Source: Alphaproteobacteria bacterium (GTDB lineage: Bacteria; Pseudomonadota; Alphaproteobacteria; JBKEAR01). Taken from it: a DNA stretch of 64,000 nt. Each line of letters opens with the position of its first letter. The first letter of the stretch is position 1. Positions 1-64,000 of this stretch are shown in pieces. The position numbers and the translations under genes were made by a program. The stretch is taken from positions 1,298 through 65,297 of the forward strand of contig JBKEAR010000019.1 of the NCBI GenBank assembly GCA_047972425.1. The letters run 5' to 3'. Under the pieces are notes generated by a model. That model searched no databases. It was given only the letters and a program-made list of their open reading frames with translations, and had not been told where the DNA came from.

Positions 1-1193
1 AACCAGCCTTGTTTTTCCCAACCATTATGCGATGCCGTTATCGCTTGGCGGTCGCCATCCATGCGTAAATTGGGATTACCCGATTTAATATTTCTCATAA
101 CCGCATCACCTTGCCCAACCGAGAGCGTTGAATGCGCCCGTGTGGATTTTAATGTGGTGCGCCGGGTGGCGGATCCGGGTAAGTTAATATCATATTCGGC
201 ACCTGCATTCACCACAATGCGTTGGCCATGGCTCGAAAGCTCAAAGGCTAGGGGTGATGCATAAATATGTTCTTCCGAAAGGGGAGAGGCTTTTTTTGCT
301 AAATCCATAATAGCCGTTGTTTTATCGGCTTTTAACGAGACATATCCACTATCGGGGAAGATAAAATCGGCATTATTATTGGTGCGCGAGCGTGCGAGGA
401 GAGTATCAATATAAATCCGATTATTCTCTAAACTATCATTAAATAGTGCCAAACCGCCGTCTTCATGGCGCATTGAGCGAATAAATGAGGAAAGGCGCAC
501 AATGGCGGCCTCTAACTCGATAGGCACTTGCATGCGATTATAAGCCAAATTATGGGCAAGATCGACTAAATCAGAGAGGATATTTAAGCTCACTTGGGGT
601 GAGCGTGAAATATGCCCGCCATCATCTAATATTTGCCTGTCAAGCTCGTAAAGCAACATAGATGTTGCGGGCGGAATACGGTTTTGCCAATCTTGTAAAT
701 GCAAACCCGACCATAAAATACCACAAATACAGGTAATCCGATCTTCGGGGCGTTTAACCGTATGAATACGGCGCTCTAAATGGGTGGCTTGGGTACATAA
801 ATCAAAGCGAATACGTAACCGAAAGGGTGCATCGGCATGGTCGTGAATAAAGCTCCAAGAGCTAAAAATATTGATAATCCGCCGTGCTAAAATATGGGGC
901 TGCCACGATTGTTTATCGTAAGTGCGGTAGTGGTTAAACCATTCATCGACATATTGGCGGGCAATTCTGCCGGCTTGGGCTGTATTAACTGCCTGTAAAT
1001 CCCGCAGCCAAGTAAAATCATGCACACCATCTAACCAAGGCTGGGGCGCAAGATCAATTTTTTTAAGCTCGCGCATCGAGCGAAACGGGCGCACATAGCC
1101 CCCACAAATCATTTCGCCAAAAATTAACGCATGGCCATATTCGGCCGCACCATTAATACTCTCGGAAGGAAAACCCATAATGCGGTCAGGCAT
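1..1193 (-). CDS. heparinase II/III-family protein (polysaccharide-lyase-like), 3' end outside window
   Basis: Manual reverse-strand translation from ATG (revcomp of cat at 1191-1193) is open to position 1 with no stop (MPDRIMGFPSES...HNGWEKQGW). Absent from the ORF track because the stop lies outside the window. Family assignment from recall of conserved alphaproteobacterial heparinase II/III-like proteins; moderate. Confidence 0.5.
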   Translation of the reverse strand, partial: MPDRIMGFPSESINGAAEYGHALIFGEMICGGYVRPFRSMRELKKIDLAPQPWLDGVHDFTWLRDLQAVNTAQAGRIARQYVDEWFNHYRTYDKQSWQPHILARRIINIFSSWSFIHDHADAPFRLRIRFDLCTQATHLERRIHTVKRPEDRITCICGILWSGLHLQDWQNRIPPATSMLLYELDRQILDDGGHISRSPQVSLNILSDLVDLAHNLAYNRMQVPIELEAAIVRLSSFIRSMRHEDGGLALFNDSLENNRIYIDTLLARSRTNNNADFIFPDSGYVSLKADKTTAIMDLAKKASPLSEEHIYASPLAFELSSHGQRIVVNAGAEYDINLPGSATRRTTLKSTRAHSTLSVGQGDAVMRNIKSGNPNLRMDGDRQAITASHNGWEKQGW

Positions 1194-1466
1194 ACGCCGA
1201 ACTTTTAAGCTGCTATTATATAAAGAAGAATTTAAAAATCCCGGCCAAACAGAAGGCAAAAAGCTCCCTAAAAAAGGTTTACGGAAATTGGCGGGCATTT
1301 GGCGCAATTGCGGCAAAGTTGTTCTTTGTTTTATTTGTTTTTTCTTCTTTTTTTGCATCATCAATTATTGGCTCTCAAATATTATGTGCTATCTTACAGA
1401 TACCATTATCATAGAGTTTATTTTTTCATAAATATATTTTTAAAAGATTAATTTTTTAAAAACTTT

Positions 1467-1838
1467 TTATCGGCAAGTAAAGCTTAATCGCTGCATTTTA
1501 ACGTTATAATAACGGTAATAAGATATATAACGATCGCGATAAGTATAAGGTATATGGTGAATATGGCCTTTTTTATCCCTTATTGTCCGATAGCGTGTGT
1601 AATATCGGGTGCGATAAACAGGCTCAGACATTTTTTTGATGAAATTATAGCGATTATGCGCCGTATAGCTGCCGTTACATTTATGGGCTGCCCGTTTTTT
1701 GCATCGGCTATAATCATTTAAACCGCATTCGGCAACAAAAACCTTTTTCCCTGCTTTAGTCGAATTTGTATTATATACACCGGGGGTACAGGCTGATATA
1801 ATGAAAATAGCTGCCCCCAATATCCATAAATTTTTCAT
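1467..1838 (-). CDS. small basic lipoprotein, Cys-containing with Tyr/Arg-rich C-terminal tail
   Basis: Internal Met MKNLWILGAAIFIISAC with lipobox (ISAC) preceded by GGAGGG SD; the track ORF 1467..1916 is extended upstream. Tail is YRTRYYTRYRT...YISYYRYY. Confidence 0.5.
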   Translation of the reverse strand: MKNLWILGAAIFIISACTPGVYNTNSTKAGKKVFVAECGLNDYSRCKKRAAHKCNGSYTAHNRYNFIKKMSEPVYRTRYYTRYRTIRDKKGHIHHIPYTYRDRYISYYRYYNVKMQRLSFTCR

Positions 1839-1896
1839 GTTTAAGCCCTCCAATCTTTTTTTATTATACGCGATAAATAGAATAAAGTAAAAATTC

Positions 1897-1925
1897 TTGA
1901 CTTTTCCCATAGCCAAGGTTATATA
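1897..1925 (+). promoter_or_regulatory. sigma70-type promoter TTGACT-17-TATATA upstream of rimP-nusA-infB operon
   Basis: ttgact at 1897-1902, 17-nt spacer, tatata at 1920-1925. Confidence 0.5.
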
Positions 1926-1967
1926 AATGCTTAATTAAAATTCTCCGCTAAAATATTTTAGTAAGGG

Positions 1968-1995
1968 GGTGAGCTAAAAAGCTCACCTTTTTTTG
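1968..1995 (+). terminator. intrinsic terminator-like hairpin plus U-run inside the rimP leader (attenuator or end of a short leader RNA)
   Basis: ggtgagc-taaaaa-gctcacc perfect 7-bp stem followed by tttttttg; lies between the promoter and the rimP start at 2067. Confidence 0.5.
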
Positions 1996-2066
1996 TTTTT
2001 AGTGGGTTTTTGTTTTTAGTGGGTTTTTATAATTAAACGGTTTTATACTTAATTAGGGTAAAATAT

Positions 2067-2552
2067 ATGATAGAGCAACAAATACAGGCACTCATAGAGC
2101 CTGCCCTTAACGAATCTGGCATAGAAGTTGTGCGGGTAATGATTATGGGCGACCGCAATAAGGTTTTGCAAATCATGCTGGATAAAGCCGATGAAAGCCC
2201 GATTACTATTGATGAATGTGCCGATGCTTCTAAAGTAATATCGGCCCTATTAGATGTAGAAGACCCCATAGATGGTCATTATACCTTAGAGGTCTCATCG
2301 CCGGGTATCGACCGCCCTTTAACCCGATTAAAAGATTTTGAACGCTTTGCAGGAAACAAAATAAAAATAGAATTAAAAACAAAAATTGATGATCGCCGGC
2401 GTTTTCAGGGTGACTTAAAAGATGTGCAAGATAACCTTATTTTAATTGAAGTCGAAAATGAAATACTAACAATCGCTTTTGAGGATATTTTAAAATCAAA
2501 ACTCGTATTAACCGATGCGTTATTACAAGCCGTAAATGAAGGAAAAAATTAA
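2067..2552 (+). CDS. rimP: ribosome maturation factor RimP
   Basis: 161 aa, SSPGIDRPL motif, directly upstream of and 1-nt overlapping nusA. Confidence 0.9.
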   Translation: MIEQQIQALIEPALNESGIEVVRVMIMGDRNKVLQIMLDKADESPITIDECADASKVISALLDVEDPIDGHYTLEVSSPGIDRPLTRLKDFERFAGNKIKIELKTKIDDRRRFQGDLKDVQDNLILIEVENEILTIAFEDILKSKLVLTDALLQAVNEGKN

Positions 2553-4060
2553 TGAGTGTAACCGATGCTTTAAATGCAAGACCCGAATTTTTACAAGTTG
2601 CGGATGCATTAGCCAGAGATAAAAATATCGATATTGATATTGTGCTAGAAGCCATGGAAGAAGCTATTCAGAAATCGGCCAAAGATAAATATGGTGCCGA
2701 ATATGATATTCGTGTATCCATTGACCGTAAAAATGGTGCGGTTTCATTGGCGCGCTATGTTGAGATTGTGGAAGAAGTCGAGAATGAATCGACCCAAATG
2801 ACCGCTGATGAAGCCAAAGCCTACAAGGCCGATGCACAAATTGGTGACTTTATTATCGACCCGTTACCCCCCATTGATTTTGGCCGTGTGGCCGCACAAA
2901 AAGCCCGCCAAGTGATTGTGCAAAAGGTAAAACAAGCCGAGCGCGAGCAACAATATGAGGAATATAAAGATCGGGTGGGCGAGATTATTAACGGTACGGT
3001 TAAACGCACCGAGTTCGGCAATGTGGTGGTCGATTTAGGCCGTGCCGAGGCTATTTTACGCCGCGATGAAACAATCCCCAGAGAGCATTTACGTAATGGT
3101 GACCGTATTCGGGCAATGTTACTTGAGGTTAAACCCGATATGCGTGGGCATCAGTTATTTTTATCGCGTACGCACCCCGATTTTATGAAAGCATTATTTA
3201 CCCAAGAAGTGCCCGAGATTTATGAAGGCCAAATCGAAATTCGCTCCGTTGCACGCGACCCCGGCTCTCGTGCCAAAATGGCTGTTTATACGGCCGATAG
3301 CAGCATGGACCCTGTGGGGGCATGTGTGGGCTTACGTGGTAGCCGTGTGCAGGCTGTGGTATCGGAGCTTCAGGGTGAAAAAGTGGATATTATTCGCTGG
3401 ACAGAAGATATTCCCCGTTATGTTATTGCCGCCTTGGCACCGGCCGATATTAGCAAAGTGGTGATTGATGAAGAAAAAGACAAAATCGAAGTTATCGTTG
3501 CTGAAGATCAGTTGTCGCTTGCCATTGGTCGCCGTGGGCAAAATGTGCGTTTAGCCTCGCAACTTACCGGTTTTAATTTAGATATTATGACCGAAGAGCA
3601 AGAAAAAGAACGCCGCCAAGCCGAGTTTGAAGCTTTGGGTCAGCGCTTTATGATGGCCTTAGATGTGGATGAAACCATTGCGCATCTGTTGATTTCTGAA
3701 GGCTTTAGCCGTGTGGAAGAAGTTGCCTATGTGGCCTTAGAAGAAATTGAAGCCATAGAAGGTTTTAACGAAGATATTGCAAGTGAATTACAAAATCGTG
3801 CCCGTGTGTTTGTTGAAAACCGAGATGAAGAAGCATTATCGGAAGCTAAAGCGGGCGGCCTAGCCGACGATTTAGCCGAGTTTGAAGGTTTAAGCCCACG
3901 GATATTAAAACTCTTAGTGGCAAATGAAATTAAAACTCTAGATGATTTTGCCGATTTAGCGGGCGATGAGCTATTAGAGCTTGTACCGCAAGGTACATTT
4001 ACCCCCGATGAAGCCAATGCGCTGATTATGAAAGCGCGTGAACATTGGTTTGAGGAATAA
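2552..4060 (+). CDS. nusA: transcription termination/antitermination factor NusA
   Basis: 502 aa; S1/KH region (VVDLGRAEAILRRDE, GRRGQNVRLASQLTG) and C-terminal acidic repeats. Confidence 0.95.
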   Translation: MSVTDALNARPEFLQVADALARDKNIDIDIVLEAMEEAIQKSAKDKYGAEYDIRVSIDRKNGAVSLARYVEIVEEVENESTQMTADEAKAYKADAQIGDFIIDPLPPIDFGRVAAQKARQVIVQKVKQAEREQQYEEYKDRVGEIINGTVKRTEFGNVVVDLGRAEAILRRDETIPREHLRNGDRIRAMLLEVKPDMRGHQLFLSRTHPDFMKALFTQEVPEIYEGQIEIRSVARDPGSRAKMAVYTADSSMDPVGACVGLRGSRVQAVVSELQGEKVDIIRWTEDIPRYVIAALAPADISKVVIDEEKDKIEVIVAEDQLSLAIGRRGQNVRLASQLTGFNLDIMTEEQEKERRQAEFEALGQRFMMALDVDETIAHLLISEGFSRVEEVAYVALEEIEAIEGFNEDIASELQNRARVFVENRDEEALSEAKAGGLADDLAEFEGLSPRILKLLVANEIKTLDDFADLAGDELLELVPQGTFTPDEANALIMKAREHWFEE

Positions 4061-4085
4061 AGAAAGGAGCCTTTAAGGTCTGATT

Positions 4086-4658
4086 ATGAATAGTAAGCCA
4101 GTTGAGCGAACATGTATTGTTACACGTAATAATGTATCACCAAAAGAGGCGATTCGTTTGGTCGTTTCGCCCAATGGCCAGCTATTATTTGACCTTAAGG
4201 GCAATTTGCCCGCCCGAGGATATTGGGTAACGGCAACAAGAGAGAATTTTGATGCCTTACTTAGTAACCCCAAAAGGCTTAAACAGATTAAAAATGTTAA
4301 AGAAGTTGCCGATGATTTTATAGAGAATCTCATTGCTGCTTTGCAAAGCCAAATATTAAACCAATTGGGTTTGGCACGGCGTGCCGGGCAATTAATTTTT
4401 GGTTTCGAAAAGGTCAAAATATGGTTAAAAGATAATAAACCTGCATTGGCTTTAATGGCAACAAACGGCTCTGAGAGCGAGATAGAACGTTTAGGGCTTA
4501 GCCGGTACGATGCACCGGTTTATCGGGTTTTAACTAAAGAACAGCAAGGGGCAGCACTGGGGCGAGAACATGTGGTGCATATTGTTTTAAAAAATGGTAA
4601 ACTCGCCCAAAATTTGAGTAAAGATTGCCAATTTTTGGCAGGATTTTTGGCAAAATAA
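4086..4658 (+). CDS. YlxR (DUF448) RNA-binding domain fused to L7Ae-like domain
   Basis: N-terminal ERTCIVTR...GRGYWV (YlxR-like); C-terminal LARRAGQLIFGFEKV (L7Ae/YlxQ-like); conserved position between nusA and infB. Confidence 0.8.
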   Translation: MNSKPVERTCIVTRNNVSPKEAIRLVVSPNGQLLFDLKGNLPARGYWVTATRENFDALLSNPKRLKQIKNVKEVADDFIENLIAALQSQILNQLGLARRAGQLIFGFEKVKIWLKDNKPALALMATNGSESEIERLGLSRYDAPVYRVLTKEQQGAALGREHVVHIVLKNGKLAQNLSKDCQFLAGFLAK

Positions 4659-4680
4659 ATAGATATAGGTTGATTATCTT

Positions 4681-7206
4681 ATGGCTGAAGAAAAGAAAAA
4701 AGAAACATTAACTTTAGGCACACTTTCGTTAGGCTCCAGTGGGGATTCAGGCAAAAGAAAAGGTGTTGCTGTAGAAGTTAAGAAAAAACGGACCTTTAAA
4801 AAAGGTGCCGATGGACAGCTGCACTCAGAAGGTGATGCACCAAAAACACAAGTTATTGATGCCGAAGAACCCATGAGCGCCGAGGCCGAAAGCAAACTAA
4901 CAACGGCCGAAAGAGAGCGCCGTGCAAAAGTATTAGAGGCAGCGCAGATAGAAGAAGAAAAACGCAAAGCCGAAGAAAAAAAACGTAAGGCAGCAGAAGC
5001 TAAGCGCAAAAAAGAAGCCGAGGCGGTAGCAGAAAAAGAGCGCCAAGCACAGCTAGAGGCGGAAAAAGCCGAGGCCGAAAAATCGGACGAAGAACGCCAA
5101 AAAGAAAAAGAAGCTCAAGAAAAAGAAGCCGCCCGTAAACGTTTAGAAGAAGAACGCGAGGCCGCCGAGCGCGCCCGTAAAGAAATGCAAGAGGCACGGC
5201 TTAAAGCCGAGGCTGTTGCGGCAAAAACCGAGGCCGGCCATGTGCGCCGCGATGATCGGGGTAAGGCGAAAAAGAAAAATCGCCGTGAGGATACAGAGGA
5301 TACCAGCCGTGCTAACCGGGGCGATAAAAAAACACGGGGTGGTTTTGACGAAGGCGAGCGTTCACGCTCGTTAGCCGCAATGCGCCGTGCCCGTGAAAAA
5401 CAAAAGAAAAAATTCTCTGATCAACCCAAAGAGAAACAAAAATTATATCGCGAGGTAACTATACCCGAAACTTTAACCGTGGGCGATTTAGCTAATCGGA
5501 TGAGCGAACGGGCGGCCGATGTGATTAAAGAGCTGATGAAACTTGGGATTATGGCAACGATTAACCAAACCATTGATGCCGATACAGCCGAGCTTGTGGC
5601 TGAAGAAATGGGACATAAAGTGGTACGCGTTTCGGAATCGGATGTTGAAGAAGCCTTGATTATAGAAGATGAAAGCGATGATGAAAACTTAGAGCCACGG
5701 GCACCGATTGTTACAATTATGGGCCATGTGGATCATGGGAAAACATCGCTGCTCGATGCTTTACGCTCCGCCAATGTGGCCGATAAAGAAGCGGGCGGGA
5801 TTACCCAGCATATTGGTGCGTATCAGGTATCGACCGATGATGGTAAAAAAATTACCTTTATTGATACACCCGGCCACGCTGCCTTTACCGAAATGCGTGC
5901 GCGTGGTGCCAAAATTACCGATATTGTGGTACTGATTGTTGCGGCAAATGATAGTGTGATGCCCCAAACGATTGAGGCAATTAACCATGCCCAAGCGGCA
6001 GGTGTGCCGATTATTGTGGCGATTAACAAAATTGATTTACCGGCGGCCAATCCGCAAAAAGTAAAAACCGATTTGCTCCAACATAATGTGGCCTTAGAGG
6101 ATTTTGGCGGTGATGTATTATCGGTAGAGATTTCTGCCAAAGCCCGTATTGGTTTAGAGGAACTTTTAGATACAATTATGTTGCAATCGGAAGTTTTAGA
6201 CCTTAAGGCCAATCCAAACCGCCCGGGTCGGGGTGCAATTGTGGAATCGCGTATGGAAAAAGGCCGTGGTTCGGTGGCAACAGCACTTATCCAGTCCGGT
6301 ACATTAAATGTGGGCGATATCTTTGTTGCCGGTGCCGAATGGGGGCGGGTGCGTGCTTTGTTAGATGACCATGGCGATCAGGTGAAATCGGCAGGGCCGG
6401 CGGTTCCGGTAGAGGTACTCGGTTTACAAGGTACACCGGCGGCGGGTGATGAGATTATTGTGGTGGCCGATGAAGCCAAAGCCCGCGAGATTTCCGAATA
6501 TCGCCAACGCAAAGAGCGCGAAGCCAAAGCGGCCGCTGCGGCAAAATCGGGGCTAGAAGCCTTAATGGAACATATGGCGCAAAATGAAGATATGGTAACA
6601 TTACCTGTTGTCATTAAAGCCGATGTTCATGGCTCGGTAGAAGCCATTGTGGGCGCGTTAGAGAAATTACAAACCGAAGATGCTCGGGTGCAAGTGCTCC
6701 ATTCGGGCGTGGGTGCAATTTCTGAAGCCGATATTACATTAGCCAATGCGTCAAGTGCTTTAATTATTGGCTTTAATGTCCGCGCCAACCCGCAAGCGCG
6801 CGAGACCGCCAAACGCGATAATGTGGATATTCGTTATTACTCGATTATTTACGAAGTGATTGATGATATGAAGCGTATATTATCGGGTATGTTGTCACCA
6901 GAAATTAAAGAGCATTTTATTGGTTATGCCCGTATTGACGAAGTGTTTAATATTACTAAAGTGGGTAAAGTTGCCGGCTGTATGGTAACCGAAGGCATTG
7001 TAAAACGTGGTGCCAAAGTGCGCTTGCTACGCGATAACGTGGTTATTCACGAAGGTGAACTGAGCCAACTGAAACGCTTTAAAGATGATGCCAAAGAAGT
7101 TCGCGAAGGCATGGAATGCGGTATGAGTTTTGCCAATTACGATGACCTTAAAGTGGGTGATATGATTGAATGCTTTGAGATTGAAGAAATTGCCAGAGAG
7201 ATATAA
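4681..7206 (+). CDS. infB: translation initiation factor IF-2
   Basis: 841 aa; GTPase motifs [21 protein letters not shown]; long K/E/A-rich N-terminus. Confidence 0.95.
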
Positions 7207-7607
7207 TGGCCGATTTCGTTAGACCAACCACAGGGCGTACAACCCGCCAATTAAAAGCGGCCGAGCTTGTTAAAGGCAAGCTCGCCGATATGTTTAGCCG
7301 TGGCGACTTCCGTAACCCGGCGCTTTACGGCAAAAGTTTTACGATATCCGATGTTTTAATAACCCCCGATATGCGGTTTGCCACCGTATATATTTGGCCG
7401 TTGGCTCAAAATTTTGATGAAGAAGCAATATTAGAAGCCCTTGAAAAAGAAGCCCCAAGGCTAAATAAAGCGGTTGCGCAAATTTTAACAAGCCGCTCTA
7501 CACCGCGGCTCACATTTAAATTAGAAACATTATTTGACGATGCCGAATATGTGGAGAATTTATTTAATCACCCAAAAGTACGCCAAGATATTGAAAAGCC
7601 CGATTAA
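7206..7607 (+). CDS. rbfA: ribosome-binding factor A
   Basis: 133 aa, start overlaps infB stop (TAATG), RbfA-like KH fold sequence. Confidence 0.9.
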   Translation: MADFVRPTTGRTTRQLKAAELVKGKLADMFSRGDFRNPALYGKSFTISDVLITPDMRFATVYIWPLAQNFDEEAILEALEKEAPRLNKAVAQILTSRSTPRLTFKLETLFDDAEYVENLFNHPKVRQDIEKPD

Positions 7608-7640
7608 AATATTGTTGGGTTTTGAGTTAAGGTAAGATGA

Positions 7641-8567
7641 ATGGCAAGAAAAAAGAAGGGTGATGCAATCCATGGTTGGGTGGTGATTGATAAACCCATT
7701 GGTATGGGTTCTACCCCCATTGTTGGGCGTATTAAACGCAAACTGAATGCACAAAAAGCCGGCCATGGTGGTACGTTAGACCCTTTTGCCTCAGGCTTAT
7801 TGGCCATTGCCTTGGGCGAGGCCACCAAAACCGTACCATGGGTTATGGACGGCCAAAAGGAATATATCTTTGATATCACATTTGGCGAGCAAAGAGATAG
7901 CGATGATATTGAAGGCAATGTGATTGCAACTTCTGATATAATTCCGACAACCGATGACATAAAAAAGGTGATTCCCGCATTTTTGGGTGAGATAGAGCAA
8001 ATTCCGCCCATTTATTCGGCACTTAAGGTGGAGGGCAAGCGGGCTTATGATTTAGCCCGTAAAGGTGAGGATGTTCAGTTGAAACCGCGCAAAGTATCCC
8101 TTTACGATTTAGAATTGCAAGATAGTCAAACCCAAGGGGTTATGCGCTTTAGAGCGGTGACATCTAAAGGATTTTATATCCGTGCGTTGGGGCGCGATTT
8201 AGCCAAAGCTTGTGGGGCTTTGGGTTATGTTTCTTATCTGCGGCGTGTGGCATCGGGAAAATTATCGATAAACCATGCGATTTCGCTAGATAAATTTGAA
8301 CAGTTAAGTTATGATGCTGCCCTTAAAGAGATTTTGCCACTTGAGACTGCACTCGACGACATCTTGGTGCTAGCCTTAACGGCAGATGAGGCTGAATGTG
8401 TAAAATATGGCCAATCGCTGAATGCAAATGAAATTTTTGCAAGATGTGGGATTGATAAAGCCAATGAAGGCGATATATTTTTGGTGAAAGACCAAAATAT
8501 CCCTTTAGCGCTGATGTTTTACAATGAAGGCCGACTGAAAACACAACGTAAATTTAATATTAAATAG
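7641..8567 (+). CDS. truB: tRNA pseudouridine(55) synthase TruB
   Basis: 308 aa; HGGTLDPFASGLL catalytic-Asp motif. Confidence 0.9.
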   Translation: MARKKKGDAIHGWVVIDKPIGMGSTPIVGRIKRKLNAQKAGHGGTLDPFASGLLAIALGEATKTVPWVMDGQKEYIFDITFGEQRDSDDIEGNVIATSDIIPTTDDIKKVIPAFLGEIEQIPPIYSALKVEGKRAYDLARKGEDVQLKPRKVSLYDLELQDSQTQGVMRFRAVTSKGFYIRALGRDLAKACGALGYVSYLRRVASGKLSINHAISLDKFEQLSYDAALKEILPLETALDDILVLALTADEAECVKYGQSLNANEIFARCGIDKANEGDIFLVKDQNIPLALMFYNEGRLKTQRKFNIK

Positions 8568-8576
8568 GAGTATATG

Positions 8577-8846
8577 ATGTCGATTACAACAGAGCGTAAA
8601 GCTGAGCTAGTTAAAGAATATGGTAGTAACGAGGGCGATACAGGTTCACCTGAAGTTCAAGTGGCTATTTTATCTCACCGGATTAAAAGCTTAACCGAGC
8701 ATTTGAAAATCCATAAAAAAGATTTCCACTCGCGTCGGGGTCTTTTATTAATGGTTGGTCAACGCCGCCGTTTGCTTGATTATATTAAAGCGAAAGACGA
8801 AGGCCGTTATCAAGACCTTATTAAACGCTTAGAGCTTCGCCGTTAA
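8577..8846 (+). CDS. rpsO: 30S ribosomal protein S15
   Basis: 89 aa from the second ATG (SD aggag 6 nt upstream); [15 protein letters not shown]... Confidence 0.9.
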
Positions 8847-8854
8847 TAAAAAAA

Positions 8855-8882
8855 CCCTCAAGAATTTCTTGAGGGTTTTTTC
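8855..8882 (+). terminator. rho-independent terminator after rpsO
   Basis: ccctcaag-aattt-cttgaggg followed by tttttt. Confidence 0.7.
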
Positions 8883-8889
8883 TTACCTT

Positions 8890-9219
8890 TATTCAATTAC
8901 AACCTAACCAATGAATTTTGGTTATAATATATTATCATTTTATATCTATAAATCTTTTTTGTAAGGGGCTGTGTCCCTTAGAACCCCCCACATTTGACTG
9001 TGCAAATGAAAGCTGCTTCGCATCTTTATAGTGTAACCAATTTTAATTGGTTACACTATAGTCTATACATAATAAAATGATTATATAAACATCAGTAGTA
9101 ATTTGATGCTAAGGGGTTTGCAACCCCTTAATAATCCCCGCACACAGCTACGCTGTGGGCAACCTCAAAGCATTAGGTAATACTAAAATTTATTATCATT
9201 TTAAGTAGTATTACCTATA
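8890..9219. repeat. composite hairpin-rich dispersed repeat (sub-elements X, palindrome P, E2, E3), copy 1
   Basis: About 85-100% identical to 38281-38640 (X segment inverted relative to that copy), and the E3 part to 23385-23469. Contains palindromes tagtgtaaccaattttaattggttacacta, aaggggctgtgtccctt, and the long hairpin taggtaatact...agtattaccta whose TAG is the uxaC stop codon. Confidence 0.7.
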
Positions 9220-10633
9220 TATTTATCCGATACGCCTTTTTTGCTAAATCGTTGGTTAGTTGTTTAGCCAAAATATGGGCTTGCTCGATACCTAAGCGTT
9301 TTTCGGCCACTAAGGTGGCTAAAAAGCGGGCATCAATGCGCCTTGCAACATCGTGGCGCGCCGGTATCGATAAAAATGCCCGAGTATCGTCATTAAAGCC
9401 GGCCGTATTATAAAAACCCGCTGTTTCTGTAACATATTGGCGATAGCGCAACATACCCTCGGGGCTATCAAAAAACCACCAAGCCGGGCCTAATGTTAAG
9501 GCAGGGTAATGGCCGGCCAAAGGTGCAAGCTCGCGGGAATAATTGTCTTCATCTAAAGTAAACATAATTAAGCGAAAACGTGGGTCGTTACCAAATTTAT
9601 TGAGTATGGGCTTAAGGGCATGGGTGAACTCGCAATTCATAGGGATATCAGCCCCTTTATCGGCACCAAAATTATTAAAGATAGCATCGTTATGGTTGCG
9701 ATATGCCCCGGGGTGGAGCTGCATGACAAGCCCGTCATCAAGGCTCATTTCGGCCATTTTCATCAGCATGTGGCCGCGAAAGACCTCGCAATCTTTGGCG
9801 GTAACATTATCGTTATTGATAATTCGATTATATAAAGCTTCGGCCTCGGCAGGGGTTAAATCGATGGTAAATGCCGATGGAAAACCATGGTCCGATGCGG
9901 TGGCATTGCCAACCTCTTTAAAATAAGCGCGGCGATTTTGAAGGGCTTTAATATAACCCTTATAAGATAATGTATCCTCGCCAGTAATCTCCCCTAATTT
10001 TTGAATATGGGTTAAAAAGTTCGGAAATTCCGGATTGGTTACATTATCGGGGCGGAAGGTCGTGACAATTTTTGTTTTTAAATTGAGCGTATTAATCTTC
10101 TGATGCGCTTTTAAAGGGTCAAGCGGGTCTTCAGTTGTGGCAATAAACTTAATATTAAAACGGTCAAGCAGATGATGGATTTTATATTCATCGGTTTTCA
10201 GCGCAGCATCAATTTTATCGTAATATGCACTTGCATTATTGCCTGAAAGGCGTTGGTCAAAACCAAAAACTTCCGAAAATACGGTATCCAACCACATTTG
10301 CGAAGGTGTGCCCGCATAAAGATAATAATTATTGGCAAAAATATCCCATATTTTCCGGTTATCATGCTCTTTGGCGCTGCCATCGGCAAAGGGCACACCC
10401 AACTCTTCTAAAGTAATGCCTTGCGAGTACATCATGCGGTGCACATAATGGTCGGGCTTTATAAATAAAGATGCCGGGTCTGGAAAGTTGATATTATCGG
10501 CATACCATGTAGGGTCCGTATGGCCATGGGGGCTGATAATTGGTAAATCTTTAATTTCATTATAAATTTCTTTGGCTATGGATTTTTGTTCCTTATCCGA
10601 AGAAAAAAGACGATCCTCATGTAAATAACTCAT
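9215..10633 (-). CDS. uxaC: glucuronate isomerase (uronate isomerase)
   Basis: 472 aa; N-terminus ISPHGHTDP and overall similarity to UxaC. Confidence 0.9.
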   Translation of the reverse strand: MSYLHEDRLFSSDKEQKSIAKEIYNEIKDLPIISPHGHTDPTWYADNINFPDPASLFIKPDHYVHRMMYSQGITLEELGVPFADGSAKEHDNRKIWDIFANNYYLYAGTPSQMWLDTVFSEVFGFDQRLSGNNASAYYDKIDAALKTDEYKIHHLLDRFNIKFIATTEDPLDPLKAHQKINTLNLKTKIVTTFRPDNVTNPEFPNFLTHIQKLGEITGEDTLSYKGYIKALQNRRAYFKEVGNATASDHGFPSAFTIDLTPAEAEALYNRIINNDNVTAKDCEVFRGHMLMKMAEMSLDDGLVMQLHPGAYRNHNDAIFNNFGADKGADIPMNCEFTHALKPILNKFGNDPRFRLIMFTLDEDNYSRELAPLAGHYPALTLGPAWWFFDSPEGMLRYRQYVTETAGFYNTAGFNDDTRAFLSIPARHDVARRIDARFLATLVAEKRLGIEQAHILAKQLTNDLAKKAYRINI

Positions 10634-10651
10634 TGTTTCCTCCTTTATTTT

Positions 10652-11980
10652 CTAACCCATCATACCAAATAATCGGGGTAGCGCAAGCGATATAGCAGGT
10701 ATATAAGTCACTAATAATAACGCAACAACCAATACGGCATAAAATGGTAAAAGCTTCGGTATAACTTCATCTAAGCGCACTTTAGCAATAGAGCTACCAA
10801 TGAATAACGCACTCCCCACAGGTGGGGTACAAATACCAATACACAAGTTAAAGGTAATGAATACACCAAAATGTACGGGGTCCATGCCTAAATCTTGGGC
10901 AATGGGTAAAAATATGGGGGTAAAGATGAGCAATGCCGGTGTCATATCCATAAATGTGCCCACAAGTAATAATACAAAGGTAATGATGAGCAGAAGCACA
11001 TATTTATTTTCGGAGAGTGATGTTAAAGAATTGGCGATAATGAATGGAATGTCGGTCATCACCATGGCAAATTGCATGCCCATAGATGTACCAATAAGCA
11101 AGAGTACAATCGAGGTGGTAATGACGGATTCTAAAATAATTTTGGGCAAATCGCCTATGCGTATTTCTTTATAAACAAAAGATAAAAACAAGGCATAAAC
11201 CACGGCGGCGGCCGAGGCCTCGGTGGGTGTAACCTTACCCGTAATAATACCGCCCATAACCAATACAATAAGCAGTAAAGAGGGGATAGCGCGGATAGTA
11301 TATTGAATAGCCGCATTAAAAGTGACTTTTTCCGCAATTGGGTAATTATGGCGCACCGCGTAAATACCGGCAACCAACATAAGGCCTAAGCCCATGATAA
11401 TACCCGGTAAATAGCCGGCCAAAAATAATGCCCCAACCGATGTACCGCCCGAAACAAGCGAGTAAACAATAAATGTGTTTGATGGCGGAATAAGCAACCC
11501 TGTTGGGCAAGATGAAATATTGACTGCGGCCGAAAATGCAGGCTCGTAACCCTCCTTTTTTTGCAAGGGTGCCATAACCCCGCCAACGGCTGCGGCCGAT
11601 GCAACGGCCGAGCCCGAAATAGCACCAAAAAGCATATTAGATGCAATATTACAATGGGCAAGGCTACCGGGCATACGGCCAACCAAAACTTTAGCAAAGT
11701 CGATAAGGCGGGTGGCAATACCGCCGCTATTCATTATATTACCCGCCAATATAAAAAACGGTATGGCTAAAAGCGGAAAACTATCTAAGCCTGATGCCAT
11801 GCGTTGGGCTAAGGTAAAGGTACTTTCATCTAACGCCACCGGAAGTGGTGTACCAAATACCATATTCGCCGCAACTAAAGCGATAACCGAGGATAAACCA
11901 ATAGCAAACGAAATGGGCACACCCAAGGCCAAAAATATGGCAAAGCTACCGAATAAAGCGATAATTCCAATCCATTCCAT
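10652..11980 (-). CDS. TRAP transporter large permease (DctM family)
   Basis: 442 aa polytopic membrane protein, DctM-like. Confidence 0.85.
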   Translation of the reverse strand: MEWIGIIALFGSFAIFLALGVPISFAIGLSSVIALVAANMVFGTPLPVALDESTFTLAQRMASGLDSFPLLAIPFFILAGNIMNSGGIATRLIDFAKVLVGRMPGSLAHCNIASNMLFGAISGSAVASAAAVGGVMAPLQKKEGYEPAFSAAVNISSCPTGLLIPPSNTFIVYSLVSGGTSVGALFLAGYLPGIIMGLGLMLVAGIYAVRHNYPIAEKVTFNAAIQYTIRAIPSLLLIVLVMGGIITGKVTPTEASAAAVVYALFLSFVYKEIRIGDLPKIILESVITTSIVLLLIGTSMGMQFAMVMTDIPFIIANSLTSLSENKYVLLLIITFVLLLVGTFMDMTPALLIFTPIFLPIAQDLGMDPVHFGVFITFNLCIGICTPPVGSALFIGSSIAKVRLDEVIPKLLPFYAVLVVALLLVTYIPAISLALPRLFGMMG

Positions 11981-12444
11981 TAGGCTTCTCCTCTAAAAAA
12001 CTCGATATATTGGCAAATGAGGTAAAAAATCATAAACCCGCCGCTTACCGGGATGGATAAATATATAAAACCCATTGGCACGCCCAATACCGGTGAAATT
12101 TGTTGCGATGCTAAAGTATCTGATACCAAAGTGATACCGCCCAACATCATGACAAGTAAAACAAAAATAAGGCTTAAAGTTAAAATGATAAACTGAAGGT
12201 GCTTTTTGTTTTTTCCGTGGAGTTTTTGTAACAGTAAATCAAGAGCCAAATGGCGCTTTTGCCCTAATGTATAGGCAGCTCCAATCAGCCCTGTCCACAT
12301 AAATAAAAACCGTGCAAGCTCATCGGTAAATGTACTGCTTATGCCAATCCAACGGGCTAAAACCTGCCAAATTACACAAATGACCAAAAAGCTCATAATA
12401 AAGATACACAGGCTTGCTAATATTTTATTGACCCATTTTTCCAT
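11980..12444 (-). CDS. TRAP transporter small permease (DctQ family)
   Basis: 154 aa, 4 TM, stop overlaps dctM start. Confidence 0.8.
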   Translation of the reverse strand: MEKWVNKILASLCIFIMSFLVICVIWQVLARWIGISSTFTDELARFLFMWTGLIGAAYTLGQKRHLALDLLLQKLHGKNKKHLQFIILTLSLIFVLLVMMLGGITLVSDTLASQQISPVLGVPMGFIYLSIPVSGGFMIFYLICQYIEFFRGEA

Positions 12445-12601
12445 GCTTCCTACCCTTTACATACAAGTATTCGTACAATAAAAGACCAATTTAAATAAAT
12501 TGTCAACCAAAATAAGAAAATTATTGACAAGTTTTAACGTTTCAGTCAATCTCTATGATAAGGTTTCACATGTTAATCAGTTTATCAAGGGAGATATTCT
12601 T

Positions 12602-13585
12602 ATGAAAATTCATAACCAAATACTTTTAGGTGCAAGTGTTTTAGCCATGGTTTCGGTAACGGCATCGGCTAAAACTTATAATTTGAAATTAAGCCATAAC
12701 CAAGGTGTTGACCACCCGGTTCACCAATCCATGGAATTTTTGGCGGAGCGTGCCAAAGAGCTTTCGAACGGCGAAATTAATGTGCGAGTTTACCCCAATG
12801 CACAGCTTGGCACACAAAGAGAATCGGTAGAGCTGATGCAAAAAGGCGTAATTGCCATGGCAAAATCGAATGCCAGTGAAATGGAGGCCTTTGAGCCTGC
12901 TTATGGTGCATTTAACGTACCTTATATCTTTCGCGATCGCGACCATTATTACCGCGCAATGACCGGCCAAGTGGGCGAGGATATCTTAGCGGCATCGGCC
13001 GATAAAGGATTTATTGGTTTAACTTATTACGATGCCGGTGCCCGTAGCTTTTATGCCAATAAAGCGATTAATTCACCTGCTGATTTAAAAGGAATGAAAA
13101 TTCGGGTGCAACCGAGCCCTACAGCCATTGCAATGATTGAAGCGATGGGTGGCAACCCAACACCGCTGGCATATGGCGAGCTTTATACCGCCTTACAACA
13201 AGGTGTGGTTGATGGTGCAGAAAATAACCCGACGGCCTTAACCCAATCGCGCCATGGCGAGGTTGCTAAAGTATTTTCGATGGACGAACATACGATGATT
13301 CCCGATGTATTGCTCATTAGCAAAAAACAATGGGATCAGCTTGGTGAAGAAAATCAAAAATTACTCAAACAAGCCGCTAATGAATCCATGATGTATCACA
13401 AAGATTTATGGACAAAAATTATTGCAGAAGATATAGAAAAAGCCAAAACAGAAATGGGTGTTGAATTTGTAGAAGTTGAAAAACAGCCTTTTATTGATGC
13501 GGTTAAACATATGCATGAAGATGCCTTGGCTAATCCGGCTATTCAAACTTATGTTGAGGGTATTATTGCTTTAGATCAGCAATAA
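12602..13585 (+). CDS. TRAP transporter substrate-binding protein (DctP family), probably hexuronate-binding
   Basis: Start moved to MKIHNQILLGASVLAMVSVTASA (signal peptide, SD gggag 8 nt upstream); DctP-family sequence; divergent from dctQM-uxaC. Confidence 0.85.
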   Translation: MKIHNQILLGASVLAMVSVTASAKTYNLKLSHNQGVDHPVHQSMEFLAERAKELSNGEINVRVYPNAQLGTQRESVELMQKGVIAMAKSNASEMEAFEPAYGAFNVPYIFRDRDHYYRAMTGQVGEDILAASADKGFIGLTYYDAGARSFYANKAINSPADLKGMKIRVQPSPTAIAMIEAMGGNPTPLAYGELYTALQQGVVDGAENNPTALTQSRHGEVAKVFSMDEHTMIPDVLLISKKQWDQLGEENQKLLKQAANESMMYHKDLWTKIIAEDIEKAKTEMGVEFVEVEKQPFIDAVKHMHEDALANPAIQTYVEGIIALDQQ

Positions 13586-13666
13586 ATTATAACAAAACAA
13601 AAGTCTATCTAAATAGCCCACAGCTTTAAAAGAAGGCTTTGGGCTATTTTTATAAAGGAATATAAA

Positions 13667-15445
13667 ATGGCTGAAGATGTCTATTTTCACCTCCATGACG
13701 AAGATTATGATTATGCTTATATGCAAAATCTTTTTACAGCGGATGATTTTATTTTTTCGCGGTACAGAAAATCGGTAAGTTTAAATGGTGCATGGAATTT
13801 TACCGTTGATTTGCACGATGAAGGTTTAAGGCAAAAATGGTATAATTATCACCCGTGTGCGCCAAAAGATTGGCCAGACCCCAGAGATTACGACCCTTAT
13901 ATGGGCGAGCAAATTATGGTGCCATCGGTATGGAATTTTTATCAGGAAAAACTCTATTATTTCGAGGGTAGTGCTTGGTATACCAAAATTATTCAAACAA
14001 AAGATATTCCATTTAGCACAAATTATATTTTACGCATTGGCGCAGCAGCAAATGAGGCTTTTGTTTTTATTAACGGGCAAATACAAGGTTTTCATAAAGG
14101 AGCCTCTACACCGTTTTTTTGTGATATAACCGAGTTTATGAAATCGGATGAAATACGCATACAGATTGTTGTACGAAATATGCGCCGCCGTCAAGATGTA
14201 CCAATGAACCATACAGATTGGTTTAATTATGGTGGTATTCATCGTGATGCGGATATTTTGCTTTTACCTGCCGCTTTTATTAAAAATTATTTTTTACATT
14301 TAAATAAAGATAGCCAATCAGCAACCATTAAGGTACAAACCAATGATTTGCTTGATGGTATTGCCCATTTAAATATTGATGAATTGGGTTGCTCTATCCC
14401 AATACCGATAAAACAGGGGCAAGGTGAAGTGCAATTTGATATAAATGCCCAAAAATGGTCGCCCAAAAATCCGAAATTATATGAAATATCTATTGAATAT
14501 AAAGATGATAAAATAAGTGATAAAGTGGGCTTTCGCACCATAGAGGCTAAAGGATGCGATATTTTACTCAATGGAGAGAAAATCTTTTTAAAAGGTATTT
14601 CTGTTCATGAAGATGATGAAAAATTAGGGCGTGTGAGTACAATTGAGGATATTAAGCGCCGGATTAGTCATGCCAAAGAGCTGGGTTGTAACTTTTTACG
14701 TTTGGCCCATTATCCCCATAATGAATTAGCAGCCGAATTATGCGATGCTGCCGGTTTGATGGTATGGGAGGAAATTCCGGTTTACTGGGCGATTGCCTTT
14801 GATAATGCCGATACGCTAAAAAATGCGCAAAATCAATTAAGAGAGCTGATTATACGCGACCAAAACCGTGCGAGTGTGATTATGTGGTCGGTGGGCAATG
14901 AAAATGCCGATACCGATTTACGGCTAAATTTCATGCGTCAGTTGGCCGAAACTGCTAAAAAACTAGATGATACACGTTTAGTTACAGCTGCATGTTTAGT
15001 GAATTTTGATGAACTCAAAATACAAGATCGTTTGAGTGAATATCTCGATGTCATTGGTTTAAATGAATATTATGGTTGGTATATCCCGACCTATGATGAT
15101 TTAATTACCATTGGTAAAAATTCTAAACCCGGTAAACCAGTCATTATTTCCGAAACAGGGGCGGGGGCAATATTAGGCAAAGATGCCCCCAAACAAGGTT
15201 GGTTTAGCGATGATTATATGGCCGAGGTTTATAAAAACCAAACAGCTATTATTCCTTCGGTGCCGGGTATTTGTGGGATGACACCTTGGATTTTATACGA
15301 TTTTCGGGCAGCGAGGCGGCAGAATATTTATCAAAAAGATTTTAATCGTAAAGGGCTTATCACCCAAGATAAAACAACAAAAAAACAGGCTTTTGATATA
15401 TTGGCCAATTTTTATAAAAATTTAGATAACAAACATAGTAAATAA
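13667..15445 (+). CDS. uidA: beta-glucuronidase (GH2)
   Basis: 592 aa; aligns with E. coli GUS motifs (FNYGGIHR, LAHYPH, MWSVGNE catalytic acid, NEYYGWY, ISETG nucleophile). Confidence 0.8.
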   Translation: MAEDVYFHLHDEDYDYAYMQNLFTADDFIFSRYRKSVSLNGAWNFTVDLHDEGLRQKWYNYHPCAPKDWPDPRDYDPYMGEQIMVPSVWNFYQEKLYYFEGSAWYTKIIQTKDIPFSTNYILRIGAAANEAFVFINGQIQGFHKGASTPFFCDITEFMKSDEIRIQIVVRNMRRRQDVPMNHTDWFNYGGIHRDADILLLPAAFIKNYFLHLNKDSQSATIKVQTNDLLDGIAHLNIDELGCSIPIPIKQGQGEVQFDINAQKWSPKNPKLYEISIEYKDDKISDKVGFRTIEAKGCDILLNGEKIFLKGISVHEDDEKLGRVSTIEDIKRRISHAKELGCNFLRLAHYPHNELAAELCDAAGLMVWEEIPVYWAIAFDNADTLKNAQNQLRELIIRDQNRASVIMWSVGNENADTDLRLNFMRQLAETAKKLDDTRLVTAACLVNFDELKIQDRLSEYLDVIGLNEYYGWYIPTYDDLITIGKNSKPGKPVIISETGAGAILGKDAPKQGWFSDDYMAEVYKNQTAIIPSVPGICGMTPWILYDFRAARRQNIYQKDFNRKGLITQDKTTKKQAFDILANFYKNLDNKHSK

Positions 15446-15502
15446 ATTGGTTAATCAGTTATGGCGGTATAATAAAACCAATATAGAAGAAAGGGGAATA
15501 AA

Positions 15503-16684
15503 ATGAAGCAATCGTGGCGCTGGTTTGGTAAGGATGATCCGGTAACATTACAAAAAATTAAACAAGCAGGTGCAACCGATGTTGTTTATGCACTATACCA
15601 TATTCCGGTGGGTAAGGTATGGCCCTATGAAGAAATTAAGGCAATGAAAGACGAAATTGAGGCTCAGGGTCTTGTTTGGTCGGTGGTAGAAAGCTTAGCC
15701 GTGCATCAGGATATTCGCCTAAAAACAGGCAATTACAAGCAATATCTCGAAAATTATAAGCAGTCGCTTAAAAACTTAGCCAAAGCAGATATCCGGATTA
15801 TTTGTTACAACTTTATGCCCGTATTGGATTGGACCCGCACCGAGCTTAAATGGGAAGATAGCGATGGCAGCAAAGCCCTACGCTTTGATAATGATATTTG
15901 GGCGGCTTTTGATATTTTTATTTTAGAGCGCAAAAATGCCAAGGCAGATTATGATGCTGCCACGATTAAACGGGCAGAGAAACATGCTAAGCAAATGAGC
16001 GATGCCGATAAAGCCCATTTATTACAAACAGTTGCCGCCGGTTTGCCGGGGGCAAATGAAGAGGGGCATGATCTCAATAGTCTTCGCTTAGCACTTTCGG
16101 CCTATGACAATATATCAGCCGATGAGTTACGAGATAATTTATCGGATTTCATTAACGAGATTATACCCCTGTGCGAGCAAGAAAATATGTTAATGGCCAT
16201 GCACCCCGATGATCCACCGCGCTCTATTTTGGGCTTGCCACGCATATTCAGTACAGCGGATGATGTGCGCAAACTTTTTGCCATGAATAAAAGCAAAAGT
16301 AACGGGCTAACTTTATGTGCGGGCTCTTTTGGTGTGCGTGCAGATAACGATTTAACCCAAATGGCTTATGAATTTGCCGATCGCATTCACTTTGTTCATT
16401 TACGCTCCACTTTGCGCGATAAAGATAACCAAAATTCCTTTATTGAAGCCAATCATTTAGCGGGCGATGTGGATATGTTTAGTCTTTGTAAAGCCCTTAC
16501 CGAGGTAGAAAAACAACGCAGAGATGATGGTGAAAGCACATTAGAAATTCCGTTTCGGCCAGACCACGGCCGGCTATTAGATGGCGATGACGAAAAAAAT
16601 CCGGGATATTCATGGATAGGCCGGCTTAAAGGCCTTGCAGAATTAAGAGGATTACTTTATGCTATCAACCGAGTTTATCCATAA
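15503..16684 (+). CDS. uxuA: mannonate dehydratase
   Basis: 393 aa; MKQSWRWFGKDDPVTL...ATDVV matches the UxuA N-terminus. Confidence 0.9.
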   Translation: MKQSWRWFGKDDPVTLQKIKQAGATDVVYALYHIPVGKVWPYEEIKAMKDEIEAQGLVWSVVESLAVHQDIRLKTGNYKQYLENYKQSLKNLAKADIRIICYNFMPVLDWTRTELKWEDSDGSKALRFDNDIWAAFDIFILERKNAKADYDAATIKRAEKHAKQMSDADKAHLLQTVAAGLPGANEEGHDLNSLRLALSAYDNISADELRDNLSDFINEIIPLCEQENMLMAMHPDDPPRSILGLPRIFSTADDVRKLFAMNKSKSNGLTLCAGSFGVRADNDLTQMAYEFADRIHFVHLRSTLRDKDNQNSFIEANHLAGDVDMFSLCKALTEVEKQRRDDGESTLEIPFRPDHGRLLDGDDEKNPGYSWIGRLKGLAELRGLLYAINRVYP

Positions 16685-16696
16685 GGGGAGGATAAT

Positions 16697-18175
16697 ATGC
16701 AATTAAATCAACAGAGTTTAAATCAATTACCGTCCGAAATCATTCGGCCAAACGATAATGTTAACCAAGCAAAAATTGGTATTTTACATTTGGGTTTAGG
16801 TAACTTTTATCGGGCGCATCAATGTGCATTTACCCAGCATTGCGTTGCGCAAACAGGCGATGATTGGGCTTATGTTGCCGCAACAATGTCTTCGCCACGG
16901 GTGATAAACGCCTTAAAAGAACAAGATTTTCTTTATACACATATCGCCCATAGCAGCAAGCAAACCAAAGCCGAGATTATTCATATTATTAAAGATGCCG
17001 TTTTAGTTAAAAATGAAATTGAGCGCTTTTTTGATTATATTCAAGATGAAAATATTGTGATTGTTAGCCTAACCATTACCGAAAAAGGCTATTATTACGA
17101 AGGCGCAACGGGGGATTTACAGGTTGATCACCCTGATATTCAGGCGGATTTAAAAAATGATAAACAACCCAAAACTGCTATTGGTGCCCTTGTTTTAGGG
17201 TTACAAAAACGCAAAGAATCCTTAGGCAAAGGGTTAACGATTTTAAGCTGCGATAATTTACCCAATAATGGCGAGGTTACCCAAAAAGTTATCTTGCAAT
17301 ATGCGGCACAAATTGATGCGGGTTTAAAAGATTGGATTAGCCAAAATGTTACCTTCCCCAGTTCTATGGTGGATCGCATTACGCCACATGTAACCGATAA
17401 TGACTTAAAATGGGTAGAAGAAACCTATGGTTATTCCGATGCTATCCCCATACAAACCGAAGATTTTAGCCAATGGGTAATAGAAGATAATTTTATTTAT
17501 GGTCGACCCAAATGGGAAATTGCCGGTGCCGAAATGGTAGCTGATGTTAGTGCGTTTGAGGATATGAAGCTTCGGCTATTAAATGGCACACATTCTACAA
17601 TGGCCTATTTGGGATATTTGGCTGGCTTTAGAGTGATTGACGCCGTGATAGATAATGCTGTTTTTGCGCAATTTATTCGCGATATGATGGATAATGAAAT
17701 TACACCCACCTTAAATATGCCCGAAAATGTGGATGTAACCGCCTATAAAGATGCACTTATTCAGCGCTATAAAAACCCCAATTTAAAACATTCTACTTAT
17801 CAAATTGCCATGGATGGTTCGCAAAAGATTCCACAGCGCATTATGAATACGCTCAAACATCAATATCAAACCCAAGGGGATTATGAGCGTTTAATTACGG
17901 CTTTAGCTGGTTGGATATATTATATTGAGGCTACAGCTAACCCGAATGCAGCTTATGAAGTGCAAGACCCGATGAAAGATGAATTTAGCCGCCTTGCCGG
18001 AGTATCGGGTAGCGATGCCGAATTTGTCCGCAATATTTTATCGATACAAAAAATCTTTGGTGATTATTTTACCCAACATGCGGATTTAATGGAAAAAATT
18101 ACTTTGCGCCACCAAGCTTTAAAAGATCAGGGCGTTTTAACTGTTTTGCAAGAGATTAATATAGGAGAAAATTAA
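16697..18175 (+). CDS. uxuB: fructuronate reductase / D-mannonate oxidoreductase (mannitol dehydrogenase family)
   Basis: 492 aa mannitol-DH family; sits between uxuA and kdgK. Confidence 0.8.
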   Translation: MQLNQQSLNQLPSEIIRPNDNVNQAKIGILHLGLGNFYRAHQCAFTQHCVAQTGDDWAYVAATMSSPRVINALKEQDFLYTHIAHSSKQTKAEIIHIIKDAVLVKNEIERFFDYIQDENIVIVSLTITEKGYYYEGATGDLQVDHPDIQADLKNDKQPKTAIGALVLGLQKRKESLGKGLTILSCDNLPNNGEVTQKVILQYAAQIDAGLKDWISQNVTFPSSMVDRITPHVTDNDLKWVEETYGYSDAIPIQTEDFSQWVIEDNFIYGRPKWEIAGAEMVADVSAFEDMKLRLLNGTHSTMAYLGYLAGFRVIDAVIDNAVFAQFIRDMMDNEITPTLNMPENVDVTAYKDALIQRYKNPNLKHSTYQIAMDGSQKIPQRIMNTLKHQYQTQGDYERLITALAGWIYYIEATANPNAAYEVQDPMKDEFSRLAGVSGSDAEFVRNILSIQKIFGDYFTQHADLMEKITLRHQALKDQGVLTVLQEINIGEN

Positions 18176-18177
18176 TA

Positions 18178-19089
18178 ATGGCAGATTTAATTTGTTTGGG
18201 TGAGGCGATGGTTGAGCTTAACCAGCAAACAAATGGGCAATATGCTCAAGGCTTTGGGGGCGATACCTCTAACTGTGCAGTTGCCGCTGCCCGTGCGGGT
18301 GCTAATGTAGAAGCCATTGGTGCTTTGGGGCAAGATTTTTTTGGGCAACAGATATCGGATTTATGGCAAACAGAAAATATTGCCAACCAAAATATCTATC
18401 GCGATAGTACCAACCCAACGGGGCTATATTTGGTTACCCATGATGATGCAGGGCATCATTTTCATTATTACCGCAAAGGTTCGGCTGCTAGCCTTTATGG
18501 GGCGGATCAATTGCCGAAAGACGCGATTAAAAATGCCAAAATCCTCCATGTTTCGGGTATTTCCCTTGCAATTAGCGATATTGCTTGCAAGGCCGTTTAT
18601 GCCGCCATTGAGGTTGCTAAAGATAATGGGGTTGCCGTTTCTTTTGATACCAATTTGCGTTTAAAATTATGGCCGTTAAGCAAGGCGCAACGGGTGATTA
18701 ATGATGTTGCTGCTATGGCTGATTATCTATTGCCGGGCTTAGATGATGCCCAATTATTGACTAACTTAGAAACATCGGAGGATATTTGCGCATATTACCA
18801 TGATTTGGGAACAAAAAATATTGCCCTCACTTTAGGAGCCGAGGGTGTATATCTATCGCAAGATGGTGCAGGCCAACTCATTAACGGGCGCAAGGTTAAA
18901 GCTGTAGATGCCACAGGGGCGGGCGATACATTCGATGGTAATTTTTTAGCCCGCATTTTAGCTGGCGATAGCTTGGTAGAGGCCACCAATTATGCTAATG
19001 TTGCGGCATCTATTGCCGTGCAAGGCTATGGTGCTATTGCTCCCATGCCTACTCAAAAACAAGTGATGGAGATTATGAATGCCCAATAA
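18178..19089 (+). CDS. kdgK: 2-dehydro-3-deoxygluconokinase (PfkB family)
   Basis: 303 aa; PfkB signature DTTGAGD-like (DATGAGDTF). Confidence 0.85.
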   Translation: MADLICLGEAMVELNQQTNGQYAQGFGGDTSNCAVAAARAGANVEAIGALGQDFFGQQISDLWQTENIANQNIYRDSTNPTGLYLVTHDDAGHHFHYYRKGSAASLYGADQLPKDAIKNAKILHVSGISLAISDIACKAVYAAIEVAKDNGVAVSFDTNLRLKLWPLSKAQRVINDVAAMADYLLPGLDDAQLLTNLETSEDICAYYHDLGTKNIALTLGAEGVYLSQDGAGQLINGRKVKAVDATGAGDTFDGNFLARILAGDSLVEATNYANVAASIAVQGYGAIAPMPTQKQVMEIMNAQ

Positions 19090-19711
19090 TGTTAATGCAA
19101 TTTTATTAAAAGCCAAAGAGCTCGTGCCCGTTGTGGTGATAGACGATGCCAAAGATGCCGTGCCGCTTAGCCAAGCGATTACCAAGGCCGGCGGCAAATT
19201 TATCGAGATTACCTTGCGCACAGCTGCAGCGGTTGATGCTATTAAAAATATTAAACAACAAAACCCCGATATCATTGTGGGTGCAGGTACGGTATTATCT
19301 GTTGCCGATGCCCAAAAAGCGATTGATGCCGGTGCCGATTTTTTGGTTTCTCCGGGTTTTGATAAAGAGGTTGTGCTTTATGCACAAAAACAAAATAAGC
19401 TGATGATCCCCGGCACAATTACGCCTTCAGAGGTTCAACAAGCCATGGGCTTGGGCTTAAATTTGCTAAAATTCTTTCCGGCGCAAAATGCCGGCGGGGC
19501 AGCCATGATTAAAGCTTTTGGCAGCGTTTACCCGCATGTGATGTTTATGCCTACCGGTGGTATTAATTTACAAAATATCGGTGAATATATTGCTTGTGCA
19601 AATATCGGTTGCATTGGCGGTAGTTGGGTATGTACTAAAGAGGATATCGCCCAAGGCAAATTTGCCGATATTACCCAAAAACTGGCCGAGGCCAACCGCT
19701 TATTTAATTAG
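19079..19711 (+). CDS. eda: KDPG / KHG aldolase
   Basis: 210 aa; Eda family (EITLRT, GAGTV, FFPA); overlaps the kdgK end. Confidence 0.85.
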   Translation: MPNNVNAILLKAKELVPVVVIDDAKDAVPLSQAITKAGGKFIEITLRTAAAVDAIKNIKQQNPDIIVGAGTVLSVADAQKAIDAGADFLVSPGFDKEVVLYAQKQNKLMIPGTITPSEVQQAMGLGLNLLKFFPAQNAGGAAMIKAFGSVYPHVMFMPTGGINLQNIGEYIACANIGCIGGSWVCTKEDIAQGKFADITQKLAEANRLFN

Positions 19712-20385
19712 AAATCAAGCTGTGTATACCATTTTGCAGGGGTGCGGCTAACAACCGTTTCCTGCCAAAATGGGCGAAAGCTTGGGCGCGATTTTACAAG
19801 CACATACCATTCTTTAATACTCTCATATTTCGACCACGGAATATCCCCCGTATAATCAATAACCGATATTTGCGCGGCGGCGGCAATATCGGCCAAAGAA
19901 AATTTATCGCAAGCCAGCCAGTTATGGCGCTTTAGTAACCATTCCATATAGCTAAAATGTCGGCGTAAATTAATATATCCGGCTTGTATCGCACGGGTAT
20001 TGGGTGTGCCCTTGCCCGAAAGCTGTTTAATCACTTTTTCATTAAATAAATTTTTGGTAACTTCGTTATTAAAGTCAACGTCAAACCACCTTGTTAAACG
20101 GCGAACTTCCGCACGGATTCGCGGGTCATCATTATCCCCCAACATGGTTTCCGAATGCAACATTTCCTCGATTGTTTCACAAATAACATCATGGGCGCAA
20201 ATATATAATTTGCCCTCATCAAATTCTAAAACAGGGGTCTCCCCCGATGGGTTAATCCGTAAAAAATTATTCGGGCGATCAATAATATCCAAATCTTTCA
20301 AGGTGTAATCAAGCCCAACCTCATGCAAATAAGCGCGAACTTTGCGGCTAAAAGGGTCAAACGGGGCATGATATAAACTTTGCAT
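19708..20385 (-). CDS. glutathione S-transferase family protein
   Basis: 225 aa; N-terminal thioredoxin-like GST fold (SRKVRAYLHEVGL...PSGETPVL); convergent with eda and overlapping it by 4 nt. Confidence 0.75.
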   Translation of the reverse strand: MQSLYHAPFDPFSRKVRAYLHEVGLDYTLKDLDIIDRPNNFLRINPSGETPVLEFDEGKLYICAHDVICETIEEMLHSETMLGDNDDPRIRAEVRRLTRWFDVDFNNEVTKNLFNEKVIKQLSGKGTPNTRAIQAGYINLRRHFSYMEWLLKRHNWLACDKFSLADIAAAAQISVIDYTGDIPWSKYESIKEWYVLVKSRPSFRPFWQETVVSRTPAKWYTQLDF

Positions 20386-20469
20386 TTTGCGGTCTTTCCA
20401 TCAACTCTATTGGCTTTTTAACAAATGCATATTATCATAAAAAGGTTAACAAATAGTAGGAGCACAAAA

Positions 20470-21444
20470 ATGTATCAATATTGGTTAGTCACAGCGGCCA
20501 ACAGAAAAGCCGAACTCCGCGAGACATCTAACGAAGTTAAGCCCAAACAAGGCGAGGTGAGCGTAGAGATACAATATACAACCATGAATTATAAAGATGC
20601 CCTTGCTATATTAGGAAAACCGGGGGTTATTCGTAAATATGCCCTTGTGCCCGGCATTGATTTTTCGGGCATTGTCACCAAAAGTGAGCATGAGGATTTT
20701 AAAGCTGGCGATGAAGTTTTTACCAATGGTTTTGGTGTGGGCGAAAGCAAACATGGCGGTTTTGCTACCCAACAAATTTTTTGTGGCGATGACATTATGC
20801 ATAAACCCAAAAATTTGAGCTTAAAACAACTAATGCAAGCCGGAACAGCCGGATATACCGCGGGGCTTTGCCTTTACGATATTTTACAAATGGGCATAAC
20901 CCCCAAAGACGGCCCTTTATTTGTTAGTGGTGCTACTGGCGGCGTGGGTATGTTTGCCGTAGCTTTAGCCGCTGCTGCTGGTTTTGATGTTACGGCGATA
21001 AGCCGCAAGCATGAAGATGATATGCTTAAACGCCTAGGTGCTAAGCATATTTTAACCACCGAGCAATTTGGTATAGAAGAGCGCCCCTTAGGTAAAGAGA
21101 TGATGGCGGCTGCTATTGATTGTGTAGGGGGTGATATATTATCGAGCTTTTTAGCCCGCACAAAGCCCGAAGGCGTTGTGGCGGCCTGTGGTTTAGCCCA
21201 AAGTGCCCGCTTAACCACAAGTGTTGTGCCCTTTATTTTGCGGGGGGTAAAATTATTAGGGATTAACTCGGTAAACCAACCCAAAGAAAAACGCGCCAAA
21301 GTGTGGGAGCTGATTAGCAAGCTGGATTTTGAAAAATTTGAGGGTTATTTTACTGATATTGAACTGATAGAAGCCCAAGATGCCGCAACAAAATTGTTAT
21401 CGGGTGCACATAAGGGACGCTTTATCATTGACATGAGCCGTTAA
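20470..21444 (+). CDS. YhdH/AcuI-like NADPH-dependent oxidoreductase (MDR superfamily; acrylyl-CoA reductase family)
   Basis: Start moved to MYQYWLV (SD aggag 8 nt upstream); similarity to E. coli YhdH (NYKDALAI, PGIDFSG). Confidence 0.7.
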   Translation: MYQYWLVTAANRKAELRETSNEVKPKQGEVSVEIQYTTMNYKDALAILGKPGVIRKYALVPGIDFSGIVTKSEHEDFKAGDEVFTNGFGVGESKHGGFATQQIFCGDDIMHKPKNLSLKQLMQAGTAGYTAGLCLYDILQMGITPKDGPLFVSGATGGVGMFAVALAAAAGFDVTAISRKHEDDMLKRLGAKHILTTEQFGIEERPLGKEMMAAAIDCVGGDILSSFLARTKPEGVVAACGLAQSARLTTSVVPFILRGVKLLGINSVNQPKEKRAKVWELISKLDFEKFEGYFTDIELIEAQDAATKLLSGAHKGRFIIDMSR

Positions 21445-21500
21445 GAACAATATATAAACTTTTTATTTAAAAGTAATAATTTAATTATCAGGAGATTAAA

Positions 21501-22154
21501 ATGACAAGCCCTATTATTCAAGATTTAGAATGGCGCCATACCTGCAAATGGTACGACCCCAGCAAAAAAGTAAGCGAGGCCGATTTACAAGTGATAGAAG
21601 AAGCATTGCAGCTTTCGGTATCTTCCATTAATGCACAGCCTTGGCGTTTTATCATTATTGAAAGTGAAGAAGCCAAAAAACGTGCCGAAAAAGCCTTTGT
21701 CAATATGTTTCAGTTTAATCAGCGCCATGTATTTGATAGCTCGCACCTTATTCTGTTGGCCTATAATCCCCGTTATAATAAAGATGATTATAGCAAAGTG
21801 ATTGACCAAGATATAAAAGTGGGGCGGATTACTGAAGATATGCGCGAGCAAGCCATGGCTGCAACATCATTTATTGACCTCAATACCGATAAAAATGGCG
21901 ATAACAGCAAATGGACCAAAGCGCAAACTTATATTGCTTTAGGTAATTTAATCCATGTTTTGGCACGGATGAAAATTGACTCTACCACCATGGAAGGTAT
22001 TGATGCCGAAGTTGTGAATGAGGAATTTAAAGAAGAGCTTGGTGGTTATTTTTGCGAACTCGCTGTTGCTATCGGTTACAGAAGCGACAAAGATTATAAC
22101 GAAAATTTACCGAAATCTCGCTTACCGATGGGCGATATTATCCGCCGCGTTTAA
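21501..22154 (+). CDS. oxygen-insensitive NAD(P)H nitroreductase family protein
   Basis: 217 aa; NfsB-like N-terminus (RHTCKWYDP...). Confidence 0.75.
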   Translation: MTSPIIQDLEWRHTCKWYDPSKKVSEADLQVIEEALQLSVSSINAQPWRFIIIESEEAKKRAEKAFVNMFQFNQRHVFDSSHLILLAYNPRYNKDDYSKVIDQDIKVGRITEDMREQAMAATSFIDLNTDKNGDNSKWTKAQTYIALGNLIHVLARMKIDSTTMEGIDAEVVNEEFKEELGGYFCELAVAIGYRSDKDYNENLPKSRLPMGDIIRRV

Positions 22155-22211
22155 TATAAAAGTAAGGAGAAAACATTCTCCTTACTTCTTAAAAAAATCA
22201 CACGAAATGTG

Positions 22212-23105
22212 TTACTTTCTCTCTAAAGTAATGCTCCATTCGGGGCCGGAGTAAACTTTATTGACTTCGGAAAAATTATCCATATTGAGGGCAATAGAAA
22301 CATCTAATAAAGAGTTTAAGTAAATAAGCGGAGTGCCATCGGGCACATCGCCAAATGTGGATACATAAGGGATTTCGCCCGTATAAACAACCTCGTTATT
22401 ATTTTTAATTTCTACGGCAAATATATCGCCATATTCATAGTCCGCAAATGCCGAGCCCGGAATACTTGTCCATACGTTACCATATTGCGGGTCTAAAATA
22501 GGGATATTCCCCATTAATTTACCATTATCAACGGCAACGGTTTGGTAGTTAATCGCCCAAACTTCGGCCGGTAATAATTCACCCACTTCTTCAAAGGTAA
22601 TTTTATTGGCGGCTAAACGGGCACCGGTAAAGGAGTAAACATCGCGGCCATGGAATGTATAAGATTTTTCGGAATCTTTACGGCGATTAACAGCTTCGTC
22701 GATTTGGCGCACTTCATCAATACCAAAATGCTCGGCAACAAGTGTAAGCGTGCCGTTATCGGGGGTTACAACAAATTGCCCCGTTTTGGTTTTTAATACA
22801 ACGGATTTACGGTCGGTACCCACGCCGGGGTCAACCACCGATACAAATACTGTACCCTCTGGCCAATAGGGCATAGTTTGCATTAAGCGGTAAGAGGCCT
22901 CCCAAATATTATAAGCAGGGATTTCATGGGTTAAATCTTCTACTACCAAATTTTTATCCACCTCAATCGCCACACCATGCATGGCCGAAACCGCACCGTC
23001 TTTAAGCCCAAAGTCGGACTGATAAACCACAATACCGGGTTGCTCGGCCTGTGCCATAGTGGTTAAAGCCAAAGTAAGGGTAAGCGGAAATAGTATTTTT
23101 TTCAT
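22212..23105 (-). CDS. SAM hydroxide adenosyltransferase / SalL-fluorinase family (DUF62) with N-terminal signal peptide
   Basis: Start at MKKILFPLTLTLALTTMAQA (SD ggagg). Family motifs SDFG, PEGTVFV, DPGVGT, PDNG, TFHGRDV, GNVWT, IYLNS. Confidence 0.7.
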   Translation of the reverse strand: MKKILFPLTLTLALTTMAQAEQPGIVVYQSDFGLKDGAVSAMHGVAIEVDKNLVVEDLTHEIPAYNIWEASYRLMQTMPYWPEGTVFVSVVDPGVGTDRKSVVLKTKTGQFVVTPDNGTLTLVAEHFGIDEVRQIDEAVNRRKDSEKSYTFHGRDVYSFTGARLAANKITFEEVGELLPAEVWAINYQTVAVDNGKLMGNIPILDPQYGNVWTSIPGSAFADYEYGDIFAVEIKNNNEVVYTGEIPYVSTFGDVPDGTPLIYLNSLLDVSIALNMDNFSEVNKVYSGPEWSITLERK

Positions 23106-23384
23106 TATGACCTCCAAATATAAATTGTAAACATTATTAAGGTAAGCATAATCAGGGATAAGTCAACGTTTTTTGTACAGGTTCCGCCTGTTTGAATTCA
23201 CTAACTTTGTTAGAACGACTTTACATGCGCCAGACTTCGTCTGTTTGAATTTATGCACGCTGCATTGAGTAGCTTTCACTATATTTATCTGTCATTACCA
23301 GCTTGACTGGCAATCTGTTTACAATAAAAGCATTTGGGATAAGATGCCCAATCAAGTTGGGCATGACGACAACACAATAATAAT

Positions 23385-23469
23385 CCCTGCACACAGCTAC
23401 GCTGTGGGCAACTTCGTTGCATTAGGTAATACTAAAATTTATTATCATTTTAAGTAGTATTACCTATAT
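23385..23469. repeat. E3 repeat sub-element, copy 3 (variant)
   Basis: ccctgcacacagctacgctgtgggcaacttcgttgcattaggtaatactaaaatttattatcattttaagtagtattaccta; same as 9137-9219 and 38557-38638 apart from a 7-nt central variant. Confidence 0.6.
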
Positions 23470-23510
23470 TCAAAAATTTATCGGAAGATTAAAATCTGTT
23501 TAGGCTATTA

Positions 23511-23547
23511 ATCCAACAAAAAAGCCCAATGATGTTTCATCGGGCTC
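23511..23547 (-). terminator. rho-independent terminator downstream of rpoC
   Basis: Minus-strand hairpin agcccgatg-aaa-catcattgggct followed by uuuuuguugg. Confidence 0.6.
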
Positions 23548-23572
23548 TAAAGTTATGCATGGTAAAAGATTG

Positions 23573-26500
23573 TTATTTAATATCTTCTACAATACCTAGT
23601 TCGGCAGTTAATGCAGCTTGTAAATCTTCTTCAATTGCATCCATATCCGCAATGGGCTGAACCGCAATCTCTTTAATCCGATCCATCGCCGCACCTGTAC
23701 CTGCAGGGATAAGACGACCCACAATAACATTTTCTTTAATGCCATCGAGCCTATCTACCTTGCCCGAAACCGCAGCCTCGGTAAGTACACGGGTAGTTTC
23801 TTGGAAGGAAGCTGCCGAAATAAAGCTACGTGTTTGTAAGCTGGCTTTGGTAATACCTTGCAATACAGGGTGACCCGATGCCGGTTTACCGCCCTCGGCC
23901 AATACACGTTCATTTTCAGCATCAAGCTCTTCACGGTCCACTTGCTCGCCAACCAATAGGTGACTATCGCCTGCATCCATAATTTCAATTTTACGGAGCA
24001 TTTGGCGCACAATAGTTTCGATATGTTTATCGTTAATTCCCACACCTTGTAGGCGATAAACCTCTTGCACTTCCTCTACCATATAATCGGCAAGGGCTTC
24101 TACACCCATTACCCGTAAAATATCGTGGGGAACCAAAGCACCATCGGTTAAAGCTTCACCTTTTTCCACATAATCGCCCTCATGCACCATCACTTGTTTG
24201 TCACGACCCACAAGATATTCAATCTCCTCGGCATCTTCTGCATCGGGGGTTAAAATGAGACGGCGGCGGTTTTTATAGTCTTTACCAAAACTAATATGCC
24301 CGGCAGCTTCGGCAATGGTTGCAAAATCTTTGGGGCGGCGAGCCTCAAAGAGTTCAGCCACACGGGGCAGACCACCGGTAATATCGCGTGTTTTAGCCGA
24401 TTCACGGGGCACACGGGCAATAACGTCACCCGGTTTTACCTTTTGGCCGTCATTCACAATTAACACCCCGTTGGGTTGTAAGAAGTAGCGAGCCTCGGCA
24501 CCGGTGGCGTTAGTAATCACCTCACCGGCATCGTCACGTAAAGTTACGCGGGGGCGTAAGTCGGCACCACGGGCGGTTTGCCGCCAGTCGATAACCACTT
24601 TAGAGGAAATACCCGTGGCTTCGTCCATTTGTTCGGTCATCGAAAGACCATCGACTAAATCCACATAATTGGCAATACCTTCGCGTTCCACTAAGATAGG
24701 CGCGGTAAACGGATCCCACTCAACCAATGTTTGGTTGGCCTCTACCTTATCGCCGTCTTTTACTCGTAAAATCGAGCCGTAAGGGATACGGTGACGGGCA
24801 CGTTGGGTACCGTTATCATCAAATACAGTTAACTCGCCAGAGCGTGATAACACAATGGTTTGATTATCGGAATTCACCACGGTTTGGGTGTTTTTAAAGC
24901 CAACAACACCGGCAACAACGGCCTCAATTTTCGATTGCTCGGCACCACGCTGTGCCGCACCACCAATATGGAATGTACGCATGGTAAGCTGTGTGCCGGG
25001 CTCCCCAATGGATTGCGCCGCAATAACACCCACGGCTTCACCCATATTAACATCGGTACCACGGGCAAGGTCGCGGCCATAACAATGGGCGCAAATACCT
25101 TGCTTAGAGGCACATGTGAGCGGGCTACGTAAATGAATACTTTCCACACCCGATGTATCAATAAGCGGCATATGTTTTTCTTCGACCATTTCACCTTTTT
25201 GTAAAATAATCTCTTTGGTGCGTGGGTTAACCACATCTTCAAGCACGCGGCGGCCTAAGCTACGCTCGGCCAAAGATGCCACAACTTCACCACCATCAAT
25301 CACCGCCCGAACAGTCACACCTTCTTCGGTTCCGCAATCGGTTTCGGTAATAATACAATCTTGTGCAACATCTACAAGGCGGCGGGTTAAATAACCGGAG
25401 TTCGCTGTTTTAAGCGCTGTATCGGCCAAACCTTTACGGGCACCGTGGGTGGAATCGAAATATTCAAGTACCGATAAACCTTCTTTAAAGTTAGAGATAA
25501 TCGGGGTTTCGATAATCTCACCATTCGGTTTGGCCATCAATCCGCGCATACCGGCAAGCTGTTTCATCTGTGCGGCAGAGCCCCGCGCACCCGAATGGCT
25601 CATCATATAAAGAGAGTTAACAGGTTGGCCGGGCTTGGCTTTAGATAAACCGTCCATCATGGCGTTTGATACTGCATCACCACAGGCCGACCAAGCGTCA
25701 ATCACCTTGTTGTATTTTTCACCCCGGGTGATTAAACCATCTTGATATTGGCGCTCATAGGCTTTTACTTGCTCTTCGGTATCGCCTACCAATTTGGCTT
25801 TGGCAGTAGGGATAACCATATCGTCCTTACCAAAGGATACACCCGAGCGACAAGCCCATTCGTAACCTAAAGCCATAAGGCTATCGGCAAATAAAACGGT
25901 TTCTTTTTGGCCACAATGACGATAAACGGCATCTATCGCATTACCAATGGCTTTTTTGGTGAGCAATGTATTTAAAATATCAAAGCTAATGAATTTATTA
26001 ACAGGCACAAGCTCCGATAATATTAACCGACCCGGTGTGGTATCGACCACCTCGTAAGTAATATTACCTTCGCTATCCGATGTTGGTACACGACCTTTAA
26101 CCTTAGCATGGAGTGATACGATATTATTATCTAACGCTTGTTGCACTTCGCCCACATCGGTAAAAATCATGCCTTCGCCGGGTTCGCCATCGCGCTCAAT
26201 GGATAAATAATACAGACCCAAAACGATATCCTGAGAAGGCACAATAATCGGCTTACCATTGGCCGGTGAGAGAATATTGTTGGTGGACATCATAAGCACA
26301 CGGGCTTCTAATTGTGCCTCGAGCGATAAAGGTACGTGCACCGCCATTTGGTCGCCATCGAAGTCGGCGTTAAAGGCCGCACATACCAATGGGTGTAAAT
26401 GGATAGCCTTACCCTCAATTAGCCGTGGCTCAAAAGCTTGGATACCCAAGCGGTGTAAAGTTGGCGCACGGTTTAAGAGAACAGGGTGCTCCCGAATAAC

Positions 26501-27754
26501 TTCTTCTAAAATATCCCAAACTTCGGGGCGGCCTTTTTCTACCATGCGCCGTGCGGCCTTAATGGTAGTGGCATAGCCATATTGCTCGAGCTTGGCATAA
26601 ATAAAGGGTTTAAATAGCTCAATTGCCATTTTTTTAGGTAAACCACATTCGTGTAATTTTAGGTATGGCCCGGTTGTAATTACCGAACGGCCAGAGTAAT
26701 CTACCCGTTTACCCAATAAGTTTTGGCGGAAACGCCCTTGTTTACCTTTAAGCATATCCGAAAGTGATTTTAATGGGCGGCGGTTGGCACCGGTAATGGC
26801 GCGGCCACGGCGACCGTTATCGTATAAAGCATCCACAGATTCTTGTAACATACGTTTTTCGTTGCGAATGATAATCTCGGGCGCGCGTAGCTCAATCAGG
26901 CGTTTTAAACGGTTGTTACGGTTAATCACACGGCGATAAAGATCGTTTAAATCCGATGTTGCAAAACGGCCGCCATCCAACGGAACTAACGGGCGAAGCT
27001 CTGGCGGAAGAACAGGCAGCACTTCTAAAATCATCCATTCTGGGCGTGTGCCCGATGCCAAAAAGGCCTCAAGTAATTTTAAGCGTTTAATCAGTTTTTT
27101 ACGCTTAGTTTCGGATTTAGATTCTTTAAATTCGACCGATAAACGCGCACGCTCAGTTTCTAAATCGATACCCGCTAAAATTTTGCGTATCGCCTCGGCA
27201 CCAATGCCCACCTCAAAAGTATCCGAGCCAAAGTCATCAATCGCTTTTTGATATTGGTCTTCATTAAGCAAATCAAATTGCTTAAGGTTGGTTAAGCCGG
27301 GTTCCATCACAATATAATTTTCAAAATAAAGCACACGCTCTAAATCTTTTAATGTGATATCAATCATTAAGCCGATACGTGATGGTAATGATTTTAAAAA
27401 CCAAATATGGGCAACGGGCGCTGCAAGGTCGATATGACCCATGCGCTCGCGGCGTACTTTTTGCACCGTAACCTCTACACCACATTTTTCGCACACAATA
27501 CCTTTATATTTCATGCGCTTATATTTGCCACATAAACATTCGTAATCTTTTACAGGGCCAAAGATGCGGGCACAAAATAGGCCGTCGCGCTCGGGTTTGA
27601 ATGTGCGGTAGTTAATGGTTTCGGGCTTTTTGACCTCACCCCAAGACCAAGAGCGGACTTTTTCGGGCGATGCAATAGAAATACGAATTTGATCAAAGCG
27701 GCTACCAACGCCGGCATTGCCCATCATACGTTCAATTTGTTGATTTTTAGACAT
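23573..27754 (-). CDS. rpoC: DNA-directed RNA polymerase subunit beta'
   Basis: 1393 aa; NADFDGD catalytic motif, zinc-binding CxxC clusters, full-length similarity to RpoC. Confidence 0.97.
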
Positions 27755-27843
27755 ATATAAAACTCCTAAAAGAGATATTAAGGGACTGTTTAAACATGTT
27801 TTAGCTTGTGCAGCCCCTTATTGATCCTGATATTTCCCAAATA

Positions 27844-30800
27844 TTAATATTTACCGTAAGTTAAATCGACATTTAAACTCAATGCCTGTAACTCTTTGAT
27901 TAAAACATTAAAGCTTTCGGGGATACCGGCTTCAAAATTATCTTCGCCACGCACAATGGCCTCATATACTTTGGTTCGTCCGGCTTGGTCGTCGGATTTT
28001 ACGGTGAGCATTTCTTGTAAAGTATAAGCGGCACCATAGGCTTCGAGCGCCCAAACTTCCATCTCACCAAAACGCTGACCACCAAATTGGGCTTTACCAC
28101 CCAATGGTTGCTGCGTAACAAGGCTGTATGGGCCGGTTGAGCGGGCATGGATTTTTTCGTCCACAAGGTGATGAAGCTTAAGCATGTAAATATAACCCAC
28201 CGTAGTTGTACGGGTGAAATATTCGCCTGTACGGCCATCAATCAGGCGTACCTGACCCGATGACGGTAAACCGGCACGCTCTAAGGCTTCGTTAATATCG
28301 GCTTCGACCGCACCATCAAATACCGGTGTTGCAATTGGCACACCACCACGGAGATTTTCGGCTAAATCAATGACATCTAAATCGTCAAAACCAGCAATCT
28401 CTTTAATAATGCCCTTATCTTGGTAAGCCCAATTGAGTTTATCGCGGAGATCACCAATGGTTTTTTCGCCCAAATGAACATCATCTAACACATCGGCAAT
28501 TTGGCGACCTAAAGCATTACCAGCCCAACCAAGGTGGGTTTCTAAAATTTGCCCCACATTCATCCGCGATGGCACACCAAGGGGATTTAAACAGATATCC
28601 ACAGGAGTACCGTCGTCTAAGAAAGGCATATCTTCTTGGGGTAAAATACGCGAGATCACACCTTTGTTACCATGGCGACCCGCCATTTTATCACCGGGTT
28701 GGAGTTTACGTTTAATCGCAATGTAAACTTTAACCATTTTCATTACGCCGGGTAAAAGCTCATCGCCCCGTTGTAATTTATCCACTTTATCTTCAAAGCG
28801 TTTTTGTAAATTGCTCACGGTTTCTTCAAACTCGCCGCGCATATCTTCTACCAGTAACATGGTATCTTCATTTTCCACATTAATTTTGGCAAGCTGTGCG
28901 GCGGTATAAGCTTCGAACACATCATGGGTAATCACAGTGCCTTTGCGTAAACCCTCAGGCCCCGATACCACTTTTTGATCCAAAAGTAATTCGCGTAAAC
29001 GGGTGGTAAAGCTGCGCTCTAAAATGGCACGTTCGTCATCGCGGTCGCGGGCTAAACGTTCAATCTCATGGCGTTCAATGGCCAATGCACGTTCATCTTT
29101 TTCTACACCGCGGCGGTTAAATACCTGCACGCCCACAACCGTACCTTCTTCCCCGGGGGGGAGACGGAGCGACGTATCACGAACATCCGATGCTTTTTCG
29201 CCAAAGATAGCCCGAAGCAATTTTTCTTCTGGTGTTACGGGGCTTTCGCCTTTAGGGGTTACTTTACCCACCAAAATATCACCCGAGCGAACCTCGGCAC
29301 CCACATAAACAATGCCGGCTTCGTCTAGGTTGCGTAAAGCTTCTTCGCCCACATTCGGGATATCGCGGGTGATTTCTTCTTGCCCCAATTTGGTATCCCG
29401 TGCCATGACCTCAAATTCTTCTATATGAATAGAAGTAAATACGTCATCGCGCACAATACGCTCAGAAATTAAGATAGAATCCTCAAAGTTATAACCGTTC
29501 CAAGGCATAAAGGCCACAAGCACGTTTTTACCTAAAGCCAATTCGCCCAAATCAATGGAAGGGCCATCGGCAATAATATCACCGGCTTTAATGGATTCAC
29601 CCACCTTAACTAAGGGGCGTTGGTTAATACATGTATTTTGGTTAGAGCGTGTATATTTACGTAAATTATAAATATCCACACCATCTGTACGGCCGGTTTT
29701 GGGGTCAACCGCACGCACCACAATACGGGTGGCATCTACTTGGTCCACCACACCATCGCGGTTGGCATTAACAGCTGCGCCAGAGTCGGCAGCCACAATG
29801 GCTTCCATACCTGTACCCACAAGTGGGGCCTCGGGACGAATAAGCGGCACGGCTTGGCGTTGCATGTTCGAGCCCATAAGTGCCCGGTTCGCATCGTCAT
29901 TTTCTAAAAACGGAATAAGTGCTGCAGCAACCGAAACCACCTGTTTAGGCGAAACGTCAATATAATCGACTTCCGAAGGCGGAACAACAACGTGCTCGCC
30001 ATTTTGGCGGCAGTTCACAAGCTCCTCGGTCAATTGACCTTTTTTATCAACCAATGAGTTGGCCTGTGCAATGATATGTTTGCCTTCTTCGATGGCGCTC
30101 ATATATTCCACTTCTTTTTCCAACGTACCTTCGGTCACTTTACGATAAGGTGTTTCGATAAACCCGTATTTATTAATACGTGCATAAGTCGCTAGTGAGT
30201 TGATAAGACCAATATTGGGGCCCTCAGGTGTTTCAATGGGGCAAATACGGCCATAATGGGTTGGGTGTACATCGCGCACCTCAAAACCGGCACGCTCGCG
30301 GGTTAAACCGCCGGGGCCTAAGGCCGATAAGCGGCGTTTATGGGTAACTTCCGATAGTGGGTTGGTTTGATCCATAAATTGCGAAAGCTGCGATGAACCA
30401 AAGAACTCACGAATAGCACCGGCAACAGGGCGGGCATTGATGAGATCGTGCGGCATGGCACTTTCCATATCCACCGTACCCATACGCTCGCGTATTGCAC
30501 GTTCCATACGGAGCAAGCCGATACGCACTTGGTTTTCCATTAATTCGCCTACTGAGCGAATACGGCGGTTACCAAGGTGGTCAATATCGTCAACTTCGCC
30601 TTTACCATCTTTTAAATCATGGAGGATTTTAACGGTTTCAACAATATCTTCCTTACGTAATACACGCAAGCTATCATCGGTTTTAAAACCAAGGCGGGCA
30701 TTCATTTTTACCCGACCCACAGCCGATAAATCATAGCGGTCTAAATCGAAAAATAAGCTATGGAATAAAGCCTCGGCAGCCTCTACAGTTGGTGGCTCAC

Positions 30801-32016
30801 CGGGGCGCATAACACGGTAAATATCAATTAAGGCTTCCTCGCGGTTGGTGTTGCGGTCTACCATTAATGTATTACGTATCCAAGGGCCTTTGGTATGACC
30901 ATCGATATCCAAAATAGAAATCTCTTTCACTTTGGCTTCTTTAATAGCAGCCAAAAAGCCTTCATCAATCTCGGCACCGGCTTCACCAAAAATTTCACCG
31001 GTTTCGCCGTTAAAATGGTCAACCGCTAAATAACGGCCAATAAGCTCATTTTCTTTAAGCAAATAATGGGTGAATTTATCTTCCTTAAGCTGTTTGGCAA
31101 GGCGCGGGGTAATTTTACGCCCAGCTTTTACAACAACTTCGCCTGTTTTGGGGTCGGTTAAATCGTTATAAGCAATGGTGCCAATAGATTGATCAATATC
31201 AAAAGCCACTTTCCATCCACCGCGGGTGGTGGTAACTTTTTGGGTATGGTAAAAAATGCTTAAAATTTCTTCGGCACTCATACCTTCTACTTCCGAAGCA
31301 TCAAGCTCTACACCTTTTTTGGCGGCATCAATACGGGCTTTTTCGGTTTCGGCCGAGTCAAGCGCCATTAACATGGTGGTTAAGGGGAGCTTACGGCGGC
31401 GGTCGATACGCACATGCATAATATCTTTCGGGTCAAACTCAAAATCCAACCAGCTACCGCGGTAAGGGATAACACGGGCAGCAAATAAAAACTTACCCGA
31501 TGTATGGGTGCGCCCGCCATCATGGTCAAAAAACACGCCGGGTGAGCGGTGGGTTTGCGATACAATCACACGCTCAGTACCATTAATGATAAAAGTACCA
31601 TTTTCGGTCATTAGCGGCATATCGCCAATAAAAACCTCTTGCTCTTTAATATCACGAACAGAGCGCATGCCACTATCTTCATCGATATCCCAAACCACAA
31701 GGCGCAAAGTAGAGCGCAAAGGGGCCGACCATGTTGCACCGCGCTGGGTACATTCTTCTTGGTCATATTTGGGTTCTTCAAATTCGTATTTAATATATTC
31801 GAGCGTTGCGGTTTCGGCATAATCATTTACCGGAAAAACCGAGGCAAAAGCACCCTCTAAACCGGTATCGGTTCTATCTTGGGATTTCACTTCTCTTTGT
31901 AAAAATTGCTCATAAGAATTACGTTGGACTTCAATTAAGTTCGGCATATTCACAGCAGCCGGAATACGGCCATAAGAGCGACGAATACGACGACGTTCCG
32001 TAAAGGATCGAGACAT
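27844..32016 (-). CDS. rpoB: DNA-directed RNA polymerase subunit beta
   Basis: About 1390 aa from the ATG at 32016 ([16 protein letters not shown]; the track start at 32025 is GTG); full-length RpoB similarity. Confidence 0.97.
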
Positions 32017-32322
32017 TATCAACACCTATATTTCATTAATGACACTTTCGTTAATTAAATAACGAACCAAAACCCCAAAGGCGGGAGCTAAATCCGCAAT
32101 GTCCCCCATTGCAGTTTAACCGGGGCCGGGTGCCGCAGGTTATTTTGTCTTTTCGGTCGGGGAACCCATCGGAACAAAATAACGGCATAAAAACGACAAA
32201 AAAACCAGCTTTCGGGCTATCCAAAAACTGCGCTTATAGAATCATTTCAAATTACTTAGTTAATATGGCATATTATGGGGGGGGGTGTCAATGTTTTTTA
32301 TGTATGGGGCTTTGCCCGTCAT

Positions 32323-32374
32323 GCTGAAAGCATGCCTAATATATAGTTGCTGAAAGCATGCCTAATATATAGTT
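32323..32374. repeat. 26-nt tandem direct repeat x2 (gctgaaagcatgcctaatatatagtt)
   Basis: Two perfect adjacent units inside the repeat-rich rpoB upstream region. Confidence 0.6.
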
Positions 32375-32556
32375 GGCTTGTCTCCGACAAGACCCCCCAC
32401 AATGCAAGCGTTGACCTGAAGGGAAAACCCATTGGTTTTCCTATGCTTTATTCTGTAACACTTAGTAGTCATTCCTGCTTTCGCAGGAGTGGCGGGGTAT
32501 TTATACAAAGGAAAAACCCATTCGGTTTTTCTGTGTTATATTCTGTTGCATCTTCA

Positions 32557-33378
32557 TTATGTACCATACCAATAATTGGCGGTAACGCCGCCATCGATGA
32601 GGAAGTCGGAGCCGGTGATAAAAGTACCGTCTTGCCCCATAATAAGGGCGGCGAGGGCGGCAATTTCATCGGAGGTACCCGCACGTTTTGCCGGGCAGGT
32701 TTCTATCATTTGCCGGTAACCCGCACCCCGTGGCCCGTTCAGTTCATCATTCGCCAAAGGCGTTATAACGATTCCCGGGCTAATACTGTTAACCCTTGCA
32801 CCACGTTTTCCCCATTTTACCGCTTGAGCCATAACACGCAATGCATTGCCCCGTTTAGAAAGCTGATAAGCATGGAGTGTATCTTTAATTGCATCCGCAC
32901 TTAACATCGGCAGATCCAAAAGGGCTTCGGTTGGGGTGGTGGCCAATGCTGTATCTTGCTCGGCCGATAAGGCCGCTAAACGATGCCCCGAGTGCGATGC
33001 AATCACCAGCGCCGAGCCACCGGGGGCAATCACTGTGCCGAATTCTTCTAATATCATCGCCGTACCATACTAATCGACCTGTCATAGGGTTTCTATCGGC
33101 GCTTGGGAAGGTGTTACGCCGGCAGCATGGATAAGCCCTGTAATATCCCCAATTTTTTGGGCTTGGGTTATCAGCGCTAAAACAGAAGTGCGCGATGATA
33201 CATCAACCGTTGCCGCATGGGTTGTGTAGCCTGCATTATAAAGAGTTTGAGCGGCATCTTGCGCATTTTTCGGGTTAATATCGGCAAAAATAATATGCTT
33301 GCCTACACCCACGCGCCGAGCAATAGCTTGGCCGATAAAACCAGAGCCGACAACGGTAATTACTTGATTTTGTTTCAT
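32557..33378 (-). pseudogene. SDR-family oxidoreductase disrupted by two in-frame stop codons
   Basis: The N-terminal ORF (33082..33378, Rossmann VVGSGFIGQAI) and the C-terminal ORF (32557..33057) are in the same frame. They are separated by TGA (33082-33084) and TAG four codons later. Combined length of 274 codons equals a normal SDR. Confidence 0.6.
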
Positions 33379-33390
33379 AATTCTCTCCTT

Positions 33391-33984
33391 TTATAAATGA
33401 TGAACACCTAAGCTTTGTTGAATGCCAAAATTGGGGGTCGTTGCAAGCTTAACGATGAGATCGGCCACGCTTTTACGCGATACGGTGGCATTAGCATTTT
33501 TAAAAGGCTCGTTCCTTTGGGTTGTGCCATAGTGAATTTCATCATTGTCATTGAGCCATTCGGGGCGAATGATAGTATAATCCAAGCCCGATTGCTCAAT
33601 AAGCGCGGCAGAGTCCCGATAAGGGTTTAAAACTGGGTTATAATTTTGCCCCGGTATTTCGCCGTAAATACCCATAGAGCTAATGAAGATAAGCCGGCGG
33701 ATATCATGGTTGTTCATGGCGGCGATAATGGCCTGTGCTTGCGCTTTCATATCGCCCGATAGATTGGCATATACAACATCTTGCCCAATCATCGCTTGGC
33801 TTAACTTATTTGTATCGGTTGCATCGCCTTCTATAATCGTAATACGGTTGTTATCTTTTCGTTGTTGTAGCCGTTTGGCATGGCGTAAATACAGGGTTAA
33901 ATGGGCATCGGTACGCTCTAAAAATAGGTCTGTGGCATATTGCGCAATTTGGCCGTAAGCCCCTATAATTAAAATATTCTTCAT
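33391..33984 (-). CDS. NAD(P)-binding atypical SDR / NmrA-like oxidoreductase
   Basis: 197 aa; N-terminal IIGAYGQIAQ Rossmann motif. Confidence 0.7.
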   Translation of the reverse strand: MKNILIIGAYGQIAQYATDLFLERTDAHLTLYLRHAKRLQQRKDNNRITIIEGDATDTNKLSQAMIGQDVVYANLSGDMKAQAQAIIAAMNNHDIRRLIFISSMGIYGEIPGQNYNPVLNPYRDSAALIEQSGLDYTIIRPEWLNDNDEIHYGTTQRNEPFKNANATVSRKSVADLIVKLATTPNFGIQQSLGVHHL

Positions 33985-34105
33985 GTTACCTCTTTGAAAT
34001 TTATAGTAAAAGTAATTTTTGTTTCGATAATATTAAAATAGGCTTTATACGTAGTTTTGTCTTGCCTAATACTCTAAAATAGTTACCTATTCGGCCAAAA
34101 ATGCA

Positions 34106-34747
34106 CTAGCTTTCATCGAGCAATGCCATATACTCTGCCCTTGGGATCTCACGGCCGCCAAATTGGGCAATAACCGATGTTGTCATTTGGGTGTCTACCC
34201 ATGTAAGCCCCTGTTTCTTGAGATGTTTAATCATCTCTACCAAAGCCAATTTCGATGCATTGCTGCGCTTCATAAACATGCTCTCACCCGAAAAATGGCC
34301 ATTAACTTGCACCCCATAGAGGCCGCCGATAAGCGCATTGCCTTCCCAAACCTCACAAGATTGCCCATAACCTTGCTCGTATAATCGGGTATAACCGCGG
34401 ATCATTGCGCGGGTAATCCATGTGCCGTCTTGCCCTGCCCGCGGGGCTTTGGCGCATTCGACCATAACCTCGGTAAATGCCTGATTAAACGTGACTTTAT
34501 AAGGATGTTTTTTATACCAGCTTTGGAAACGCCGGGGCAAATGAAGCTCCTTAAAGAACAGCACACCGCGCATGGGCGGGGCAAACCATAATAGGGGTTC
34601 GCCTTCGCCAATCGGCCAAGGGAAGATGCCATTTGCATAAGCATCGAGCAAGAGATCGGTCTCAAAATAACCACCCATGGCTAATACGCCATCGCTATCG
34701 GCCTCATTGACATCGGGGAAGTATAAACTCATGCGGTTTTTGTCCAT
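34106..34747 (-). CDS. aat: leucyl/phenylalanyl-tRNA--protein transferase
   Basis: 213 aa; similarity to E. coli Aat (GIFPWP, LWFAP). Confidence 0.85.
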   Translation of the reverse strand: MDKNRMSLYFPDVNEADSDGVLAMGGYFETDLLLDAYANGIFPWPIGEGEPLLWFAPPMRGVLFFKELHLPRRFQSWYKKHPYKVTFNQAFTEVMVECAKAPRAGQDGTWITRAMIRGYTRLYEQGYGQSCEVWEGNALIGGLYGVQVNGHFSGESMFMKRSNASKLALVEMIKHLKKQGLTWVDTQMTTSVIAQFGGREIPRAEYMALLDES

Positions 34748-34905
34748 TTATATCCATTAATAAACATGTTTATTCTGATTATACGCCATCTATTTTGATT
34801 AAAAAACCGATATTTTATGATTATATTTATGGTTTGATAGGCCGCTTAAAAGGGTGAATAGGGCAAATATCGGATATAAATGGATATATTTGGCAGCGAT
34901 TTACC

Positions 34906-34936
34906 CTTGACGAAACAATGGGTGCCGACCTATCTT
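34906..34936 (+). promoter_or_regulatory. alphaproteobacterial RpoH (sigma32)-type promoter CTTGAC-N17-CCTATCTT upstream of hsp20
   Basis: Matches the alpha-proteobacterial sigma32 consensus CTTG-N17/18-CYTATNT; located about 30 nt upstream of the hsp20 ATG. Confidence 0.45.
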
Positions 34937-34966
34937 AAATGCATAAAAATATAATGGGATAATAAA

Positions 34967-35377
34967 ATGACACGCGCACCATTTAATAACTCGCTGATGT
35001 TAGGCTTTGAGCATATGGAAAGACTGTTGGACAGAGCTAATCGGAGCTCCGATGGCTATCCGCCTTATAATATTGAGCATTTATCCCAAGATAAATTCCG
35101 TATCACCATTGCGGTTGCCGGCTTTACCATGGATAACCTTAATGTGAATATCGAGGATAATCAGTTGGTTATCAAAGGCCAACAGGTCGATGACGGCTTA
35201 GAGCGTGTATATATTCACCGGGGCATTGCAGCGCGCCAATTCCAAAAGGCCTTTGTTTTGGCCGAGGGTGTAGAGGTGGAGCGCGCTTGGTTAGAAAACG
35301 GTTTGCTTAATATCGATCTCACCCATATCCGCCCCGAGCCAACCATTCGTAAAATTAATATTGAATTTACAGATTAA
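34967..35377 (+). CDS. Hsp20/alpha-crystallin family small heat-shock protein (IbpA-like)
   Basis: 136 aa; alpha-crystallin domain. Confidence 0.85.
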   Translation: MTRAPFNNSLMLGFEHMERLLDRANRSSDGYPPYNIEHLSQDKFRITIAVAGFTMDNLNVNIEDNQLVIKGQQVDDGLERVYIHRGIAARQFQKAFVLAEGVEVERAWLENGLLNIDLTHIRPEPTIRKINIEFTD

Positions 35378-35490
35378 TTATTATATTTCGGTATTTTATG
35401 ATTTGTATCAAATTTTCTTGAATATCTTATTAATCAAAAACTAAATACCATATACATATTAAGAAACAACTTTAAGGAAAGTTTTTTAAT

Positions 35491-35751
35491 ATGGTCCGCC
35501 CTTCTGAATGCGCAACCCCTTGGAAAGACATGGCAACCGAGCTTGCCAATGCGGGTAATTTAAGCCATAACGACTTTGCAGCACTTGGCATGGCGAAAAT
35601 TGTTTATTTAAAATTAGTCGGCACGCCAGATGCACCCTATGATTTCCAAATATTTTCGGCCAATGGGCAAATGATGTATGAAACCAAAGATATTGATTTA
35701 CTGCTCGATTGGATGTTGGTTCAAGATGTTATACCGGTAGCGTTGCATTAA
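35491..35751 (+). CDS. small conserved hypothetical protein (DUF1150-like) often paired with hsp20 in alphaproteobacteria
   Basis: 86 aa; family assignment is from memory only. Confidence 0.45.
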   Translation: MVRPSECATPWKDMATELANAGNLSHNDFAALGMAKIVYLKLVGTPDAPYDFQIFSANGQMMYETKDIDLLLDWMLVQDVIPVALH

Positions 35752-35867
35752 TTATCCCCTATTGGGGGTGGTGTAAATATTGTTAAACCCTAATGAAAGC
35801 TAAGGCTTTATCATCACAAATTCTTATGCTATATTGAATAAAATTTATCAAATATTAGGGGAATAAA

Positions 35868-36518
35868 ATGAAGCGTTACGCAGAATTTAGAAATTTAATC
35901 GAGGTTGATCATCCACTCATTGCCGACCGTTTAACCCGCCTACGGGAAGAAAAAACGGGCACGGCATCTTTTCGCAATATCTTATCGCATATCTCGCTAT
36001 TATTAAGCTATGCGGTAACATCGGAGCTTAAGCCTTCTACCCGCAAAATCCAAACCCCCATTTGCGAAATGGAAGCCCCTTGTTTGGGCGAGCCAATGCC
36101 CTCGATTATTCCGGTATTGCGTGCCGGTTTGGGGTTCTCTGATAGTTTAATGCAGCTCATGCCCGAGGCCTCGGTGGGGCATATTGGTGTTATGCGGAAT
36201 GAGACAACCCATCGCCCCGAGGAATATTTGGTGCGCCTACCTAAAGATATCGGGCAACGTTATATTTTGACCGACCCCATGTTGGCCACCGGCTATTCGG
36301 CTGCCCATGCCATTGATGTGTTGAATGAAAACGGCATTGAAGATGAGCGGATTATTATGATGTCGCTCGTTGCTGCGCCCGAAGGGGTTAAGGTAATGCA
36401 AGATAAACACCCGAAAGTGCTTATTTATACCGCCGCACTCGATGACCATTTAAACGAAAACGCCTATATTGTGCCCGGCCTTGGCGATGCGGGTGATCGT
36501 TTATTCGGTACGGTTTAA
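35868..36518 (+). CDS. upp: uracil phosphoribosyltransferase
   Basis: 216 aa; aligns with E. coli Upp (ILRAGLG, DPMLATG, YIVPGLGDAGDRLFGT). Confidence 0.9.
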   Translation: MKRYAEFRNLIEVDHPLIADRLTRLREEKTGTASFRNILSHISLLLSYAVTSELKPSTRKIQTPICEMEAPCLGEPMPSIIPVLRAGLGFSDSLMQLMPEASVGHIGVMRNETTHRPEEYLVRLPKDIGQRYILTDPMLATGYSAAHAIDVLNENGIEDERIIMMSLVAAPEGVKVMQDKHPKVLIYTAALDDHLNENAYIVPGLGDAGDRLFGTV

Positions 36519-36673
36519 CCTGCTACAAACGCGTTTATTATAGCCAAAATATAGGCTTATCATCTTGAAAAAGGGAGCATTTCGCTGCCTTTTTTATATT
36601 GTATAAACAATTGACGCAATATGACACCTATGATTTATTAAACCTTAGGTTATGTTGATAAAGGAGAAAGAAA

Positions 36674-38218
36674 ATGCGGATAGAAGGTGGATTATTATTG
36701 GCAACCATGCTTATGGCTTTGTCGGCAGGGGCAGATGAATGTGCCGATTTAAGCCAAACACAGCTCCCCAATGTGCAAATAAATGCAGCCAGTTTACAAG
36801 CCGAGCAAATTTTACAGCCCGATGCCAATAGCGGGCTTACAGGCAGCGGCGTTACAGAAAACACCATTGGCGCCCATTGTTTAGTTGAGGGCAAAATAGA
36901 AGATCGCCAAGGGGTGAATGGTCAATATGGTATTCGCTTTCAGCTCCGTTTACCCACCACATGGAATGGCCGATTAATGTTCCAAGGGGGTGGCGGTATG
37001 GACGGCTTTATTGCGCCGGCTATTGGTGCAGTCCCTAGTAATGGTTCATCGGCTGTGCCATCGTTAAGCCGGGGTTATGCGGTGGTGAGTATGGACGGCG
37101 GCCATGATGGGCACGATGCCGAATTTGCCTATGACCAACAAGCAAGGCTCGATTTAGCCTATGCCTCCATTGGCAAAGTAACCCATGTGGCCAAAGCCTT
37201 AATTGATAGTTATTATGACCAAGCTTTAGAACATTCCTTTTTTATGGGTTGTTCCAATGGTGGGCGTGAAGCCATGATGGCGGCACAGCGTTTTCCGTTA
37301 GAGTTTGATGGCATTGTGGCCGGTAACCCGGGGTTTCATTTATCGGCAGCCGCTATTGCCCAAGCTTGGGATGTTAAGCAATTGATGGGCATTGCACCTA
37401 ATGGTGTATTGTCGCAAGCGTTAACCCAAGCGGATTTAGATGCGGTATCCCAAGAAATTTTAAAGGCTTGCGATGCCAATGATGGCATAACAGATGGTAT
37501 TGTGGCCACCCCAAGCCAATGTAATATCACTTTAGATGATATGCCAAATATCTTAACAGAAGAAAAAATGGCGGCATTAAAAGCCGTTATGGCCGGGCCC
37601 CATAATAGCCTAGGTAATGCTTTATATAGCGATTGGCCGTTGGACCCAGCTATCAATACAGCCGGTTGGCGGTTATGGAAATTGGGATTTTCCGAAACAG
37701 AACAACCCGATGCTTTAAATGTATTGATTGGTCGGGAGTCTTTACCCAAATTATTTATAACGCCCCCCCTTGCCGAATTGCCGCAAAATATCAACTTCGA
37801 TACCATTTCGGCACAGGTTGCCGAGATTGGTGCATTAAATGATGCCACATCCACTTATCTTTCCACTTTTGCTTATAATGGTGGGAAAATGGTGATTTTC
37901 CATGGCATGGCCGACCCTGTATTTTCGGCCAATGATATTACCAAATGGTACGAAAAAGCGACCAGCAATACAAAAGATGATTTTGCGCAATTATATTTAG
38001 TACCCGGCCTTACCCATTGCGGTGGTGGCCAAGCTTTTGATGACTTTGACCCGCTGACTATTTTAGAAAATTGGGTGATTAACGGAGAAAAAGTCACACA
38101 AATGCCGGCAAAAAGTACGGTATTTAAGGGTAAATCCATGCCCATATGTGCTTACCCGCAAGAGGCCTATTATACAGGCGATGACCCCAATGATATAGCC
38201 AGTTATAGCTGTAAATAA
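36674..38218 (+). CDS. tannase/feruloyl-esterase family secreted alpha/beta-hydrolase
   Basis: 514 aa with signal peptide; GCSNGG nucleophile motif typical of the tannase/feruloyl esterase family. Confidence 0.75.
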   Translation: MRIEGGLLLATMLMALSAGADECADLSQTQLPNVQINAASLQAEQILQPDANSGLTGSGVTENTIGAHCLVEGKIEDRQGVNGQYGIRFQLRLPTTWNGRLMFQGGGGMDGFIAPAIGAVPSNGSSAVPSLSRGYAVVSMDGGHDGHDAEFAYDQQARLDLAYASIGKVTHVAKALIDSYYDQALEHSFFMGCSNGGREAMMAAQRFPLEFDGIVAGNPGFHLSAAAIAQAWDVKQLMGIAPNGVLSQALTQADLDAVSQEILKACDANDGITDGIVATPSQCNITLDDMPNILTEEKMAALKAVMAGPHNSLGNALYSDWPLDPAINTAGWRLWKLGFSETEQPDALNVLIGRESLPKLFITPPLAELPQNINFDTISAQVAEIGALNDATSTYLSTFAYNGGKMVIFHGMADPVFSANDITKWYEKATSNTKDDFAQLYLVPGLTHCGGGQAFDDFDPLTILENWVINGEKVTQMPAKSTVFKGKSMPICAYPQEAYYTGDDPNDIASYSCK

Positions 38219-38221
38219 AAA

Positions 38222-38244
38222 GAAGCCTTCGGGCTTCTTTTTTT
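38222..38244 (+). terminator. rho-independent terminator after the tannase-like gene
   Basis: gaagcc-ttcg-ggcttc followed by a T7 run. Confidence 0.7.
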
Positions 38245-38280
38245 GACACAATTCCATACCATCATATAGGCAAATATGAT

Positions 38281-38640
38281 TTATAGTGTAACCAATCAAA
38301 TTTGGTTACACTATAAAGATGCAAAGCAGCTTTCATTTGCAAAGCAAATGGAGGGGGTGTTAAGGGGCACAGCCCCTTACAAAAAAACTTGCAGATATAA
38401 AATGATAATATTTTTATCCAAAATTCATTGGTTATAGTCTATACATAATAAAATGATTATATAAACATCAGTAATAATTTGATGCTAAGGGGTTTGCAAC
38501 CCGTAAAGCCGAAGGCTTTCTAAAAAAAGATAACTTGTCTCCGACAAGATATAATTCCCGCACACAGCTACGCTGTGGGCAACCTCAAAGCATTAGGTAA
38601 TACTAAAATTTATTATCATTTTAAGTAGTATTACCTATAG
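38281..38640. repeat. composite hairpin-rich dispersed repeat, copy 2 (P-X'-E2-insert-E3)
   Basis: Direct copies of E2 and E3 from 9061-9219; the X segment is inverted relative to copy 1; carries an extra cttgtctccgacaag palindrome (38534-38548). Confidence 0.7.
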
Positions 38641-38683
38641 GCTATAACAGACAAATTATTGATATAATAATTGGGAGCAGGAA

Positions 38684-39239
38684 ATGAAAAAATTTCTATG
38701 GTTAGCTTTTATATTCGCTCTTGCCGCTGGGGCGCAAGATAATGAAACACCAAAGCAAAATGATGAAGTCATTAATTTTGAGATAACCGATAATGATGAG
38801 CTCAATGGCATGTTACAAGCCATTGCCAATGACGATTGGTTTGGGTTTCAAAAGCTGATTAATGATGGTGTGGATATAAATATTAAGGATAAAAGCGGCG
38901 CAACAGCCTTATTATATGCGGTTACCTTTGGTGAAACGGATATGGTTAAGCTGCTTATTGATAAAGATGCCGATGTTAATGTGCAAACCGTTGAGCGTAA
39001 ACTCACGCCCATTATGCTCGCGGCTATGAATGGCAATATAGATATTATTAAGCTTTTATTGGCCAAAGATGCCACACTCGATGCCCAAAGCCCTTACAGC
39101 GGTAATGCAACAGGGTAATTTAGAATTTGCTGATATATTATTAAATGCCGAAAATAACGATGGTTATACGGCTGCCGAGTTTGCCACCCAATTTAATCAG
39201 GCTGAGCTTGCAAAATATCTACAATCGCTGTTAAAGTAA
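38684..39239 (+). CDS. secreted ankyrin-repeat protein, interrupted by an apparent +1 frameshift near 39086-39110
   Basis: The track ORF 38684..39118 (signal peptide plus ANK repeats) ends at TAA 39116. The +1 frame continues ankyrin-consensus sequence (ALTAVMQQGNLEFADILLNAENNDGYTAAEFATQFNQAELAKYLQSLLK) to TAA 39237-39239. Confidence 0.55.
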
Positions 39240-39279
39240 AAACAACCCGTAAATCTTGTGCCAAAAGAGGAATATAATA

Positions 39280-40413
39280 ATGACGATGATACAACGCTTT
39301 TTGATGATTATTATGGGCTTTTTTAGTTTATTTGCTCATGCCAATGATGGTGCATTTTATGCATCAGGTAACCATTTAATTCCTATTCAGGAAAATAATA
39401 TTGCTTTAAAAAAAGAAGTACTCACTTTAGATTGGCAAGCAGGTGGTATTTTGGTGAGGGTGGAATATATATTAGATAACCCTGATACTGCACGCAATTT
39501 GCTAGTGGGGTTTGAAGCAAAATCTCCCGAAGGAGATGCTGATATAGAGCCCAAAAAAACAGGTAATCCTTATATTACCAATTTTTCGGTGGTCATGAAT
39601 GGAGAGATGCTTGATCATCAGGTTGCTATTATTGAAAGTAGCGATGATTTGCGAGAATATTATAAAAATAACCCAATAAAACCTGTAGACCTTAAAGAGA
39701 TTGAAGAAGCTTGGGCGGGTAGAATGGAAGATTTTAGATGGGCAGGTAAATATGTATATTATTTTGAAGCCCCTTTTAAAAAAGGCCGTAATAGCATTAT
39801 TCATGAATATTTTTTCGAAAATAGTGCCTCTATAGGTGTACCGTTTGATATGCATTATATATTAACCGCAGCCAACCGGTGGGCAGGGGAAGAAATTGGC
39901 GATTTTATGCTGATTATTAGCGGGGTAGAAAATAAAGTATTTTATATGACACAAAGCTTTTTTGAAAGCCCCGATGAGTGGGAGATGAAAGGTGAAACCA
40001 AAATATTACCCTCGCTTTTAAGTGATGAAGGCAAAATGGTACGTTTTAAACCCGAGAGTAATGAAATACGCTTTCATAAAAATAATTTTACACCCCAAGG
40101 GGAGCTTGAGATATTTGTATTTGATAAACGTTATTTTAGAGAGCCTTTTGATTATCGGGAACATCGGTTAGATAGCTTTATCCATAGCGAATATCCCTTA
40201 ATTTTTAATAGGGCCTATGACGAAGAATCTCATCGGATTTTGCGTAATTTACCCTTTGCAGCCCGCGGATACACATTTAAAACCCATTATATTCAGCATT
40301 ATTACGATGGCATGGATTGGTACAAGCCCAACCCCGATTATGTGATCAATCTTAATGAGCTCACCCCCGAAGAAAAACAATGGCTTGATATGATTAACGC
40401 GCAAAAACAGTAA
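39280..40413 (+). CDS. secreted protein with DUF4424-like body and C-terminal YARHP domain
   Basis: Start at MTMIQRFLMIIMGFFSLFAHA (SD aagagga). C-terminus RNLPFAARGYTFK...WYKPN fits the YARHP motif; the DUF4424 call is by recall only. Confidence 0.55.
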   Translation: MTMIQRFLMIIMGFFSLFAHANDGAFYASGNHLIPIQENNIALKKEVLTLDWQAGGILVRVEYILDNPDTARNLLVGFEAKSPEGDADIEPKKTGNPYITNFSVVMNGEMLDHQVAIIESSDDLREYYKNNPIKPVDLKEIEEAWAGRMEDFRWAGKYVYYFEAPFKKGRNSIIHEYFFENSASIGVPFDMHYILTAANRWAGEEIGDFMLIISGVENKVFYMTQSFFESPDEWEMKGETKILPSLLSDEGKMVRFKPESNEIRFHKNNFTPQGELEIFVFDKRYFREPFDYREHRLDSFIHSEYPLIFNRAYDEESHRILRNLPFAARGYTFKTHYIQHYYDGMDWYKPNPDYVINLNELTPEEKQWLDMINAQKQ

Positions 40414-40915
40414 TAAGATATTTGTTCTTGTTTTGTTCTTTACAAAATAGGTTTTTTATCGTATAATTTTAACAGAATGAAAAATTGTGATGCGGCCTTG
40501 TATAAATAGACTCCGGCTCAAGGCTAAAGTGGCGGCAAGAGTTGTATACCCAACTCTACATTCGTCATGCTCAACTTGATTAAGCATCTTTTAAAACTAG
40601 ATTCGGTCAAGCCGGCAATGACAGCTATAATGATAAGAAACAAAGTCTATACTTTCTGTATTTTATAGGTCACTCCTGCATAAGCAGGAGTCTTGTCGTC
40701 AATATGAGCTTAGCGGTTATGAAATATTTAAAGCTTCCTGCTTTCGCAGGGTTTTGCCGAAGGCGAACTCAATATACAAATTTCTGCTTATCCAAAATAA
40801 CGGCTTAAAACTAAACATATGGAGCATATGTTACAAAAGCTTACCTTTTGTAACATAAATTCTATAGACAATTATTGTAACTAATATAAAATTAAAAGAA
40901 TAATAACAGGAGATT

Positions 40916-42211
40916 ATGATGAAAAAAAACCTCTATGCAACGGTAATTCTGGCAACCCTTATGCAAACCCCGATTATAGCGAATGCCGCCGGACCTTTAG
41001 TAAACTCAACAGTTTTTTATACCGATGATATTGCCCATGTAACAGCGGTTACCAAAGTGTTTGGCAATAGCCAAAAAATTACCGAAGCTATTGTGGAATT
41101 TAACGAGCCGATTTTGGCATCTTCGGTTACGGCCGATAGCTTTAGCGTGAATGAGCGGAATATAAGCAATGTTTATGTATCGGATTCTGTGGCAACCGAT
41201 GCCGAGCCAAAAGATGGCCAATATGTTCATATCATGCTAAACCCCGCCGATGAAGCTGCCATTGTTTTTGCTGCCCAAGTGGATATTGCTGCCCAAATAG
41301 TGGTTACACAAAATCAACCAGTACAGGCTGTAAGCGGGCAAAAGGTTGCCGCCCCCGAAAAACCCTTAATCAATACACGCCAAACCAATTTGTTGGTCGA
41401 TGACTTTCTAACCATGCGTTTTAAAGACCCCGAAACCGGCTTACTTTTGGATTATAATTTATATATCCCTAAAAATCTTGACCCCGGTGCAAAATATCCG
41501 CTTGTATTATTTATGCATGATGCGGGCGTTACTGGCACAAATCCACGGCGTAGTTTGCAGCAAGGTCTAGGGGCGGTCGCTTTTGCGAGTGCGGGGGATC
41601 AAGCCAAACATCCGTCCTTTGTTCTAGCCCCGCAATATCCGGTGGCGATTGCCAATGATGTTTCGCAAAATTCCGAATATCCCGATATAACCGTGCGTTT
41701 AATTGAACAGCTTACCCAAGATTATGCCATTGATACCAACCGTATTTATACCACAGGGCAATCGGGTGGCTGTATGACATCCATTGCGTTAAATATTAAA
41801 TATCCTGATTTATTTGCCGCCTCATTACTTGTGGCTGGCCAATGGGATGCAAGCCAAACAGCGCCCCTTGCCCAAGATAATCTATGGGTGATTGTATCGG
41901 AAGACGATGCCAAAGCCTACCCCGGCATGCAAGCGATTATGGAAGTTTTGGCCGAAAACGGTGCTAAAATTACCGAAGATAGTTACGATGCCAAATGGTC
42001 GGCGGCCGAGTTTGAAAAAGCGATTGCGGCAACCCAAGCCAAAGATGCCGATAATAATGTGTATTTCACCCATTTTACCGCGGGTTCGGTTTTAGATGAA
42101 GGACAAGAGGTCAACCCGGGTAGCGGCCATGTGAATACATGGGCTTATGCTTATAATATTGCCCCATTGCGCGATTGGTTATTTACACAATTGAAGGATA
42201 AAGCCGAATAG
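40916..42211 (+). CDS. secreted alpha/beta-hydrolase esterase (PHB-depolymerase/CE1-like, GQSGG nucleophile)
   Basis: 431 aa with signal peptide; YPLVLFMHDAG...GQSGG motifs. Confidence 0.7.
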   Translation: MMKKNLYATVILATLMQTPIIANAAGPLVNSTVFYTDDIAHVTAVTKVFGNSQKITEAIVEFNEPILASSVTADSFSVNERNISNVYVSDSVATDAEPKDGQYVHIMLNPADEAAIVFAAQVDIAAQIVVTQNQPVQAVSGQKVAAPEKPLINTRQTNLLVDDFLTMRFKDPETGLLLDYNLYIPKNLDPGAKYPLVLFMHDAGVTGTNPRRSLQQGLGAVAFASAGDQAKHPSFVLAPQYPVAIANDVSQNSEYPDITVRLIEQLTQDYAIDTNRIYTTGQSGGCMTSIALNIKYPDLFAASLLVAGQWDASQTAPLAQDNLWVIVSEDDAKAYPGMQAIMEVLAENGAKITEDSYDAKWSAAEFEKAIAATQAKDADNNVYFTHFTAGSVLDEGQEVNPGSGHVNTWAYAYNIAPLRDWLFTQLKDKAE

Positions 42212-42793
42212 CGAGCTGATTAGCAATCTGGTTCATATAAGAAATTGAAGTAAATTCCTGCTTTCGTAGGGTTTTGCCGAAGGCGAACAAAAATAGGATA
42301 ATCCCCTCCAGCGGAGGGTGTCAGGCAGAACCTGACGGGGTGGGTTGGGTATTTTAACTGATATGAATGTATTTTTGAATGAATAAAAGTAAACACACCC
42401 CGTCACTTTCAGCGATACCTCTCTAAAGAGGGGATATTCTTACTCTGCTTGTCTCCGACAAGACCCTCTAAAAAAGAGGGGATAATTGGGGAATAAAAAA
42501 CAAATTTTATAGAATGAAGCTTAGAGAAAGCAATGGCTTTCTCCTTTAGGTCAACGCGAAGCGTTGCGGAGCATAGGGGCAGAGCCCCATAAAATAGGTT
42601 ATCGGAATGACGGCTAGAGTGTAACAGAAAAAGTATTCAAAGTTTATTTCACTTAAGGCTACACCCAAATTAGTACTCAAAACAATGCTCGATGCCTCGG
42701 TATTCTTTTTGGCCTTACCCATATTTGAGCTGATAGAAGCCTTGGCCAAAAAAGGCTATTTGCATTTTTACTTTAACTTACCATAAATGAAAA

Positions 42794-42825
42794 ACCGAGC
42801 TTTAAAAACTCGGTTTTTGTTTTTA
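42794..42825. terminator. bidirectional intrinsic terminator (serves the minus-strand proW'-X' gene)
   Basis: ccgagc-tttaaaaa-ctcgg with T-runs on both strands. Confidence 0.6.
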
Positions 42826-42837
42826 ATAAAAGACTAT

Positions 42838-43704
42838 TTAGTTTTGTAGGGCTGCTTTGCGGGCTTGGTCTAACCAGCTATCCCAAATGGCTTGGTGATT
42901 AGCTACCCATTCATCGGCATGTTTGGCAATATTGCTCTCGGCACTTTCGCCATCTTCCATGCGGGTATTTTGTGCATTAATATCGCCAAGCGGTAACTCA
43001 ATAAGGCTTAAAAACTTCGCGGCTGCGGGGTTTTTCTCTAAAAATTTATTATTGGCAACCACACGAATATCTGAGACCACAAAGCCAAGGTCAACATCGG
43101 GTGTAACGCCGCTATCAATGCCTTTTACGCTCATCCATTGCTCGCTACCTTTTTGGGCATCATTGGGTTGAATGCTCGGTACATTAAGCCAATAATCAAC
43201 ATCGCCCAAGCCACCGGCTCCAATCAGTGCCGAGGTTACAACCATAGAAAGTGCCATCATAATGGTTTGGTTAAGGCCGGCAAAAATACTGGGGCGGGCT
43301 AACGGAAGTTGCACTTTAAATAAAACTTGCATGGGGTTTGCACCATAGGCACGGGCGGCAATAATCCCAAGTGGGATACCGATAATGGTACAAATAATGA
43401 CCGAGCATACAATCATAGCAAGTGAGGTCATGGAAAGTTGCCATAAACCCAATAAAGCAATAATTAAAAAGCTTAATTCGCTAAATATTGCCAATTTAAT
43501 ACCCCCACGCCAAAAAGCAATGGCCGTGATAATGGCAATCATAATCAGCGGGTTGGGGAGCATGAAAATATGAATGAGAAAATCTAAAAACGAGTTAACC
43601 GGTGTTTTAATTGCTTGGAAAACATAACGATAGTTAATCATCCAATCCATTAAATTATCAATCCATTGTTGTAATGGAATTAGGGCTTCGGAAAAGTTCC
43701 ACAT
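42838..43704 (-). pseudogene. ProW-type glycine-betaine ABC permease (N-terminal about 165 aa) fused in frame to the C-terminal half of a ProX/OpuAC substrate-binding protein; probable deletion remnant
   Basis: The permease part stops after the EAA-loop/GAGGLG region, lacking the last TM helix. The C-terminal approx 120 aa (from [10 protein letters not shown]) was judged, without an alignment, to resemble a ProX/OpuAC-type substrate-binding protein and not a permease. Confidence 0.5.
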
Positions 43705-44174
43705 TATACCGTCTCCTCTAATTTATTATTATTTTCTTTGGCTTCATCCTTAGGTGCATCGGCAATATTGAGACCAAAGGCTACATTATCAATGACCGAT
43801 AAATGGGGTAGCAATGCAAAGGATTGAAACACCATGGCCATTTTGCTTTTACGCACCTCGCGTAAGGCTTTTTTATCTAATTTTGTAATATTGGTATCGT
43901 CAATAATAACATCGCCCGTTATGGGGCGAATAAGTAAATTTAACATACGGATCAAAGTGGATTTACCCGAGCCAGAAAGCCCCATAATCACAAAAATTTC
44001 ACCCGGATAAATTTCTAAATTGGCATCGTAAACGCCCACATGTTTGCCGGTTTTTTCTAATATTTCTTGTTTGGTTGCCCCTTTTTGTAATTGTTGAATG
44101 GCTAATTTTGTGTTTTTGCCAAATATTTTAGAGACATGTTTAATTGTAATCTTCGGCTGTTGGGCTTCAGACAT
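43704..44174 (-). pseudogene. truncated ProV/OpuAA ABC ATPase (Walker A only, 156 aa)
   Basis: GLSGSGKST present, but Q-loop, LSGGQ, Walker B and CBS domains are absent; its stop overlaps the start of the downstream permease remnant. Confidence 0.6.
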
Positions 44175-44525
44175 AATAACTCTTTGTTAATTTGCGAATG
44201 CGAAATAACATTACATCTCCCAAAATACTGGGAGTGTATCAATGATGATTTCATACAATATTGAGATTAATATCGTCTCAATGTGAATTTATCGAATATA
44301 AATTCCTTTATTTATCTTCGCTTAGATTCTACTTATCTGTTATGCTCTAAACAATTGCACCATAAAACTTTGGATTCGACACCCTAAAGAATGTAACTGA
44401 TTATACATTCGCAATTATTTGAAAAATAATGAGCACAACCTCATAACAAAAAGCACTATAACATAGGCCAGAATAAAAATCAAAACACAGCCCTGCCAAT
44501 GTTATCAAGATATTGTCAGATAATA

Positions 44526-45761
44526 CTATTTTTGCGTGAGTTTAATCTCAATGCGGCGGTTTTGGGCGAGGTCTTGGGGGCTATTGCCTTCATTAATTGG
44601 GTGATACTCGCCAAAGCCAGCAGCCACAAGGCGATTAGGCGGCACACCATCGTTAATCAGCCGCTGCACTACCGATAACGCCCGCGCATTAGAAAGCGCC
44701 CAGTTATCCTTATATTGTGTACCCGAATAAGGCCTTTTATCGGTATGGCCGTCCACACGGATAATCCAATCGATATCATTGGGGATTTTTTGGGCGATAG
44801 ATTTTATAATGCCCGCTAGCCGATCCACTGATTGTACGCCCTCAGTACCTAAGTCGGCAGAGGCCGAGTTAAATAATACACCCGAAGATATAACAAAGCG
44901 ATCGCCTTCGATTTTAATATCATCACTATTGCCCAAAGCTTGGCGCAAATTACCAAAAAATTCTGAGCGATATTTTTGTAACTGATTAACCTCTGAAGCT
45001 AAAGCTTCATTGATGCGATTACCTAAATCGGAAATTTCTATTTTTTGATTTTCGATGGTTTCATCTCTTAAAGCCAAGGCATTTTCTACATTTTGCAGGC
45101 TGGTGGCTAAGGTACCGATTTGCTCTCTTAGGGTAATCATTTCGGCCTCGGCATCAATTTGCGCTTGCGATTTTACCGACAATTGGCTGTCTTTATCGCT
45201 GACCTCTTGCGTTAACGCTGCAATGCGCGCATTCAGCTCTTCTTCGCTGAGTTTCGCTTGGGTCACTTCTTCTTGGGCTGCTTTTAATGCCGTTTGTTGC
45301 TGGAGCTTAATATTGGTAATATCACCCAGTAATTTTTGCCTTGTGGCCTCTAAGGCAACAATTTGCGCATTTAAACTACTGGTTTGTTCTTGGTTATAAA
45401 CGCTTTCTTCTTGGCGTAAGCCAATCAGCTCGCCAAGCTCTCTCAGTAGTTTTTCTTGCTCAAGTTTGGCCTTTTGTAAATCGGCAGATAACCCGGTGAC
45501 TTGGGTTTCGTAAGCACCCACTTGGTCTTCATATTCTTTAACAATATTGCCAAATTCATCAACCTGTTGCGTGGCATCGGTCAGCTCGGTTTCTAAGGTG
45601 GATATTTCCTCATTTTTACCGCTTAAACTTTGGCCTAAACTAAAGGATATTACCGAAAATAAAGCCATCATAAAGACAAACAGCAATAACAGGGTCGATA
45701 TCGCATCAACAAAGCCCGGCCAAACATCAAATCCTTGTTGGTCTTTTCTACGCCGTGCCAT
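44526..45761 (-). CDS. MotB/OmpA-like protein: N-terminal MotB-type TM helix, about 230-aa coiled coil, C-terminal OmpA peptidoglycan-binding domain
   Basis: WPGFVDAISTLLLLFVFMMALF (MotB-like TM). Heptad-rich Q/E/L region. OmpA_C motifs (RVDGHTD...NWALSNARA...RRIEI). Confidence 0.75.
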   Translation of the reverse strand: MARRRKDQQGFDVWPGFVDAISTLLLLFVFMMALFSVISFSLGQSLSGKNEEISTLETELTDATQQVDEFGNIVKEYEDQVGAYETQVTGLSADLQKAKLEQEKLLRELGELIGLRQEESVYNQEQTSSLNAQIVALEATRQKLLGDITNIKLQQQTALKAAQEEVTQAKLSEEELNARIAALTQEVSDKDSQLSVKSQAQIDAEAEMITLREQIGTLATSLQNVENALALRDETIENQKIEISDLGNRINEALASEVNQLQKYRSEFFGNLRQALGNSDDIKIEGDRFVISSGVLFNSASADLGTEGVQSVDRLAGIIKSIAQKIPNDIDWIIRVDGHTDKRPYSGTQYKDNWALSNARALSVVQRLINDGVPPNRLVAAGFGEYHPINEGNSPQDLAQNRRIEIKLTQK

Positions 45762-46853
45762 TTATTCACCTGTATTCGGGGTATTTTTATATAATAATTG
45801 CTCTAATATGCGCTTAATTTGGTTAAGCTCTATCCATTGTAAATCTTGCTCTTGGCTTTCCTCTTTGGCTAAATGTACATTGGTTTGCTCTAGCTGTTTC
45901 GCAATATAATGCAAAATATTATCATAATAATTTTGTTGGCTATTCGACTGTTGCGCTAAAAGATTATCAATAGTTGTTTTTTGTGCATCAATCATTTGGC
46001 TATTATATTGCGCCAGCTGATAAAGTGCCGGCATATCTTTGGCCATGGCATCAATAGAGGCATTAATATTTTCGGCAATTTTAATATTACCGGCGGTTAA
46101 TTGCGATAATGCATTCACTTGCTTTTGGCTTTGCTCTAAAAAAGCTTGCATTTGGCTAAGGGATATATTTTCTTTCCATTGGGTGAGTTTAGAGATAATT
46201 TCTTCAACCGCAAGCATAAAGCGGTTTTCGGCCTGATTAACCTGTAAATGGATAAAACCCAATATCAAAGATGCCGAAAGCCCAAATAAAGAAGATGCAA
46301 AGGCTGTGCGCATGCCCGAAAGCGGTTGTGATAATTGGCCGAGTAGCTGATTAATCACATTTTCATTGGCGTTTTCGGTAAAGGAGCCAGAGAAAATTTC
46401 GGTGAGGCTAGAGGTTGTAATTAGCAAACCCCAAAATGTGCCCAATAGCCCTAAAAACACCAATAAGCTAATCACATAGCGGGATATCGCTTTATTTTCA
46501 TCGAGCCGAGCTTCGACATTTTCGAAGATAAATTGTGTATTTTGCGGGGTGACTTGGTGGTCTTTAATCTCACCTTGTATCGCTTGCAGCGGCTTTAAAA
46601 AATGCAATGGTTTTTGCGGTAAATCCTGTTTTTTCATCCATGCATTTATCCAAGCACATTCATTTTGCAGGCGCAATAATATCCATATATTGTAAATAAC
46701 ACCTAAAATAAACACAATAAGAATAAGGGAGTTTATGGGAATATTTGCCATAAAAAAGGAAATAAGATGCTGATATAATAAAGCGATTAGCCCGATGATG
46801 ATAGCTAAAAAAAATAGAATGCGTAGCCAATATCGGTTGAGTGAAATTGTCAT
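45762..46853 (-). CDS. MotA/TolQ/ExbB-family proton-channel protein with about 170-aa C-terminal coiled-coil tail
   Basis: 4 TM helices with LGLLGTFWGL and TAFASSLFGLSASLILG, the signature TM3/TM4 motifs of MotA/ExbB. Start at MTISLNRYW (SD gaagagg); the track start at 46886 is an alternative. Stop abuts the start of the MotB-like gene. Confidence 0.7.
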   Translation of the reverse strand: MTISLNRYWLRILFFLAIIIGLIALLYQHLISFFMANIPINSLILIVFILGVIYNIWILLRLQNECAWINAWMKKQDLPQKPLHFLKPLQAIQGEIKDHQVTPQNTQFIFENVEARLDENKAISRYVISLLVFLGLLGTFWGLLITTSSLTEIFSGSFTENANENVINQLLGQLSQPLSGMRTAFASSLFGLSASLILGFIHLQVNQAENRFMLAVEEIISKLTQWKENISLSQMQAFLEQSQKQVNALSQLTAGNIKIAENINASIDAMAKDMPALYQLAQYNSQMIDAQKTTIDNLLAQQSNSQQNYYDNILHYIAKQLEQTNVHLAKEESQEQDLQWIELNQIKRILEQLLYKNTPNTGE

Positions 46854-46976
46854 AATGTGAGCCTCTTCTTTTTTTATGTTTATCATAGCCTACATGTTCT
46901 TTATGTGCAACACACATATTGTTGACTTTGGCTTGATAATCGGGTTTAAATGGATAAACAAAAATAGGGAGTACCA

Positions 46977-47186
46977 ATGGAATATTTACGGGTAATTTTA
47001 TATGCAGGGGCTGCTTTTTATTGTGGTTATACTGTAAAAATGGGATATGACGAATATTTAAAATCGGGCGATAAACGTATTATTTTAGCGATGGTGGCGT
47101 TTTCGATTGCAACCGTTGTAATTGGCTATTTATCATACCGTGAATATAGGCGGGTAAAAGCCGAAAAAGAAGATAAGAAAGAATAA
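46977..47186 (+). CDS. small membrane protein (69 aa, 2 TM)
   Basis: ORF with SD (agggag); hydrophobic segments; divergent from the MotA-like gene. Confidence 0.4.
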   Translation: MEYLRVILYAGAAFYCGYTVKMGYDEYLKSGDKRIILAMVAFSIATVVIGYLSYREYRRVKAEKEDKKE

Positions 47187-47201
47187 AAAGGAGTATATAA
47201 T

Positions 47202-47327
47202 ATGGAAGTTGAACAATCAGCATTTTTAAGCCCTCCAATGTTAATTGGCTTAATTGCACTTGGGGTAGTATTGGTTGCGATTGCTTATTTGGCTTATGGG
47301 CAACATAAGAAAAAAGATGATAAATAG
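47202..47327 (+). CDS. small membrane protein (41 aa, 1 TM, KKKDDK tail)
   Basis: MEVEQSAFLSPPMLIGLIALGVVLVAIAYLAYGQHKKKDDK; strong SD aaaggag 8 nt upstream; below the ORF-track length cutoff. Confidence 0.35.
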   Translation: MEVEQSAFLSPPMLIGLIALGVVLVAIAYLAYGQHKKKDDK

Positions 47328-47415
47328 TTTTGCGATAGATGTTGCGCAAAATAAGGAAATTGACTATATTTGAGTTAGTTAAAAATATTGAGAAAAAATT
47401 AAGGAGCTCTGCTAC

Positions 47416-47796
47416 GTGACAACCGCCGAAAAACCAATTTTAGAAGGCAAGGCACTTTTAGATGTCATTATTGAATCCATTGATTCTGATAAAGCCGAAG
47501 ATATTGTGACCATTGATTTAGGAAACAAAACCGATATTGCCGATTATATGGTTGTGGCATCGGGTAATGTTAACCGGCATGTTGCGGCAATCTCGGAGCA
47601 TTTAGCCGAAAAACTTAAAAAACTCGGCCATTCACCTATCCAAGTAGAAGGTTTAGAAGAAGCCGATTGGGTATTATTGGATACTGGCGATGTGATAGTG
47701 CATGTTTTTCGCCCGGAAGTACGCGATTTTTATAAAATTGAGCAAATGTGGGAAGAAATGCCATCGCTTTTGTCGCGACAGGTCGAAGAATTATAA
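47416..47796 (+). CDS. rsfS: ribosome silencing factor RsfS (Iojap)
   Basis: GTG start with SD aaggag; iojap-family sequence. Confidence 0.85.
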   Translation: MTTAEKPILEGKALLDVIIESIDSDKAEDIVTIDLGNKTDIADYMVVASGNVNRHVAAISEHLAEKLKKLGHSPIQVEGLEEADWVLLDTGDVIVHVFRPEVRDFYKIEQMWEEMPSLLSRQVEEL

Positions 47797-47802
47797 AGCG
47801 CA

Positions 47803-48264
47803 ATGAAAATACAAATCATTGCCATTGGTAAAGTAAAAAAAGGGGCGATTGAGTCCCTTTTTTCGCAATATGCCAAGCGCATAAAAAGGTGGAAGTTAGA
47901 GGTAAAAGAATTTGCGGAATCCCAAGCCCAAACGGGTGATGCTCGCAAGCTTGATGAAGCCGAAAAAATCTTAAGCCAAATAAAACCGGGGTGCATTATT
48001 GTGGCCTTAGATGAGCGGGGTGAGCATTTAACCTCGCCAGAGATGGCCAATTTTATGGCCGCGCAAGAAAATGCCTCGGCCTCTTATATCAGCTTTATCA
48101 TTGGCGGCCCCGATGGCTTAGATGATACCATTCGTGCGCAGGCAAAATCCGTTTGGGCTTTAGGGCGGGCAACATGGCCGCACCAGTTGGTTCGGGCTCT
48201 GTTGGCCGAGCAAATTTATCGCAGCCAAACCATAATTGAAGGTCATCCTTATCATCGCAGTTAA
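47803..48264 (+). CDS. rlmH: 23S rRNA (pseudouridine1915-N3)-methyltransferase RlmH
   Basis: 153 aa SPOUT methyltransferase. Confidence 0.9.
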   Translation: MKIQIIAIGKVKKGAIESLFSQYAKRIKRWKLEVKEFAESQAQTGDARKLDEAEKILSQIKPGCIIVALDERGEHLTSPEMANFMAAQENASASYISFIIGGPDGLDDTIRAQAKSVWALGRATWPHQLVRALLAEQIYRSQTIIEGHPYHRS

Positions 48265-48407
48265 GAATGGTTATAAAAAAAGTATCATACACAGCGATAA
48301 ACGTTTTTGAATAAACAAGTTTTATGTTATATTGCTAGCGAATGTCTATATGAAGAAAATTATTGAGCCTATACGGGGCTCGAATAGAATGAAATTAAGG
48401 AATAAAA

Positions 48408-50591
48408 ATGTTTAATATACATCGTAAAGAAATCATGTGGGGCGGTCGTCCGCTCGTTTTAGAAACAGGTAAAATTGCACGCCAAGCCGATGGAGCGGTT
48501 CTTGCAACTTACGGAGAAACTCAAGTACTTGCAACAGTTGTTGGCGAAAAAGAAGCAAAGCCTGGCATTGATTTCTTTCCGCTTTCTGTGCATTATCAGG
48601 AAAAAACTTATGCTGCAGGGCGTATCCCCGGTGGCTTTTTTAAACGCGAAGGCCGCCCTAGTGAGCATGAAACTTTAACATCACGTTTAATTGATCGCCC
48701 AATTCGCCCGCTTTTTGCTAAAGGTTATAAAAACGAAACCCAAATTTTAATCACTGTGTTATCCCATGATATGGAAAACGCACCCGATATTTTATCGCTT
48801 GTTGCGGCATCGGCTGCATTAACAATTTCCGGCTTACCTTTCTTAGGCCCTATTGGTGGTGCCCGTGTGGGTTATATTGATGGTGAATTTGTTCTTAACC
48901 CCAAATTAGAGCAAATGGACGATAGCCAGTTAGACTTAGTTGTTGCAGGCACAACCGAAGGCGTGTTGATGGTAGAATCTGAAGCATCGGAACTAACAGA
49001 AGAAACCATGTTAGCCGCTGTTGATTTTGGCCATAAGGCTTTCCAACCCGTGATTGATTTAATTATCAGCTTGGCCGAAGAATGTGCCAAAGACCCCCGT
49101 GAGATTGAAGCTGAACCCAAAGGCGTAGATGCTTTAAAGAAAGAAGTTAAAAAACTTGCGCAAAAAGGCATTAAAGCCGCTTATAAAATCCAAAAGAAAC
49201 AAGACCGTATGGATGCGGTATCGGCTGCAAAATCTGAAGCAACCGAAGCGATTTTAGCCAGTGAAAAATTTGACGAAGAAGCTTTAGCTTACTTGCCCGA
49301 AATTTTAAAAGGCTTAGAAAAAGATATTGTTCGTGGCGATATTTTAAAAACCGGCAAACGCATTGACGGCCGCGATACCAAAACCGTGCGCCCCATTGTG
49401 TGTGAGACTGGTTTATTAACCCGCGCTCATGGCTCGGCATTATTTACCCGTGGTGAAACCCAAGCTTTGGTTGTAACCACTTTAGGTACAGGCCAAGATG
49501 AACAATTTGTGGATAGCTTAGAGGGCGAAACAAAATCAAAATTTATGCTCCATTATAACTTCCCCCCTTATTCGGTGGGCGAAACAGGCCGTATTGGTGC
49601 TACAGGTCGCCGCGAGGTTGGTCATGGTAAATTGGCTTATCGGGCAATTTACCCGGTATTACCTAAGGGTGAAGATAATCCTTATACTATCCGTGTGGTA
49701 TCAGAGGTTACCGAAAGTAATGGTTCATCTTCTATGGCCACTGTTTGTGGTACATCGATGTCGTTGATGGATGCTGGTGTGCAACTGCCTAAACCTGTTG
49801 CCGGTATTGCCATGGGCTTAATTAAAGAGGGCGATGAATTTGCTGTTCTTTCGGATATTATGGGCGATGAAGATCATTTAGGCGATATGGACTTTAAAGT
49901 GGCCGGAACCCAAGATGGTATTACCGCTTTACAAATGGATATCAAAATTACATCGGTTACGCCCGAGATTATGCAAATTGCCTTAACCCAAGCCAAAGAA
50001 GGCCGTAAACATATCTTAGGCGAAATGGCGAAAGCGATTACATCGGCCAACACCGATGTTTCGGAATTTGCACCACGCATTGAAACCGTGATGATTCACC
50101 CCGATAAAATTCGTGATGTTATTGGTTCAGGCGGTAAAGTAATCCGTGAGATTGTGGAAACCACAGGTGCAAAAATTGACATAGAAGAAGACGGTACCGT
50201 TAAAATTGCTGCAGCCGATAAAAATGCGATTGATGCAGCGGTTAAATGGGTAAAAGATATTACGGATGATCCGGAAGTTGGCAAAATTTACGAAGGTAAA
50301 GCGGTAAAAATCATGGAGTTTGGTGCTTTTGTTAATTATATGGGCACACGCGATGGTTTGGTGCATATTTCGGAACTTGCCGAAGGTAAAACCGAAAAAA
50401 CCGAAGATGTTGTTAAAGAGGGTGATATTGTAAAAGTGAAACTCATTAACATCGATGGTCGCGGTAAAGCATCACTATCCATGCGTTTAGTTAATCAGGA
50501 AACGGGTGAAGATTTATCGGATCAGCTCGATCCACCGCGTACAGTTGAAAAGAAAGAGCGCAAGCCGCGCCGTCGTCCAAGTAAAGATTAA
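48408..50591 (+). CDS. pnp: polyribonucleotide nucleotidyltransferase (PNPase)
   Basis: 727 aa; two RNase PH domains, KH and S1 domains. Confidence 0.95.
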
Positions 50592-50601
50592 GGAGTTGCT
50601 T

Positions 50602-52008
50602 ATGTTTAAAACACCTAAGGCAGTTATGCTTTCAGGTAAGGAAGTTTTACCGATTATCGAAGGCGGTAAAGGTGTTGCAGTTTCTAACGGTGTATCGGCA
50701 GGTGCGTTTGCAGCTGCCGGCGCTGTGGGAACATTTAGTGGCGTTAATGCCGATAGCTACGATGAAAACGGTCAGATTGTTCCGCAAGTTTATAAAAAAG
50801 GCTCTTCGCGGCGCGAAAGATTTATGCAGCTTGTTGAATATGGTATTCAAGGCGGTATTGCCCAAGCCCAAGTTGCCCATGAGCGATCAAAAGGGAATGG
50901 CCGCATTTTTATGAATGTTCTTTGGGAAGCCGGCGGGGCGCAAGAGATTATTAAAGGCGTGCTCGAAGGTGCAAAAGGTTTAATTAACGGCGTTGTTTGT
51001 GGTGCCGGTATGCCTTATAAATTGGCCGAAATTGCAAGTGCTCATAAAGTTTGGTATTACCCGATTGTATCATCTTCGCGGGCTTTTCGTATTTTATGGC
51101 TGCGGGCTTATTCTAAGGCCTCGGAATTTTTAGGCGGTGTGGTTTATGAAGACCCATGGCTTGCTGGTGGGCATAACGGATTATCTAATGCCGAGGACCC
51201 GCAAATGCCGCAAGACCCATATTTGCGCATTAAAGAGCTCCGCGATTTTATGAATAAAGTGGGGCTTAACAATACCCCGATTATCATCGCCGGTGGGGTA
51301 TGGTCGCTTGCGGATTGGCAAGATTATATTGATAACCCCGAGATTGGCCCGGTGGCTTTTCAGATGGGAACACGCCCCTTATTAACCAAAGAAAGCCCAA
51401 TTTCGCAAGCTTGGCGCAATTTGTTGCGTAATCTTAAAGAGGGCGATGTGGGTTTAAATAAATTTTCACCCACTGGTTTTTGGAGTTCGGCGGTTAGAAA
51501 TGACTTTTTAAGAGAGCTGATTGAGCGCTCGAAACGCCAAATCTTTTTTAAAGAACAAACGGAAGAAGATTATACCGAAGCCCTTAAAATCGGTGGTGCA
51601 AAAAGCGAGCCGGTTTATGTGAAAGCCGAGGATTTACCCAAAGCAGAGCAATGGCAAGGTGAAGGCTTTACCAAAATTGTACGCACACCCGATAGCTCGG
51701 TTGTGTTTTTAAGTAAGGAAAAAGCCAAGGCAATCCGTATTGACCAAGCGGAATGTATGGGTTGTTTAAGCCAATGTCGGTTCTCTAACTGGGCAACGAA
51801 TGAGGAATGGACAACGGGTAAATTGCCCGACCCACGCTCTTATTGTATTCAAAAAACCTTACAATCCATTGCCCATGATGGCTCGGTGCAAGATAATTTA
51901 GCTTTTGCCGGCCATAGTGCTTATCGGTTTAAGGACGACCCTTTATATAAGGATGGTAAAGAGCCAACGGTTGCAGAATTTGTTGATGCAATTATGAAAG
52001 GGCTTTAA
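50602..52008 (+). CDS. nitronate monooxygenase (NMO / 2-nitropropane dioxygenase-like) family flavoprotein, long form
   Basis: Start at MFKTPK (SD aaggag). PIIEGGKG and QMGTRPLLTKES motifs match the NMO family; about 468 aa is larger than typical. Confidence 0.65.
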   Translation: MFKTPKAVMLSGKEVLPIIEGGKGVAVSNGVSAGAFAAAGAVGTFSGVNADSYDENGQIVPQVYKKGSSRRERFMQLVEYGIQGGIAQAQVAHERSKGNGRIFMNVLWEAGGAQEIIKGVLEGAKGLINGVVCGAGMPYKLAEIASAHKVWYYPIVSSSRAFRILWLRAYSKASEFLGGVVYEDPWLAGGHNGLSNAEDPQMPQDPYLRIKELRDFMNKVGLNNTPIIIAGGVWSLADWQDYIDNPEIGPVAFQMGTRPLLTKESPISQAWRNLLRNLKEGDVGLNKFSPTGFWSSAVRNDFLRELIERSKRQIFFKEQTEEDYTEALKIGGAKSEPVYVKAEDLPKAEQWQGEGFTKIVRTPDSSVVFLSKEKAKAIRIDQAECMGCLSQCRFSNWATNEEWTTGKLPDPRSYCIQKTLQSIAHDGSVQDNLAFAGHSAYRFKDDPLYKDGKEPTVAEFVDAIMKGL

Positions 52009-52029
52009 CAGCTTTTAATAAAAATAAAA

Positions 52030-52056
52030 AGAGGGCTTTAAAGCCCTCTTTTTTTA
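52030..52056. terminator. bidirectional intrinsic terminator between the NMO-like gene and the MFS gene
   Basis: agagggcttt-aaagccctct followed by ttttttt. Confidence 0.7.
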
Positions 52057-52059
52057 ACG

Positions 52060-53409
52060 TTATCTGAGTACCCAATTTTTATAGCGTGATAACCATAGGG
52101 CAACAAAGGCTGCGCATAAGGCCATTATCGCCATGACCATCCATGCGAATGCACCGCTAATATATTGGTAATAAAAGCCCGATAAAATCATATTTGCCCC
52201 AATACCAATGCCAAATACCACGCTTGTATAAAGGGTTTGCATGCTGGCGGCAAGGTTTTCGGGTATATGTTTTTCTACCCAATACATTGCCCCTAGATGC
52301 CCTAAAGCATAGGTAAAGCCATGAAAGGCCATGGCCATATAAATAACCAAAGTTTCATCGTTATAAATAGCCAGTAAAAACCACCGTAAAGCCGCAATGG
52401 CTGCGGCAAAACATAAAATATAACTGGCGCGCATTTTCTTGCGGAATATCCAACCGATAGTAAAAATAATAAGTTCGCCAATATTACCGAATGTCCAAAA
52501 TTTACCAATCGCACCAAAATCCAAACCTTGCTCTTGCCAATAATTTGTCCCTTGGGCGTAAAGCATGCCGTGGCTACCTTGTAATAATACGGCAATAATG
52601 AGCAGCAGAACAATGGGGGGTTCACGCAATAAGCGCACCACAGGGGGGCGCTCATGGTAAGTTTTTGGGGTTTTTACATTGGGTAAAAATAGCCCAACAA
52701 TACCCAAAACCACCATACCCAAAATAAGGGTAATTACCATTATTTTATTGCCATCGTAATTGGGCGAAAACAGAAAATAACTGATATAAGTAATGCCGGT
52801 AATTGTACCCACCGTACCCCATAGGCGAAAACGCCCATAATCGAGCTTGGTGGTGGATAGGCTAATGATAATAGTGATTATACAACAGGCTGCCACAACC
52901 AAAATAATAAATAAATCGGCCCATGTGGTATATTGATTGCTAAGGTAAAAATAGCTGAGCATGCCGATGGCAATTAAAGACATAATACTATAAATCAGCA
53001 GGTCTAAGGGCGAGGCTTTATGGGCATTGGGGCGCTGTGTGGTGATGGTAACCATAGATGTTAAAAGGGAGCTGGCTGTCCATATGAGTTGCGCCCAAAT
53101 GAGCGAGATGAAAAGCCATGGCCAAAAACCATTGGTAAACATATAGAGGGAAAACACAATGGCCGAGCCAAAACTGAGTGCCGAGATAATCCATTTGCGC
53201 GAGCCATATTTATCGACAAACCATGCTATAATCAAGCCTAAAAACGGCCGGGCAAAAGGTGCAGAGCCAATAACAATGCCAATCTCCGAGGGCGATAACC
53301 CCCCATTTTTTAACCAATTTTGCCAAAAAGGCGTATGAATACCCCCCATTAAAAACCAAAAGAGCATAAAATAGAGTGCAATACGGCTATTGTTACTTTT
53401 AGCGGTCAA
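52060..53409 (-). CDS. MFS transporter
   Basis: 449 aa, about 12 TM. Confidence 0.8.
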   Translation of the reverse strand: MTAKSNNSRIALYFMLFWFLMGGIHTPFWQNWLKNGGLSPSEIGIVIGSAPFARPFLGLIIAWFVDKYGSRKWIISALSFGSAIVFSLYMFTNGFWPWLFISLIWAQLIWTASSLLTSMVTITTQRPNAHKASPLDLLIYSIMSLIAIGMLSYFYLSNQYTTWADLFIILVVAACCIITIIISLSTTKLDYGRFRLWGTVGTITGITYISYFLFSPNYDGNKIMVITLILGMVVLGIVGLFLPNVKTPKTYHERPPVVRLLREPPIVLLLIIAVLLQGSHGMLYAQGTNYWQEQGLDFGAIGKFWTFGNIGELIIFTIGWIFRKKMRASYILCFAAAIAALRWFLLAIYNDETLVIYMAMAFHGFTYALGHLGAMYWVEKHIPENLAASMQTLYTSVVFGIGIGANMILSGFYYQYISGAFAWMVMAIMALCAAFVALWLSRYKNWVLR

Positions 53410-53506
53410 TTTACCTTCCTTACCAATGATACGGCTTATAGCTTGTGATTACACAAGGTAATTTAAAGGGAATATCATATAAATATCGGTAATGAAACAA
53501 AATATT

Positions 53507-53986
53507 TTATCGGATTAAAATATTATCTTCGTTTACATTAAGCCCTTCTAAACGTAAAAGATTGGCTTTGGTGTTAATGCCGCCTTCGCCCGAATATCCG
53601 TTAAGCCGCCCATCGGTTGCAACCACACGGTGGCAAGGGATTAAAATAGGCACCGGGTTAGAGCCACAAGCCATACCCACCGCCCGTGGGGATGAGTTAA
53701 GCTTTTTAGCCAGCTCGCCATAGCTCATAACCGTTCCATAGGGGATTTCTTGTAAGGCATTCCATACTTTTTGCTGAAAGCGCGTACCGGCCGGATTAAA
53801 AATAAGGTTAAATTTTTTACGATGCCCATCAAAATAATCATTCATCTGATTAATTGCATCTTCAAGCATAGCGGTTGGGATATCCTCAGGGGGGCGACCC
53901 CATTCTAAAGCGCAAATACCGCCATCAACCTCAAATAGGGTTAATACACCCACAGGTGAACTAAAACTTAGGGCTGCAAAATTCAT
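53507..53986 (-). CDS. ogt: methylated-DNA--protein-cysteine methyltransferase
   Basis: 159 aa; PCHRVV active-site motif. Confidence 0.85.
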   Translation of the reverse strand: MNFAALSFSSPVGVLTLFEVDGGICALEWGRPPEDIPTAMLEDAINQMNDYFDGHRKKFNLIFNPAGTRFQQKVWNALQEIPYGTVMSYGELAKKLNSSPRAVGMACGSNPVPILIPCHRVVATDGRLNGYSGEGGINTKANLLRLEGLNVNEDNILIR

Positions 53987-54293
53987 TATACTTCGCCTCC
54001 GATGATAAAATTAGGGTTATTTTATCGTGTTTATCGGTAAAACTCAAGCGGTGATTCTGATGGCCGGTATCATTACAAATGAATTTATATGGGAATAGCA
54101 AAATATATTTTCCATTAATTGGGGTAATGCATGAGGAAAAAGGGAGATTTAGCCGCAATTTAATGAATTTTATAATAAAAAGCTTGAACTCCCTTATAAA
54201 TACCGTTATAAACTGGAGCTTGTCTATACATTACCGGGCGGGGTATGCCTTGATAATGTCTGTGTTAACCCTTTGAAATATAGAGGATTAAAA

Positions 54294-54488
54294 ATGCCCA
54301 AGTTAAAAACAAAATCGTCTGCAAAAAAGCGTTTTCGCTTAACTGCAAGCGGCAAAGTGCGCGCAAATTATGCGTATAAAAGCCACTTTTTACGCCGTCG
54401 TTCTCAGAAAATGAAACGGAAAGCCCGGGGTACATTAGTTTTGTGTCCGGCAGATGCCCGTTTGGTTAAAAGTTATTTTCACCGTTAA
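54294..54488 (+). CDS. rpmI: 50S ribosomal protein L35
   Basis: Start at MPKLKTKSSAKKRF (SD agagga). Confidence 0.85.
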   Translation: MPKLKTKSSAKKRFRLTASGKVRANYAYKSHFLRRRSQKMKRKARGTLVLCPADARLVKSYFHR

Positions 54489-54504
54489 TTAGGAGATTAG
54501 ATAG

Positions 54505-54858
54505 ATGGCAAGAGTAAAACGTGGTGTAACCACCCATGCACGTCATAAAAAAATTGTTAAGATGGCCAAAGGCTATCGGGGTCGTGCAAATAATAATTTC
54601 CGTATTGCGGTAGAACGTGTAGAACATGGTTTGCAATATGCTTACCGTGATCGTAAAGCGAAAAAACGTAGCTTTCGTGCATTATGGATTCAACGTATTA
54701 ATGCGGCTGTGCGTCAGCATGGTTTAAATTATAGCCAATTCATGAATGGTATTCATAAAGCGGGTATTGAGGTCGATCGTAAGGTTTTAGCTGACCTTGC
54801 TGTACACCAACCCGAAAGCTTTGAAGCATTAGTGAATGAAGCCAAAAAAGCTTTATAA
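54505..54858 (+). CDS. rplT: 50S ribosomal protein L20
   Basis: 117 aa; [16 protein letters not shown]. Confidence 0.9.
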
Positions 54859-54878
54859 TTAAAGTTTTAAGCATTAAA

Positions 54879-54913
54879 AAAACCGCTCTTTATTTTAAGA
54901 GCGGTTTTTTATT
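54879..54913. terminator. bidirectional intrinsic terminator after rplT / after the convergent GH2 gene
   Basis: aaaccgctcttta-tttt-aagagcggttt followed by tttttatt. Confidence 0.7.
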
Positions 54914-54924
54914 ACCCCAATAGA

Positions 54925-57156
54925 TTACGTAATTTTTATGGTAATCTCTTGGCTAAGGCCAAGCTCGGCAAGTTGCGCCTTTACTTTAACCTCTCCTTTT
55001 TCCCCAAAAGTTTCTAACCAAATGGCACCATAGCCACCGAGCATCGATTTAACTTTGGGCCCCAAAATTTTAGCCGGACCTTCCACACTAAACTCGATAG
55101 GTGTATGGAGAAACGGTAAATCGTTACCATATTCATCGCAAATATGGGCAATAATTCTTGTGTTATCAATGGGTAGGGCGTGGAGTTGGGTATCATCGGC
55201 CGTTAAAGTGAATTTTTGTGGTGTAGCCGATGCTGTAAAGCGTTTTTCGGCCACTTTTTTACCCTGAACATAACCTTTAAAATGCCCTTCGTTCCAATTG
55301 AAACCCCAACCGCCATCATCAAACTGGGGGATAATAATGGGTGCATGGGGTAGATTTTTAAATTGGTCGCGGGCAGGGAAGTAACGCCCAACAAACATAT
55401 CGCCAAAATAAAACTCCACATAATCGCAATTGGTTAAAATGAGTAAGGGGGTAAAGTTACATTCGTCACGTTCGCCCCTTGCCCAAACGGTTACGGGTTC
55501 TAATATGGCCTCGTCATCGGGTGATGTTTGCGAGGCATAAGCATAGGCGGCTGGCTTAGGAATACGGAACATATCCATCACACCATGATAACAAATATGA
55601 TCCCCGGCACCAAAATCCTTATGGGTATTATAATCAAAGGCACACCAGCCAATACAGCCAATTATGTCATCATCGCCATACATGGCATCAATCACATGTA
55701 AATGGCGTAATGCATGCTCCATAAGCCGCTCCTCAGGGTCAATGCGCTTAGTCGGGAACATATGGCCGTTATATTCGGTAACCATATAAGGCACTTTATG
55801 GGTAAGCCCGGTGACTTGCTGTTGCCCACGCAGAGCAATTTGAGAGCCGTTATGGATAAAGTCGTTCATGGTATACACATCTTCGAACATACGGCTATCG
55901 GTAATGCAGCGCACGCCGCCGGTTTGCCTTGTGGGGTCTAACTTATGGGCTAGGGCATTGGTGCGTTTATAAAAATCGTCATCATCGGCACTTTCATTAA
56001 TGCGCACACCCCATAAGATGATAGAAGGGTGATTAAAATCGCGGTCAATCATGGCTTCCACATCATGGAGGCTTTGTTGCTTCCATTTTTCATCGCCAAT
56101 ATGCTGCCAACCCGGTATTTCCTCAAATACTAAAAGGCCAAGCTCATCGCAGCGATCGATAAAATATTTCGATTGCATATAATGAGAGGTTCGCACAATA
56201 TTGAGTTTAAGCTGATTTTTCAAAATATCGGCATCGGCTCTTTGGGCACGTTTGCCCATGGCGTAACCCACATAAGGATAAGATTGGTGGCGGTTAAGCC
56301 CCATTAGCTTAAGTTTGCGCCCGTTTAAATAAAAGCCATGGGTGGTAAACTCCACTTGGCGAAAACCAATACGGGTTTGATATTGGTGGATGATATCGCC
56401 CTGATTTTTTAATGATAGTTCAAGATGATAAAGCTGTGGCTCATCAATATCCCATAGGGTAATTTTGGGGATATTATGAATCTCTATAACATGCTCTTCT
56501 TTCTCTTGACCGCTGAGGGTAATGGTGGATTGACCATTAAACTGATAACCATCGGCATAAAGATTATGAATGATATGATATTGCCCTTGTTTTTTCTGTT
56601 TATTATCAATAAAAATTCGTGCTTGGATGGATTTTTCTTCTGTATCGTAACCCGATGTGGAAATATGTGCATTGGCAATATTTAACTTGGGCTGAAGGAT
56701 AAGAAAGACCTCGCGATATATTCCGCCATAGGTGATATAATCAATAAAACGCCCAAAGGGTGGTGTATCATTGCGCTCGGTACTATCGACAATAATGGTT
56801 AATAAATTATCTTCTCCAGCAATGAAATCCGCAGTTAAATCGGCTGTAAACTCCGAATATCCCCCCTTATGGCTAGTGATGAGTTTGCCGTTTAAATAGA
56901 CATCGGCCTTGCACATCACACCTTCGAACAATAAGGATATTTGGTTATCGCCAATCTCGTTGTCTGATAAATTGAGTATGCGTTGATAGGTCGAGACAAA
57001 CTGAAATTCTTCTTCCTGAAAATAATTATAAGGTAAATCCTTATTATTATGGGGTAAGGTAATCGGTTTGGCTTTATTGTTGAGCTGGCTTAACCATTCT
57101 TTTTGGGTGGTGGCTGTATAATACCAACCAAGGGATAAATTTTGTTTGTTGTTCAT
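54925..57156 (-). CDS. glycoside hydrolase family 2 protein (beta-galactosidase/beta-mannosidase-like), 743 aa
   Basis: GH2 TIM-barrel motifs (RTSHY, ILWGVRINES); last gene of the ABC-transporter operon. Confidence 0.7.
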   Translation of the reverse strand: MNNKQNLSLGWYYTATTQKEWLSQLNNKAKPITLPHNNKDLPYNYFQEEEFQFVSTYQRILNLSDNEIGDNQISLLFEGVMCKADVYLNGKLITSHKGGYSEFTADLTADFIAGEDNLLTIIVDSTERNDTPPFGRFIDYITYGGIYREVFLILQPKLNIANAHISTSGYDTEEKSIQARIFIDNKQKKQGQYHIIHNLYADGYQFNGQSTITLSGQEKEEHVIEIHNIPKITLWDIDEPQLYHLELSLKNQGDIIHQYQTRIGFRQVEFTTHGFYLNGRKLKLMGLNRHQSYPYVGYAMGKRAQRADADILKNQLKLNIVRTSHYMQSKYFIDRCDELGLLVFEEIPGWQHIGDEKWKQQSLHDVEAMIDRDFNHPSIILWGVRINESADDDDFYKRTNALAHKLDPTRQTGGVRCITDSRMFEDVYTMNDFIHNGSQIALRGQQQVTGLTHKVPYMVTEYNGHMFPTKRIDPEERLMEHALRHLHVIDAMYGDDDIIGCIGWCAFDYNTHKDFGAGDHICYHGVMDMFRIPKPAAYAYASQTSPDDEAILEPVTVWARGERDECNFTPLLILTNCDYVEFYFGDMFVGRYFPARDQFKNLPHAPIIIPQFDDGGWGFNWNEGHFKGYVQGKKVAEKRFTASATPQKFTLTADDTQLHALPIDNTRIIAHICDEYGNDLPFLHTPIEFSVEGPAKILGPKVKSMLGGYGAIWLETFGEKGEVKVKAQLAELGLSQEITIKIT

Positions 57157-57183
57157 TGTTATAACCTTTTATTTGTTTTTTAT

Positions 57184-58050
57184 TTAACCTTTAACGCCGC
57201 TACCAGTAACGGCTGCGATAAAGTGGCGTTGCATCAGCAAAAAGAAAATAATGATTGGGATTGTTGATATGGTAATACCCGTCATTACCTGCCCGTAATC
57301 GATAATACTAAAGCCGATAAGCGATGATAATGCGACAGGTAAGGTGCGCATTTCGGGAGTGGCGGTAATCACAAGCGGCCACATAAAATTATTCCAACTT
57401 GTCATAAAAACAAATATCGATGTTGCGGCAATAGCCGGCTTCATATTGGGCAAGACAATGGTGGCAAAAATACGATATTCGTTGCAGCCATCGGCACGGG
57501 CGGCCTCGATAATCTCGTAAGGGAAGGACTTCATATTTTGGGTCATTAAAAATACCGCAAAAATATTACATAATCCCGGTAGTATTAGCGCCGGATAGCT
57601 ATCTAAACCAAAAGAGATACCCAATAGGCTAAAATCAATTGAGGCAAATAGGCGAAATAAAGATACGATTGTGGCCTGATAAGGGATCATCATAGAAAAT
57701 AAAAATAAGCTAAAGACCAATTTTTTCCCTTTAAATTCAAATTGGGCAAAAGCATAACCCGCCATGGAGGCAATAGATAATGTTAAAATGGTTTGGATAA
57801 TAGCCACAATCATTGAATTAACAAATACACGGCTAATTTTAACGGTTTCGTTGAGGTTACGGAAGTTTTCGGCTAATTGATCGCCAAATGTCCAAAAGGG
57901 TGGATATTTATAAACGGCTGATGTATGGTGGGTTGCATTAATGAATGTCCAAAAAAATGGATAAAGACAGACAAATGCCATGAGAATTAAAAAAATATAA
58001 AGACCAGTCTTTTTAATTTGAGATGATGTTTTATGGGTCATATTAATCAT
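57184..58050 (-). CDS. carbohydrate ABC transporter permease (MalG/UgpE-type)
   Basis: 288 aa, 6 TM, EAA-loop region. Confidence 0.8.
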   Translation of the reverse strand: MINMTHKTSSQIKKTGLYIFLILMAFVCLYPFFWTFINATHHTSAVYKYPPFWTFGDQLAENFRNLNETVKISRVFVNSMIVAIIQTILTLSIASMAGYAFAQFEFKGKKLVFSLFLFSMMIPYQATIVSLFRLFASIDFSLLGISFGLDSYPALILPGLCNIFAVFLMTQNMKSFPYEIIEAARADGCNEYRIFATIVLPNMKPAIAATSIFVFMTSWNNFMWPLVITATPEMRTLPVALSSLIGFSIIDYGQVMTGITISTIPIIIFFLLMQRHFIAAVTGSGVKG

Positions 58051-58915
58051 CCTTACCTAAAATTTTAAATTGAATAATAGCCAAAATAACAACTAAAACC
58101 ACAATGCCCCATGCAATAGCTGCACCATAACCCACATTCGATGCCCGAAATGCCGTATTATATAAATACATGGTGGGCGATAATGTGGCATCAGATGGGC
58201 CACCACGGGTGAGGTTCATGGGTTCATCAAATAATTGAATTGTCCCAATGGTTGATAAAACAGCGGTAAAAAGCATAACGGGTCTTAATTGGGGCACGGT
58301 AATAAACATAAACTTTTGCCAAGCTTTTGCGCCATCAATTGAGGCTGCCTCGTAAAGAGAAGAGGGGATATTTTGCATAGCGGCTAAAAAGATAATCATA
58401 TTATAACCAGTCCAACGCCATGTGATGGCAATCATGATGCTCACTTTTGCCAAAATCGGATTATCCAGCCAATTAAGCGGTGTAAGATGCAGTGATTTAA
58501 GCATGGAGTTCACAATACCTTCAAAAGAAAGCAACATAAAAAAGATAATCGCATAGGCCACAAGGGAGGTAACCGTTGGTAAAAAGATGCTCACCCGAAA
58601 TAATCCTTTAAATTTGAGTAACGGATTATTAAGTATCGAGGCAAATACCATAGCTAAAAATAGCATAATCGGAACTTGAATGATAAGAATGATAAACATA
58701 TTCCAGACCGAGCGCCAAAAAATAGTATCTTGCATGAGCCGAATATAATTACCGAGACCAACAAAGCTTTGTCTTTCGCCGCGGATAAAATAAAAGCTCA
58801 TCATAAAGCTATCGATAATCGGCCACACCATAAAACATAAAAATAAAATAAGTGCTGGGGAAATAAATACCCAAGCGGCTCTTGTTTTTTGATAATTCAG
58901 ATTAGTCGCTTTCAT
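58043..58915 (-). CDS. carbohydrate ABC transporter permease (MalF/UgpA-type)
   Basis: 290 aa, 6 TM. Confidence 0.8.
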   Translation of the reverse strand: MKATNLNYQKTRAAWVFISPALILFLCFMVWPIIDSFMMSFYFIRGERQSFVGLGNYIRLMQDTIFWRSVWNMFIILIIQVPIMLFLAMVFASILNNPLLKFKGLFRVSIFLPTVTSLVAYAIIFFMLLSFEGIVNSMLKSLHLTPLNWLDNPILAKVSIMIAITWRWTGYNMIIFLAAMQNIPSSLYEAASIDGAKAWQKFMFITVPQLRPVMLFTAVLSTIGTIQLFDEPMNLTRGGPSDATLSPTMYLYNTAFRASNVGYGAAIAWGIVVLVVILAIIQFKILGKDD

Positions 58916-58975
58916 TGGTAATTCCTAAAAATGTGCCTGCCTAAGAGAGATAGGCAGGCAAAGTTAAATGAGAGA

Positions 58976-60229
58976 CTAGTATTTATTAATTTTGCGCCCG
59001 GTTTGGTTAGCCAAACGTTTGGCGGCATCGGATAATATTTTGGTTGGTTCTTTATCGGTTGTAATGGCTTCGGCAACAATTTTATTGCCTTCTTCCCGTG
59101 CGATTGAATAGTCAATTGTATAAGTAGCCTCGGGGATATCATTCACAACTTTCGATAAATCGGCCCATATCACTTGGCCACCAAAATAGGCGACGCCTTC
59201 GTTAAATGATGGCTCACTATAAACAGGCATATAGCTTGGGTATAATCCCCCTTTAAAGGCCTCTATTTGGTTGGCGATATTGGTTGTAAAAAATTCCATA
59301 AAATCATAGGCTAAATCAATATGTTCGCTTGTTGAGACAATCGCAAAATTACTACCACCAATATTGGCCGCGCTGCGTCCTTGGCTATCTTTTGGCAAGG
59401 GCATTACGCCCCAATTGCCCGACATATCGCTTGCATTGCTTTCAATTGTTCCGGCAAGCCAAGCGCCTGATGGTATAGCAACAATTTTACCTGTTGTAAT
59501 CGCTTGCACAAAGCCGTCCCAACCTTTGGCCGCTGTATAAATAATACCCGCTTTTTCCATTTCATCAATTAATGTTAGCGATTCAAGCGATGCCGGGCTG
59601 TTATAATCGATATTACCATCTTTATCAAAATAACCGGTGGCTCTTTCTTGCATTAATGTACGGTAAAATCCGTCATCATCAGTGCTTACGTTGGTCATAT
59701 ATGAATCAGTTGCTTCTCTGATTTTTTTACCGGCTTCTAAATAATCTTGCCAAGTTTCGATTGATGCGGCATCAACCCCGGCTTTTTCAAAAATATCACG
59801 CCGATAAAATACACCCACAGGGCCGATATCAAATGGCATGGCATAAAATTTACCATCGGCTTGTAATGTTGCTTTTTTAAAGGCCGGGAAGCTATCGCTA
59901 TATTGGTCGTAACCTTTTGCCGATAGATCCACAAATGCGTTGGGCCAATTGGCTAAAAACCCCGAAAAATATTCATCTTCTACTAAAAAGACATCGGGTA
60001 ATCCCTTGCCATTTGCTTGTAAGCCGATATTTACTTTTGTATACACATCGTTACGGCCGGTATCAATGATATTAATTTCGGCATCGGGGTGATTTTGCAT
60101 GTAAAGCTCTGCCGCTTTTTCAAGAACCGGAACATTAATGTTCCATGCCCAAATATCAATAGCTTCGGCAAAGCTTGATAAGCTTGTTGAAAGCATAATG
60201 GCCGTTAATACGGATTTTGTATATTTCAT
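58976..60229 (-). CDS. extracellular solute-binding protein (family 1), paralog B
   Basis: 417 aa with signal peptide; about 55% identical to the upstream paralog; same C-terminus AAKRLANQTGRKINKY. Confidence 0.8.
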   Translation of the reverse strand: MKYTKSVLTAIMLSTSLSSFAEAIDIWAWNINVPVLEKAAELYMQNHPDAEINIIDTGRNDVYTKVNIGLQANGKGLPDVFLVEDEYFSGFLANWPNAFVDLSAKGYDQYSDSFPAFKKATLQADGKFYAMPFDIGPVGVFYRRDIFEKAGVDAASIETWQDYLEAGKKIREATDSYMTNVSTDDDGFYRTLMQERATGYFDKDGNIDYNSPASLESLTLIDEMEKAGIIYTAAKGWDGFVQAITTGKIVAIPSGAWLAGTIESNASDMSGNWGVMPLPKDSQGRSAANIGGSNFAIVSTSEHIDLAYDFMEFFTTNIANQIEAFKGGLYPSYMPVYSEPSFNEGVAYFGGQVIWADLSKVVNDIPEATYTIDYSIAREEGNKIVAEAITTDKEPTKILSDAAKRLANQTGRKINKY

Positions 60230-60256
60230 TATTTTGTTCCTTTCTTATGTTTAATA

Positions 60257-61516
60257 TTAATATTTATTGATTTTACGTCCGGTCTGATTAGCCAAGCGTT
60301 TGGCGGCATCATTTAACGCTTTTTGAACATCGGCATCATTTAATACCACATCGCTTAAAACTTTAATCATCTCTTGGCGAGCCAAAGAATAGTCCATTGT
60401 AAATGTAACGGCAGGGATATTCTGTACGGTTTTACCAAACTCTGCCCAAATAGGCTGGTTATTAAAAAATTCAACGGGTGCATTAAAGCTATCAAGCGCA
60501 TAAACCGGTGTAAGGCTTGGGAATAATCCACCAACAAAAGCAGCCTCTTGCCATTCGGTTGTTGTTGTGAAAAACCGCATAAAGTCATAGGCAAGCTCTA
60601 CATTTTGGCTTGATGATGGTATGACAAAGTTGCTACCGCCAATATTCGATGCATTTTTCCCTTGCGAATTTTTAGGCAATGGCATTACTCCCCAATCGCC
60701 CGCTTGATTCGGCGCTTGTCTTTCAATTGTACCCGCAAGCCATGCGCCCGATGGTGTAGCGACAATACGGTTATTGACAAAAGCCTGCACAAAACTATCC
60801 CAGCCGATATTACCTGTATATAAAATACCGGCTTCGTCCATTTTTTTGATGTTGGTAAAAACTTCTATCATTTCAGGGCTGTTAAAGGCAATATTGCCGT
60901 CTTTATCAAAATAATGGGTATTCGATGCCCCAATCATGGCGCGAACCAATATTTCTTCGTCTGTGCGGATATCGGTCATAAAAGATCCGGTTACTTCTTT
61001 AATTTTTACACCGGCAGCAATATAATCGTCCCAAGTTTCAATGGATTTTGGGTCAACACCCGCTTTTTCAAAAATACTCGGCCGATAAAACACACCCACA
61101 GGGCCGGCATCGAACGGCATGCCATAAAATTTTCCGTTCATTTGGTTGGTTTCTACCTTAAACTGTGGGAAATACTGCGCATATTCGTCATATCCTAAAG
61201 CCGAAAGATCGGTAAAACCATTGGGCCAATTTTCTAAATATCCTTTTAAATGGGTATCTTCAACCAAAATAACATCAGCCAAACCTTTTCCATTGGCCTG
61301 TAGGCCAACAGATAATTTGGTGTAAACATCTTGCGAGCCAATATCCGATACATTAATTACCGCATTTGGGTTATCCTTCACATAAGCTTCTGCCGCTTTT
61401 TGTAATAAGGGTACATTGATATTCCATGCCCAAATTTGAATATTGCCTTCTGCAGCCCAGCTACTTAGACTGGTGGAAACTAAAATTGATGATAAAACTA
61501 TACTTAACTTTTTCAT
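60257..61516 (-). CDS. extracellular solute-binding protein (family 1), paralog A
   Basis: 419 aa with signal peptide. Confidence 0.8.
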   Translation of the reverse strand: MKKLSIVLSSILVSTSLSSWAAEGNIQIWAWNINVPLLQKAAEAYVKDNPNAVINVSDIGSQDVYTKLSVGLQANGKGLADVILVEDTHLKGYLENWPNGFTDLSALGYDEYAQYFPQFKVETNQMNGKFYGMPFDAGPVGVFYRPSIFEKAGVDPKSIETWDDYIAAGVKIKEVTGSFMTDIRTDEEILVRAMIGASNTHYFDKDGNIAFNSPEMIEVFTNIKKMDEAGILYTGNIGWDSFVQAFVNNRIVATPSGAWLAGTIERQAPNQAGDWGVMPLPKNSQGKNASNIGGSNFVIPSSSQNVELAYDFMRFFTTTTEWQEAAFVGGLFPSLTPVYALDSFNAPVEFFNNQPIWAEFGKTVQNIPAVTFTMDYSLARQEMIKVLSDVVLNDADVQKALNDAAKRLANQTGRKINKY

Positions 61517-61703
61517 TTGACCGTCCCTTTACATATTATTTTTATATTTTTACTGTATAAATACTCTTTTTATTCTTTAAGGCTAGCATGATAGTATGGT
61601 GAAAAATTCCTGCTTTATTTTTTTTTATTCCAGTTTTCAACACAAAATGCTAAAATAAAAGTAAAGAGGTTAAAATTTGGCTTATGCAAAATAGGATTTA
61701 TCA

Positions 61704-62588
61704 ATGGTTGGCCATATCAATGTAAAAAAAGATGTTAAACAAGGCGCGCCTTTTAATCATCTAGCAAATGAGCATTCTACTTTTTGGTACCATGGTGCGC
61801 CCAATGTGATGAAAAATGAGCATTGGCATAATCATATTGAGTTTAATTTTATTAAACAAGGGGTGGTTGCTTATAATTATGATGGGCACAATATAGAATT
61901 TCCCTCTGGGCAGCTTATCTTTTTTTGGGGTGGTATTCCGCACCGAATGACAAATTTTCGGCTTAGTGATCAAAAGGGATTTTATAATTTCCATTATCCG
62001 TTAGAGGATTTTTTAATGGTTAATTTTGACCGTAAATTACACCGTTTATTACTCAGTGGGCATATCTTAACACTGAAAGCCCCCGATTTTTTGATAGAAC
62101 AATATTTTGAACTTTGGCGTATGGATATTCAAAAGCAGGGTATGGATATTTTTGACCGGATTAACTCGGATATTGCAGCATTATTTACGCGTTTTTCCTT
62201 TGAGACTTTGGCTTTTCCCCATGGAACCCAGCCGATTAAAAGTAAAGATATAACACCGAATATGTTATTATTTGTTAAAATTATCCGGTATATATTCGAG
62301 CATTTTCAAGAAGATATCCGCAATACCGATATTGCCGAGCATTTAGGTTTTCATGAAAATTATATTCAACGGGTTTTTAAAGATTTTTCAGGAAGTTCTA
62401 TTCGGCAATTTATTATTCATATTCGTTTAAAATATGCATGCTCATTGTTGCGCAACACCAATCGTTCGATATTTAATATTGTTATTGAAACCGGTTTTGG
62501 CTCCACCAGCCGATTTTATAAAGCCTTTGCCGATACCTACCAACAAACCCCCAAACAATATCGAGATATTTGGAAGCAAGAGAAATGA
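61704..62588 (+). CDS. AraC-family transcriptional regulator (cupin plus HTH)
   Basis: C-terminal double HTH_AraC; divergent from the sugar ABC operon. Confidence 0.8.
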   Translation: MVGHINVKKDVKQGAPFNHLANEHSTFWYHGAPNVMKNEHWHNHIEFNFIKQGVVAYNYDGHNIEFPSGQLIFFWGGIPHRMTNFRLSDQKGFYNFHYPLEDFLMVNFDRKLHRLLLSGHILTLKAPDFLIEQYFELWRMDIQKQGMDIFDRINSDIAALFTRFSFETLAFPHGTQPIKSKDITPNMLLFVKIIRYIFEHFQEDIRNTDIAEHLGFHENYIQRVFKDFSGSSIRQFIIHIRLKYACSLLRNTNRSIFNIVIETGFGSTSRFYKAFADTYQQTPKQYRDIWKQEK

Positions 62589-62591
62589 TAA

Positions 62592-62640
62592 ATGGAATGG
62601 CGCACCCGACAGGATTTGAAAATGTGACCTTTGCCTTCGG
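62592..62640 (-). other. tRNA 3'-end fragment (T-loop TTCAAATCC plus acceptor plus CCA) = probable att site of an integrated element
   Basis: Minus-strand ttcaaatcctgtcgggtgcgcca. No complementary 5' acceptor or T-stem upstream, so it is not an intact tRNA. Confidence 0.4.
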
Positions 62641-62807
62641 AGAGAAAATAATTTTATATTCACTTGTAATTATCCATAATCTTTGGTATTAATATAAATG
62701 AGTGTATTGCTTGATTGTATAGTATTTTAAGTATAAATGACTATAAATAATAATCAAGAATATTTTATAGGTAAGGGTCTTAATAGGGTCTTAAATCATG
62801 ATTAAAC

Positions 62808-64000
62808 AAATTACGCAAGCCTTAATTAATAATATTGAACCAAAAGAAAAGCCTTTTGAAGTCTTTGATACAAACGTTAAAGGGCTTTTATTGCGTGTTC
62901 AACCTACTGGTAATTGCACTTTCTATTTTGCGTTTAAAGCTTTGAATGGCAAGAAGGCACGAATTAAAATTGGACAAGCTAAAAGAAGTGGGGTTGGTGA
63001 TATAACTCCGATAATAGCAAGGAAAAGAGCTGAAGAATATAGGGTTATATGTGCAAGGGGTGTTGACCCTAGAGAGGAGATAAAAGAAAAAATAGCAAAA
63101 GCAACACAGGATAGAGGAAATACACTTTCCGCTTTCTCACAACACCAATACCAGCTTTATGTTAAAAGCCACCATAAGGACGCTTATAATACTATCCAGC
63201 GATTAAAGCATTTTGAAAAAGAATGGGGAGATTTACCCTTAGATAAAATCACCACTAAGCACATTGAGGATTATCGACAAAAGAGGATTAAGCAGGGACT
63301 AACACACGCAACAATCAACAGGGACTTAAATATATTGAAAGGGTTATTTTCTAGGGGTATTGAGTGGGGAGCAATAGCAGATACTCCTTTCCGCCGTTTA
63401 AAGAACCTTAGAGTGGATAAAAAAGGAAACACAAGGTTTCTTTCCAAAGAGGAAGAGCAAGCCTTAAGAGGGGCTTTAAGGGAGCGTGATAGGCTAAAGA
63501 GGGAGAAAAGAGCATCATCTGATAAATGGCATCTTGATAGGGGGTATGAACTCCATACGGCACGCTATGAGGATTATGCGTATGTTGATTATTTAGAGCC
63601 AATGGTTTTAGTGGCTTTAAATACAGGCATGCGCAGGGGGGAGTTGTTATCTTTAACATGGCAGGATATTGACCTTAAACAAAATATCATTTCACTAAAA
63701 GGAAAGAATACAAAGTCAGCCCAAAGCCGTAACATACCTATGAATGATGAAGTGAAAGATATAATCACAAAGTTACATGATGAAGGTGTAACCGCTGGAG
63801 ATTATCTTTTTACCCACCCACTAACTGGAAAGCCTATGAAAGAGATTGGCAAGGCTTGGAGAGAAGTGGTAAAACAAGCAGGTATTGAGGGTTTTCGTTT
63901 CCACGATTTAAGGCATACCTTTGCATCTAACCTTGCAAGGCATAATCAAAGCCCTTATACCCTTCAATCGTTATTAGGACATAGTAGCTTAGAAATGGTA
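62808..64000 (+). CDS. tyrosine-type site-specific recombinase / P4-like phage integrase (3' end outside window)
   Basis: Manual translation gives MIKQITQALINNIEPKEKPFEVFDTNVKGLLLRVQPTGNCTFYF (Arm-type DUF4102 N-terminus) ... LNTGMRRGELLSLTWQDID ... FRFHDLRHTFAS (integrase catalytic R...HxxR). Open to the window end, hence absent from the ORF track. Confidence 0.85.

Follow-up and report, generated by a model that had tools for sequence, protein, structure and literature searches.

The intergenic regions downstream of rpsO (8890-9219) and of a tannase-like gene (38281-38640) in this 64,000-nucleotide stretch (the window) carry long, hairpin-rich repeats in which one segment lies in opposite orientations. 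What kind of DNA are they, and how did the difference in orientation arise? The original prediction described two copies of one composite, with a segment inverted across a palindrome, bracketing a 29.5-kb block. The repeats are real and the identities reported for them are present. Our analysis indicates that the composites are best read as small mobile elements, recently inserted side by side 3' of gene terminators. Each composite is probably a pair of distinct miniature mobile elements, non-coding and rich in hairpins, that adjoin end to end and have small REP-like hairpins inside or beside them. We refer to the two elements as X and E23.

X is a MITE-like unit of ~156 nt. X1, on the minus strand at ~8903-9060 (8905-9060 in the alignment; nhmmer E = 3e-53), is inverted relative to X2, on the plus strand at ~38282-38436 (38282-38434 in the alignment), and is 89.1% identical to its reverse complement over 156 columns. 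The predicted opposite orientation therefore stands, and it applies to the whole ~156-nt unit rather than to a segment of ~130 nt. Both ends of X are palindromic, with P at one end (9027-9060 in X1, 38282-38315 in X2) and the related P' at the other (8905-8924 and 38415-38434). They share the core TAACCAAT..TTGGTTA, which pairs between the two ends only if a 5-nt indel is allowed; an ungapped test of X for terminal inverted repeats against shuffles was not significant. P is not the perfect 30-nt palindrome previously described. Its arms of 13-15 nt are separated by a non-palindromic spacer, which reads TTTA in copy 1; copy 2 has 14-nt arms and a spacer of ~4-6 nt (TCAAAT). X is found at three loci, one of them outside the window: contig L033 of the same strain ends with X3, 3' of oadB. 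The 13-nt P arms are perfectly conserved across X1, X2 and X3, and the spacer varies. X also contains internal hairpins, including a variable central hairpin (8963-8979 in X1). X3 is identical to X1 except for this hairpin, which is replaced by another repeat hairpin (AAGGGGCACAGCCCCTT in X1 and X2, CTTGTCGGAGACAAG in X3). The additional copy supports the earlier suggestion of a dispersed, multi-hairpin REP/MITE-like family.

E23 combines the segments E2 and E3 in a single element bounded by terminal inverted repeats. E23-1 occupies 163 nt on the plus strand (9057-9219; E2 9057-9130, E3 9131-9219) and forms hairpins at 9111-9129, 9140-9160 and 9174-9217. Its terminal inverted repeat is imperfect, ~32 bp long and starts with TATAG; 22 of 32 positions match without gaps, a score equalled or bettered by 4 of 20,000 shuffles. 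The motif TAAAATGATWAT lies 16 nt from either end in inverted orientation. This 12-mer occurs 7 times in the window, against 0.18 expected, and only within X, E2 and E3. E23-2 (plus strand, 38433-38639; E2 38433-38502, E3 38551-38639) carries a nested insert of ~50 nt (plus strand, 38503-38553) that breaks up the 3' arm of the E2 hairpin and consists of two small hairpins, AAAGCCGAAGGCTTT and CTTGTCTCCGACAAG (folding z = -5.0). The two copies are 98.6% identical in E2 (9057-9126 vs 38433-38502) and 98.9% in E3.

The predicted third copy of E3 after rpoC is also present, on the plus strand at 23380-23468, ~50 nt 3' of the rpoC terminator. It is 93-94% identical to E3 in copy 1 and differs by four substitutions within a 7-nt stretch and one C>T. 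It represents the right half of E23, with neither E2 nor the left terminal repeat; E3 alone has hairpins close to both ends and no terminal inverted repeats. A breakpoint just 5' of AATCCCCGCAC is common to the solo E3 and the insert nested in copy 2, which would equally fit E3 as an independent module. In total, three copies of X, two of E2 and three of E3 were seen in the window and the loci examined, E2 only together with X and E3. The small hairpin CTTGTCTCCGACAAG recurs on the plus strand at 32377-32391, where its flanks resemble the X3 centre (weak nhmmer match at 32368-32403), and at 42448-42462, where the same-strain short-read contig L015 ends within it. X (~156 nt) and E23 (163-207 nt) contain stop-free stretches of only 20-56 amino acids, which have no homologues. 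Predicted folding of the two composites is much stronger than that of shuffled sequence (z = -7.6 and -8.3), and z ranges from -6.6 to -8.3 over the composites and elements.

Comparison with a sister species (~87-91% nucleotide identity) shows that X and E23 are insertions. Gene order is identical there, and the junctions hold short spacers with no elements: the rpsO-uxaC spacer is 368 nt here vs 52 nt in the sister, and the tannase-ankyrin spacer is 465 nt vs 97 nt, with conserved flanks at both. The empty sister sites mean that the insertions are recent and that the 29.5-kb block does not constitute an island. Searches by blastn, nhmmer and covariance model of 188-288 kb, a total that includes the window and overlapping loci, detected no modules in any locus of the sister or of more distant relatives. 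No diverged extra copies were found in the window or any of the loci with an E3 covariance model and nhmmer profiles of X and E2. The sister also lacks X after oadB; divergence of the flanks leaves no precise junction at that locus. On the far side of X3, 90% clusters built on the znuA-to-heparinase proteins of the relative contained no window-strain members.

All copies lie 20-75 nt 3' of intrinsic terminators, and those of rpsO and the tannase gene are conserved in the sister species. All are intergenic, apart from E3 in copy 1, which affects the last two codons and the stop codon of uxaC. As predicted, uxaC takes its stop codon TAG (minus strand, 9215-9217) from the 3' arm of the E3 hairpin, and the protein ends in ...AYRINI* instead of the ...AYRIK* of the sister species.

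Judged by divergence, the histories of X and E23 are not the same: 17 of 156 positions differ between X1 and X2, against 2 of 159 in E2 and E3 together (Fisher p = 2.5e-4), so that the divergence of X (11%) is about nine times that of E2 and E3 (1.3%). This contrast, and the identity of X1 to X3 outside the swapped hairpin, indicate separate histories for the two elements. Independent insertion at either of the look-alike ends of X explains the opposite orientation without any inversion. E23 adjoins P of X1 and P' of X2; given the likeness of the two ends, this arrangement would mimic an inversion.

Together, these observations suggest how the composites may have formed. X and E23 would be non-autonomous MITE-like transposons, mobilised in trans by a transposase gene elsewhere in the genome; no such gene is present in the window or the other loci examined. 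Insertion probably takes place at TA dinucleotides, and X and E23 may prefer each other's TATA-ended termini. TA is found on both sides of X2, to the left of X3, at the right ends of all three E3 copies and, judged against the sister's ATTAT, at the outer edges of composite 1; at most junctions it may equally be element sequence. The P' side of X1 is flanked by CC, and on its right side composite 2 could not be aligned to the sister, leaving the junction there with no defined edge. Tolerance of insertions just 3' of intrinsic terminators may explain why the elements persist at such sites. Effects of the elements would be incidental: an altered uxaC C-terminus and stop codon, added 3'-UTR hairpins, short-read assembly breaks and potential recombination substrates.

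The strongest alternative, possible but unlikely in our judgement, is a REP/BIME-type mosaic, whose hairpins would be copied via single-stranded DNA, either by a Y1 transposase of the RAYT or IS200/IS605-like kind or through template switching or gene conversion between hairpins, and would accumulate in mosaic clusters like those of E. coli BIMEs or Neisseria intergenic mosaics. The genome does contain tagged (CGTC/TGTC) REP-like hairpins, of a type typical of Alphaproteobacteria (PMC3733652), at 23290/23368 (a head-to-head dimer) and 40563, with 8-bp stems starting with AT and a 5-nt CTTGA loop. Exchange or insertion of hairpin modules inside X and E23 is possible, as the swapped centre of X3 and the nested insert show, and E3 occurs without terminal inverted repeats, with a hairpin near either end. 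The position 3' of genes or between convergent genes also fits REP behaviour as described in the abstract of that paper. However, by its REP definition, the hairpins of X, E2 and E3 lack the tag, whether GTAG or CGTC. X and E23 are 155-165 nt long with terminal inverted repeats, like MITEs, whereas REPs are 20-40 nt. REPs are further characterised by over 100 copies per genome and an associated RAYT gene, and no such gene came up in the window or the loci examined.

We regard a function for the host as quite improbable. The sequences would then be a structured small RNA, a 3'-UTR stabiliser, or sites for a DNA-binding protein (the palindrome arms or the 12-mer) recruited at several loci. The perfectly conserved P arms around a variable spacer, the presence of the 12-mer in all three module types and the very stable predicted folding are consistent with such a role, but conserved termini and subterminal motifs are also expected of transposase binding sites. 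In addition, the elements are absent from the orthologous sister sites, where the flanking genes keep their own terminators; no Rfam family matches; and the neighbouring genes (rpsO/uxaC, tannase/ankyrin, rpoC/SAM hydroxide adenosyltransferase, and oadB) are mutually unrelated. We rejected a role as gene terminators, as a canonical terminator still precedes the element at each of rpsO, the tannase gene, rpoC and oadB.

An equally doubtful extension of the preferred reading, that of two adjoining mobile elements, is that X is a scaffold with an internal cassette position for swapped small hairpins and that E23 targets its terminal palindromes, giving a hierarchical element-on-element system in which X is perhaps reversibly invertible. 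If true, such a system would go beyond a chance accumulation of selfish repeats.

Inversion itself, the mechanism originally proposed, appears very improbable. It holds that X-E2-E3 was duplicated as a unit and that X then inverted in place between its terminal palindromes, either once or as a recombinase-driven reversible switch. X does meet E2 at the identical E2 base in both copies, in either orientation, the related palindromes bounding X could serve as inverted recombination sites, and X contains a weak outward promoter-like site, of a kind no commoner than in shuffles. Nevertheless, the far greater divergence of X1 and X2 than of the E23 copies argues against duplication of the composite followed by inversion, and the closest relative of X1 is X3, at another locus. 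An inverton shows both orientations at one locus and has a recombinase nearby. In the independent samples SRR30067233 and SRR30067234 (contigs L027 and L028, one each), X2 is found in one orientation, identical to the window, and neither the window nor the contig annotations reveal a recombinase gene nearby. The break of contig L026 at 8947 stems from a k-mer common with X3, not from a branch at the palindrome.

The 29.5-kb block as a composite transposon or island can be dismissed, since both junctions are ancestral and the block holds rpoB and rpoC, whose presence would make deletion between the direct repeats lethal. The suggestion that the rpoBC segment is a bracketed or mobile unit thus falls away, and a meaningful bracketing is not supported. 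Separately, the region shows local rearrangements: 39.5 kb separate rpsO from pnp, and GCA_047973205.1 has the SAM_HAT..GST block in inverted orientation. The repeats were rejected as their cause, as the sister shares the gene order of the window without them.

The window comes from a MAG contig. Its flank-repeat junctions are confirmed by independent same-strain contigs assembled from short reads (L026 to 8947, L001 from 9194, L027 to 38460). L026 joins the P' end of X1 to the rpsO flank, and L027 and L028 contain the complete X2 with its E2 junction. The interiors at 8948-9193 and 38461-38640 are outside this cover, and that of composite 1 is given by the MAG assembly alone. Short-read contigs end inside modules at 8947, 9194, 38460, 42464 and the end of L033; two of these ends, including L026 at 8947, arise because the 30-mer at 8918-8947 is common to X1 and X3. 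The elements therefore explain the fragmentation of short-read assemblies of this organism at these sites.

The suggestion that the repeats are uncatalogued for this lineage agrees with our database searches. Rfam gave no gathering-level matches in the window and, below threshold, only terminator look-alikes at the rpsO terminator. The E3 hairpin stems found a single chance match among GTDB species representatives, in a Dehalococcoidia MAG, the species being evidently absent from that set, and the E3 5' hairpin and the P palindrome found none in JGI metagenomes. IMG/VR scans and blastn against plasmids and phages gave nothing meaningful, and concatenated six-frame stop-free peptides of the elements had no matches among 5.8 billion proteins. 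Our study brings to light miniature mobile elements, so far uncatalogued, in a poorly known, MAG-only alphaproteobacterial clade, whose NusA is at most ~65% identical to that of named Rhodospirillales. Their absence from the orthologous sister sites examined shows recent activity, and uxaC provides an example of an element rewriting a gene's stop codon.

Among known systems, Rickettsia RPEs are likewise alphaproteobacterial, palindromic, 100-150 nt long and able to enter or overlap coding sequence, as E3 does in replacing the uxaC end. RPEs, however, typically lie in frame inside genes, whereas only the last two uxaC codons and the stop are hit here, and no sequence relationship to X or E23 was detected. 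CGTC-tagged alphaproteobacterial REPs (Di Nocera et al., 2013, PMC3733652; including Rickettsia RPE-4 and RPE-6) are the class of the tagged hairpins in this genome, which are neighbours, near the solo E3, and not modules of X or E23. Stem lengths in X, E2 and E3 vary between ~6 and 15 bp; the E2 hairpin alone (8-bp stem, 4-nt loop) approaches the 8-bp stem and 5-nt loop of CGTC-REPs.

The general definition of MITEs (Delihas, 2011, PMC3184786) fits X and E23 in several respects: both are smaller than ~400 bp with no transposase ORF, terminal inverted repeats are found ungapped in E23 and with a 5-nt indel in X, and copies are dispersed (X at three loci, E3 at three) with two orthologous sister sites empty. 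Like TA-target MITEs, they are ~155-165 nt, non-coding and strongly folded in prediction, with terminal inverted repeats and TA-flanked termini; they lie intergenically near gene ends, vary in presence between close relatives and can alter gene ends. Correia elements of Neisseria, by comparison, are 100-155 bp with 26-bp terminal inverted repeats and a TA duplication. X and E23 differ from elements of this type in having no similarity to catalogued sequences, termini of X that are themselves palindromic, a handful of copies, a TA duplication that is a candidate only, and no parent IS in the window or loci examined. As in BIMEs and Neisseria intergenic mosaics, distinct hairpin modules are juxtaposed in recurring order and either orientation, intergenic and 3' of genes, with small hairpins nested and exchanged. 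Rhizobium RIMEs are likewise mosaic clusters of several short palindromic repeat types. BIMEs, in contrast, are built of 20-40-nt REP units with GTAG tags in alternating orientation, and the units here are untagged, 155-165 nt long and bounded by terminal inverted repeats. We conclude that X and E23 form a lineage-specific MITE/BIME-like mosaic in one uncultured alphaproteobacterium, an ordinary kind of selfish bacterial DNA.

The repeats described in the original prediction are present in the window, as found by direct reading, a repeat finder and self-blastn. They include two composites, composite 1 downstream of rpsO (~8890-9219) and composite 2 downstream of the tannase-like gene (~38281-38640), which contain the modules X, E2 and E3. 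X at 8905-9060 matches the reverse complement of 38282-38434, with 89.1% identity over 156 columns. In self-blastn, E2 at 9057-9126 is 98.6% identical to 38433-38502, and E3 at 9131-9219 is 98.9% identical to 38551-38639 and 93-94% identical to a solo E3 downstream of rpoC (23380-23468). In composite 2, ~50 additional nucleotides separate E2 from E3. The palindrome P at one end of X, predicted to be a perfect 30-nt palindrome, does have palindromic arms (13-15 nt), but these are separated by a non-palindromic spacer. A related palindrome, P', is located at the opposite end of X. The core TAACCAA-N6-TTGGTTA occurs four times in X and just once elsewhere in the window, with one mismatch. Orientation is indeed opposite in the two composites, but the inverted segment is the entire ~156-nt element, P and P' included. 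Predicted folding of both composites is much stronger than that of dinucleotide shuffles (z = -7.6 and -8.3), and the same holds for single modules folded alone. The TAG stop codon of the uxaC ORF (9215-10633, minus strand) lies within the long E3 hairpin, in its 3' arm.

We compared the window with Logan short-read contigs from the same strain (99.7-99.9% identity), a sister species (~87-91% nucleotide identity) and more distant relatives. NusA homologues place the host in a small MAG-only clade (97%, 89%, 82% and 77% identity); beyond this clade, the nearest are Rhodospirillales and Magnetospirillum, at ~65%. The rpsO-uxaC spacer is 52 nt in the sister species and 368 nt in the window, with both the terminator of rpsO and the 3' end of uxaC conserved at the spacer edges; the uxaC product ends in AYRINI in the window and AYRIK in the sister species. 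The tannase-ankyrin spacer is 97 nt in the sister species and 465 nt in the window, and the left junction of composite 2 coincides with the first base of P. In a global comparison, no other window-specific intergenic indel comes close in size to the two composites. Searches with blastn, nhmmer and a covariance model found no X, E2 or E3 in the sister or more distant loci fetched. These sequence comparisons indicate that the elements are insertions relative to the sister species. The ankyrin-repeat gene next to composite 2 (38684-39118) also differs, encoding 144 aa in the window against 459 aa in the sister species; the window lacks two ~410-nt repeat blocks, which looks like a repeat-number contraction.

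A third copy of X, X3, is found in another part of the genome, at the end of a same-strain contig carrying dinB-oadGAB (L033/L034), ~75 nt past the oadB terminator. Downstream of oadB, X is absent from the sister species. X3 is identical to the reverse complement of X1, the copy in composite 1, except in the central hairpin, where AAGGGACACAGCCCCTT is swapped for CTTGTCGGAGACAAG. The small hairpin CTTGTCGGAGACAAG has three further copies in the window (32377, 38534 and 42448; 0.00 expected), the one at 38534 within the nested insert of composite 2. The end of L033 coincides with that of a 30-mer it shares with the window (8918-8947), and L026, the contig on the rpsO side, stops at 8947; the remaining same-strain contig ends are at 9194 (E3), 38460 (E2) and 42464 (small hairpin). 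Contig ends inside modules are the expected outcome of multi-copy k-mers in de Bruijn assembly, and the interior of composite 1 (8948-9193) is known from the MAG assembly alone. The repeat family is dispersed and modular. Upstream of rimP, a 34-nt window-specific insert (2005-2038; GGTTTTTGTTTTTAGTGGGTTTTT...) is suggestive of another multi-copy sequence, since L026 begins beside it, at 1999.

The elements have no coding capacity, and their stop-free peptides have no homologues. Annotation revealed no transposase, recombinase or RAYT gene within the window or the fetched loci. Most termini are flanked by TA dinucleotides, which are indistinguishable from element sequence and are compatible with TA-targeting MITEs. 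The elements are probably MITE-like and mobilised in trans. The main rival, a REP/BIME-like mechanism acting through single-strand hairpins, is rather unlikely. It is plausible because the genome has CGTC/TGTC-tagged REP-type hairpins, as defined for Alphaproteobacteria by Di Nocera et al. (PMC3733652). These hairpins (23284-23368 and 40558-40628) have an 8-bp stem starting with AT and a CTTGA loop; strict matches are at 23290+, 23368- and 40563+, and one pair, arranged head to head as a REPIN-like dimer, directly precedes the solo E3. However, the hairpins of X, E2 and E3 do not carry the tags.

Over 32 nt, the start of E2 and the reverse-complemented end of E3 agree at 22 positions, beginning with TATAG; only 4 of 20,000 shuffles were as good. 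The window contains seven copies of the 12-mer TAAAATGATWAT (0.18 expected), all within X, E2 or E3, and this 12-mer is placed 16 nt from either end of E2-E3 in inverted orientation. The terminal match and the inverted subterminal 12-mer therefore lead us to read E2 and E3 as a putative single TIR-bounded element of 163 nt, E23. The solo E3 would be a left-truncated E23 derivative, and composite 2 would contain an E23 carrying a nested two-hairpin insert. E3 could still be a module of its own, because the solo E3 is truncated where the nested insert ends on its right side, just 5' of AATCCCCGCAC.

The original prediction explained the opposite orientations by duplication of one X-E2-E3 composite followed by inversion of X in situ. 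X and E2-E3 should then be equally diverged, but X has 17 differences over 156 columns and E2-E3 has 2 over 159 (Fisher p = 2.5e-4). In addition, the nearest relative of X1 is X3, at a different locus, and the copy in composite 2, X2, has identical orientation and sequence in two samples (L027, SRR30067233; L028, SRR30067234). Copying followed by inversion is thus not supported. A simpler account has X and E23 moving independently, each with a possible preference for the TATA-ended termini of the other. The two ends of X are near-identical palindromes, and E23 would therefore adjoin the P end in composite 1 and the P' end in composite 2.

The 29.5-kb block between the composites is not an island or composite transposon, since gene order on either side of both composites is common to the window and the sister species; it also holds rpoB and rpoC. 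Nor are the elements the terminators of their neighboring genes, since every copy is located 20-75 nt downstream of a canonical intrinsic terminator, those of rpsO and the tannase gene being kept in the sister species.

Several other features of the window were observed. rpsO and pnp, usually adjacent and kept so in a more distant relative (L032), are separated by 39.5 kb (8847-48407). GCA_047973205.1 (L029) has a SAM_HAT..GST block in inverted orientation after rpsO. Downstream of rpsO, the clade has a recurrent breakpoint of rearrangement, which is older than the repeats. Upstream of rpoB, ~0.5 kb of non-coding sequence (32026-32556) without rplJ-rplL contains dense hairpin repeats, a G-run and a perfect tandem 26-nt duplication (32322-32373); a relative (L014) conserves only its rpoB-proximal part (32061-32190). 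The adjacent short-chain dehydrogenase gene (32557-33378, minus strand) has two in-frame stops in the window, whereas same-strain short-read contigs carry an intact copy (273 aa), and 11 differences cluster at 32951-33226; a pseudogene allele, strain mixture or MAG consensus error could account for the stops. Two more intergenic repeat clusters (40414-40915 and 42212-42837) share a 34-nt repeat (40735-40768 and 42255-42288, 97%) and contain four TCCTGCTTTCGCAGG-type hairpins (0.12 expected). A perfect 28-nt palindrome between convergent NMO-like and MFS genes (52026-52053) is probably a bidirectional terminator. Two tandem paralogous solute-binding protein genes (SBP_bac_1/8; 58976-61516) have stretches of 72-88% identity with a 1281-nt period.

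Rfam yielded no family at threshold, and searches of GTDB representatives (one chance match), JGI metagenomes, IMG/VR, PLSDB and INPHARED returned no copies. The original reading thus holds for an uncatalogued multi-hairpin dispersed repeat, and not for in-situ inversion or the significance of the bracketed block. The family is of an already known kind: its closest counterparts in kind are TA-flanked bacterial MITEs such as Correia elements and the mosaic repeat clusters BIME, NIME and RIME (reviewed in PMC3184786).

Follow-up and report, generated by a model that had tools for sequence, protein, structure and literature searches.

Organization of the gene pair

The window, the whole stretch of 64,000 nucleotides analysed here from an alphaproteobacterial contig (JBKEAR010000019.1), carries two adjoining genes on the minus strand that are referred to as A and B. 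An earlier note, made from the sequence alone, had described them as an uncharacterised stator-like two-gene module. The ORF listing places both reading frames where that note had them, and the description as a stator-like module stands: A is a MotA/ExbB/ZorA-type protein and B is a MotB-type protein with a transmembrane (TM) aspartate and an OmpA domain. The genes and their regions are listed below with the evidence for each.

45762..46853, minus strand: A subunit gene, whose 363-aa product is a channel protein of the MotA/ExbB/TolQ/ZorA type, has four predicted TM helices and ends in a cytoplasmic helical tail
46674..46832, minus strand: A residues 8-60, TM1 and TM2 (hydropathy segments 8-26 and 42-60; AlphaFold2 helices 6-25 and 27-73, pLDDT >90)
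46491..46673, minus strand: A residues 61-121, short cytoplasmic loop ending in the invariant RLDE.R.ISRY (AlphaFold2 helices 87-96 and 103-155)
46242..46490, minus strand: A residues 122-204, predicted ion-pathway core of TM3, periplasmic loop and TM4 (invariant columns; Pfam and ZorA3 matches)
45765..46241, minus strand: A residues 205-363, cytoplasmic helical tail, the presumed output element (AlphaFold2 helices, family tail length, dN/dS)
44526..45761, minus strand: B subunit gene, encoding a 411-aa MotB-type protein, member of NCBIfam NF006543 (PRK09039.1-2)
45636..45722, minus strand: B residues 14-42, WPGFVD (Asp19) and the single TM helix (hydropathy segment 24-42)
44934..45635, minus strand: B residues 43-276, periplasmic helical linker of 234 aa with three long helices (AlphaFold2; alignment A2)
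44535..44918, minus strand: B residues 282-409, OmpA/MotB-type peptidoglycan-binding domain (Pfam OmpA; PDB; Foldseek)

An alternative start for A at 46886 would give a protein of 374 aa; the ATG at 46853, which is the start chosen by gene callers, is preferred since a GAAGAGG Shine-Dalgarno sequence lies 8 nt upstream. The TAA stop codon of A directly adjoins the ATG of B, and an AGGTGA sequence within the 3' end of the A gene precedes the B start. A promoter and terminator scan of positions 44100-47450 returned no signal beyond shuffle expectation, and no second MotA/MotB-like gene was found in the window.

The neighbours of the pair are rsfS, rlmH, pnp, an NMO-family gene, remnants of proVWX and an esterase gene. 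As had been described, the proVWX operon is decayed, and the A-B pair beside its remnants is intact; inspection of the flanking genes agreed that the locus has no flagellar, Tol or Ton context. Two tiny TM ORFs (46977-47186 and 47202-47327) had been put forward as accessory parts. They are real ORFs, but are present only in the window's own clade and are therefore not conserved partners.

The A subunit

The Pfam MotA_ExbB model matches A over residues 110-204 with a score barely above its cutoff (23.4 against 22.9 bits) and was found in 55 of 60 A family members; A has the channel fold by which the 5:2 motor superfamily is recognized. The two motifs first noticed in A are present, LGLLGTFWGL at residues 134-143 and AFASSLFGLSASLILG at residues 184-199, and both fall within family-invariant blocks. 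TM3 reads FLGLLGTFWGL and includes Thr139, while TM4 reads TAF.SSLFGL..SL.LGF and includes Ser187/Ser188. In the 60-sequence alignment, T139, S188 and the stretch G135-L143 are invariant and S187 is nearly so. The core TM helices were modeled by AlphaFold2 with pLDDT values of 92-97, and ZorA3 models match residues 122-201. Further invariant positions are F15, F34, N37 and N41 in the TM1/TM2 region and R116, L117, E119, S124, R125 and Y126 around the loop motif. From hydropathy and AlphaFold2, the TM2-TM3 cytoplasmic loop is only ~60 aa.

The tail that had been described as a coiled coil of about 170 aa is indeed present; however, it spans 159 aa and was modeled as four helices rather than as a single continuous coil. 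The AlphaFold2 helices in or near it (165-228, 232-254, 257-301, 309-331 and 338-356) have pLDDT values of 40-73. A 3.5-residue hydrophobic periodicity is significant in residues 228-301 (z=4.3) but not in residues 302-363. A PDB sequence search with the single A protein gave no significant match, and the matches of the A1 alignment profile were dominated by designed coiled coils aligning to the tail. With Foldseek, ExbB and TolQ were the best structural matches of A and flagellar MotA ranked below all other motors (E 0.18, prob 0.54).

The B subunit

The B protein scores 342.7 bits against NF006543 (cutoff 305). The other four PRK09039 submodels gave 236-286 bits, under their respective cutoffs, which assigns B to subfamily.1-2. 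In its amino-terminal region W14, P15, F17, V18 and D19 are invariant among 53 sequences, and Asp19 is taken here to be the proton-carrying aspartate of 5:2 motors.

A long helical region of about 230 aa, read earlier as a coiled coil, is real (residues 43-276), but it is composed of three long helices and its coiled-coil nature is not specifically supported. AlphaFold2 places the helices of B at 15-115, 120-194 and 201-276, with the arrangement of the domains uncertain (pTM 0.39). Across the family, the last part of the linker (~205-276) is conserved and the middle is variable in length. The 3.5-residue periodicity is significant in residues 43-115 and 201-276 but not in residues 120-194. Since a globular OmpA control likewise scored in this test, the periodicity indicates amphipathic helices and is not specific evidence for a coiled coil. 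The concern that the helical regions might be low-complexity artefacts was also checked; in neither A nor B are they low-complexity, as their sequence entropy resembles the values for the globular parts.

The C-terminal domain is recognized by Pfam OmpA over residues 296-402 (63.4 bits, 2.5e-17). Its closest sequence match in the PDB is MotB (6ysf, 1.1e-16), and a Foldseek search placed the periplasmic domains of MotS, PomB and MotB best (E 3e-11, TM-score 0.72-0.74).

Family breadth, gene order and selection

Judged from profile and sequence matches, the pair belongs to a large alphaproteobacterial family that is already catalogued as NF006543/PRK09039, and the window copy is an ordinary member of it. 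Homologues number in the thousands across Alphaproteobacteria; for A, relatives at E ≤ 1e-30 fall into 189 clusters at 50% identity, and all 53 aligned B homologues match all five PRK09039 submodels. The two window proteins contain the full set of family motifs, which show little or no variation in alignments A1 and A2 (WPGFVD and RYRSEFFG in B; FLGLLGTFWGL, TAF.SSLFGL and RLDE.R.ISRY in A). The claim of a new and unusual candidate is not sustained, as B lies above the cutoff of a curated family and its exact sequence is already in NCBI (MFV0321685.1, named 'peptidoglycan-binding protein'). The long extensions are also the norm: the family median is 160 aa for the A tail and 199 aa for the B linker, the latter with a minimum of 143 aa. 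At ~222-234 aa, the window B linker falls at the upper end of the family range. In source annotations, members often bear the names 'flagellar motor protein MotA' and 'chemotaxis protein MotB'.

The two genes are strictly paired. In all eight complete B-seeded loci the A gene is immediately upstream of B on the same strand, and B follows A in every A-seeded locus. The pair is usually placed after thiE-efp-suhB, and Brucella, Minwuia, Magnetovibrio and Rhodospirillales are among the lineages that retain the order thiE-efp-suhB-(OmpA gene)-A-B. The extra OmpA-domain gene lies directly upstream of A in at least nine loci and is absent from the window, Brucella and one further locus (L018). The window copy differs from its family in location, beside rsfS-rlmH-pnp after a move away from the ancestral efp-suhB locus, and in being without the extra upstream gene that many lineages have.

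The dN/dS ratio of the pair is about 0.06, which is the level of its neighbours rsfS and rlmH. By region, values are 0.044 for the A tail, 0.057 for B as a whole, 0.053 for the B linker and 0.019 for the B TM segment, the lowest of all. Since the A tail is selected as strongly as the core, a function of its own is suggested. The alternative of a patchy, defence-island-like distribution is not supported; stable thiE-efp-suhB synteny in distant lineages and a dN/dS like that of ribosome-related neighbours identify the pair as conserved core. The efp/suhB synteny itself carries no information on function.

Related proteins in the literature

A search of the literature on PRK09039, alphaproteobacterial stator-like systems, the ExbB proton channel family and ZorAB-like homologues found no mechanistic study. 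The description of the pair as uncharacterised is correct in that no mechanism or function is established for the family; it does not extend to Komagataeibacter hansenii, for which overexpression, disruption and localisation of genes named motA and motB have been reported (PMC6570709, PMC7347698). These genes appear to be members of the PRK09039-type family, a link that rests on short primer-derived peptides, whose terminal positions and collinear order are as expected, rather than on full sequences. K. hansenii is non-flagellated (PMC6570709). GFP fusions of its MotA and MotB are polar, overexpression produces longer cells and more spreading, and disruption mutants of motAB are viable with denser cellulose; the phenotypes come mostly from overexpression and are indirect, and the authors read them as motility effects (PMC6570709, PMC7347698).

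The Rgs polar-growth proteins of Sinorhizobium meliloti were considered as a characterised counterpart and rejected, as none is of the MotA or OmpA type. One mention of PRK09039 proved to be an unrelated domain label, and a review of the Brucella flagellum gives MotA only as 'unknown'.

Interpretation of the pair as a probable motor

On balance, the pair probably belongs to the 5:2 ion-driven motor superfamily, with neither a flagellar nor a defence function, and is kept as a conserved housekeeping gene pair across Alphaproteobacteria. In the inferred assembly, the TM helices of two B subunits would lie within a ring of five A subunits. Protons would pass by way of B Asp19 and A Thr139 and Ser187/188. 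At the far end of a long periplasmic helical stalk, the MotB-type OmpA domains would anchor the B dimer to peptidoglycan. Proton flow could then rotate the A ring, together with its cytoplasmic helical tails, against the wall, and the A tail, the periplasmic stalk or both may couple this rotation to a putative partner. The most likely cellular role is in homeostasis of the envelope, the cell poles or cell length, and not in motility or phage defence. One aspect of the geometry counts against this model. In E. coli, the distance from the inner membrane to peptidoglycan is ~90 Å (PMC11946911). An extended B linker, taken from the family minimum of at least 143 aa, measures 210-450 Å, far beyond that distance, which the geometry of a wall-anchored stator does not explain.

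Four other readings of the pair were weighed against this one. A paralogue of flagellar stators (MotAB or MotCD-like) is a very improbable identity for the pair, even though many source annotations name it as such, the peptidoglycan-binding domain of B has its nearest counterparts in flagellar MotB, PomB and MotS, and A has four predicted TM helices as in MotA. The flagellar NCBIfam models score B far below their cutoffs (MotD 89.8 against 283, MotS 80.3 against 264, MotB 68.1 against 250), no NCBIfam MotA model matches A at E ≤ 1, and the Foldseek rank of MotA and the short TM2-TM3 loop, with little space for a MotA-type torque domain, point the same way. Flagellar genes were sought in the window flanks and 20 related loci and none was found, and the family apparently occurs in the non-flagellated K. 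hansenii (PMC6570709; primer-peptide link). Equally remote is a Zorya-type anti-phage module in minimal or orphan form, in which a ZorAB-like sensor motor would detect the damage that phages do to the envelope and the tail would signal to effectors encoded elsewhere. In profile searches ZorA is the closest sequence relative among characterised systems: ZorA1 (2.7e-17, A) and ZorB3 (1.5e-26, B) are the best-scoring characterised families on the window pair, ZorA1 and ZorA3 models match all 60 A family members (best E 7e-21), and the NCBIfam model antiphage_ZorA_2 is the sole stator-type NCBIfam model that matches A at all. A cytoplasmic helical tail is also common to A and ZorA. However, the antiphage_ZorA_2 score is 15.4 bits against a cutoff of 100, under the threshold for Zorya membership, and PADLOC ZorA1 aligns only over profile positions 71-294 of 683. 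As had been reported, ZorC/D/E-like genes are lacking; the ten flanking proteins gave no match to ZorC, D, E, F or G or to any other PADLOC family, and no Zor effectors were found in the flanks of related loci. A stable housekeeping locus and a dN/dS at the housekeeping level are also unlike defence islands, and the proportions of the proteins differ, as described below.

A Tol/Ton-like energiser with a periplasmic output is rather unlikely, yet clearly less remote than the flagellar and anti-phage readings. The B stalk would act like a fused TolR-TolA and, through a conformational change driven by protons, pull on or remodel either peptidoglycan or a partner in the outer membrane. Such a partner might be the additional OmpA-domain protein whose gene directly precedes A in at least nine loci, and the A tail would be regulatory only. 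Alphaproteobacteria rely heavily on envelope-tethering systems, which was counted in favour of this reading, as was the placement of ExbB and TolQ as top structural matches of A. The B linker also far exceeds the reach to peptidoglycan (PMC11946911), like the TolA linker (PMC12905483). Against it, B ends in an OmpA domain with no ExbD/TolR or TolA/TonB fold, no ExbB or TolQ NCBIfam model matches A at E ≤ 1, no TonB or TolA-like gene adjoins the pair, the window, Brucella and L018 are without the extra OmpA gene, and the selection on the A tail argues for more than a regulatory part. With membership tests negative for flagellar MotAB, ExbBD/TolQR and Zorya, the claim that the pair is distinct from all three is upheld. 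A static tether between the inner membrane and peptidoglycan, or a periplasmic spacer, with ion conduction lost is improbable. Long periplasmic helical linkers of variable length could serve as spacers or rulers, and the K. hansenii disruption mutants are viable (PMC7347698). However, Asp19 and the polar ion-pathway residues show little or no variation among 53-60 diverse members, the B TM segment is the most constrained of all regions, and a tether would not need a strictly linked pentameric channel partner.

A further interpretation, with a low likelihood comparable to that of the Tol/Ton-like reading, is that the PRK09039-type pair is a housekeeping sister or source of ZorAB. It would be a peptidoglycan-anchored, proton-driven rotary envelope sensor in most Alphaproteobacteria, with the periplasmic coiled coil reading the geometry of the wall or periplasm and the rotating cytoplasmic tail signaling to polar growth or division machinery. 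If so, it would form a fifth class of 5:2 motor beside the flagellar, Ton/Tol, gliding/T9SS and Zorya classes.

The family merits attention as a 5:2-motor-like pair that is widely conserved and under strong constraint in Alphaproteobacteria, the class to which Brucella, rhizobia and acetic acid bacteria belong. Its members are routinely given the flagellar names MotA and MotB in error, and of the relatives of the Zorya defence motor encountered in this analysis, it is the closest by sequence. Finding its output would extend the 5:2 motors by one functional class and could reveal the origin of Zorya. Handles for such work are the efp-suhB-adjacent pair in model species, the residues B Asp19 and A Thr139 and Ser188, and the tail and linker as two candidate output elements.

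Comparison with known systems

The reference flagellar stators MotAB, PomAB and MotPS (PDB: 6ykm, 8bri, 6ysl, 9ljl) share with the pair a four-TM A subunit and a B subunit with an N-terminal TM helix, its aspartate and a peptidoglycan-binding domain at the C terminus; it is to the peptidoglycan-binding domain of these stators that the B domain is most closely related. In contrast to them, A has a short TM2-TM3 loop with little room for a large torque-generating domain, the long helical linker of B takes the place of a plug and flexible linker, and the pair is outside any flagellar context. Relative to ExbB-ExbD and TolQ-TolR (PDB: 6ye4, 5sv0, 9kpz, 8odt), the partner B is MotB-like with an OmpA domain rather than ExbD/TolR-like, and A has the 159-aa tail. 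An extra N-terminal TM helix further sets A apart from the three-TM ExbB, TolQ and ZorA.

For Zorya, the reference is the E. coli type I ZorAB (PDB: 8qyd, 8qyh; Hu et al. 2025, PMC11946911), in which Thr147/Ser184 of ZorA form a filter comparable to the core Thr/Ser residues of A (PMC11946911). The window-type pair resides in the core genome without ZorC-G effectors rather than in a defence island. A has four predicted TM helices against three in ZorA, and its tail is 159 aa (~160 in the family) compared to ~500 aa, or 70 nm, in E. coli ZorA. In ZorB the peptidoglycan-binding domain is joined to the TM helix without a linker (PMC11946911), whereas in B the two are separated by a helical linker of 234 aa, and by at least 143 aa throughout the family.

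The A-B pair is a typical representative of a core alphaproteobacterial family that is large, already catalogued and the subject of some experimental work; it is not a locus-specific novelty.

Genes, domains and predicted folds

44526-45761, minus strand: B, the MotB-type partner, 411-aa ORF
45762-46853, minus strand: A, the MotA/ExbB/TolQ/ZorA-type protein, 363-aa ORF, start shared by independent gene callers
A residues 8-26, 42-60, 122-145 and 183-201: hydrophobic segments, then a 159-residue cytoplasmic tail
B residues 24-42: single TM segment, then a periplasmic linker

A GAAGAGG Shine-Dalgarno sequence lies 8 nt upstream of the A start. The ATG of B comes straight after the TAA stop of A, and AGGTGA is located within the 3' end of A, ahead of the B start. 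The Pfam MotA_ExbB model matches A barely over its cutoff (23.4 bits, cutoff 22.9), and Pfam OmpA matches B at residues 296-402 with 63.4 bits. The abutting ORFs and these two matches bear out the stator-like two-gene module described in the earlier note, and the A motifs quoted there were found within family-invariant blocks.

AlphaFold2 predicted the A core with a pLDDT of mostly 86-97 up to residue 220, followed by four tail helices (pLDDT 40-73). In the B model, the TM helix runs on into a helix spanning residues 15-115, followed by helices 120-194 and 201-276 and an OmpA fold. The earlier note had described coiled-coil extensions on both proteins and had named low-complexity artefact as a danger; neither the A tail nor the B linker is low-complexity. 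The predicted helical regions stand, with small corrections to their lengths, but the term coiled coil is unproven: an amphipathic periodicity of 3.5 residues reached significance in stretches of each region, in a test that also scored the globular OmpA control.

Family membership and size

B belongs to NCBIfam NF006543 (PRK09039.1-2, "peptidoglycan-binding protein"; 342.7 bits, cutoff 305), and an identical protein, from an uncultured alphaproteobacterial MAG, is listed at NCBI with that product name. The five PRK09039 submodels were all matched by each of 53 aligned B homologues. Homologues of A and of B number in the thousands each, with named sources that include Brucella/Ochrobactrum, Roseibium, Hyphomicrobium, Minwuia, Telmatospirillum, Caenispirillum, Roseospirillum, Magnetovibrio, Stellaceae and Xanthobacteraceae. 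Among 1.84 billion cluster representatives searched exhaustively, 189 clusters of A relatives passed E<=1e-30 and 830 passed E<=1e-10.

The extensions had been thought unusual. Among 222 A-type sequences, however, the median tail after TM4 is 160 aa (159 in the window), and among 124 B-type sequences the median linker is 199 aa and the shortest 143 aa (about 222 in the window by the same measure). Since these medians make the window proteins typical, the extensions define the family and are not peculiar to this locus. Linker lengths cluster near 150-175 and 200-225 aa.

Some of the homologues come from MAGs labelled as something other than Alphaproteobacteria (Desulfotignum, Verrucomicrobiia, Burkholderiales; loci L004 and L008, proteins P0166 and P0176). 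One such locus, L008 (Verrucomicrobiia), has the same tblastn coordinates for most genes as L007 (Alphaproteobacteria), which suggests mis-binning rather than transfer.

Gene order across lineages

An A homologue lies immediately upstream of B on the same strand in all eight complete loci retrieved with B alone, and B lies downstream of A at all loci found with A as the query. Loci of Magnetovibrio, Rhodospirillales and Minwuia share the order thiE-efp-suhB-(extra OmpA-domain gene)-A-B. In Brucella the order is efp-suhB-A-B, and efp-suhB-(unknown 220 aa)-A-B occurs in a relative 42% identical to the window protein. Such stable synteny marks a housekeeping locus and not a defence island. In the window's own clade (window, L010, L011, L016, L017, L020, L021) the pair instead lies beside rsfS-rlmH-pnp, and in another relative, L018, at a different site; A and B travelled as a two-gene unit in each relocation.

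The extra OmpA-domain gene lies between suhB and A in at least nine loci (L001, L002, L003, L005-L008, L014, L015), as in Minwuia, where it encodes 343 aa just upstream of A (L014:6936-7967). It is absent from the window, Brucella (L012) and L018, and in L019 its slot is taken by an unrelated protein of 220 aa that matches no Pfam model. The OmpA-domain protein may be a third module component, one that can be dispensed with.

Selection and window neighbourhood

Measured against the 92%-identical relative (L020), dN/dS is 0.060 for A and 0.057 for B, beside 0.060 for rsfS and 0.069 for rlmH. Subregions gave 0.044 (A tail), 0.053 (B linker) and 0.019 (B TM segment).

38684-39118 and 39256-40413, plus strand: ankyrin-repeat and YARHG-domain protein genes, a few kb from the pair
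42838-44174, minus strand: proVWX remnant, a ProV fragment and a ProW-ProX fusion
46977-47186, plus strand: small TM ORF, 69 aa
47202-47327, plus strand: small TM ORF, 41 aa
50506-52008, plus strand: NMO-family gene, longest ORF, GTG start inside the pnp end (86-nt overlap)

The neighbouring proVWX operon is truly decayed, as had been proposed, with only remnants beside the intact pair. Of the 137-position ABC domain, the 156-aa ProV fragment retains only positions 3-92 (the first two thirds), and in the 288-aa fusion ORF a portion of the ProW permease runs into the final ~58 positions of the ProX OpuAC domain. In L020, a PEMT-family gene takes the place of this remnant downstream of B.

The small TM ORFs look like real genes restricted to the window's clade, judging by their conservation. 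The 69-aa protein shares 58% identity with its counterpart in a 71%-identity relative (L010); against L020 it is 87% identical (dN/dS 0.10) and the 41-aa protein 73% (dN/dS 0.18). Both are missing in all loci where the pair has another context and so are not conserved module components; the suggestion that they are accessory parts fails, as they are unlinked to the pair outside this clade.

On identical contigs, callers give a shorter 468-aa product for the NMO-family gene, so the start of the long ORF is probably unused. The source contigs of L018 and L019 (JBEVUO010671851, JBEVUS011057068) come from assemblies of >600,000 contigs. Together with the ankyrin/YARHG genes, the decayed operon and a GC content of ~41%, such assemblies hint at a host-associated alphaproteobacterium.

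The motA/motB genes of Komagataeibacter hansenii

K. hansenii has no flagella (PMC6570709), and its "motA" (348 aa, four TM helices) and "motB" (321 aa, one TM helix and an OmpA domain) were described by Jacek et al. (PMC6570709). Overexpression gave longer cells, more colony spreading and a looser cellulose network; GFP fusions localised to a cell pole, or to both poles where cells were longer; and the energy-receiving partner was stated to be unknown (PMC6570709). Disruption mutants are viable with denser cellulose (PMC7347698). Published cloning and qPCR primers were translated and compared with the A and B family alignments.

Primer-derived K. hansenii peptides and their family counterparts
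MotA N-terminus, position 1: VTRPTTY; family MTRPTRY
MotB N-terminus, position 1: MARRSR; family MARRNR
MotB internal, in family order and spacing: AITVVK; family AISVVK
MotB internal, in family order and spacing: QPLDNG; family QPLDRG
MotB extreme C-terminus: EFRLTDR-stop; family EFKLTER

These peptides, which are short of full length, support placing K. hansenii motA/motB in the A-B family.

Proposed mechanism and relation to known motors

Of the readings considered, a proton-driven A5B2 motor with a housekeeping role in the envelope, at the cell poles or in cell length has the best support. This reading is based on homology, conserved residues, pairing and selection, from which we infer stoichiometry, ion flow, rotation and cellular role. 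A B dimer would be anchored to peptidoglycan, an A ring would bear five cytoplasmic helical tails, and protons would drive the complex. The conserved mechanistic residues are B Asp19 (in WPGFVD), A Thr139 (TM3) and A Ser187/188 (TM4), with counterparts in ZorB Asp26 and ZorA Thr147/Ser184 (PMC11946911).

The main feature that the motor reading does not explain is the length of the B linker. At full extension the linker would reach 210-450 Å, while the E. coli inner membrane lies roughly 90 Å from the peptidoglycan (PMC11946911). The three predicted linker helices of the window are near-equal (73, 75 and 76 aa; 44934-45635, B residues 43-276), which suggests an up-down-up bundle of ~110 Å and, with the family-wide length clusters, points tentatively to a helix having been gained or lost as a module. 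Short family members are without most of the middle helix, and thus no single linker geometry suits all. The output element may be the cytoplasmic tail, as in Zorya, or the periplasmic stalk, as in Tol; taken as a separate reading, the variant with periplasmic output is unlikely, and a static tether is less likely still.

A phage-defence role like that of Zorya is very improbable. In its favour, ZorA models are the best sequence match of A (ZorA1, 2.7e-17 for the window protein); ZorA1 and ZorA3 were matched by 60 of 60 family members (best 7e-21 and 5e-20), beside a family best of 5e-7 for Pfam MotA_ExbB. However, ZorA_2, the sole NCBIfam match of A, had a score of 15.4 bits (cutoff 100), the housekeeping synteny is stable, and the window flanks hold none of the effector genes of Zorya. 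A defence module was rejected, as thiE-efp-suhB is kept in distant lineages. Equally remote is a flagellar stator. The nearest relatives of the B peptidoglycan-binding domain are flagellar MotB, PomB and MotS, but all flagellar NCBIfam models fall far under cutoff against B, the context is not flagellar, A has a short predicted TM2-TM3 loop, and the family appears to occur in a non-flagellated species.

The pair is, as the earlier note held, none of the characterised stator systems. Unlike Ton and Tol, it has an OmpA-type partner and no TonB or TolA. A recent survey of MotAB relatives placed proteins of this sort in a structurally heterogeneous group of "generic ion transporters" and left the A-B family uncharacterised (PMC12505986). 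The interest lies with the family and not the window, as a conserved orphan putative motor of the 5:2 type that is widely mislabelled flagellar MotAB. By sequence it is the nearest relative of ZorAB found in this analysis, from which it differs in having four predicted TM helices in A where ZorA has three, a tail of roughly one third the ZorA length, and a long helical linker in B where ZorB has none (PMC11946911).

Follow-up and report, generated by a model that had tools for sequence, protein, structure and literature searches.

Wherever a tyrosine integrase gene lies close to a piece of a tRNA gene, it has to be asked whether the two together form the edge of an integrated element, on which side of that edge the element is situated, and whether it is still intact. 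This question arises at the right-hand end of the window, by which we mean the whole stretch of 64,000 nucleotides that was analysed. Positions 62598-64000 very probably represent a junction of an element that was integrated site-specifically into a minus-strand tRNA-Arg(CCG) gene, in its 3' half. The element is a genomic island, a prophage or a satellite.

The integrase

The integrase gene starts with an ATG at position 62798 and continues on the plus strand to the end of the window (62798..64000), which covers codons 1-401 of 421. The open reading frame, unlisted among the predicted genes, had been noticed in the first-pass annotation, which placed its start at 62808; the gene is real and carries the arm and catalytic domains ascribed to it, and its start was shifted to 62798. 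Pfam assigns an Arm-DNA-bind_3 domain (PF13356) to residues 6-97 (E 2.2e-12), an Int_N/SAM-like core-binding domain to residues 115-205 and a catalytic Phage_integrase domain to residues 269-401 (E 2.6e-30). The full-length protein, P0001, counts 421 amino acids, is 100% identical across the 401 amino acids encoded in the window, and ends in LEMVQRYAHIGDDTLQDAVNSLLD. The catalytic residues Arg279, Lys306, His369, Arg372 and His395 are encoded within the window, and Tyr404, encoded beyond position 64000, was read from P0001; all six are invariant in an alignment of 16 members. With this catalytic set and separate arm-binding and core-binding domains, P0001 is a heterobivalent (lambda-Int-like) tyrosine recombinase. 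Since the protein is full length and has its catalytic tyrosine just past the window, the gene is not disrupted, and the initial concern that it might be broken immediately outside the window turned out to be unfounded.

No integrase relative with more than 54% identity was found anywhere, and the exact P0001 sequence is recorded once, so that a second, independent copy of the element is lacking. The relatives obtained in a search of genome contigs with P0001 were all of about 22-40% identity in their best segment, and the closest relative of the integrase, P0002, is encoded on a 1.8-kb contig without upstream DNA. An excisionase is not visible in the window.

The displaced tRNA-Arg(CCG) fragment

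The tRNA-like piece upstream of the integrase gene is 45 nt long (62598-62642, minus strand) and corresponds to tRNA positions 76 to 32, i.e. from the CCA end back to the anticodon loop CTCCGAA. As a standard for comparison, intact tRNA-Arg(CCG) genes from 26 metagenome loci were used. Against these, 42 of the 45 positions match, and the last 23 nt match the intact tRNA 3' end without a difference. This perfect, host-derived half of the displaced fragment (62598..62620, minus strand) is the 23-mer TTCAAATCCTGTCGGGTGCGCCA, which is composed of the T-loop TTCAAAT, the T-stem 3' strand CCTGT, the acceptor 3' strand CGGGTGC, the discriminator G and CCA, and which occurs as a single copy in the window even when up to 3 mismatches are allowed. 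The adjoining imperfect stretch (62621..62642, minus strand; tRNA positions 53 to 32) spans the T-stem 5' strand, the variable loop, the anticodon stem 3' strand and the anticodon loop, and contains the three deviations from the consensus: G53T at 62621, G52T at 62622 and G43A at 62631. Most likely, this is the half of the att homology that the element brought in with its attP. Thus, the 23-nt core proposed at first is correct as far as perfect identity is concerned, whereas the att homology as a whole extends over 45 nt and starts from the anticodon loop.

Since ARAGORN detects no tRNA gene in the 64-kb window and an Rfam scan of the whole window at gathering thresholds gives no match, the fragment lacks a 5' half, which agrees with the original description of a minus-strand tRNA 3' fragment ending in CCA; at permissive E-values, Rfam produced only chance miRNA and sRNA matches near the fragment. 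Such truncated copies are not rare. About one third of 62 metagenome loci that share the tRNA-Arg(CCG) 3' end are 3' halves without a 5' half, almost all of which begin with the anticodon loop or slightly ahead of it. Judged from these loci, tRNA-Arg(CCG) is a frequent integration target.

The junction with the host flank

On its left side, the CCA end of the fragment is separated by 9 nt from the stop codon of a gene for an AraC-family regulator (61704..62588, plus strand; Pfam HTH_18, HTH_AraC and Cupin_2), which is part of the host flank and lies directly downstream of the tRNA 3' end. The exact AraC product is also present on the metagenomic Logan contigs L001-L003. Over 4.8-10.9 kb, these contigs show 99.94-99.96% nucleotide identity to the window, and this identity ends exactly at position 62620. 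Past this point L001 continues with CCTGTG, which is an intact T-stem, whereas the window has AATGTG; the contig stops 6 nt beyond the junction. L002 and L003 terminate at the junction base itself, as expected at a fork in the assembly graph, with one of the paths resembling the window. Since near-identical contigs diverge from the window exactly at 62620, one of them into an intact T-stem, 62620|62621 is, on the evidence of these alignments, to be regarded as a recombination junction and not as part of a decayed tRNA.

A fully sequenced empty site was not found, and the 6 nt in L001 are what is known of the alternative allele; a metagenome scan with a 40-mer composed of the flank and the intact tRNA gave 0 matches. 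Three AraC relatives of 66-71% identity that were looked up have kept the GH2/ABC/AraC cassette. Their other neighbours differ, and there is no tRNA at the corresponding position, so that they are unusable as empty sites. An island is not clearly marked by base composition, with 38.5% G+C for the integrase gene and 39.8% for the flank. The possibility of an island to the left of the fragment was rejected, as the 64 kb contain no tRNA, no second copy of the core and no other integrase; it is also contradicted by the orientation of the CCA end, which faces the conserved AraC flank.

The arm region

Between the att core and the start codon of the integrase gene lies an AT-rich arm region of 155 bp with 21% G+C (62643..62797), which presumably holds the int promoter and binding sites for recombination proteins; a promoter search in this segment revealed only weak promoter-like hexamers. 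It contains two perfect tandem copies of AGGGTCTTAA (62774..62794, plus strand), spaced 11 bp from start to start and ending 4 nt before the ATG, which are candidates for the arm-type sites that the N-terminal arm domain would bind. Tandem repeats of other sequences with the same 11-bp spacing are present in the related loci L084, L086, L089 and L126, as well as in 18 of 28 clade loci from IMG/VR, where the chance of finding such repeats is about 1.3% per locus. A repeat search in the window also detected a second pair, TATAAATGAGTGTA and TATAAATGACTATA, located 39 bp apart (62693..62745, plus strand), which may be putative sites for an accessory protein or additional arm sites.

Related islands

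The same layout recurs throughout the integrase clade: a tRNA 3' half on the minus strand, 140-265 bp of intervening DNA, tandem repeats 11 bp apart, and the integrase gene on the plus strand. It is common to all relatives of 35-50% identity for which upstream DNA is available and to about 24 of the 28 loci from IMG/VR, a viral collection. In the relatives L084, L086/L088, L089/L090 and L126 (35-50% identity), the minus-strand 3' half upstream of int is derived from tRNA-Gly-GCC, tRNA-Ala-CGC, a tRNA with a CAT anticodon and tRNA-Arg-CCG, respectively, the distance to int is 140-190 bp where measured, and an intact tRNA adjoining int is absent. Several relatives, such as L086 and L089, have host genes on the left of the fragment. 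In the five relatives that are complete, an intact minus-strand tRNA is situated 5-10.5 kb to the right, and the direct repeats begin at the anticodon stem or loop. These complete islands are L084 (5.2 kb, tRNA-Gly), L163 and L204 (both Arg-CCG), L166 (Arg-CCT) and L199 (Pro-CGG). That the window contains the left edge of an element extending to the right, as was suggested from the start, is supported by the identity break at 62620|62621, by this clade-wide layout and by the complete islands in relatives.

The genes carried by the relatives are diverse: L089 has a type I restriction-modification system, L084 an HTH_17/antirepressor islet and L163 a second integrase with capsid and tail genes, and in a Pseudomonas record of a relative there is a cox/primase/Rhs region. 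Guessing the cargo of the present element from its relatives was considered and rejected, because their gene contents differ and such an inference is not transferable.

Comparison with known systems

The closest parallel is provided by the tDNA islands collected in Islander, in which a tyrosine integrase and a displaced 3' tDNA fragment mark one end of the island. Both this principle of the displaced fragment and the distinction between anticodon and T-stem attP classes have been described (PMC4383910). Like such islands, the locus has tRNA homology that runs from the anticodon loop to CCA, and in the relatives L084, L163, L166, L199 and L204 a regenerated tRNA is found at the opposite end. 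It differs in that identity is perfect from the T-loop only (23 nt), the part between anticodon and T-stem having 3 mismatches, so that by the perfect repeat alone the site would be scored in the Islander T-stem/junction class. In the anticodon-loop attP class (Islander class A, or Williams sublocation I), the block of identity shared by the att copies begins at the anticodon loop, which is also the place of the crossover. Here, similarity starts from position 32, as in L126 and others, whereas identity with the alternative allele ends at position 54.

The integrase had been called P4-type, and this holds for its N-terminus, which as in P4 (NC_001609) and CP4-57 consists of an Arm-DNA-bind_3 domain (the former DUF4102) and matches the CP4-like structure 3jtz (E 5.9e-5). 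Further similarities are the position of the core upstream of int, at a distance of about 150 bp in P4 and of 155 bp here, and the annotated arm repeats of P4 (3942-3965), which abut the start of int as do the two candidate AGGGTCTTAA copies here. The designation does not extend to the catalytic domain. A BLASTP comparison with P4 Int gave E = 0.014 with a match confined to the arm domain and no significant similarity in the catalytic region, and the two proteins are 17% identical in the alignment; a close relationship to P4 Int was rejected on the basis of this restricted match. The orientation does not fit either. The P4 core GAGTCCGGCCTTCGGCACCA, which belongs to the 3' end of leuX, begins in the T-loop and lies on the int strand, so that P4-type int genes adjoin the intact tRNA, whereas the core in the window is on the strand opposite to int, which therefore adjoins the displaced fragment and not the intact tRNA.

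Among solved structures, the catalytic domains nearest to that of P0001 are 5c6k (E 1.7e-16), labelled 'Integrase' in the PDB and presumably the integrase of phage P2, XerA (5hxy; 6.4e-13) and HP1 Int (1aih; 2.3e-10), with the 'Int protein' 6en0 also among them. NCBIfam returned only sub-threshold Xer models, and no curated threshold was reached. By these scores, the catalytic domain is to be placed closer to P2, HP1 and Xer than to P4, all matches being distant. A comparable combination was described in a survey of tDNA insertions in K. pneumoniae, where the catalytic domain of 'clade II' integrases is HP1-like, an Arm N-terminus is present in some cases, and the attB spans the anticodon loop to CCA (bioRxiv 10.1101/2020.11.02.365908).

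Another instructive system is KplE1 (CPS-53), with IntS and TorI at argW. In KplE1 as well as here the 5' end of int faces the att junction, and therefore the promoter and arm-type sites overlap. Negative autoregulation was reported for KplE1 IntS, where the int promoter overlaps the att region, and likewise for P4 (Panis et al. 2010, PMC2951348). The difference is that in KplE1 the tRNA and int are co-oriented, with int beside the tRNA, whereas the arrangement here is divergent and int is beside the displaced fragment.

Integration and its alternatives

The arrangement is a common and well understood one, and the locus is an ordinary new case. The circular form of the element would have carried an attP with a 45-nt tRNA copy, from the anticodon loop to CCA, located about 155 bp upstream of int and divergent from it. 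Recombination of this attP with the chromosomal tRNA gene by Int would have left the original 3' end beside the AraC gene as the displaced fragment, while on the far, right-hand side of the island a functional tRNA would be completed by the copy that the element brought along. Positions 43, 52 and 53, where the mismatches occur, are all on the element's side of the point at which identity breaks off; strand exchange was therefore most likely in the T-loop or on the acceptor side, 3' of position 53. The two AGGGTCTTAA copies abutting the ATG with their 11-bp spacing would serve as arm-type sites of the N-terminal domain. Because these repeats overlap the int promoter or leader, it is probable that Int represses its own gene. 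The body of the island, any excisionase and the cargo would be located beyond position 64000.

It could be argued that the integration was genuine but that the element is now an immobile remnant, which has lost its far att site or excision functions or has little or no cargo, with G52T, G53T and G43A being due to decay of the host fragment after a crossover in the anticodon loop. The fragment copy is indeed damaged in the T-stem, islands with damaged fragments are on record in Islander (PMC4383910), the integrase is broken or split in the two closest relatives (a frameshift at 1941 in L084; an arm domain encoded by a separate ORF in L243), and the far end lies outside the window. We nevertheless consider a remnant unlikely, in view of a full-length integrase with every catalytic residue present and candidate arm repeats in two perfect copies. 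Moreover, the flank has diverged by 0.04-0.06% from strains with the other allele, so that insertion or loss must be recent, and the 2-3 substitutions in 22 nt, where about 0.013 are expected from this divergence, are not explained by neutral decay.

An assembly artefact is less likely still. The sequence comes from a metagenome-assembled genome, different genomes have tRNA 3' ends in common as repeats, and three other assemblies break within the same tRNA, so that a host contig with an intact tRNA-Arg(CCG) might have been fused via the 23-nt core to the attP of a free plasmid or phage. However, perfect sharing extends over 23 nt only, which is shorter than the k-mers usually applied in final assembly, the join looks exactly as a true junction would, and flank, fragment and int follow one another in the same way in dozens of contigs of independent origin, of which several (L086 and L089) have host genes to the left. 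The ends of L002 and L003, exactly at the branch point of a second, window-like path, also argue against a chimera. The chance proximity of a decayed tRNA pseudogene and an unrelated integrase gene can practically be dismissed; nothing specific speaks for it apart from a second att copy being outside the window, whereas the identity break at the T-loop is sharp in comparison with strains that are 99.94-99.96% identical, the tRNA half has a conserved distance and orientation relative to int throughout the clade, with many different tRNAs involved, and exactly such fragments bound the complete islands of relatives.

Altered guanines in the T-stem

Wherever mismatches between the two att copies were seen within the clade, the fragment copy has T in place of G at tRNA position 52 or 53. 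This is the case in the window (G52T and G53T), in L084 (G53T) and in L199 (G52T); the additional G43A of the window may be the host's own sequence. That the integrase-proximal att copy of this clade is systematically altered at the invariant T-stem guanines is a doubtful proposition, for which the odds are rather poor. If the G-to-T changes are element-borne, strand exchange by integrases whose att homology starts from the anticodon loop would actually take place in the T-loop. Another explanation could be selection for the changes, since a mismatch in the middle splits the repeat of 45-49 nt into blocks that are too short for RecA-dependent deletion, and the island would thereby be stabilised. 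Either reading, if true, would imply that 'anticodon-class' att sites need reinterpretation. For now, the G52/G53-to-T pattern in the displaced copy is a small and unexplained one.

Implications

In terms of scientific standing the present case of tDNA integration is routine; thousands of such islands have been catalogued. For annotation, it means that the tRNA-like piece should be designated neither as a tRNA nor as an independently arisen pseudogene, that the DNA to the right of 62620 is horizontally acquired, and that the working tRNA-Arg(CCG) of the genome is to be sought at the opposite end of the island. For curation of metagenome-assembled genomes, the site is strain-variable and a place where assemblies break. 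As a by-product, a widespread clade of integrases is described that combine an arm domain with a P2/HP1/Xer-like catalytic domain, and whose genes have an att core that is divergent and lies some 150-250 bp upstream, together with arm repeats that follow an 11-bp phasing.

A displaced tRNA fragment beside an integrase gene

Near its right end the window carries, at 62598–62642 on the minus strand, the 3' piece of a tRNA-Arg(CCG) gene (plus strand TGGCGCACCCGACAGGATTTGAAAATGTGACCTTTGCCTTCGGAG; reverse complement CTCCGAAGGCAAAGGTCACATTTTCAAATCCTGTCGGGTGCGCCA). A reference for this fragment was obtained by scanning JGI metagenomes with the 3' 29 nt including an intact T-stem, which gave 62 loci; 26 of these carry GCACCCGTAGCTCAGCTGGATAGAGCGCTGCCCTCCGAAGGCAGAGGTCACAGGTTCAAATCCTGTCGGGTGCGCCA, a tRNA-Arg gene with a CCG anticodon. 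As compared to this intact gene, the window piece spans tRNA positions 32–76 (anticodon loop to CCA) with three differences, G43A, G52T and G53T. The part at 62598–62620 is a perfect copy of the last 23 nt, from T-loop to CCA, and this 23-mer occurs once in the window, even at up to three mismatches. The 5' half of a tRNA has no counterpart beyond position 32, where the window reads ...AATTATTTTCT, and no tRNA was found by ARAGORN in the whole 64 kb or by Rfam in the window at permissive and gathering thresholds. Thus, the tRNA 3' fragment without a 5' half that was proposed in the first-pass annotation is borne out, as is its perfect 23-nt core, but the tRNA-like stretch is longer than was described. 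An AraC-family gene (61704–62588) is convergent with the tRNA piece, its stop codon lying 9 nt before the CCA end. Two mechanical ORFs, at 62434–62619 (+, 61 aa) and 62442–62663 (−, 73 aa), run across both the tRNA fragment and the 3' end of the AraC gene; they are almost certainly not genes but could be wrongly annotated as hypothetical proteins at the att site.

The integrase gene starts at an ATG at 62798 (+), not at 62808 as first annotated, and runs as an open frame beyond the window end. Three Pfam domains were found in its product: Arm-DNA-bind_3 (6–97), Int_N/SAM-like (115–205) and Phage_integrase (269–401). A 421-aa protein from a 68,557-nt contig of an "Alphaproteobacteria bacterium" MAG in NCBI is 100% identical to the window ORF and supplies the 20 residues outside the window, including the RYAH tyrosine. 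The residues R279, K306, H369, R372, H395 and Y404 are invariant in a 16-member alignment. Disruption of the gene just past the window, which was to be checked, is absent from this full-length protein with its catalytic residues, and judged by its sequence the integrase is intact. No second integrase was found in the window.

The junction at 62620|62621

The exact AraC protein is encoded on three Logan contigs (SRR30067232-4), the DNA of which is 99.94–99.96% identical to the window over 4.8–10.9 kb, with every alignment stopping exactly at 62620. Contig L001 continues past the junction (10917–10923) for 6 nt, CCTGTG, which is the strand of an intact T-stem, where the window has AATGTG; L002 (at 10917) and L003 (at 4839) end at the base equivalent to 62620. 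De Bruijn contigs stop where two paths diverge. At a rate of 6–7 differences per 10.9 kb, the 22 nt that follow should contain about 0.013, whereas the window differs from L001 at two of the 6 comparable nt and from the tRNA consensus at three positions. Since identity ends abruptly and the differences are far above expectation, 62620|62621 is, on this comparison, a boundary between DNA of different origins. A slowly decaying tRNA pseudogene was rejected, as this would have to account for 2–3 differences in 22 nt. The downstream side of the tRNA faces left, towards AraC, so the foreign DNA lies to the right of the junction.

In all three independent Logan assemblies, which come from near-identical strains, the contig breaks within the tRNA, and in two it does so at precisely the base of divergence; this points to a mixture of occupied and empty alleles, or of different occupants, in these samples. 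There are signs of recent presence/absence variation at the junction. No empty site, and no tRNA, was found next to the three AraC relatives at 66–71% identity that were looked up; these keep the GH2/ABC transporter/AraC sugar-utilisation cassette, and they provide no empty site because they have other neighbours and lack the tRNA. The DNA past the AraC homologue is different in each (an EVE-domain gene with a PAS kinase, a TctABC transporter, or a lytic transglycosylase, on L155, L158/L159 and L160), and synteny breaks recurrently at the AraC end of the cassette. In the window, two adjacent paralogous SBP_bac_1 sugar-binding-protein genes (58976–60229 and 60257–61516, −; 417 and 419 aa) are located upstream of the genes for the ABC permeases and the GH2 glycosidase. 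Their products are very similar at both termini; L155 has one such copy and L158 two.

Layout in the integrase clade

Contigs of integrase relatives at 35–50% identity were examined for the same arrangement. In L084 (50%), the 3' half of a tRNA-Gly(GCC) (−) precedes int by about 155 bp, and the intact tRNA-Gly (−) is found 5.2 kb further right; the two share a direct repeat of about 49 nt, which starts from the anticodon stem and has a single mismatch, G53T in the fragment copy. In L089/L090 (37%), int lies between a CAT-anticodon 3' half and a type I restriction-modification system; L086/L088 (39%) have the 3' half of a tRNA-Ala(CGC), and L126 (35%) a tRNA-Arg(CCG) 3' half as in the window, beginning with CTCCGAA about 125 bp upstream of int. 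An intact tRNA adjoins int in none of these contigs. When IMG/VR was scanned with the alignment of the clade, 80 loci were obtained, 28 with upstream DNA; about 24 of the latter have a minus-strand tRNA 3' half 136–265 nt upstream of int, and only two gave an ARAGORN tRNA call there. In the four complete IMG/VR islands, L163 and L204 (Arg-CCG), L166 (Arg-CCT) and L199 (Pro-CGG), the intact tRNA (−) lies about 9.6–10.7 kb to the right and the repeats begin at the anticodon stem/loop. More distant relatives (22–40% identity over the best segment) have a different layout, with int converging on an intact tRNA. The island-boundary reading of the first-pass annotation thus holds, given the identity break at 62620, the layout common to the clade and the complete relatives with an intact tRNA. 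Moreover, tRNA-Arg(CCG) is a popular target, since about one third of the 62 JGI loci with its 3' end are 3' halves lacking a 5' half, nearly all of which begin at or just before the anticodon loop.

The cargo of the relatives is heterogeneous and should not be transferred to the window island. The islet of L084, complete at 5.2 kb, contains P22_AR_N fragments and an excisionase-like gene of the HTH_17 type. L163 (79–9799) has two integrase genes (~254–1462 and ~4190–5503) between fragment and intact tRNA, and also encodes a head protease, a major head protein, a tail assembly protein and a lipoprotein; here an islet and a prophage remnant have probably been joined, in tandem or as a composite. 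The two closest integrase relatives are both interrupted: a frameshift at 1941 splits the catalytic domain in L084 (919–2138), and in L243 (1–1305; 54% identity) the arm domain is apparently a separate 58-aa ORF. At the place where the other clade members carry just a 3' half, ARAGORN called full tRNAs in L179 (124–198, −) and L201 (2793–2865, −), divergent from int and with the anticodon at an unusual position (33 and 31, respectively); the calls may be spurious, made on fragments, or may reflect an arrangement that really differs.

Relation to known integrases and candidate arm-type sites

The earlier label "P4-type" is appropriate for the arm domain, which contains PF13356 and matches the CP4-like arm-domain structure 3jtz, but not for the catalytic domain and the core orientation. 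The BLASTP match of P4 Int is limited to the arm domain (E = 0.014), and NCBIfam gave sub-threshold Xer models only. The nearest solved catalytic domains are 5c6k (listed as "Integrase"; presumably the phage P2 integrase), XerA, "Int protein" (6en0) and HP1 Int. The 20-bp core of P4 (leuX 3' end from the T-loop) is on the int strand, which places int beside the intact tRNA, whereas in the window the core is on the strand opposite to int. "Clade II" of a K. pneumoniae survey (bioRxiv 10.1101/2020.11.02.365908) likewise combines an HP1-like catalytic domain, in some cases with an arm N-terminus, and an attB from anticodon loop to CCA. In Islander, 2083 islands have an anticodon-centred attP and 1836 have sites in the T-stem region (PMC4383910).

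Two perfect copies of AGGGTCTTAA, 11 bp apart, end 4 nt before the ATG of int. Tandem repeats of other sequences but with 11-bp phasing were also found ahead of int in 18 of the 28 IMG/VR loci, as well as in L084, L086, L089 and L126, the chance occurrence being about 1.3% per locus as estimated by shuffling. Because this phasing recurs in the clade and the annotated arm repeats of P4 are at the same position, the AGGGTCTTAA repeats are likely arm-type sites for the N-terminal domain. With these repeats overlapping the leader/promoter region of int, the gene would be expected to be negatively autoregulated, by analogy with KplE1 IntS and P4 Int (PMC2951348). In L089, the repeat motif GTGGACTT is also present within the T-arm of the tRNA fragment (9812–9819 vs 9976–9994), perhaps by chance, or perhaps because arm-like and core-like recognition overlap.

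Strand exchange and the origin of the mismatches

The element most likely integrated by the standard displaced-fragment mechanism of tRNA-targeting islands (principle in PMC4383910), with an attP that carries a copy of the tRNA 3' part. Recombination would split the tRNA gene, with the element copy regenerating the tRNA at one end and the original piece being displaced to the other; in the window, the displaced piece lies at the integrase end, since the attP core and int diverge. The stretch with A43, T52 and T53 falls beyond the identity break, within the foreign DNA. These bases are therefore most simply read as derived from attP, and strand exchange would have taken place past position 53, in the T-loop or further 3'. 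Alternatively, crossover may have occurred in the anticodon loop, the displaced host fragment having changed later, but this needs 2–3 substitutions while the flank diverged by just 0.04–0.06%.

All mismatches between att copies seen in the clade are G-to-T changes at the conserved T-stem position 52 or 53, in the int-proximal copy: G52T and G53T in the window (62621–62622), G53T in L084 (~737) and G52T in L199 (fragment copy, ~216–260). The repeats of L163, L166 and L204 are perfect, and positions 52/53 are near the middle of the 45–49-nt repeat; in L067, a distant relative outside the clade, the difference is at T-loop position 57. The G-to-T changes could be an attP feature, a hotspot, or the result of selection against RecA-mediated loss. 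Apart from this mildly unusual pattern, the junction at tRNA-Arg(CCG) is a real and correctly recognised island boundary, an ordinary example of a well-known type.
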